Source of the DNA: an uncultured virus (IMG/VR IMGVR_UViG_2541047342_000013)
Taxonomy: Duplodnaviria; Heunggongvirae; Uroviricota; Caudoviricetes
Reading direction: 5' to 3' (one strand)
Virus record (IMG/VR): IMGVR_UViG_2541047342_000013
Length of the DNA stretch: 20,000 nt
In this document: positions 1 to 20,000 of the stretch, piece after piece
How positions within the stretch are numbered: position 1 is the first letter of the stretch
How the letters are laid out: each line of letters begins with the position of its first letter
Notes under the pieces: generated by a model
What the model was told of the DNA's origin: nothing
The model's database searches: none
The model's input: only the letters and a program-made list of their open reading frames with translations
Made by a program: the position numbers and the translations under genes

Positions 1-1
1 T

Positions 2-280
2 TTTTTAAAGAAATATAATCTAGATAAAAACAAACAAATAGAAATGTTAAATTGTTTAACAAAAGAAGATTTTTCAAAATCAGAAGAACATAGAAATCAC
101 GAAGGTAGAATATTGTATTTCTTTGGAAAAAAATATGAATTGACAAATATAGATGGATTAAGAGAAGAAGTGGAGTTATACATAAAATTTTACATTGCAG
201 AAAAGAAAAGAACAAAAGAAGATTTCACGATAATAATATCTTTTCATCCTGCAAAGTATTCAATTAAATACTATATGTAG
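2..280 (+). CDS. MqsR-like (RelE superfamily) type II toxin, 5'-partial
   Basis: Frame is open from the window edge (FLKKYNLDKNKQIEM...). C-terminal 'LYIKF...IIISFH' resembles MqsR-family RNases. Lies directly upstream of an MqsA-like/Panacea antitoxin. Confidence 0.7.
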   Translation, partial: FLKKYNLDKNKQIEMLNCLTKEDFSKSEEHRNHEGRILYFFGKKYELTNIDGLREEVELYIKFYIAEKKRTKEDFTIIISFHPAKYSIKYYM

Positions 281-384
281 CCTATTAAATAAAAAAAATT
301 CACATTATTTTAGCATATGAGATACATAAAAAATATATCTTTTTTATGCAAATTAAATAAGAAGGAAAACTTGGAGGGGAAACC

Positions 385-1398
385 ATGAAAAATATGAGAA
401 CTGATAATAATAAAGTATTTTGTGAATTTTGTCTAGATGATGTAAACTATACAATTAAAATTAAAGAAGAAATTGATACTGTTAGAGGCAAAGAAATAAA
501 ATACATGAAGAAAGAAGCGTTTTGTGAAGAATGTGGAAACTATGTATATATTCATGAGCTTAATGATGAAAACTTAAAATCATTATATACTAAAATTAGA
601 GAAATGGATAACATTATAACTGTAGATGAAATTGAACTTTTATTAGAAAAATATAACATAGGTAAAAAACCTCTTTCCTCATTATTAGGATGGGGAGAGG
701 GGACTATAACAAGATATTTAAAAGGAGATATTCCAACAAAACCATATTCCGATAAATTGAGATTAATACTTGATGATACAAATGAAATGAAAAAGATATT
801 GGAGGAAAATAAAAATAATATAAAAGATATTGCATATAAAAAATGTAGAGAAGCTATTCTAGAAATAGAAGAAAAAAACACTTTTTTTAAAAATGATAAG
901 ATAGGTGTTGTTGCCGAATATATAATATCAAAATGTGAAGAGATAACACCTCTAGCTTTACAAAAACTATTATACTATTCACAAGCATTTACTAGATTAT
1001 TTACTAATAATAATTTATTTGATGATGATTGTGAAGCATGGGTTCACGGGCCGGTATACAGAAATGTATATGAGAAATATAGAGATTTTGGAAGAAACCA
1101 AATAGAGTATGAAAACAATATAATTTCATTGGATAATGATATGGAAGAAAAGATTGTTGATGCCGTGATTAAATACTTTGGATGCTATAGTGGAAAAATG
1201 TTAGAAAGAATGACACATGAGGAAAAACCTTGGGTCATTAATAGACAAGGATTAGGAAAATATGAATCTTCTAGTAATGTTATAGAAAAAGAAGTTATTG
1301 ATGAATACTTTAATAATATAAAATCTAAGTATAGTATAATAAATATATCTGATATAAATGACTATAGTTCTGATTTATTTAAAAAGATTCAAAGTTAA
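385..1398 (+). CDS. MqsA-like zinc finger + HTH + Panacea (DUF4065/SocA) antitoxin
   Basis: RBS GGAGGGG; CEFC...CEEC zinc finger; HTH 'LSSLLGWGEGTITRYLKG'; Panacea motifs 'LALQKLLYY', 'EAWVHGPV', 'THEEKPW'. Confidence 0.88.
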   Translation: MKNMRTDNNKVFCEFCLDDVNYTIKIKEEIDTVRGKEIKYMKKEAFCEECGNYVYIHELNDENLKSLYTKIREMDNIITVDEIELLLEKYNIGKKPLSSLLGWGEGTITRYLKGDIPTKPYSDKLRLILDDTNEMKKILEENKNNIKDIAYKKCREAILEIEEKNTFFKNDKIGVVAEYIISKCEEITPLALQKLLYYSQAFTRLFTNNNLFDDDCEAWVHGPVYRNVYEKYRDFGRNQIEYENNIISLDNDMEEKIVDAVIKYFGCYSGKMLERMTHEEKPWVINRQGLGKYESSSNVIEKEVIDEYFNNIKSKYSIINISDINDYSSDLFKKIQS

Positions 1399-1426
1399 TA
1401 GTGGATATAGTATAAATATCAATGAA

Positions 1427-1455
1427 AAAAGATTCTATAATTAGAATGCTTTTTA
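1427..1455 (+). terminator. Probable intrinsic terminator after the antitoxin gene (TAAT loop)
   Basis: AAAAG-ATTCTA-TAAT-TAGAAT-G-CTTTTT hairpin with T tract. Confidence 0.55.
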
Positions 1456-1483
1456 TTTCTCTGTATTGTCAACTATGACAATA

Positions 1484-1513
1484 TTGACTATTGTGACCAT
1501 ATTAGGGTATAAT
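1484..1513 (+). promoter_or_regulatory. SigA promoter of antitoxin RNA 1
   Basis: TTGACT-18 bp-TATAAT, conserved in the second copy. Confidence 0.75.
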
Positions 1514-1519
1514 AGTAAT

Positions 1520-1642
1520 ATAATAAAGACATAAAAAAAGAGACTACAACTATTTGTGCTAGGGTGTCTCTTCATAAATAAGCGAAGTGTTAATTAGAGG
1601 AAGAATCACCCGAATGGCAGTTCAGGTGATTCTTAATTTTTT
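1520..1642 (+). ncRNA. Type I antitoxin antisense RNA 1 (ends approximate)
   Basis: Promoter at 1484-1513; terminator AAGAATCACC(1601-1610)/GGTGATTCTT(1625-1634) followed by AATTTTTT; overlaps the 3' part of the convergent toxin ORF. Confidence 0.75.
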
Positions 1643-1769
1643 GCAACGTTTTCTTAAACTCATCTATTTCTTTAAAAAGTCTATTCAAATTCTGAACCAA
1701 CTTAATCAAACTGATTATTATAGTTGAAAGAAATGTTATTATCGTTAGCAAACAAATTAAATATTTCAT
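1590..1769 (-). CDS. Type I toxin 1, 59 aa (MKYLICLLTIITFLSTIIISLIKLVQNLNRLFKEIDEFKKTLQKIKNHLNCHSGDSSSN)
   Basis: Translated by hand (below the ORF-track cutoff). RBS GGAGGTG; N-terminal hydrophobic helix with a charged tail; own promoter; convergent sRNA. Confidence 0.82.
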   Translation of the reverse strand: MKYLICLLTIITFLSTIIISLIKLVQNLNRLFKEIDEFKKTLQKIKNHLNCHSGDSSSN

Positions 1770-1861
1770 AATATCATATCACCTCCCATCTTGATATGAC
1801 ATGGAAGGCTTATGTAAATGAAGATTCACCCTAATAGTTTTTTTATGTAGTCTCTAAAAAT

Positions 1862-1890
1862 ATTATACCATAAATTACCAATATGTTAAA
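1862..1890 (-). promoter_or_regulatory. Extended -10 promoter of toxin 1
   Basis: Minus strand TTTAAC-17 bp-TATAAT with TGn extension; predicted start near 1855; conserved in the second copy. Confidence 0.7.
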
Positions 1891-1993
1891 TTTAATATTA
1901 TATTGTCTACAATTGTAAAAGAATATTGTGTTCTAAGAAGTTATTCTATTAATAATATAGCTTTTTTATTTTTCAATGAAGATAATGACAACA

Positions 1994-2023
1994 TTGACTA
2001 TTTTGATAATATTGGAGTATAAT
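1994..2023 (+). promoter_or_regulatory. SigA promoter of antitoxin RNA 2
   Basis: TTGACT-18 bp-TATAAT. Confidence 0.75.
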
Positions 2024-2029
2024 AGTAAT

Positions 2030-2183
2030 ATAAATGATATAAATTTATATCATAGGGACATAAAAAAGAGACTACAAACTATTTGCTGTAGGGTGTAGTT
2101 CTTAAAGTTAACAATAAAAAGAATAGATTTATGTATTACTTTCAGAATCACTAGACCCGCCAGTCTGGTGATTCTTTAGTTTC
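2030..2183 (+). ncRNA. Type I antitoxin antisense RNA 2 (ends approximate)
   Basis: Promoter at 1994-2023; terminator AGAATCACTAGAC(2144-2156)/GTCTGGTGATTCT(2163-2175) followed by TTAGTTT; overlaps the 3' end of toxin 2. Confidence 0.75.
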
Positions 2184-2290
2184 CTAATAGATGCTTTCAA
2201 GTTTAAGATTGCATCTATTAGCTTTGTCAAATGATTGATTATTCTTGTAATCATAATTATCATTATTAAAAACAAAACTAAGTACTCCAT
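2129..2290 (-). CDS. Type I toxin 2, 53 aa (MEYLVLFLIMIIMITRIINHLTKLIDAILNLKASIRKLKNHQTGGSSDSESNT)
   Basis: Translated by hand. RBS GAAAGGGGGTG; hydrophobic N-terminus; same KNH...DS tail as toxin 1, encoded across the antitoxin terminator. Confidence 0.82.
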   Translation of the reverse strand: MEYLVLFLIMIIMITRIINHLTKLIDAILNLKASIRKLKNHQTGGSSDSESNT

Positions 2291-2368
2291 AGTCTCACCC
2301 CCTTTCTTACTGGGGATTTTAACTAAAGAGCCATCACCCTAATAGTCTAAACTGTAGTCTCTAAAAAT

Positions 2369-2397
2369 ATTATACCATATTTTTCCATAATGTTAAA
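2369..2397 (-). promoter_or_regulatory. Extended -10 promoter of toxin 2
   Basis: Minus strand TTTAAC-17 bp-TATAAT with TGn extension; paralogous to 1862-1890. Confidence 0.7.
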
Positions 2398-2409
2398 TTT
2401 AATATTATA

Positions 2410-2439
2410 TTGACGACAGGAGTAGAATAAAGATATAAT
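2410..2439 (+). promoter_or_regulatory. SigA-like promoter
   Basis: TTGACG-18 bp-TATAAT. Confidence 0.6.
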
Positions 2440-2490
2440 ACAGGTAACAGAAAATTTAAAAATTTTACACAAGAATTACTACTTATCTAT

Positions 2491-2516
2491 GCCACCTTAA
2501 ACAAGTGGCTTTTTTC
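2491..2516 (+). terminator. Intrinsic terminator about 70 nt downstream of the 2410 promoter
   Basis: GCCAC-CTTAAACAA-GTGGC-TTTTTT. Confidence 0.65.
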
Positions 2517-2549
2517 ATACTCTGGTATCTATTTAAGGAGGTGTTACAA

Positions 2550-2705
2550 ATGATAAATAATATAGAAGATTGTAAGCTTCTTATTGAGACAGAAATAAGA
2601 ATGAAAGGTATAGATGAAAAAGAACTAATATCTCAAAACGAAATTCTGAAAGACCTAAATATTAATGAAAAAGACCTTGAAGATATTGAAGTGAATTTTG
2701 AATAA
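2550..2705 (+). CDS. 51-aa acidic protein resembling the C-terminal toxin-binding half of Firmicute Phd/YefM-type antitoxins
   Basis: Strong RBS AAGGAGGTG before ATG 2550 (better than the track start at 2505). Sequence MINNIEDCKLLIETEIRMKGIDEKELISQNEILKDLNINEKDLEDIEVNFE. Family resemblance recalled by eye only. Confidence 0.6.
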   Translation: MINNIEDCKLLIETEIRMKGIDEKELISQNEILKDLNINEKDLEDIEVNFE

Positions 2706-2785
2706 TGAAATGATTTATAATATACCTATTTAAAACATGTATTAATTGATATCAGTAATAGTGATTTTTTATTTATTGAATCTGT

Positions 2786-2813
2786 TTTACAAAAAACGTA
2801 TTTATGATATAAT
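2786..2813 (+). promoter_or_regulatory. Extended -10 promoter of a putative orphan antitoxin RNA
   Basis: TTTACA-16 bp-TATAAT with TGn extension. Confidence 0.65.
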
Positions 2814-2819
2814 AAAAGT

Positions 2820-2924
2820 AAGGAATTTAATCTACTTAATACAAAGAGTGATTGTTTCCTTAAAGTTAATTAAAAAATCAATTTATCTTTTGAAACCACT
2901 CTTATTGGCGTTTGAGTGTTTTTT
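2820..2924 (+). ncRNA. Putative type I antitoxin RNA 3 (orphan; ends approximate)
   Basis: Promoter at 2786-2813; hairpin CACTC(2897-2901)/GAGTG(2914-2918) followed by T6; antisense to a decayed toxin ORF. Confidence 0.6.
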
Positions 2925-2971
2925 GCTTTATCATATATGTAACAAGCTATTAAACTTGTTGCAATATTTAG
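2883..2971 (-). pseudogene. Remnant of a short type I toxin (LNIATSLIACYIYDKAKN / HSNANKSGFKR*)
   Basis: No start codon or RBS (an in-frame TAA lies upstream). Restoring one base at about 2918-2924 gives ...YIYDKAKNHSNANKSGFKR*, the pattern of ~35-aa C. difficile prophage type I toxins. Confidence 0.65.
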
Positions 2972-2987
2972 ATTAATAAAATATTTT

Positions 2988-3013
2988 AGCTCATCTTAAT
3001 TGATGGGCTTTTC
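2988..3013 (+). terminator. Hairpin with TTAATT loop before the tail gene RBS
   Basis: AGCTCATC-TTAATT-GATGGGCT-TTT. Confidence 0.6.
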
Positions 3014-3036
3014 TAATACAAAGAAGGTGATAAAAT

Positions 3037-4752
3037 ATGCATTTTAATGTGAATCTTAAACAGATAAAATCTGATTACACATTAACCATTCACAAGATGA
3101 ACAAATCATTTTTAGGTCAAATCCCAATCAACTTTTTAAATTCTATAAAGCGTGAGCTTGGTGGAGTAGATGAAATACAACTGACCATTCCAAAATATAT
3201 TACAGATAGATTTTTATTTAATAAAATAATAAATCCCATTTTTGAAGAAGTAAAAGAAGAACGTCTTATTTGTCTTAATAATAAAGAATATTTTGTAGTT
3301 AAGAATGTTGTGACTACAGACGATAAATTAAAAGTAGTAACAGCTAAATCTAAAGAAGTTAAACTAGGAAAAATTGATGTGAATATTGAGGACTATGGAT
3401 TACAGATGTTTACCAAAGATGAAGAAGCATCTATTATATCTCTTAATGATTATTTAAAACAAGAGACAGGCTGGAAACTTGGTTATGTGGATGATTCAAT
3501 TGCTTATGAAACTGATAGTGAAGGTAATAAGAGAGAAAAAGTAAGATGGCAAGAGAGTATTAATTCTAATTGGTTAGATTATTTCAATAATGAACTAAAA
3601 GAACAATTTGAGTGTATAGCTGATTTTGACACTTATAATAATTTAGTTAATTTGTATCATATAGACAGTTTTGGAGATAACATTCAGTTATATTTATCTC
3701 ATGATAACTACATAAAATCACTTGAAAGAACTACAAATAGTGATGATATAGTAACTAGACTGAAGCTTGAAGGTAGTGAAGATATGAATGTAATAGGAGC
3801 TACAGTTACAGGATATGATTACATTGAGAATTATTCTTATTTCTTAGACAATAAAGAAATGAGTGAAGAACTTAGTAAAGCTATAAAGAAATATCAAGAA
3901 ATGAATGAAATAAGAGAGCCAATTTGGAGAGAATTAATAGATACAAAGCTTAAGAAACAAAGAGAACGTGATAGTAAAAGCAACGAATGGCAAATGGTAA
4001 TAGAAATGATAAGTAAGAAAAAAGATATAAAAAAGACATATGATAATCCACAACATAAAGATGAAGTAAATTCAGCTAAAATAGCAGTAGAGATAAGTGA
4101 ACTAGAAGATAAAAAAGTAATATTGGATGTTCAAATAAAACATTTAGAAGAAGAAATAGCTAAGTTAAATGAAAGTATAAAAGATATAAATATTCTTTGT
4201 AAGAGGGAGACTTCAACTGATGAGGATGGATATTTAATATTTAATGAGGTTCTATTAGATGAATTAAATGAGTTCCTCTACTATGACACTTATACAAATG
4301 ATGCTTTTTTAAAAGTTGAAGATTTAATAGCAGAAGGTAAAAGGCAATTAAGTTTGAAATGTATTCCAACACGAGAATGGACTCTGGATGTTATAAACTT
4401 CTTAGATAGAATTATAGATATTAATTTTAGACAACATTGGAAGGGAGATTTAAGTCTGGGAGATATTATAGTGTTACATAGCAAAGAATCTAAAGAAGAA
4501 GAATTAGTATATTTTACATCTTTTACCCAGAATTTAAAAAATGGAAAATTAGATACTTTAGAATTAACTTTAAGTAATAAAAAAATAAAAGAAGATGACA
4601 AAAGGACTATAGCTGATTATTTAACTAAAGCTGAACATGCAACGAGAACATTAAACTCTAAAAGACATTTATTCATTCAGCAACAGAAGAAAAGAATTAA
4701 CCTACCAGATGAATATATTCCTAAGAAAAATATACAAAAGGAGCTGATGTAA
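3037..4752 (+). CDS. Phage tail tip/spike (Tal-like, prophage endopeptidase-tail family) protein
   Basis: RBS AAGAAGGTG; motifs 'YIKSLERTTNSDDIVTRLKLEG', 'GYDYIENYSYF', 'LSLGDII'; position in the tail module. Confidence 0.8.
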   Translation: MHFNVNLKQIKSDYTLTIHKMNKSFLGQIPINFLNSIKRELGGVDEIQLTIPKYITDRFLFNKIINPIFEEVKEERLICLNNKEYFVVKNVVTTDDKLKVVTAKSKEVKLGKIDVNIEDYGLQMFTKDEEASIISLNDYLKQETGWKLGYVDDSIAYETDSEGNKREKVRWQESINSNWLDYFNNELKEQFECIADFDTYNNLVNLYHIDSFGDNIQLYLSHDNYIKSLERTTNSDDIVTRLKLEGSEDMNVIGATVTGYDYIENYSYFLDNKEMSEELSKAIKKYQEMNEIREPIWRELIDTKLKKQRERDSKSNEWQMVIEMISKKKDIKKTYDNPQHKDEVNSAKIAVEISELEDKKVILDVQIKHLEEEIAKLNESIKDINILCKRETSTDEDGYLIFNEVLLDELNEFLYYDTYTNDAFLKVEDLIAEGKRQLSLKCIPTREWTLDVINFLDRIIDINFRQHWKGDLSLGDIIVLHSKESKEEELVYFTSFTQNLKNGKLDTLELTLSNKKIKEDDKRTIADYLTKAEHATRTLNSKRHLFIQQQKKRINLPDEYIPKKNIQKELM

Positions 4753-4753
4753 A

Positions 4754-6682
4754 TTGATATTAGATAATTCACCAGCAGATTCATGGATTAGAATTACTGG
4801 AGTAATTGTTACCTACAATAATACACTTTATCAAGTAGTAGATACAGAGACAAATAAAAAATATATATACTGGGATGCTGATAATCCAGGAACATTAAAA
4901 GTTTCTAATGTAAGATTACCAGAGGGAAACACACAATTTTTAGTAGTTGTAAATGACAATGGAAAACACACAGAAGTTCCTATAAATTCTTCTATTTTTG
5001 ATATTTCATTTGATGGTAATTCAAGAAAAAATACAGAAGAACAGATTTGGGGATTATATGAGACTGATAAAAAGCATAATGAAAAGTTTGTAGTTATTGA
5101 AAAAGATATAGATGGAATACATCAAACAGTTTTAGAAGTACAAGAAGATGCATCTCATATAAAAGAAAATATGTCTCTTATAGACCAAAGAGCTGAAAAT
5201 GTAAATATATTAGTAAAAGAAGTTACTAAAAATTTTGGTCAGTCACAAGAAAATATAACCTTAAGAGAAAATATAAATAAAGCTATAATTAAGTTAAATG
5301 CAGATTTAGGTACATTTAGTTCTAATATGTCTAATTATTTTAATGATAATGAGATTACAGATGAAGAAAAAGAAAAGATTGATATTGAACTTAATTTATT
5401 AGATACAGATAAAGCGAGTTTATATGCAGAGTTACAAAAACTTATTGATAAAACTACTGGAGTAGACTTAGTTGCAATAAACACTTCAAAAACAGCATTG
5501 GATACAGCAAGTACCAATCTAAACTCTATAATCAATTCAGTTATTTCAGATAGTATAATTACACCTTCAGACAGAATTTTAGCTATAAATGCAAATGCTC
5601 AATATAACTTAAAGATAAATGAACTTAAAAATACAGTGGATAGAATTTATATAACAGGTATGGGTGGAAGTATATCAGAAGAATTTTCTCAAATAAATGC
5701 TACAGCTAAAGAGATAAAATTAGAAGTGGCTAGAGTAGATGGTGTGACTAAAACTAATGCTGCTGAAATTAAATTAACCAAAGACGATATAACAATGATA
5801 GTTACAAGAAATGGAAGTGGTTCAATTGTAGGAATTAAACCTGATAAAATTGAATTTGGATTTAATGATATATCAAATTATGTAGAGATAAGCAGGAGTG
5901 GTCTAACAGTAAATCAAGGAGCTATAGCATGTGATATATTAACTACTCCATCTGGCCATGAACCAATAATCAGATTATTTGGAAGTAGCAGGTCTGGATT
6001 TGCAATAGATGCAAGAAGGTCTGATGGTTCTAGTCAAGCATCAGCTATAAGATTAAAATATGATAGCAATAATTATTTTTGGGTAGGATATGATACTGCT
6101 GAGATTTATGTTGATGGAGAAGAACACTTTATTGTTGAAAGAGATGATACTTTTGTAAGATGTGGAGGAGCTACATTTACATTTACAAATGGAGATAGTT
6201 TAGGTATAGGATATTCATTTTATCCAGAGCGTTCATCAACTGATTTAGGTTGTGATGATTATAAATGGAGGTATTTATATTCACGTTCTACTCTAAGTGA
6301 ATCTGACAAAAAGTTTAAAGAGAATATAGTATACATAAAAGATATTAAGAATAGAACTCGTTCAAGTATAACGCCAACACCATTTTTAGATTTTATAAAA
6401 GATGAATTTAAACCAGCAACATTTGATTATATTGTATCAGCAGAAAAAGATAGAACAATTGCAGATAGTCAAATAGGGTTTATAGCTAATGATTTTAAAG
6501 ATAGTTATGTTGGAAAAACATTTCTATATGATTATGGAGAAGAAAATGGATTAATGTTTAGCCCATCTGGTTATACAACTGTTGTAGCAACTGCACTTCA
6601 AGAGGAAATACAAAAAAGAGAAGAATTGGAAATGATAGTTAGTGAATTAAATGAGAAAATTAATAATTTAGGAGGATATTAA
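4754..6682 (+). CDS. Tail fibre/spike with C-terminal intramolecular chaperone (peptidase S74) domain
   Basis: TTG start after AAGGAG; coiled coil, then beta-rich region, then the 'SDKKFKENI...IGFIAND...ALQEEI' autocleavage/chaperone signature from about 6302. Confidence 0.8.
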   Translation: MILDNSPADSWIRITGVIVTYNNTLYQVVDTETNKKYIYWDADNPGTLKVSNVRLPEGNTQFLVVVNDNGKHTEVPINSSIFDISFDGNSRKNTEEQIWGLYETDKKHNEKFVVIEKDIDGIHQTVLEVQEDASHIKENMSLIDQRAENVNILVKEVTKNFGQSQENITLRENINKAIIKLNADLGTFSSNMSNYFNDNEITDEEKEKIDIELNLLDTDKASLYAELQKLIDKTTGVDLVAINTSKTALDTASTNLNSIINSVISDSIITPSDRILAINANAQYNLKINELKNTVDRIYITGMGGSISEEFSQINATAKEIKLEVARVDGVTKTNAAEIKLTKDDITMIVTRNGSGSIVGIKPDKIEFGFNDISNYVEISRSGLTVNQGAIACDILTTPSGHEPIIRLFGSSRSGFAIDARRSDGSSQASAIRLKYDSNNYFWVGYDTAEIYVDGEEHFIVERDDTFVRCGGATFTFTNGDSLGIGYSFYPERSSTDLGCDDYKWRYLYSRSTLSESDKKFKENIVYIKDIKNRTRSSITPTPFLDFIKDEFKPATFDYIVSAEKDRTIADSQIGFIANDFKDSYVGKTFLYDYGEENGLMFSPSGYTTVVATALQEEIQKREELEMIVSELNEKINNLGGY

Positions 6683-6683
6683 T

Positions 6684-6839
6684 ATGGAAGTAAATTTACA
6701 AAAAGCATATACAGTAGCATTTGAAGAGATAAAAAGTTTATATAATGAACTAATACTTTATAAAGCACTTAACATGCAACAACAAGAAGAAATTGAGAAC
6801 TTGAAAAAAGAACTAGAAGAACAAAATAAAGAACAATAG
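6684..6839 (+). CDS. Small coiled-coil phage protein, 51 aa (MEVNLQKAYTVAFEEIKSLYNELILYKALNMQQQEEIENLKKELEEQNKEQ)
   Basis: Not in the ORF track; RBS AGGAGG; fills the gap between neighbouring genes exactly. Confidence 0.8.
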   Translation: MEVNLQKAYTVAFEEIKSLYNELILYKALNMQQQEEIENLKKELEEQNKEQ

Positions 6840-6850
6840 GATGTGATACT

Positions 6851-8920
6851 TTGAAAAATTATGAAATAAAGAATCATACCATAGAAGTAGATTTTAGTAA
6901 TTATAGAATAAATAAAAGGTTACTAGACTATTTTATTTATAATGAAAATGATGTTAAAACAGCTTATATTGAAGCAATATTGAAAAATAAAGATGAAATA
7001 ATAGATTTATCTGAATATGATAGAGTTTTAGTTAGCATTACAAAAAGTGATGGACAAAAGGTTAATGGTGAATGTGAAGTTGTAGATGCAGAAAATGGTG
7101 TTGTAGAGATAGAACTTAGTCGACAAGCACTTGCAAGTGTTGGTATAAATACATTTCAACTATCCCTTGTGAAAGAGGGAACTCTACTTAATACTACAAA
7201 TCTTTATTATAGAGTTGAAGAGGGTATGATTAATGATGATGATATCACCTCAACTGATGAATATGGAGTATTATTGGTAATAATAGCCCAAGCAGAAGAG
7301 ATTATAAAAAACAATAAAGAGTTAACTAAAAGAGTTGAACAACTTGAAATAACTATCTTAGGAAATGAAGAAGTTAGGGATAAAGCAGAGCAGATTAGGA
7401 TTTATAATGAAGATATAAGAAACATACAAGAAGAAGAAAGAGAGTTTAATGAGTTAACACGTCAAAACCAAGAAGCAAATCGTGAAGAATCCATTCAGAA
7501 TATGCAAATCCAAGTTGATGATAAACTTACTGATTGTCAACTCCAATTAGATGAAATGATAGATGCCAAGTCTGAAGAAATAGACAATATTGTTGATGAT
7601 AAAATGCTTGATGTCCAAGCTCAAACAGATAAGAAATTTCAGGACTTAGATACTAGAGCTAATAATATTTTTGATTTATATGATAAGACATTTGAAGATA
7701 AACTTACAGACAACCAAGAACAAATTGATTATAAACTTGATGAAGTAAATCAAGCTATATCTAATGTAGAAGATTGTATTGATGAAAGTACTACAAAATT
7801 AGATACAAAGATAAAAGAAATAGATGACAAAATAGTTGAAGTAAATACTGCTAAGACAGATATGACAACAACTGTATCTAACAAAATAACTGAATTTGAA
7901 AATAGATTTAGTGAATTAGAAAGTCTTGATGCTAGAGGCGAGTTAATACAAGCTAGAGAAACTATTGATGGAAATGTAAAGGACACTTTAAAGGATAGAT
8001 TAACATATGATTTTGAGAAAGTTAATGAGAAAATTGCTGAGATGACTTCTGCTGCAACTAATGTAGCTTTTAGTAAATCTTATGTTGAATCGGATTGGGT
8101 TGCTGATGGAGAATATTTTAAACTTATAGTTAATCATAATTTAGTTACAGAAAATATATTTGTAGCAATATTAGATGAAGCAACTAAGAAAAGTATGACT
8201 AATTCTTATACTATAGTAGATTCTAATACGATAGAAATATTTAATGAAAGTAACATAGATGTAAAAGTAACTGTTGTAAATGGTAATACAAATAAAGAAG
8301 TTATACAAGCTACAATAAATGATAATATAACAACACTAGATAGTACTTACTCTAGTGTTAAAATTGATGCAAAATTTGATGAGAGTCTAACTAAGATAAA
8401 TGAAAATAAAAGTAATATAGCTACTAATTTAGAGAAGATAAATTTAATGCAAACTAAACTTGGTTCGAGTGAATTAAGTACAGTATCTAAAAATATATCA
8501 GATGCAGTAAATGAATTAGATGCTAGTGTTAAAGTTTTGCAAGAGGGTGGAAATTTAGGACAACAATTAGATAGTTTAAAAGCCAAGTATGATGCTCTAT
8601 CTGATAAAGTCTTAGATATATTAATTTATTTAGAATTAGAATCTGGTGCAGTGGATGAAGTAGGTCAATGGTATGATAATTTAACTGATTCAAAAGGTAT
8701 TTTATCAATTGAAGGTCTAAGATTAGACACAGACAGAAGAAGAATATTTGGTAGTGAAGGGAATGTTATTTTTAATAAAATAGACATTCCTTTTTCTTGT
8801 TATAAAGTGAAATACATACATGAATTAGATGATAACTTTATAGAGACCATTTCAAACACAAGTACAAATGCTGGAGCTAATAGTATAGAACTTGAAAAAT
8901 TTTCTTATGAAGTTAAATAG
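6851..8920 (+). CDS. BppU-type baseplate upper protein (N-terminal DUF2479-like domain, long coiled coil)
   Basis: N-terminal 'YNENDVKTAYIE...ITKSDGQKV...VVDAENGVVEIEL...G' resembles BppU_N; extensive heptad region; directly upstream of the RBP. Confidence 0.75.
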   Translation: MKNYEIKNHTIEVDFSNYRINKRLLDYFIYNENDVKTAYIEAILKNKDEIIDLSEYDRVLVSITKSDGQKVNGECEVVDAENGVVEIELSRQALASVGINTFQLSLVKEGTLLNTTNLYYRVEEGMINDDDITSTDEYGVLLVIIAQAEEIIKNNKELTKRVEQLEITILGNEEVRDKAEQIRIYNEDIRNIQEEEREFNELTRQNQEANREESIQNMQIQVDDKLTDCQLQLDEMIDAKSEEIDNIVDDKMLDVQAQTDKKFQDLDTRANNIFDLYDKTFEDKLTDNQEQIDYKLDEVNQAISNVEDCIDESTTKLDTKIKEIDDKIVEVNTAKTDMTTTVSNKITEFENRFSELESLDARGELIQARETIDGNVKDTLKDRLTYDFEKVNEKIAEMTSAATNVAFSKSYVESDWVADGEYFKLIVNHNLVTENIFVAILDEATKKSMTNSYTIVDSNTIEIFNESNIDVKVTVVNGNTNKEVIQATINDNITTLDSTYSSVKIDAKFDESLTKINENKSNIATNLEKINLMQTKLGSSELSTVSKNISDAVNELDASVKVLQEGGNLGQQLDSLKAKYDALSDKVLDILIYLELESGAVDEVGQWYDNLTDSKGILSIEGLRLDTDRRRIFGSEGNVIFNKIDIPFSCYKVKYIHELDDNFIETISNTSTNAGANSIELEKFSYEVK

Positions 8921-8935
8921 GAAAGGAATGATTTA

Positions 8936-11900
8936 ATGAAAGAAAATAAAATCTTACAACGTGGAAGATATTTAGATACAGATATATACTTTGATGAATT
9001 TAACAAAGATTTTGATAATTATGATTTTGTAGATATAGTAATAAGTCCAGGTAGTGGTTATACTTTCGGTATAAAGATAGACAGAAGTATCTGGGCGTGT
9101 GGTTATAATGTTTATGGTCAATTAGGTTTAGGTGATACTACTAATAGAAATGTATTTACTAAAGTTAATATAGATAATGTTAAAAAAATTAGTTCTTATA
9201 GCCATAATACATTTATATTAAAAAATGATGGTACAATATATTCGTGTGGGCTGAATGAGCGTGGGGCTTTAGGTTTAGGTGATACTACTAATAGAAATAC
9301 ATTTACTAAAGTTAATATAGATAATGTTAAGGATGTCATATGTGGTGGACTTCACACATTCATAATTAAAAATGATGGAACTTTATACTCATGTGGGATG
9401 AATACTAGTGGTCAATTAGGTTTAGGTGATACTAATGATAAGGATGTATTTACAAAGGTTAATATTGATAATATAAAAGAAATTATATGCGGAAGTTCTC
9501 ATACATTCATAATTAAAAATGATGGAAGTATCTGGTCGTGTGGTTTAAATAATTATGGACAATTAGGTTTTAGTGATAAAGTTAATAGAAATACATTTAC
9601 AAAGGTTGATATTGATAATGTTAAAAAAATTGCATGTGGTGGAACAACTACATTTGTATTAAAAAATGACAATACTTTATGGTGTGTAGGTGAAAACAAC
9701 AAAGGACAATTAGGATTAGGTGATACTACTAATAGAAATACATTTACTAAAGTTAATATAGATAATGTTAAAGATGTTACATGTTCATATCAAGGTATAT
9801 TTATAATATTGACTGATGGCTCAGTTTTATCTACTGGTTACAATTATTTTGGACAATTGGGACTAGGTGATAAAGTAGATAAAAAAATATTTACTAAAGT
9901 GAATGTAGATAATGTAAAAAAAATATTCTCTGGTAATACTCATACTTTTATAATGAAGGAAGATAATAAACTATTATTTGCTGGTTCTAATAATTTTGGG
10001 CAATTAGGTTGTCAACATTTTCTTAATAATTCAGATAACTTTACTACTTTTACAGAGTATAAAAATAATGACTACATAGGATTTAGTAAAAGTGTAAATT
10101 TAAATGGAGATACATATTTATTAAAAGACAATGGTGAATATTTACTAATAAATAGAAATGATAAAATAGTTTGTGGTCGTAATTTTACGTATATTTTAAA
10201 AAATGATGGGACTATATGGGGAGCAGGAAACAATGGAAATGGTCAATTAGGCTTAGGAGATAATACACATAGAAATGTATTTACAAGAGTTAATATAGAT
10301 AATGTAAAAGAAATTATATGTGGAAATAATCATGTATTTATAATAAAAAGTGATGGAAGTGTATGGGGTACAGGTCAAAATAATAATGGAGAACTTGGTT
10401 TAGGAGATAATTCTCATAGGAATACATTTACTAGGCTTGATATTAATAATGTGAAAAAGGTTGTATGTAACAACTGTACATATGTAATTAAAAATGATGA
10501 TACTATTTGGGTAACTGGTTATAATGAACATGGGGCTTTAGGCTTAGGAGATAATACACATAGAAAAGTGTTTACTAAAGTTAATATAGATAATGTAAAA
10601 GAAATTATATGTGGTATGTATCACACATTTATAATTAAAAATGATAATACAGTATGGGCATGTGGTCTAAATAATTATGGACAGTTGGGTTTAGGTGATA
10701 ATTTTGATAAGTTAATATTTACTAAGATTAATATTGAAAATATTAAAAATGGAATATCTAGTGGTGATTCTACATTTCTACTAAAAAATGATGGAACTTT
10801 ATACTCATGTGGGATGAATACTAGTGGTCAATTAGGTTTAGGTGATACTACTAATAGAAATGTATTTACTAAAGTTAATATAGAACTAAAAAATAATTTC
10901 ACAGAATATGCAAACAATTATAAAATCGTATTAGGAGATACTTCTTTCATATTAAAGAATGACAATACTTTATGGGGTAGTGGTAGTAGTTCCTATGGTC
11001 AATTAGGTTTAGGTGATACTGCTGGCAAAAGAGTATTTACTAGAATGAATGTGGAAAATATAAAAGATGTTGTATGTGGGAAAATGCATGTGGTTGTATT
11101 GAAAAATGATGGGACTGTATGGAATAGTGGTAATAATTCTAATGGTCAATTAGGTTTAGGTGATACTACTAATAGAAATGTGTTTACTAAAGTTGATATT
11201 GATAATGTGAAAAAAGTTATATGTGGCTGGAACCAAACAGTTATATTAAAAAATGACAATACTGTGTGGAGTACAGGTCTTAATTCTAATGGTCAATTAG
11301 GTTTGGGCGATACTACTAATAGAAATGTGTTTACTAAAGTTGATATTGATAATGTAAAAGAAATTATATGTGGAAATAATCAAACATTTATACAAAAAGA
11401 AGATGGGAGTATTTGGAGTACAGGAAATAATAGTTATGGAGAGTTAGGCTTAGGTGATATTGCACAAAGAAATATATTTACAAAGGTTGATATTGATAAT
11501 GTTAAAAAGATTGCTTGTGGACAGGCATACACCTTTATAATCAAGAATGATGGAACTTTATATTCATGTGGATTTAACTATAGTGGTCAATTAGGTTTAG
11601 GTGATACTACTAATAGAAATGTATTTACTAAAGTTAATATAGATAATGTTAAAGAAGTCATATGTGCTAGTAATCATACATTTATATTAAAAGAAGATGG
11701 GAGTATTTGGAGTACAGGAAATAATTCTTATAGTCAACTTTGTTTAGGTGATAATACACAGAGAACTACATTTACAAAAGTTGATATAGATAATATAAAA
11801 GAAATTGCTTGTAGCGATTCTGTTACTTTTGTAATTAAAAATGATGGTGCTATTTTCAGTGTAGGATATAATGGTTATGGGCAACTTGGTTTAGGAGTAA

Positions 11901-13423
11901 GTGATGGTTCTGTAAATGAAATTACTAAAATAGAAGGACATTACCTTTATAGATTTGACACTTTGAATAATTATATATTAAACAATAATTTTAATCTGAT
12001 AAATAACAAATATATAATACCATCACGAAGTGATATAAATTATAAAAGCGTTTTAGGCTCTGTATATAAAGAAAATTATGATATAGATAATGATAGAATA
12101 GAATTACAAGATAACATAAAAGAATTTTGGATGTCAAAGACTCATTCATTGATTGTAAATACAAGTGGAGAGTTATTTGGATGTGGAGAGAATATATATG
12201 GTCAATTATTAAATCCAAGAACAACAACTTCGTTGACAAGCTTTACTAAACTAAATTTTGCAGATATAAGACAAGCTTCATGTGGCGTTGGATTCTCATA
12301 TTTTCTGAAAAATGATGGTACTCTGTATTCAGCAGGATTAAATTCAGAATACCAACTAGGGCTAGGTCACAACAACGAGGTAAATGAATTACAAAGAGTA
12401 AATATATCTAATGTAAAGAAAGTAATGTGTGATGATAAGTTTACTTTAGTATTATTAAATGATAACTCTGTATGGGGGCAAGGACTTAATAGATTTGGTA
12501 ATTTTGGATTAGGCCAAGCTTCTGCAAATACTATAATAAAAACATTTACTAAACTAGATGTAGATGTGGAAGATGTAGAGATAGGTGGAGATTATATCTC
12601 TTTTAGAAAATTAGATAAATCACTTTGGATTTGCGGTAAAATAAGAGATTGTTACAATATGAACTCTAATAATCCATATATATTTAATAAAGTTCAAATA
12701 CCAGCAGAATTTAATAATGATTTACTTTGGTTAGACGCTGGAAGAGATGAAACTTTATTTATGAATTACCAAGCACCTACAACAAAACCATCAATAGAAA
12801 TATCAGAGAAAACTATATCTGGTATAAAATTAAAAGTTAATGATTCAAATGATGAAATTGATAAGATTGAGATGTATTTAAACAATGAGTTAATACATTC
12901 AAAAAATGAATTTATCAATAATTTTGTGCTGTTCACTATTCCATTAGAAAAACTAAATCTTGGTATAAATAATATATATTTTAAAGCTAATACTTCATTT
13001 GGAGACAATATGTATCTAGGGGCAACAATTAATAAAGAGAATAATTCTATAAATATTTCAGAAGGAGCTAATCTATTTATTAAGAATAAAAAGTATAACA
13101 TAAATTCTTTAACAAATAGTGCAGATGGTAAACTTGTAATAACATTAGATAGAGCATTAGAAGATAATATAAGCGTAGGAGATATAATTTATCAACTTAT
13201 AAATCAACTAAAAGTTCAAGTTAAAACAAATAACACAGGTATGCACAAAGATATGAATTTATTAGAAATGAAAAAAGTTGACACAGGGTATCAAGAGGTT
13301 TATGAGTTAGAAGAAAAAGGAATGACACAAGTAGAACCTAAAATTATAGTTGAAAAAGGCGATAATTGGACAGCGATAAAAAGACCATCTATGATATTCA
13401 GTATAGATGAGGAAACACTTTAA
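8936..13423 (+). CDS. RCC1/BLIP-II-repeat beta-propeller protein, probable receptor-binding protein
   Basis: About 22 repeats of ~49 aa (G.N..GQLGLGD..NRN.FTKV.IDNVK.I.CG..HTFI.K.DG); lies after BppU and before a CD1375-like gene. Confidence 0.85.
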   Translation: MKENKILQRGRYLDTDIYFDEFNKDFDNYDFVDIVISPGSGYTFGIKIDRSIWACGYNVYGQLGLGDTTNRNVFTKVNIDNVKKISSYSHNTFILKNDGTIYSCGLNERGALGLGDTTNRNTFTKVNIDNVKDVICGGLHTFIIKNDGTLYSCGMNTSGQLGLGDTNDKDVFTKVNIDNIKEIICGSSHTFIIKNDGSIWSCGLNNYGQLGFSDKVNRNTFTKVDIDNVKKIACGGTTTFVLKNDNTLWCVGENNKGQLGLGDTTNRNTFTKVNIDNVKDVTCSYQGIFIILTDGSVLSTGYNYFGQLGLGDKVDKKIFTKVNVDNVKKIFSGNTHTFIMKEDNKLLFAGSNNFGQLGCQHFLNNSDNFTTFTEYKNNDYIGFSKSVNLNGDTYLLKDNGEYLLINRNDKIVCGRNFTYILKNDGTIWGAGNNGNGQLGLGDNTHRNVFTRVNIDNVKEIICGNNHVFIIKSDGSVWGTGQNNNGELGLGDNSHRNTFTRLDINNVKKVVCNNCTYVIKNDDTIWVTGYNEHGALGLGDNTHRKVFTKVNIDNVKEIICGMYHTFIIKNDNTVWACGLNNYGQLGLGDNFDKLIFTKINIENIKNGISSGDSTFLLKNDGTLYSCGMNTSGQLGLGDTTNRNVFTKVNIELKNNFTEYANNYKIVLGDTSFILKNDNTLWGSGSSSYGQLGLGDTAGKRVFTRMNVENIKDVVCGKMHVVVLKNDGTVWNSGNNSNGQLGLGDTTNRNVFTKVDIDNVKKVICGWNQTVILKNDNTVWSTGLNSNGQLGLGDTTNRNVFTKVDIDNVKEIICGNNQTFIQKEDGSIWSTGNNSYGELGLGDIAQRNIFTKVDIDNVKKIACGQAYTFIIKNDGTLYSCGFNYSGQLGLGDTTNRNVFTKVNIDNVKEVICASNHTFILKEDGSIWSTGNNSYSQLCLGDNTQRTTFTKVDIDNIKEIACSDSVTFVIKNDGAIFSVGYNGYGQLGLGVSDGSVNEITKIEGHYLYRFDTLNNYILNNNFNLINNKYIIPSRSDINYKSVLGSVYKENYDIDNDRIELQDNIKEFWMSKTHSLIVNTSGELFGCGENIYGQLLNPRTTTSLTSFTKLNFADIRQASCGVGFSYFLKNDGTLYSAGLNSEYQLGLGHNNEVNELQRVNISNVKKVMCDDKFTLVLLNDNSVWGQGLNRFGNFGLGQASANTIIKTFTKLDVDVEDVEIGGDYISFRKLDKSLWICGKIRDCYNMNSNNPYIFNKVQIPAEFNNDLLWLDAGRDETLFMNYQAPTTKPSIEISEKTISGIKLKVNDSNDEIDKIEMYLNNELIHSKNEFINNFVLFTIPLEKLNLGINNIYFKANTSFGDNMYLGATINKENNSINISEGANLFIKNKKYNINSLTNSADGKLVITLDRALEDNISVGDIIYQLINQLKVQVKTNNTGMHKDMNLLEMKKVDTGYQEVYELEEKGMTQVEPKIIVEKGDNWTAIKRPSMIFSIDEETL
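9116..11900 (+). repeat. 147-bp coding tandem repeats with long identical blocks
   Basis: GGTCAATTAGGTTTAGGTGATACTACTAATAGAAATGTATTTACTAAAGTTAATATAGA is identical at about 9116, 10826 and 11585. 67-bp identity between 9368-9434 and 10784-10850. Confidence 0.9.
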
Positions 13424-13434
13424 GAGGTGATTAA

Positions 13435-13758
13435 ATGCTAAATATAAATGAAGAAAAAATTGAAAAGCTCAAACAAAAAAAGGCTTTAAATAATTTAAAT
13501 ACAAGTCAAGAAACGCAAGATAATGACATAACAGATTTAATGTTAGCAACTGCTGAAATATGTGAAATGGTATTAAGTAGTCAACAGACATCTACTATGT
13601 CATTAAAAAATATAAAATTAAATGAAGGAGGAAGTAGCATGGCAGCAATTTATGTAGGATTGATAGAAAGAGGTTTGAAAACAATTGAACAAGTACCTAT
13701 AAAATACCGAGAAGAAGTAAGAAAAATGTGTGAAGCACTAGAGATTTCATTATCATAG
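13435..13758 (+). CDS. RBP assembly helper with C-terminal CD1375-family domain
   Basis: RBS GAGGTG; C-terminal 'MAAIYVGLIERGLKTIEQVPIKYREEV' resembles the CD1375 family; internal RBS and ATG at 13639. Confidence 0.72.
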   Translation: MLNINEEKIEKLKQKKALNNLNTSQETQDNDITDLMLATAEICEMVLSSQQTSTMSLKNIKLNEGGSSMAAIYVGLIERGLKTIEQVPIKYREEVRKMCEALEISLS

Positions 13759-13780
13759 AACTATAAGAGTTCTTTTTTTA
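13757..13780 (+). terminator. Intrinsic terminator closing RBP cassette 1
   Basis: AGAACT-ATAAG-AGTTCT-TTTTTT. Confidence 0.7.
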
Positions 13781-13836
13781 TGTTCAAAATGGAGAGTTAC
13801 TAATGTAGCTCTCTAAATAAAGAAGAAGGTGATAAA

Positions 13837-15790
13837 TTGTTAAATGAAGAGGTAGTAAAAAAATTAAAGAATGTACCTAGTAACACTAATAGTGAAATTG
13901 GAAAAGTTAATACAAATATAGAAACTGCTAAAACAGAGTTGAATACTAAAATAGGAAATACAATTCTGCTTAATACGACAGATAAAACAAATCTTGTAAA
14001 TTCAGTGAATGAATTAGTAGATAAGCAAAACGATATAGAAAATCTCGAGGAAATTGACAATATAAAATGTAATACTGATACAGGAGAATATACTATAGAA
14101 AATAGTAAAAAAGGTTATCTAACTAATTTCCATATAGAAGGAAAGACACTAGTTAATTTGGCTAATCCAAATAACATAACTATAACAGAAGGTTTACGAT
14201 ATTTAAATCCATTTAGATATATTGAAAAAAGGAAAACAATACACTTTTATTAATTTAAGTAATAAAGAAATATATTATTTCCATAATAATGTAATCAAAT
14301 TTAAAATGAATCCAAATAGTAAAACTTTATACACTATAGACATAGATATAACTGATGCTAATTGTCTTTGTGTCGCTCATAGTATAAAAGGATGGGGAGA
14401 GACTGATGCAGATAAACAAGAGTTTACTAAATCTGTAATGATTTTAGAAGGTGATTATACTAGTGAAAATATTTCTTACTTTGAAAGATTACAAAGTGTT
14501 GGTCAAGGAGATAATACAGAGCTTCTAACATTTAAAAATAGCGAAAATAATTTATTTGATAAAAATGGAAATTTTAGAGATAATTATATTCTGCAATATG
14601 TGAATGGCGAGGAACTTATTTCCGAAACTAGTAATCATAAATACACATTAGACTATATAGAAATAGAAGCAGACACAGGGTATACTTTTTATAATTGTAG
14701 TAGAAATATTTGTTGGTATGATATAAATAAAAGTTTCATACCAGCATCATTAAACGAAAGAATAATAGGAGATAAAGATATTTTTTATATTGCTAGAAGC
14801 CCTAAAAATGCAAAGTATCTAAGAGTTACTATAATAAAAGATTTACATGATAATGGGAATAAAACAATTATAACTAAAGGAAATAAATATGATAAAAAGA
14901 CAATTTTATATACATTAAGAAGTTTACCAAATGGAGTAAAAGATGAAATAGTTTATAAAAATAATAAATATTACTTAATAAAAAGATGTGAGGAACATAC
15001 TTATAATGATATTGGAAATCTTAATTTATCACATGTATATGATAATACTCTGCAATTTATGGGAACATTAACTCCTCGAGCTGTTGTAGATAGTTTAGAC
15101 ACAGCATATGTTTTATGTAATAATTTAAATGGAAAAAGTAGAAATGATTTTAACAATAATGACACAGAGGGATGCTCAACTACTGGTAGTGGTGATATAG
15201 CATTTAAAATATTAAAAAGTAAACTTACTACACAAGATGGAAATGGGTTTAGTGAATGGATAAAAAATAATCTAGTAACTATCATCTATCAACTTGCAAA
15301 ACCACAAGAAATTGAATTAACATCACTAAATTTAGAACAATATAATAATCAAACTAAATTTATTTGCAACACAGGTATTGTGATACCAGATGTTAGTTTT
15401 GAAAGTACACAAAATTTAGGAAGTCATATAGAAGTTATCAGAAATAATATAAAAAAATACAATGTTAGAACTGATTTTCCATTTTCAATAAACTTTCTTA
15501 ATGGGTGGCAGCCATATCTTGGATATGCTAGTTCTGTTGGAAACTATTGCACAAATAATAACTTTGTAACAATTAATGCAACTATTAATGGAGGTGTTAC
15601 AACGGCAGGTACTATCATTGGAAAGATACCTTCAAAATATGCACCTCGTAAAGGCATAATAGTAATATTTCGAACAACAGATGGAAAGTATTATAACGGA
15701 ATCATCCGTACAAATGGAGAAATTGAGATATATTATAATGATATAACTTATCGTAGTTGGTTGTATTTATATGTAAACTATTTAATTTAG
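13837..15790 (+). pseudogene. Second tail fibre/RBP gene split by a 1-nt frameshift (ORFs 13837-14253 and 14222-15790)
   Basis: ORF1 has an RBS and tail-fibre motifs ('LNTTDKTNLVNSVNEL', 'IEGKTLVNL'). ORF2 lacks an RBS and continues with fibre motifs ('LRSLPNGVKDEI', 'IIYQLAKP'). Removing one base at 14212-14214 or 14225-14230 fuses them into about 650 aa. Confidence 0.7.
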
Positions 15791-15804
15791 AAAGGAAAAA
15801 TAAG

Positions 15805-16125
15805 ATGGATATAGAAAAGAAAATAGAAATTTTAATAGAATATGGATTTGAGAATGATTTAAATAATATAGAGAATTACTTTATTGCAGAGGGTAAAAAA
15901 ATATTTACTCCAGTGATAAAAAACGGAGAGCTAATTAAAACAGGAGAACAGGTTTATAATGAGTGGATAGAATTACAAAATAATCCACCTAAACCAAGCA
16001 TAGAGGAAATAAATGCGGATAAAATTACAATTTTAATAGAAAATCAAAAGCAACAAGACAGTTTATTAGTAGATAATGCTTATAGAATTGCTATGTTAGA
16101 ACTTAACACAAATAACGTGTTATAA
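15805..16125 (+). CDS. Tail fibre assembly-type protein, 106 aa
   Basis: RBS GAAAGGA before ATG 15805 (preferred to 15757); C-terminal 'QDSLLVDNAYRIAMLEL' motif typical of genes that follow fibre genes. Confidence 0.65.
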   Translation: MDIEKKIEILIEYGFENDLNNIENYFIAEGKKIFTPVIKNGELIKTGEQVYNEWIELQNNPPKPSIEEINADKITILIENQKQQDSLLVDNAYRIAMLELNTNNVL

Positions 16126-16150
16126 AACTATAAAAAATGGAGGAAACAAC

Positions 16151-16321
16151 ATGTATAATATTTTAAAAAGAATGATTGAACAAAAGAATTTTGAAACTAA
16201 AGAGGAATTACAAACTAAACTTGATGTATTTTACGCTATGAATAGGATAAAGGAAGATGAATACACAGAGTTAACAAATCTATTAAATAAAGAAGATACA
16301 CTAGTAGAACCAAAAATATAA
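16151..16321 (+). CDS. Small XkdX-like phage protein, 56 aa (MYNILKRMIEQKNFETKEELQTKLDVFYAMNRIKEDEYTELTNLLNKEDTLVEPKI)
   Basis: Not in the ORF track; RBS GGAGG; 'I..DEY.EL' motif; usual position between fibre and lysis genes. Confidence 0.78.
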   Translation: MYNILKRMIEQKNFETKEELQTKLDVFYAMNRIKEDEYTELTNLLNKEDTLVEPKI

Positions 16322-16336
16322 AAGGTTCTTTTTTTA
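16306..16336 (+). terminator. Intrinsic terminator closing RBP cassette 2
   Basis: AGAACC...GGTTCT-TTTTTT. Confidence 0.6.
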
Positions 16337-16395
16337 TGTCAATTTTAGAGAATTGATTAATTTCAATTCTCTTTTAATTAAAAGGAGTGGTAATT

Positions 16396-17211
16396 TTGAA
16401 TATAAAAACATTGACTGCCCATGCAGGTCATAATCCAGATGGTAAATTAGGTTCTGGAGCAGTAGGAAATATAAAAGAATCTACAGAAGCAAGAAATGTA
16501 CTAAAAGAGTTAATACCTTTAGCTCAAAAAGAATGTAAAGTTTATGATACTACATGCAATAATGGAACTTCTCAAAGTGATATATTGAATAAGATTATAA
16601 ATAAATGTAATTCATATAACACAGATTTAAATGTAAGTATCCATTTTAACTCAGGTGGAGGTAGAGGTGTAGAAGTTTTAGTATATAATTTAAATGACAA
16701 AGAAACTGTTGAAATAGCATCAAGAATATGTAAAAAAATAACTGAAACTTATCATGCAAAAGGTGATAAAGATTTTAAAAATCGTGGAGTTAAGGAAAAG
16801 AAAACTCTAGCATTTTTAAGAAGAACGAAGGCAAAGTCAATTTTAGTTGAGTGCTGTTTTGTAGACACATCTGATACTAAAAAATATAATGCTAAAGATA
16901 TGGCCATAGACATTTATGAAGGAATATTTAATAAGTCTATAGCTGGTAAACCACAAGATAACAAAGTGAAATATGCAATAGTTTATGAGGGTGATGTAGA
17001 TAAAGTTATAGCTCAATTAATGGCCATGAATTATAAGGCTAATGAAGTCTCTGTGTGTGAGTTGAAAAATTATGTTCCTGGACATTGTGAAAACCTATAT
17101 GTGATTGGTGGAGCATCCAACAAAATTAAAACTAGTGAGAGATTTACTAAATTACAAGGTGATGATAGATGGGCTACACTTCATAAAGTGTTAGATTTTA
17201 TAGGCAAGTAG
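16396..17211 (+). CDS. Endolysin, N-acetylmuramoyl-L-alanine amidase (Amidase_3) with CD27L-like C-terminal domain
   Basis: 'AGH...E...SIHFNS...ILVECCFVD' zinc amidase motifs; C-terminal 'IVYEGDVDKV...YVPG...NLYVIGG...GDDRWATL..VLDFI'. TTG 16396 is properly spaced from RBS AAAGGAG. Confidence 0.92.
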   Translation: MNIKTLTAHAGHNPDGKLGSGAVGNIKESTEARNVLKELIPLAQKECKVYDTTCNNGTSQSDILNKIINKCNSYNTDLNVSIHFNSGGGRGVEVLVYNLNDKETVEIASRICKKITETYHAKGDKDFKNRGVKEKKTLAFLRRTKAKSILVECCFVDTSDTKKYNAKDMAIDIYEGIFNKSIAGKPQDNKVKYAIVYEGDVDKVIAQLMAMNYKANEVSVCELKNYVPGHCENLYVIGGASNKIKTSERFTKLQGDDRWATLHKVLDFIGK

Positions 17212-17222
17212 GAGGTAATGAA

Positions 17223-17840
17223 TTGAATATATTAGATAAATCAACAGCTACATTAGAACAAGTCTTTTCGTATTTAGACACATTAAAAAATAACTCTAAT
17301 CCACCACATTTTTTATGCAGAGCTATAGTACCAATTATATATAAAGAAGCAGAGAAAAAAGGTGTAAATCCAGTTATTGCAATTGCTCAAGCATTTGTAG
17401 AAACTGGATATTTTAATTTTGGTAGAGTTTTAAATCCTTCTTATTGCAATGTGTGTGGTCTTAAAGGAAACAAAGGCGGAGGAGATTTAGACCCAACAGC
17501 TCATACAAGATTTAATTGTTGGGAGGATGGAGTATCAGCATTTATAGACCATCTAGCTTTATATGCTGGGGCTAAAGGTTATCCAAAATATAGCGAATTA
17601 GTTGGTAAAACTGAATATAAAGTAAATGGAACTACATTAGACCCTAGACATTTTTCGTATCTACATGGAGAGGCTAAAACAGTTGAAAGTTTATCAGGTA
17701 AATGGTGTCCAGATATTAGTTATGGTCAAAACATAATAAATATATGCAATAAGATAAGTTCAATGAAGGTAGAAAATAATGATATAAAATTAGAGCAAAT
17801 AAAAACTAAAGTAAAAGAATTAAATGAGATTCTTGGATAG
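17223..17840 (+). CDS. Glucosaminidase-domain (GH73-like) peptidoglycan hydrolase
   Basis: 'KGVNPVIAIAQAFVETG', 'N.CGLK', 'F.CWEDGV.AF..HL..YA', 'L.GKW.PD..YG'. Confidence 0.85.
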   Translation: MNILDKSTATLEQVFSYLDTLKNNSNPPHFLCRAIVPIIYKEAEKKGVNPVIAIAQAFVETGYFNFGRVLNPSYCNVCGLKGNKGGGDLDPTAHTRFNCWEDGVSAFIDHLALYAGAKGYPKYSELVGKTEYKVNGTTLDPRHFSYLHGEAKTVESLSGKWCPDISYGQNIINICNKISSMKVENNDIKLEQIKTKVKELNEILG

Positions 17841-17851
17841 GAGGAAATCAT

Positions 17852-18103
17852 ATGGATATAATGCAATTTATACCTGAAAATTTAATAATGTTAATAGGTG
17901 GGCTTTACATATTAGGAACATTTATAAAAGAATCTAATATTAAAAATAAATACATACCTTTTATATTGTTAGTTATAGCAATGATAAGCAGTTGTTTGTT
18001 TATGAAAGAGCTGTCAATAGAAGCTGTCTTTGAAGGTATTTTATGTTGGGGTACATCCATAGGAATAAATCAAATACAAGTACAAAACAGAAAGGATAAG
18101 TAG
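17852..18103 (+). CDS. Phage holin (holin_5_2-like)
   Basis: 83 aa with multiple hydrophobic helices; 'LYILG.FIK...IKNKYIPFIL...GIL...IGINQI' pattern; basic C-terminus. Confidence 0.82.
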   Translation: MDIMQFIPENLIMLIGGLYILGTFIKESNIKNKYIPFILLVIAMISSCLFMKELSIEAVFEGILCWGTSIGINQIQVQNRKDK

Positions 18104-18415
18104 ATGTTATCAAAGGAAATAATTGAGCTATTAAGCCAGTATGGATTTACAGCTATATTATTAACTTTATTGATGATATGGCTTGGAAAATATTTAGAAA
18201 AGAATAGACAACTAGAACAAGATGATAGAAAAAAGGAAAGAGCTTATTTTTCAAGAGAAATTAAAGAGCAGAGAACTTTATTTGGTAATACAATAGATAA
18301 GTTTGATGATAAATTAGATAAATTTGCTGAAGCATTAAATACTAACAACAGCAGACTTGAAAGAGTTGAAACAGACATAACAAAGATTAAAGATAAATTA
18401 GAGACTAGAGATTAA
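18104..18415 (+). CDS. BhlA/UviB-like holin-like protein
   Basis: Single N-terminal TM segment ('LSQYGFTAILLTLLMIWL') followed by a coiled coil ending 'RLERVETDITKIKDKL'. Confidence 0.65.
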   Translation: MLSKEIIELLSQYGFTAILLTLLMIWLGKYLEKNRQLEQDDRKKERAYFSREIKEQRTLFGNTIDKFDDKLDKFAEALNTNNSRLERVETDITKIKDKLETRD

Positions 18416-18432
18416 TTTCTCTAGTCTTTTTT
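18402..18432 (+). terminator. Intrinsic terminator with TTAATT loop after the lysis module
   Basis: AGACTAGAGA-TTAATT-TCTCTAGTCT-TTTTT. Confidence 0.8.
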
Positions 18433-18449
18433 ATAAGGAAGTGAAGTAT

Positions 18450-19385
18450 TTGGCAAAACAACGTAGTAAAAGAATAAGTATAAATGGAGAACCAAATCCA
18501 GAGAATATTAAATTATGGAAGCAATACAAAAGAGCAAAACAAATAGCTGGGAAAAGTGAAAAAACAATATATAATTATGAATGTGATATAATGCAATTTT
18601 TTAAGTTTTTAAATATAGAATGTTTTGATGCACTATTAACAGATATAAATGAAGAAGAAATAGAAGCTTATATAGGTTATTGTATGGAACAGGGGAATAA
18701 TGAAAAAAGAATTAGACGTAGAATAAGTTCAATTTCATCCTTACTATCATTTTTAAAGAAGAAGAGGAAAATCACTGACAATTGGTGCGAAATGATAGAA
18801 AGACCAGGAACAGGCGAAGAAGTTCAGAAAAGAACCTTTTTAACTGAAGAACAGTTAAGCAAATTAAAAGAAAAGCTTTCAGAGCAAGACAACTTACAGT
18901 TAGAAGTTTATATAAATTTAGGATTGGCTACAATGGCTAGAAGTAATGAGATAAGTCAATTTAGATGGGACAATATAGATTTAGATAATAGATGGATTCA
19001 TGGTATTACAGCTAAAGGTGGAGTTTCAAGAGATTTTAGATTTTCAGAAGAAGTCCAGCATCTATTAATAGAATGGAAGGATTATTTATCTCAAAATAAT
19101 ATAGATTATCCATATATATTCTTTACAAGATATGGAGGCAAATACAATCAAGTCAATTCAAATGTCTTAAGTTCATGGGTTAAAAAAGCTTTCAGGTTAA
19201 TTGGTATAGAAGGTGGATATAATCATGACCTTAGACATAGTATGTCTAATCTTTTAAAAGACAGAGGAGTTCCAATAACTACAGTTTCAAAATTGCTTGG
19301 CCACAGTGGGGTTGATGTAACTATAAATCACTACACAATAGAAAATAAAAATAAATTAGCTGAGGAATATGATAAGTTTATGTAA
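18450..19385 (+). CDS. Tyrosine recombinase (XerC/D-like)
   Basis: Catalytic set R (MARSNE), K (AKGG), HxxR (HDLRH), H (LGH), Y (NHY); SAM-like core-binding N-domain. TTG 18450 fits RBS AAGGAAGTG; GTG 18441 is the alternative start. Confidence 0.93.
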   Translation: MAKQRSKRISINGEPNPENIKLWKQYKRAKQIAGKSEKTIYNYECDIMQFFKFLNIECFDALLTDINEEEIEAYIGYCMEQGNNEKRIRRRISSISSLLSFLKKKRKITDNWCEMIERPGTGEEVQKRTFLTEEQLSKLKEKLSEQDNLQLEVYINLGLATMARSNEISQFRWDNIDLDNRWIHGITAKGGVSRDFRFSEEVQHLLIEWKDYLSQNNIDYPYIFFTRYGGKYNQVNSNVLSSWVKKAFRLIGIEGGYNHDLRHSMSNLLKDRGVPITTVSKLLGHSGVDVTINHYTIENKNKLAEEYDKFM

Positions 19386-19404
19386 ATTGAAAGGAAGTGA
19401 TATA

Positions 19405-19446
19405 ATGGCATGTAAAGGTCGTAAAAAAGGTAAGAAAAAGAGATAG
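19405..19446 (+). CDS. Putative 13-aa basic micropeptide MACKGRKKGKKKR
   Basis: RBS GAAAGGAAGTG properly spaced before ATG; sits between the recombinase stop and the terminator. Confidence 0.55.
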   Translation: MACKGRKKGKKKR

Positions 19447-19451
19447 ATAAT

Positions 19452-19506
19452 AAGCCCTCTAGGGATTACTCTTAATTGAGTTTTCTTTAGAGGGCTTTAT
19501 TTTTTT
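19452..19506 (+). terminator. Long intrinsic terminator with TTAATT loop
   Basis: AAGCCCTCTAGGGATTACTC-TTAATT-GAGTTTTCTTTAGAGGGCTT-TATTTTTTT. Confidence 0.85.
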
Positions 19507-20000
19507 ATCTATGTTTATATAAATTTATAATTATGTATAATACTAAACCACCTAGAATACTTTTCAAAAAAAAAAATGATTTTATTTGAAATTTTTTAAA
19601 TAAAACATCAGAAACATAAAATACGACACATGCTATAAAAAAATATAAAAATTCATTATTAATTCTTGCCAATCTAATATGTATGATAGTAAATAATATT
19701 ATAATAATTAAAAACGTATCTATAAAATTTTTGCGTTTTCATTTAATATATTAAACTTATTTTAATTAGGTATCTATTTCAAGTCTATTCTGATAGTATA
19801 GAATATGTAAGAAATTATTCATTAATAATTCTTAATCATTAATAAGCTAATCTTAATTATTTATGAATATTTCTTAATTATATATATGAATGCATAACCA
19901 TATTAAAAGTATTAAAAAACAATCTAAAAATCGATTTAAATAAAAATTTATCGAAAAAACCTTAATGTTGTAATATTTATGATTAAATAAATAAAAAAAT

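Follow-up and report, generated by a model that had tools for sequence, protein, structure and literature searches.

Hairpins of the tail and lysis region

The window, a stretch of 20,000 nucleotides of viral DNA, is the tail and lysis region of a phiCD211-like Clostridioides difficile phage; phiCD211 (NC_029048.2) was used as the whole-genome stand-in for its phage. Genes and hairpins are listed in Table 1. A sequence-only reading had proposed that six hairpins with unrelated stems and a fixed UAAU loop form a phage RNA regulatory element. All six, named below by the first position of the spans then proposed (1432, 2988, 13792, 16347, 18402 and 19452), were found with the sequences and at the positions described.

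Table 1. Genes, RBS and hairpins of the window
Position	Strand	Feature	Context
385-1398		Panacea/SocA-type antitoxin gene	
1425..1454	+	weak, terminator-like two-way hairpin, A-U closed TAAT loop	3' of Panacea/SocA-type antitoxin gene
2988..3009	+	8-bp terminator-like hairpin, UUAAUU loop, U-tract	27 nt 5' of Tal/minor tail gene
3037 (start)		Tal/minor tail gene	RBS GAAGGTGA at 3023-3030
3037..19385	+	tail, fibre (RCC1-repeat), lysis and tyrosine-recombinase genes, hairpins interspersed	phiCD211-like
13757..13780	+	weak 6-bp terminator-like hairpin, T7 tract; -4.1 kcal/mol	spans stop codon of 13435-13758
13790..13815	+	11-bp hairpin, C(UAAU)G, no U-tract	5' of second fibre gene RBS
13825-13832		second fibre gene RBS	
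16307..16335	+	weak terminator-like hairpin, T-tract; -4.8 kcal/mol	end of 16151-16321
16347..16372	+	10-bp hairpin, UUAAUU loop, U-tract	5' of amidase RBS
16396 (likely start, TTG)		amidase	RBS AAGGAG at 16382-16387
18104-18415		holin-like gene	stop TAA at 18413-18415
18400..18429	+	12-bp hairpin, U-tract	over holin-like gene 3' end; 5' of recombinase RBS
18435-18444		recombinase RBS	
19405..19446	+	lysine-rich 13-codon ORF, unannotated, conserved, own RBS	directly 5' of 19452 hairpin
19452..19497	+	long predicted terminator: 14 bp, 2x2 U-U internal loop, 4 bp, hexaloop	late-region end

Folded with RNAfold over the proposed spans, the hairpins have energies of -2.9 (1432; -7.5 when extended), -10.9 (2988), -12.1 (13792), -11.7 (16347), -14.4 (18402) and -28.6 kcal/mol (19452), and z-scores with flanks of -2.1, -2.5, -5.2, -4.1, -3.2 and -6.3, respectively. 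They are stable stem-loops of the kind expected of intrinsic terminators, weakly so for 1432, and a U-rich tract lies 3' of the stem in five of the six; the exception is 13792, for which the lack of a U-tract had been pointed out. The stems are unrelated, as claimed, with loop-proximal arms no more alike than those of control hairpins (p 0.29-0.79). An RBS directly follows four of the hairpins, also as described, and the separate terminators reported 5' of 13792 and 16347 are present at 13757 and 16307, although both are weak. The former is kept in relatives. At 18402, the stop codon of the holin-like gene lies inside the loop. Being weak, A-U closed and located in an accessory module, the 1432 hairpin probably belongs to the set by chance; its segment occurs in only three rows of the comparison set.

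No Rfam family reached its gathering score; the best hit had E 0.096 and 36.6 bits versus 65. None of four raw RNA runs from four studies carried the phage. The roughly 0.28 of query words present in some runs would correspond to that part of the fibre cassette which small prophages have as well.

Orthologous sites in relatives

The loop is fixed, as had been claimed, inside this genome; at the orthologous sites of relatives it is replaced, shortened, deleted or inverted, while the stem, with its G-U pairs, and the U-tract are retained, a pattern expected of intrinsic terminators, in which the stem is conserved or covaries and the loop is free. In the 2988 stem, 98.6% of cells are paired and the covariation score was reached by one of 500 shuffles; the hairpins are supported as real RNA structures. 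The 2988 loop is TTAATT at 17 of 31 loci and otherwise ATTA (8), ATTAAT (4), TAAAAT (1) or TTAACT (1). The 13792 loop, on a nearly invariant stem, is TAAT at 12 of 24 loci, followed by TCTT (5), AAAG, ATTA and TTTT (2 each) and TAAC (1). This is the most variable of the loops, and the site is the one that had been invoked against termination. At 16347, the 19 rows contain TTAATT (5), TTAATC (1), CTAATC (1) and two further loops carried by stems of this family, with a different hairpin in the other 10, and at 19452 the 22 loci have TTAATT (12) or TTAAAT (10). Only the 18402 loop is invariant (TTAATT in 22 of 22 sense-read loci), and its TAA is the stop codon in four of four distinct gene ends. 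The motif is also present in the replication arm and 3' of the major tail gene, where 24 loci (at least 70% protein identity) have TTAATT (17), AAAA (5), TTTT (1) or TTGATT (1); the CCCTAC/CCCTAG stem and T-tract at that position persist with other loops at 42-59% identity.

Retention is not significantly higher for motif loops (16/30 comparisons) than for the remaining loops (23/54, p=0.37), and loops are replaced or inverted even at tail-protein identities of at least 95%. The strict conservation at orthologous sites that a nut or boxB loop would show was not found, and the suggestion of a boxB-like, strictly recognised, phage-specific loop is not supported. YUAAHY is nevertheless kept while both arms change in the 16347 family, at phiCD211 position 6890 and at 19452, and in a phage whose tail-protein identity is 27% a different stem 3' of the same (major tail) gene bears TTAATT. 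These cases would fit stronger loop selection. Among the loop variants, UAA is constant and positions 1, 5 and 6 are variable.

Homology to relatives often breaks near the hairpins (2971-2978, 16348, 16378-16380 and 19506-19512), different recombinase genes lie between the same two hairpins, and inverted loops are tolerated, as might be expected if the hairpins were DNA elements, namely sites forming a cruciform or palindrome around a 6-bp spacer, through which the adjacent tyrosine recombinase or host recombination swaps tail, fibre, lysin and recombinase modules (attC-, loxP-, DGR-hairpin- or PeSL-like). This is highly improbable, since the transcribed side is the one with the U-tracts, the stems retain their G-U pairs, the motif recurs after the major tail gene and in the replication arm, and breakpoints at gene boundaries are expected in modular phages, those at 8695, 13186, 14441 and 18586 not being at hairpins. 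A tyrosine-recombinase site of the loxP, dif or attC type was rejected because the arms are unrelated and share no recombinase-binding sequence. The DGR target hairpin, described in PMC3240598 with a variable stem and a sequence-dependent loop, was also rejected, since the loops here vary and no reverse transcriptase is present in the phiCD211 annotation or among the 120 proteins scanned with Pfam. PeSL cassettes of T4-like phages, as outlined in PMC2839356, likewise place stem-loops at the junctions of gene-exchange modules, whereas the six hairpins share no repeated promoter cassette. Integron-like, loxP-like and DGR-like readings are ranked low.

Loop bias in the phage, the host and other viruses

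The comparison with host and AT-matched hairpins that had been recommended shows a loop bias exceeding both controls. Of the intergenic hairpins, 9 of 53 in phiCD211 and 2 of 279 in the host chromosome have TAAT- or ATTA-centred loops (p=1.5e-6); among AT-matched loops the figures are 9/22 and 2/56 (p=1e-4). Within the window, TAAT is the core of four of nine ungapped intergenic hairpins of -7 kcal/mol or better, against a background of 2.6% of intergenic 6-mers; as a plain word, TTAATT is not over-represented (64 found, 86 expected). Small C. difficile phages have motif loops in 1 of 101 hairpins, and the combined TAAT and ATTA cores show little or no bias in six distant relatives, SPbeta (1/69), Sundance (0/61), Lactococcus 949 (2/58), G119 (3/50), G121 (3/26) and G120 (0/11). 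Most of the motif sites belong to the late region and are on its coding strand. About half of the terminators in that region are without the motif. Across six phages, which are not independent, TTAATT outnumbers its reverse AATTAA by 22 to 6.

Six-base centres on four generic terminator stems were compared in IMG/VR over 210 flank clusters (lineages). TTAATT (11) was the second commonest centre, after CTTCGG (47) and before GGAAAC (7), and AATTAA occurred once (p=0.006). TTAANT accounts for 16 of the 28 U..U-closed centres. The distribution over stems is uneven (5/90, 1/40, 5/55 and 0/25), so that the excess is absent on two of the four; a fifth stem has TTAATT in one of four distinct loci, out of only five, two of them identical. 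The bias was not seen in Firmicutes genomes (0/41 and 0/30 matches). The UUAAUU preference is real and common to many unrelated phages. In the literature searched, which included few subscription journals and no supplements, no description of such a preference in phage terminators was found.

Chance in AT-rich DNA would account for the loops if only the commonness of TAAT, the probable case of 1432 and the choice of the motif after this lineage had been seen were considered. The AT-matched comparison and the independent IMG/VR test, in which 11 of the 42 centres made up of A and T alone are TTAATT (p=5e-8 against 1/32), largely refute this explanation and leave it a negligible probability.

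The loops might also recur by descent, through recombination of a few ancestral terminator cassettes, with template switching rewriting both arms together and only flipping the loop, and with TTAATT/AATTAA long-lived without any selection. Loops are inverted in families with the motif as well as in those without it (6/84 comparisons), CTC/GAG and AGAGA/TCTCT inner stems recur, and the Pfam scan of 120 phiCD211 proteins identified an ERF annealing protein. With four further phiCD211 sites included, the arms are slightly more alike than those of other phage hairpins (p 0.004-0.043), but the excess of these ten sites is marginal against host hairpins (p 0.048-0.20) and the six window arms resemble controls. 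Descent is unlikely, given the RNA-side strand bias in both datasets and the recurrence of the loop on generic stems in unrelated viruses.

A protein may read the loop, either a phage antiterminator or RNA-binding regulator or a host endoribonuclease or Nus factor, and tune late read-through or processing, with the loss of single sites tolerated through redundancy. The enrichment at the level of the lineage, absent from the host and the small C. difficile phages, the late coding-strand location, the constant UAA and the same loop 3' of the same gene in G004 agree with this. A late region of about 50 kb with many terminators would require read-through or internal promoters, and a UAA loop recognised by a protein is already known from the T4 gp43 operator (UAAC), as presented in PMC3014915. 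We nevertheless consider such a reader unlikely in view of the loop replacements between near-identical phages, the lack of a significant excess in loop retention and the many late terminators without the motif. BoxA-like sites, sought with the enterobacterial consensus, occur at chance (4 with at most two mismatches, 4.5 expected), none beside a hairpin. Pfam assigned no antiterminator or RNA-binding-regulator family among 120 of 193 annotated phiCD211 features, a weak point since most are familyless and N-like peptides would escape. The presence of the same loop in unrelated viruses speaks against a phage protein confined to this lineage but is compatible with a host factor.

Probable terminators with a preferred hexaloop

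Four of the six window loops have the sequence predicted for a U-turn hexaloop, with UNR at positions 2-4 and U..U closing bases, and UUAAUU and its variants UUAACU and UUAAAU would fit a compact, U·U-closed fold of this type. UUAAGU was reportedly described as a U·U-closed U-turn hexaloop by Zhang et al. in 2001. PMC4105743 gives UNR as the U-turn consensus and describes such a hexaloop in UUUAAU of the neomycin riboswitch, which resembles UUAAUU in its UNR at 2-4 and U..U ends; for UUAAUU itself an NMR structure exists (PDB 1HS3, as cited in 10.1101/354332). The papers found do not describe U·U-closed U-turn hexaloops as phage terminator loops, and the fold here is putative.

T4 is said to carry intercistronic cUUCGg hairpins (Tuerk et al., 1988), which likewise lie between phage genes and combine unrelated stems with one common loop. 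cUUCGg, the only centre commoner than TTAATT in IMG/VR, is extra-stable. In contrast, UUAAUU melts within about 0.5 kcal/mol of the nearest-neighbour prediction and is less stable than GUAAUA, according to Table 2 of PMC13596323. Stability alone does not single out UUAAUU, because this melting is ordinary and ViennaRNA gives identical energies for TTTTTT and TTAAAT loops. A purely physical advantage should also benefit the host, and the absence of the bias from the host chromosome and Firmicutes counts against it.

Lambdoid nut sites are also hairpins with purine-rich loops, and the phi21 boxB hexaloop, CUAACC, resembles YUAAHY. However, nut sites occur once per operon, near the promoter, with boxA, and are read by N protein, whereas in this phage it is the terminators that carry the loop, which is dispensable, and the searches detected neither boxA beyond chance nor, among the 120 proteins scanned, an N homologue. 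Further parallels are intrinsic (Rho-independent) terminators, including the clostridial internal ones treated in PMC9045158, with 8-14 bp stems and U-tracts after stop codons and within operons, stem and U-tract being conserved across relatives; the differences are the marked bias to one hexaloop, not seen in the host chromosome sample, and the missing U-tract of 13792. [quoted passage not shown] Their pairing is matched here by 13757 with 13792 and 16307 with 16347. Stems determine cleavage in that operon, which is a putative role for the hairpins here.

The probable explanation, which we favour, is that the set consists of intrinsic terminators and stabilising stem-loops, in which a U·U-closed U-turn hexaloop is preferred softly and across viruses. 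The hairpins would be ordinary punctuation of a long late transcript, with 2988, 16347, 18402, 19452 and, weakly, 1432 acting as intrinsic terminators. The non-terminator role proposed earlier would then apply to 13792, which is likely a 5' stabiliser or a processing or RBS-modulating stem. Conservation shows that stem and U-tract carry the function, activity being predicted from sequence. The terminators, of which the internal ones are probably leaky, may set gene dosage, as internal terminators set stoichiometry in the clostridial operons of PMC9045158, and protect mRNA 3' ends. The loop would be a soft preference and no required binding site, with UUAAUU favoured by many unrelated phages as the A/U-only counterpart of cUUCGg; in this lineage, template switching between arms may invert or trim loops, and weak selection on the RNA strand may re-enrich UUAAUU over AAUUAA. 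It is conceivable, though unlikely, that UUAAUU, with the variants covered by UUAAHU, is a terminator hexaloop of viruses generally that has gone unrecognised, ranks behind cUUCGg alone and is selected because a conserved host or phage factor reads it in lytic growth and so tunes termination, processing or mRNA stability, in a manner that host terminators avoid.

As a regulatory element specific to phiCD211, the finding is weak, since the hairpins behave as ordinary terminators and stabilisers. The wider result is weightier, in that terminators of unrelated phages are capped time and again by UUAAUU, as read on the RNA strand, even though this loop has no known extra stability and is not favoured by the sampled host chromosome. 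If confirmed, UUAAUU would join UUCG and GNRA among the hairpin loops that phages prefer, the terminators of AT-rich phages would be better predicted, and the question for the bench would be whether it folds faster, resists or attracts a nuclease, or binds a factor during infection.

Hairpins of the window and their genomic setting

Large parts of the window match the 130-kb phiCD211-like phages of Clostridioides difficile at 92–97%. Its genes include a Panacea-type antitoxin, Tal, tail genes, an RCC1-repeat fibre and a second fibre, as well as lysis and recombination genes (amidase, glucosaminidase, holins and a tyrosine recombinase). All six hairpins proposed from the sequence, named here by their starts (1432, 2988, 13792, 16347, 18402 and 19452), are present, 3' of stop codons and 5' of RBSs, with energies from −2.9 (1432) to −28.6 kcal/mol (19452) and folding z-scores of −2.1 to −6.3. 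A terminator scan reports 2988 and 16347 and, on the minus strand, 18402. Five hairpins carry a U-rich tail; 13792, as had been noted, has none, and an upstream U-tract in its flanks can pair with the RBS region. The stems, which had been called unrelated, are indeed no more similar in their arms than control hairpins (p 0.29–0.79), and the word TTAATT is not enriched (64 observed vs 86 expected).

Additionally, a short TAAT-loop stem inside the 6851–8920 gene (8051–8067, plus strand) has 12 bases in common with the 13792 hairpin. Two tyrosine recombinase types, about 36–47% identical over the ends compared, alternate among relatives at 18441–19385, where the alternating genes share an upstream hairpin and a downstream small ORF and terminator. 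The 13-codon ORF is conserved with small changes in C. difficile-group relatives, even with a different upstream recombinase gene. The modules at 1500–2520 resemble type I toxin-antitoxin pairs, and a Pfam search of their ORFs gave no match. In run X15, some 500 RNA reads match 10627–10665, in the RCC1 fibre gene, with two mismatches and run on into an apparent C. difficile CRISPR repeat, presumably marking a host spacer directed at a related fibre gene. The phage was not present in any of four raw RNA runs examined.

Features of the window and additional motif sites in phiCD211
Feature	Position	Strand	Remarks
Unannotated 13-codon lysine-rich ORF	19405-19446	+	Strong RBS; directly 5' of long terminator
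Overlapping ORFs	13837-14253, 14222-15790		Different frames; resemble one frameshifted or recombined fibre gene
Two similar modules	1500-2520		Each with the three elements below
Promoter-like sites	1484-1513, 1994-2023	+	
Small hydrophobic ORFs	1590-1769, 2129-2290	-	
Strong hairpins	1601-1634, 2144-2175		
Motif sites, phiCD211	6890, 8775, 20745, 64711		20745 is 3' of the major tail gene

Loop bias in phiCD211-like phages and other viruses

Whole-genome counts were made on phiCD211 as a stand-in for the phage of the window; ungapped hairpins between genes with a folding energy of −7 kcal/mol or lower were each taken once and oriented by their U-tract. The bias to TAAT/ATTA-centred loops, for which the sequence-only reading had proposed a host scan and a test against an AT-matched background, is real: they occur in 9 of 53 phiCD211 hairpins versus 2 of 279 in 900 kb of one 4.17-Mb C. 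difficile chromosome, and in 9 of 22 versus 2 of 56 A/T-only cores (p=1e-4). Five relatives, which are non-independent and two of which were scanned across 100 kb only, gave 5/63, 6/58, 8/61, 6/54 and 6/48, and five small C. difficile phages 1/101. About half of the phiCD211 late-region terminators are without the motif. Distant relatives show little bias (SPbeta 1/69, Sundance 0/61, Lactococcus 949 2/58, G119 3/50, G121 3/26, G120 0/11, G004 2/41).

A scan of IMG/VR with four main generic terminator stems, in which the six central bases were left free, gave at least 368 loci; 51 two-way matches were excluded and the remaining 317 collapsed to 210 flank clusters. Among the matches listed, CTTCGG ranks first (47/210), TTAATT second (11, versus one cluster for the reverse AATTAA) and GGAAAC third (7); the cUUCGg hairpins of T4 are a precedent for such a favoured phage loop. 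Of the 42 A/T-only centres listed, 11 are TTAATT, and TTAANT makes up 16 of the 28 that are U..U-closed. Per stem, TTAATT accounts for 5/90, 1/40, 5/55 and 0/25 of the matches listed, and the viral signal is therefore uneven; a fifth stem has it in one of four distinct loci. With similar patterns, TTAATT was absent from 41 matches in 27 of 401 Firmicutes genomes and from 30 in 22 of 121. These genomes gave no CTTCGG either and are not hosts of the IMG/VR contigs, so a host-matched comparison exists for C. difficile alone. About 16 IMG/VR contigs (L424-L541) form a family in which a promoter-like stretch 3' of a UUAAUU terminator is conserved and the upstream DNA varies, resembling a PeSL cassette.

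Loop conservation at orthologous sites

The loop had been described as conserved, which holds as a bias in phiCD211; at orthologous sites it is replaced, trimmed or inverted. Among pattern-matched loci, which include repeats of close phages and leave relatives with a different hairpin uncounted, the 2988 loop is TTAATT in 17 of 31 (ATTA 8, ATTAAT 4, TAAAAT 1, TTAACT 1), the 13792 loop TAAT in 12 of 24 on a near-invariant stem (otherwise TCTT, AAAG, ATTA, TTTT or TAAC), the 19452 loop TTAATT in 12 and TTAAAT in 10 of 22, and the 18402 loop invariant (22/22). The holin stop codon lies inside the 18402 loop in all four distinct gene ends, and 10 of 19 rows at 16347 have an entirely different hairpin. 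The 2988 stem covaries, with 98.6% of cells paired (every slid control below 49%) and a covariation score matched by 1 of 500 shuffles. The major-tail-gene terminator, which allows the deepest comparison, has TTAATT in 17 of 24 loci at protein identities of at least 70% (AAAA 5, TTTT 1, TTGATT 1); at 42–59% identity the stem family and T-tract are kept and the loops differ, and in one relative the loop is exactly inverted (AATTAA).

In automatic orthologue families, where pairs are non-independent and some families imperfectly joined, a motif loop stayed the same in 16 of 30 comparisons, against 23 of 54 for other loops (p=0.37), with exact inversions in 2 and 4, respectively. Exact inversions on otherwise identical arms are common across many phiCD211-like hairpin families (TTAATT/AATTAA, ATATTA/TAATAT, TTATTT/AAATAA, TTAAAT/ATTTAA) and may reflect template switching between arms. 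Shared descent combined with such switching would account for the inversions but leaves the sense-strand bias to UUAAUU and the recurrence in unrelated viruses unaccounted for, and is an improbable explanation of the loops. Two results count against a loop free to vary: the wider form YUAAHY is retained while both arms change in the 16347 family, at phiCD211 6890 and at 19452, and G004, at 27% tail-protein identity, also has TTAATT 3' of the major tail gene, there on another stem. Thus, the loop is preferred but dispensable.

Probable termination and stabilization, and alternative roles

The hairpins are probably terminators and stabilizers, an already known kind; conserved terminators 3' of structural genes are common in phages (PMC1524935). 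Termination would occur at four sites, and read-through at internal terminators would set tail, fibre and lysis protein ratios, a stoichiometry control as in clostridial operons (PMC9045158, PMC10311766); 13792 may serve in stabilization or processing. The UUAAUU loop is compatible with a U·U-closed hexaloop carrying a UNR U-turn (PMC4105743). For UUAAUU, 10.1101/354332 cites a structure solved by NMR, and melts lie about 0.5 kcal/mol or less off the nearest-neighbour prediction (Table 2 of PMC13596323). ViennaRNA favors UUAAUU over AAUUAA by 0.6–0.9 kcal/mol, with no gain over other U..U loops.

The sequence-only reading had seen the loops as boxB-like, for which the lambda and phi21 nut sites are the antitermination comparison. 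This is unlikely: the loops are dispensable, boxA-like sites occur at chance level, and no antiterminator family appeared among the 120 of 193 phiCD211 features scanned, most of which match no family. Recognition of the loop by a protein of any sort, as T4 gp43 recognizes a UAAC loop (PMC3014915), is itself doubtful given the latter two results. A role in DNA recombination, with breakpoints adjoining hairpins and precedents in PeSL (PMC2839356) and DGR (PMC3240598), is very improbable, the arms being unrelated and no reverse transcriptase having been found in the phiCD211 annotation or among the 120 features scanned.

At phiCD211 8740–8860, two hairpins linked by a conserved AATCTCCCT box form a leader 5' of the gene that precedes the terminase large subunit; the box is able to base-pair with either the downstream RBS or the terminator arm. 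The leader occurs likewise in six other sequences compared (L044, L048, L100, L109, L157, L094) and is a candidate late-operon control point.

No paper in the literature searched, which was covered in part, describes phage terminators as favouring UUAAUU. The wider preference for this loop merits a systematic test.
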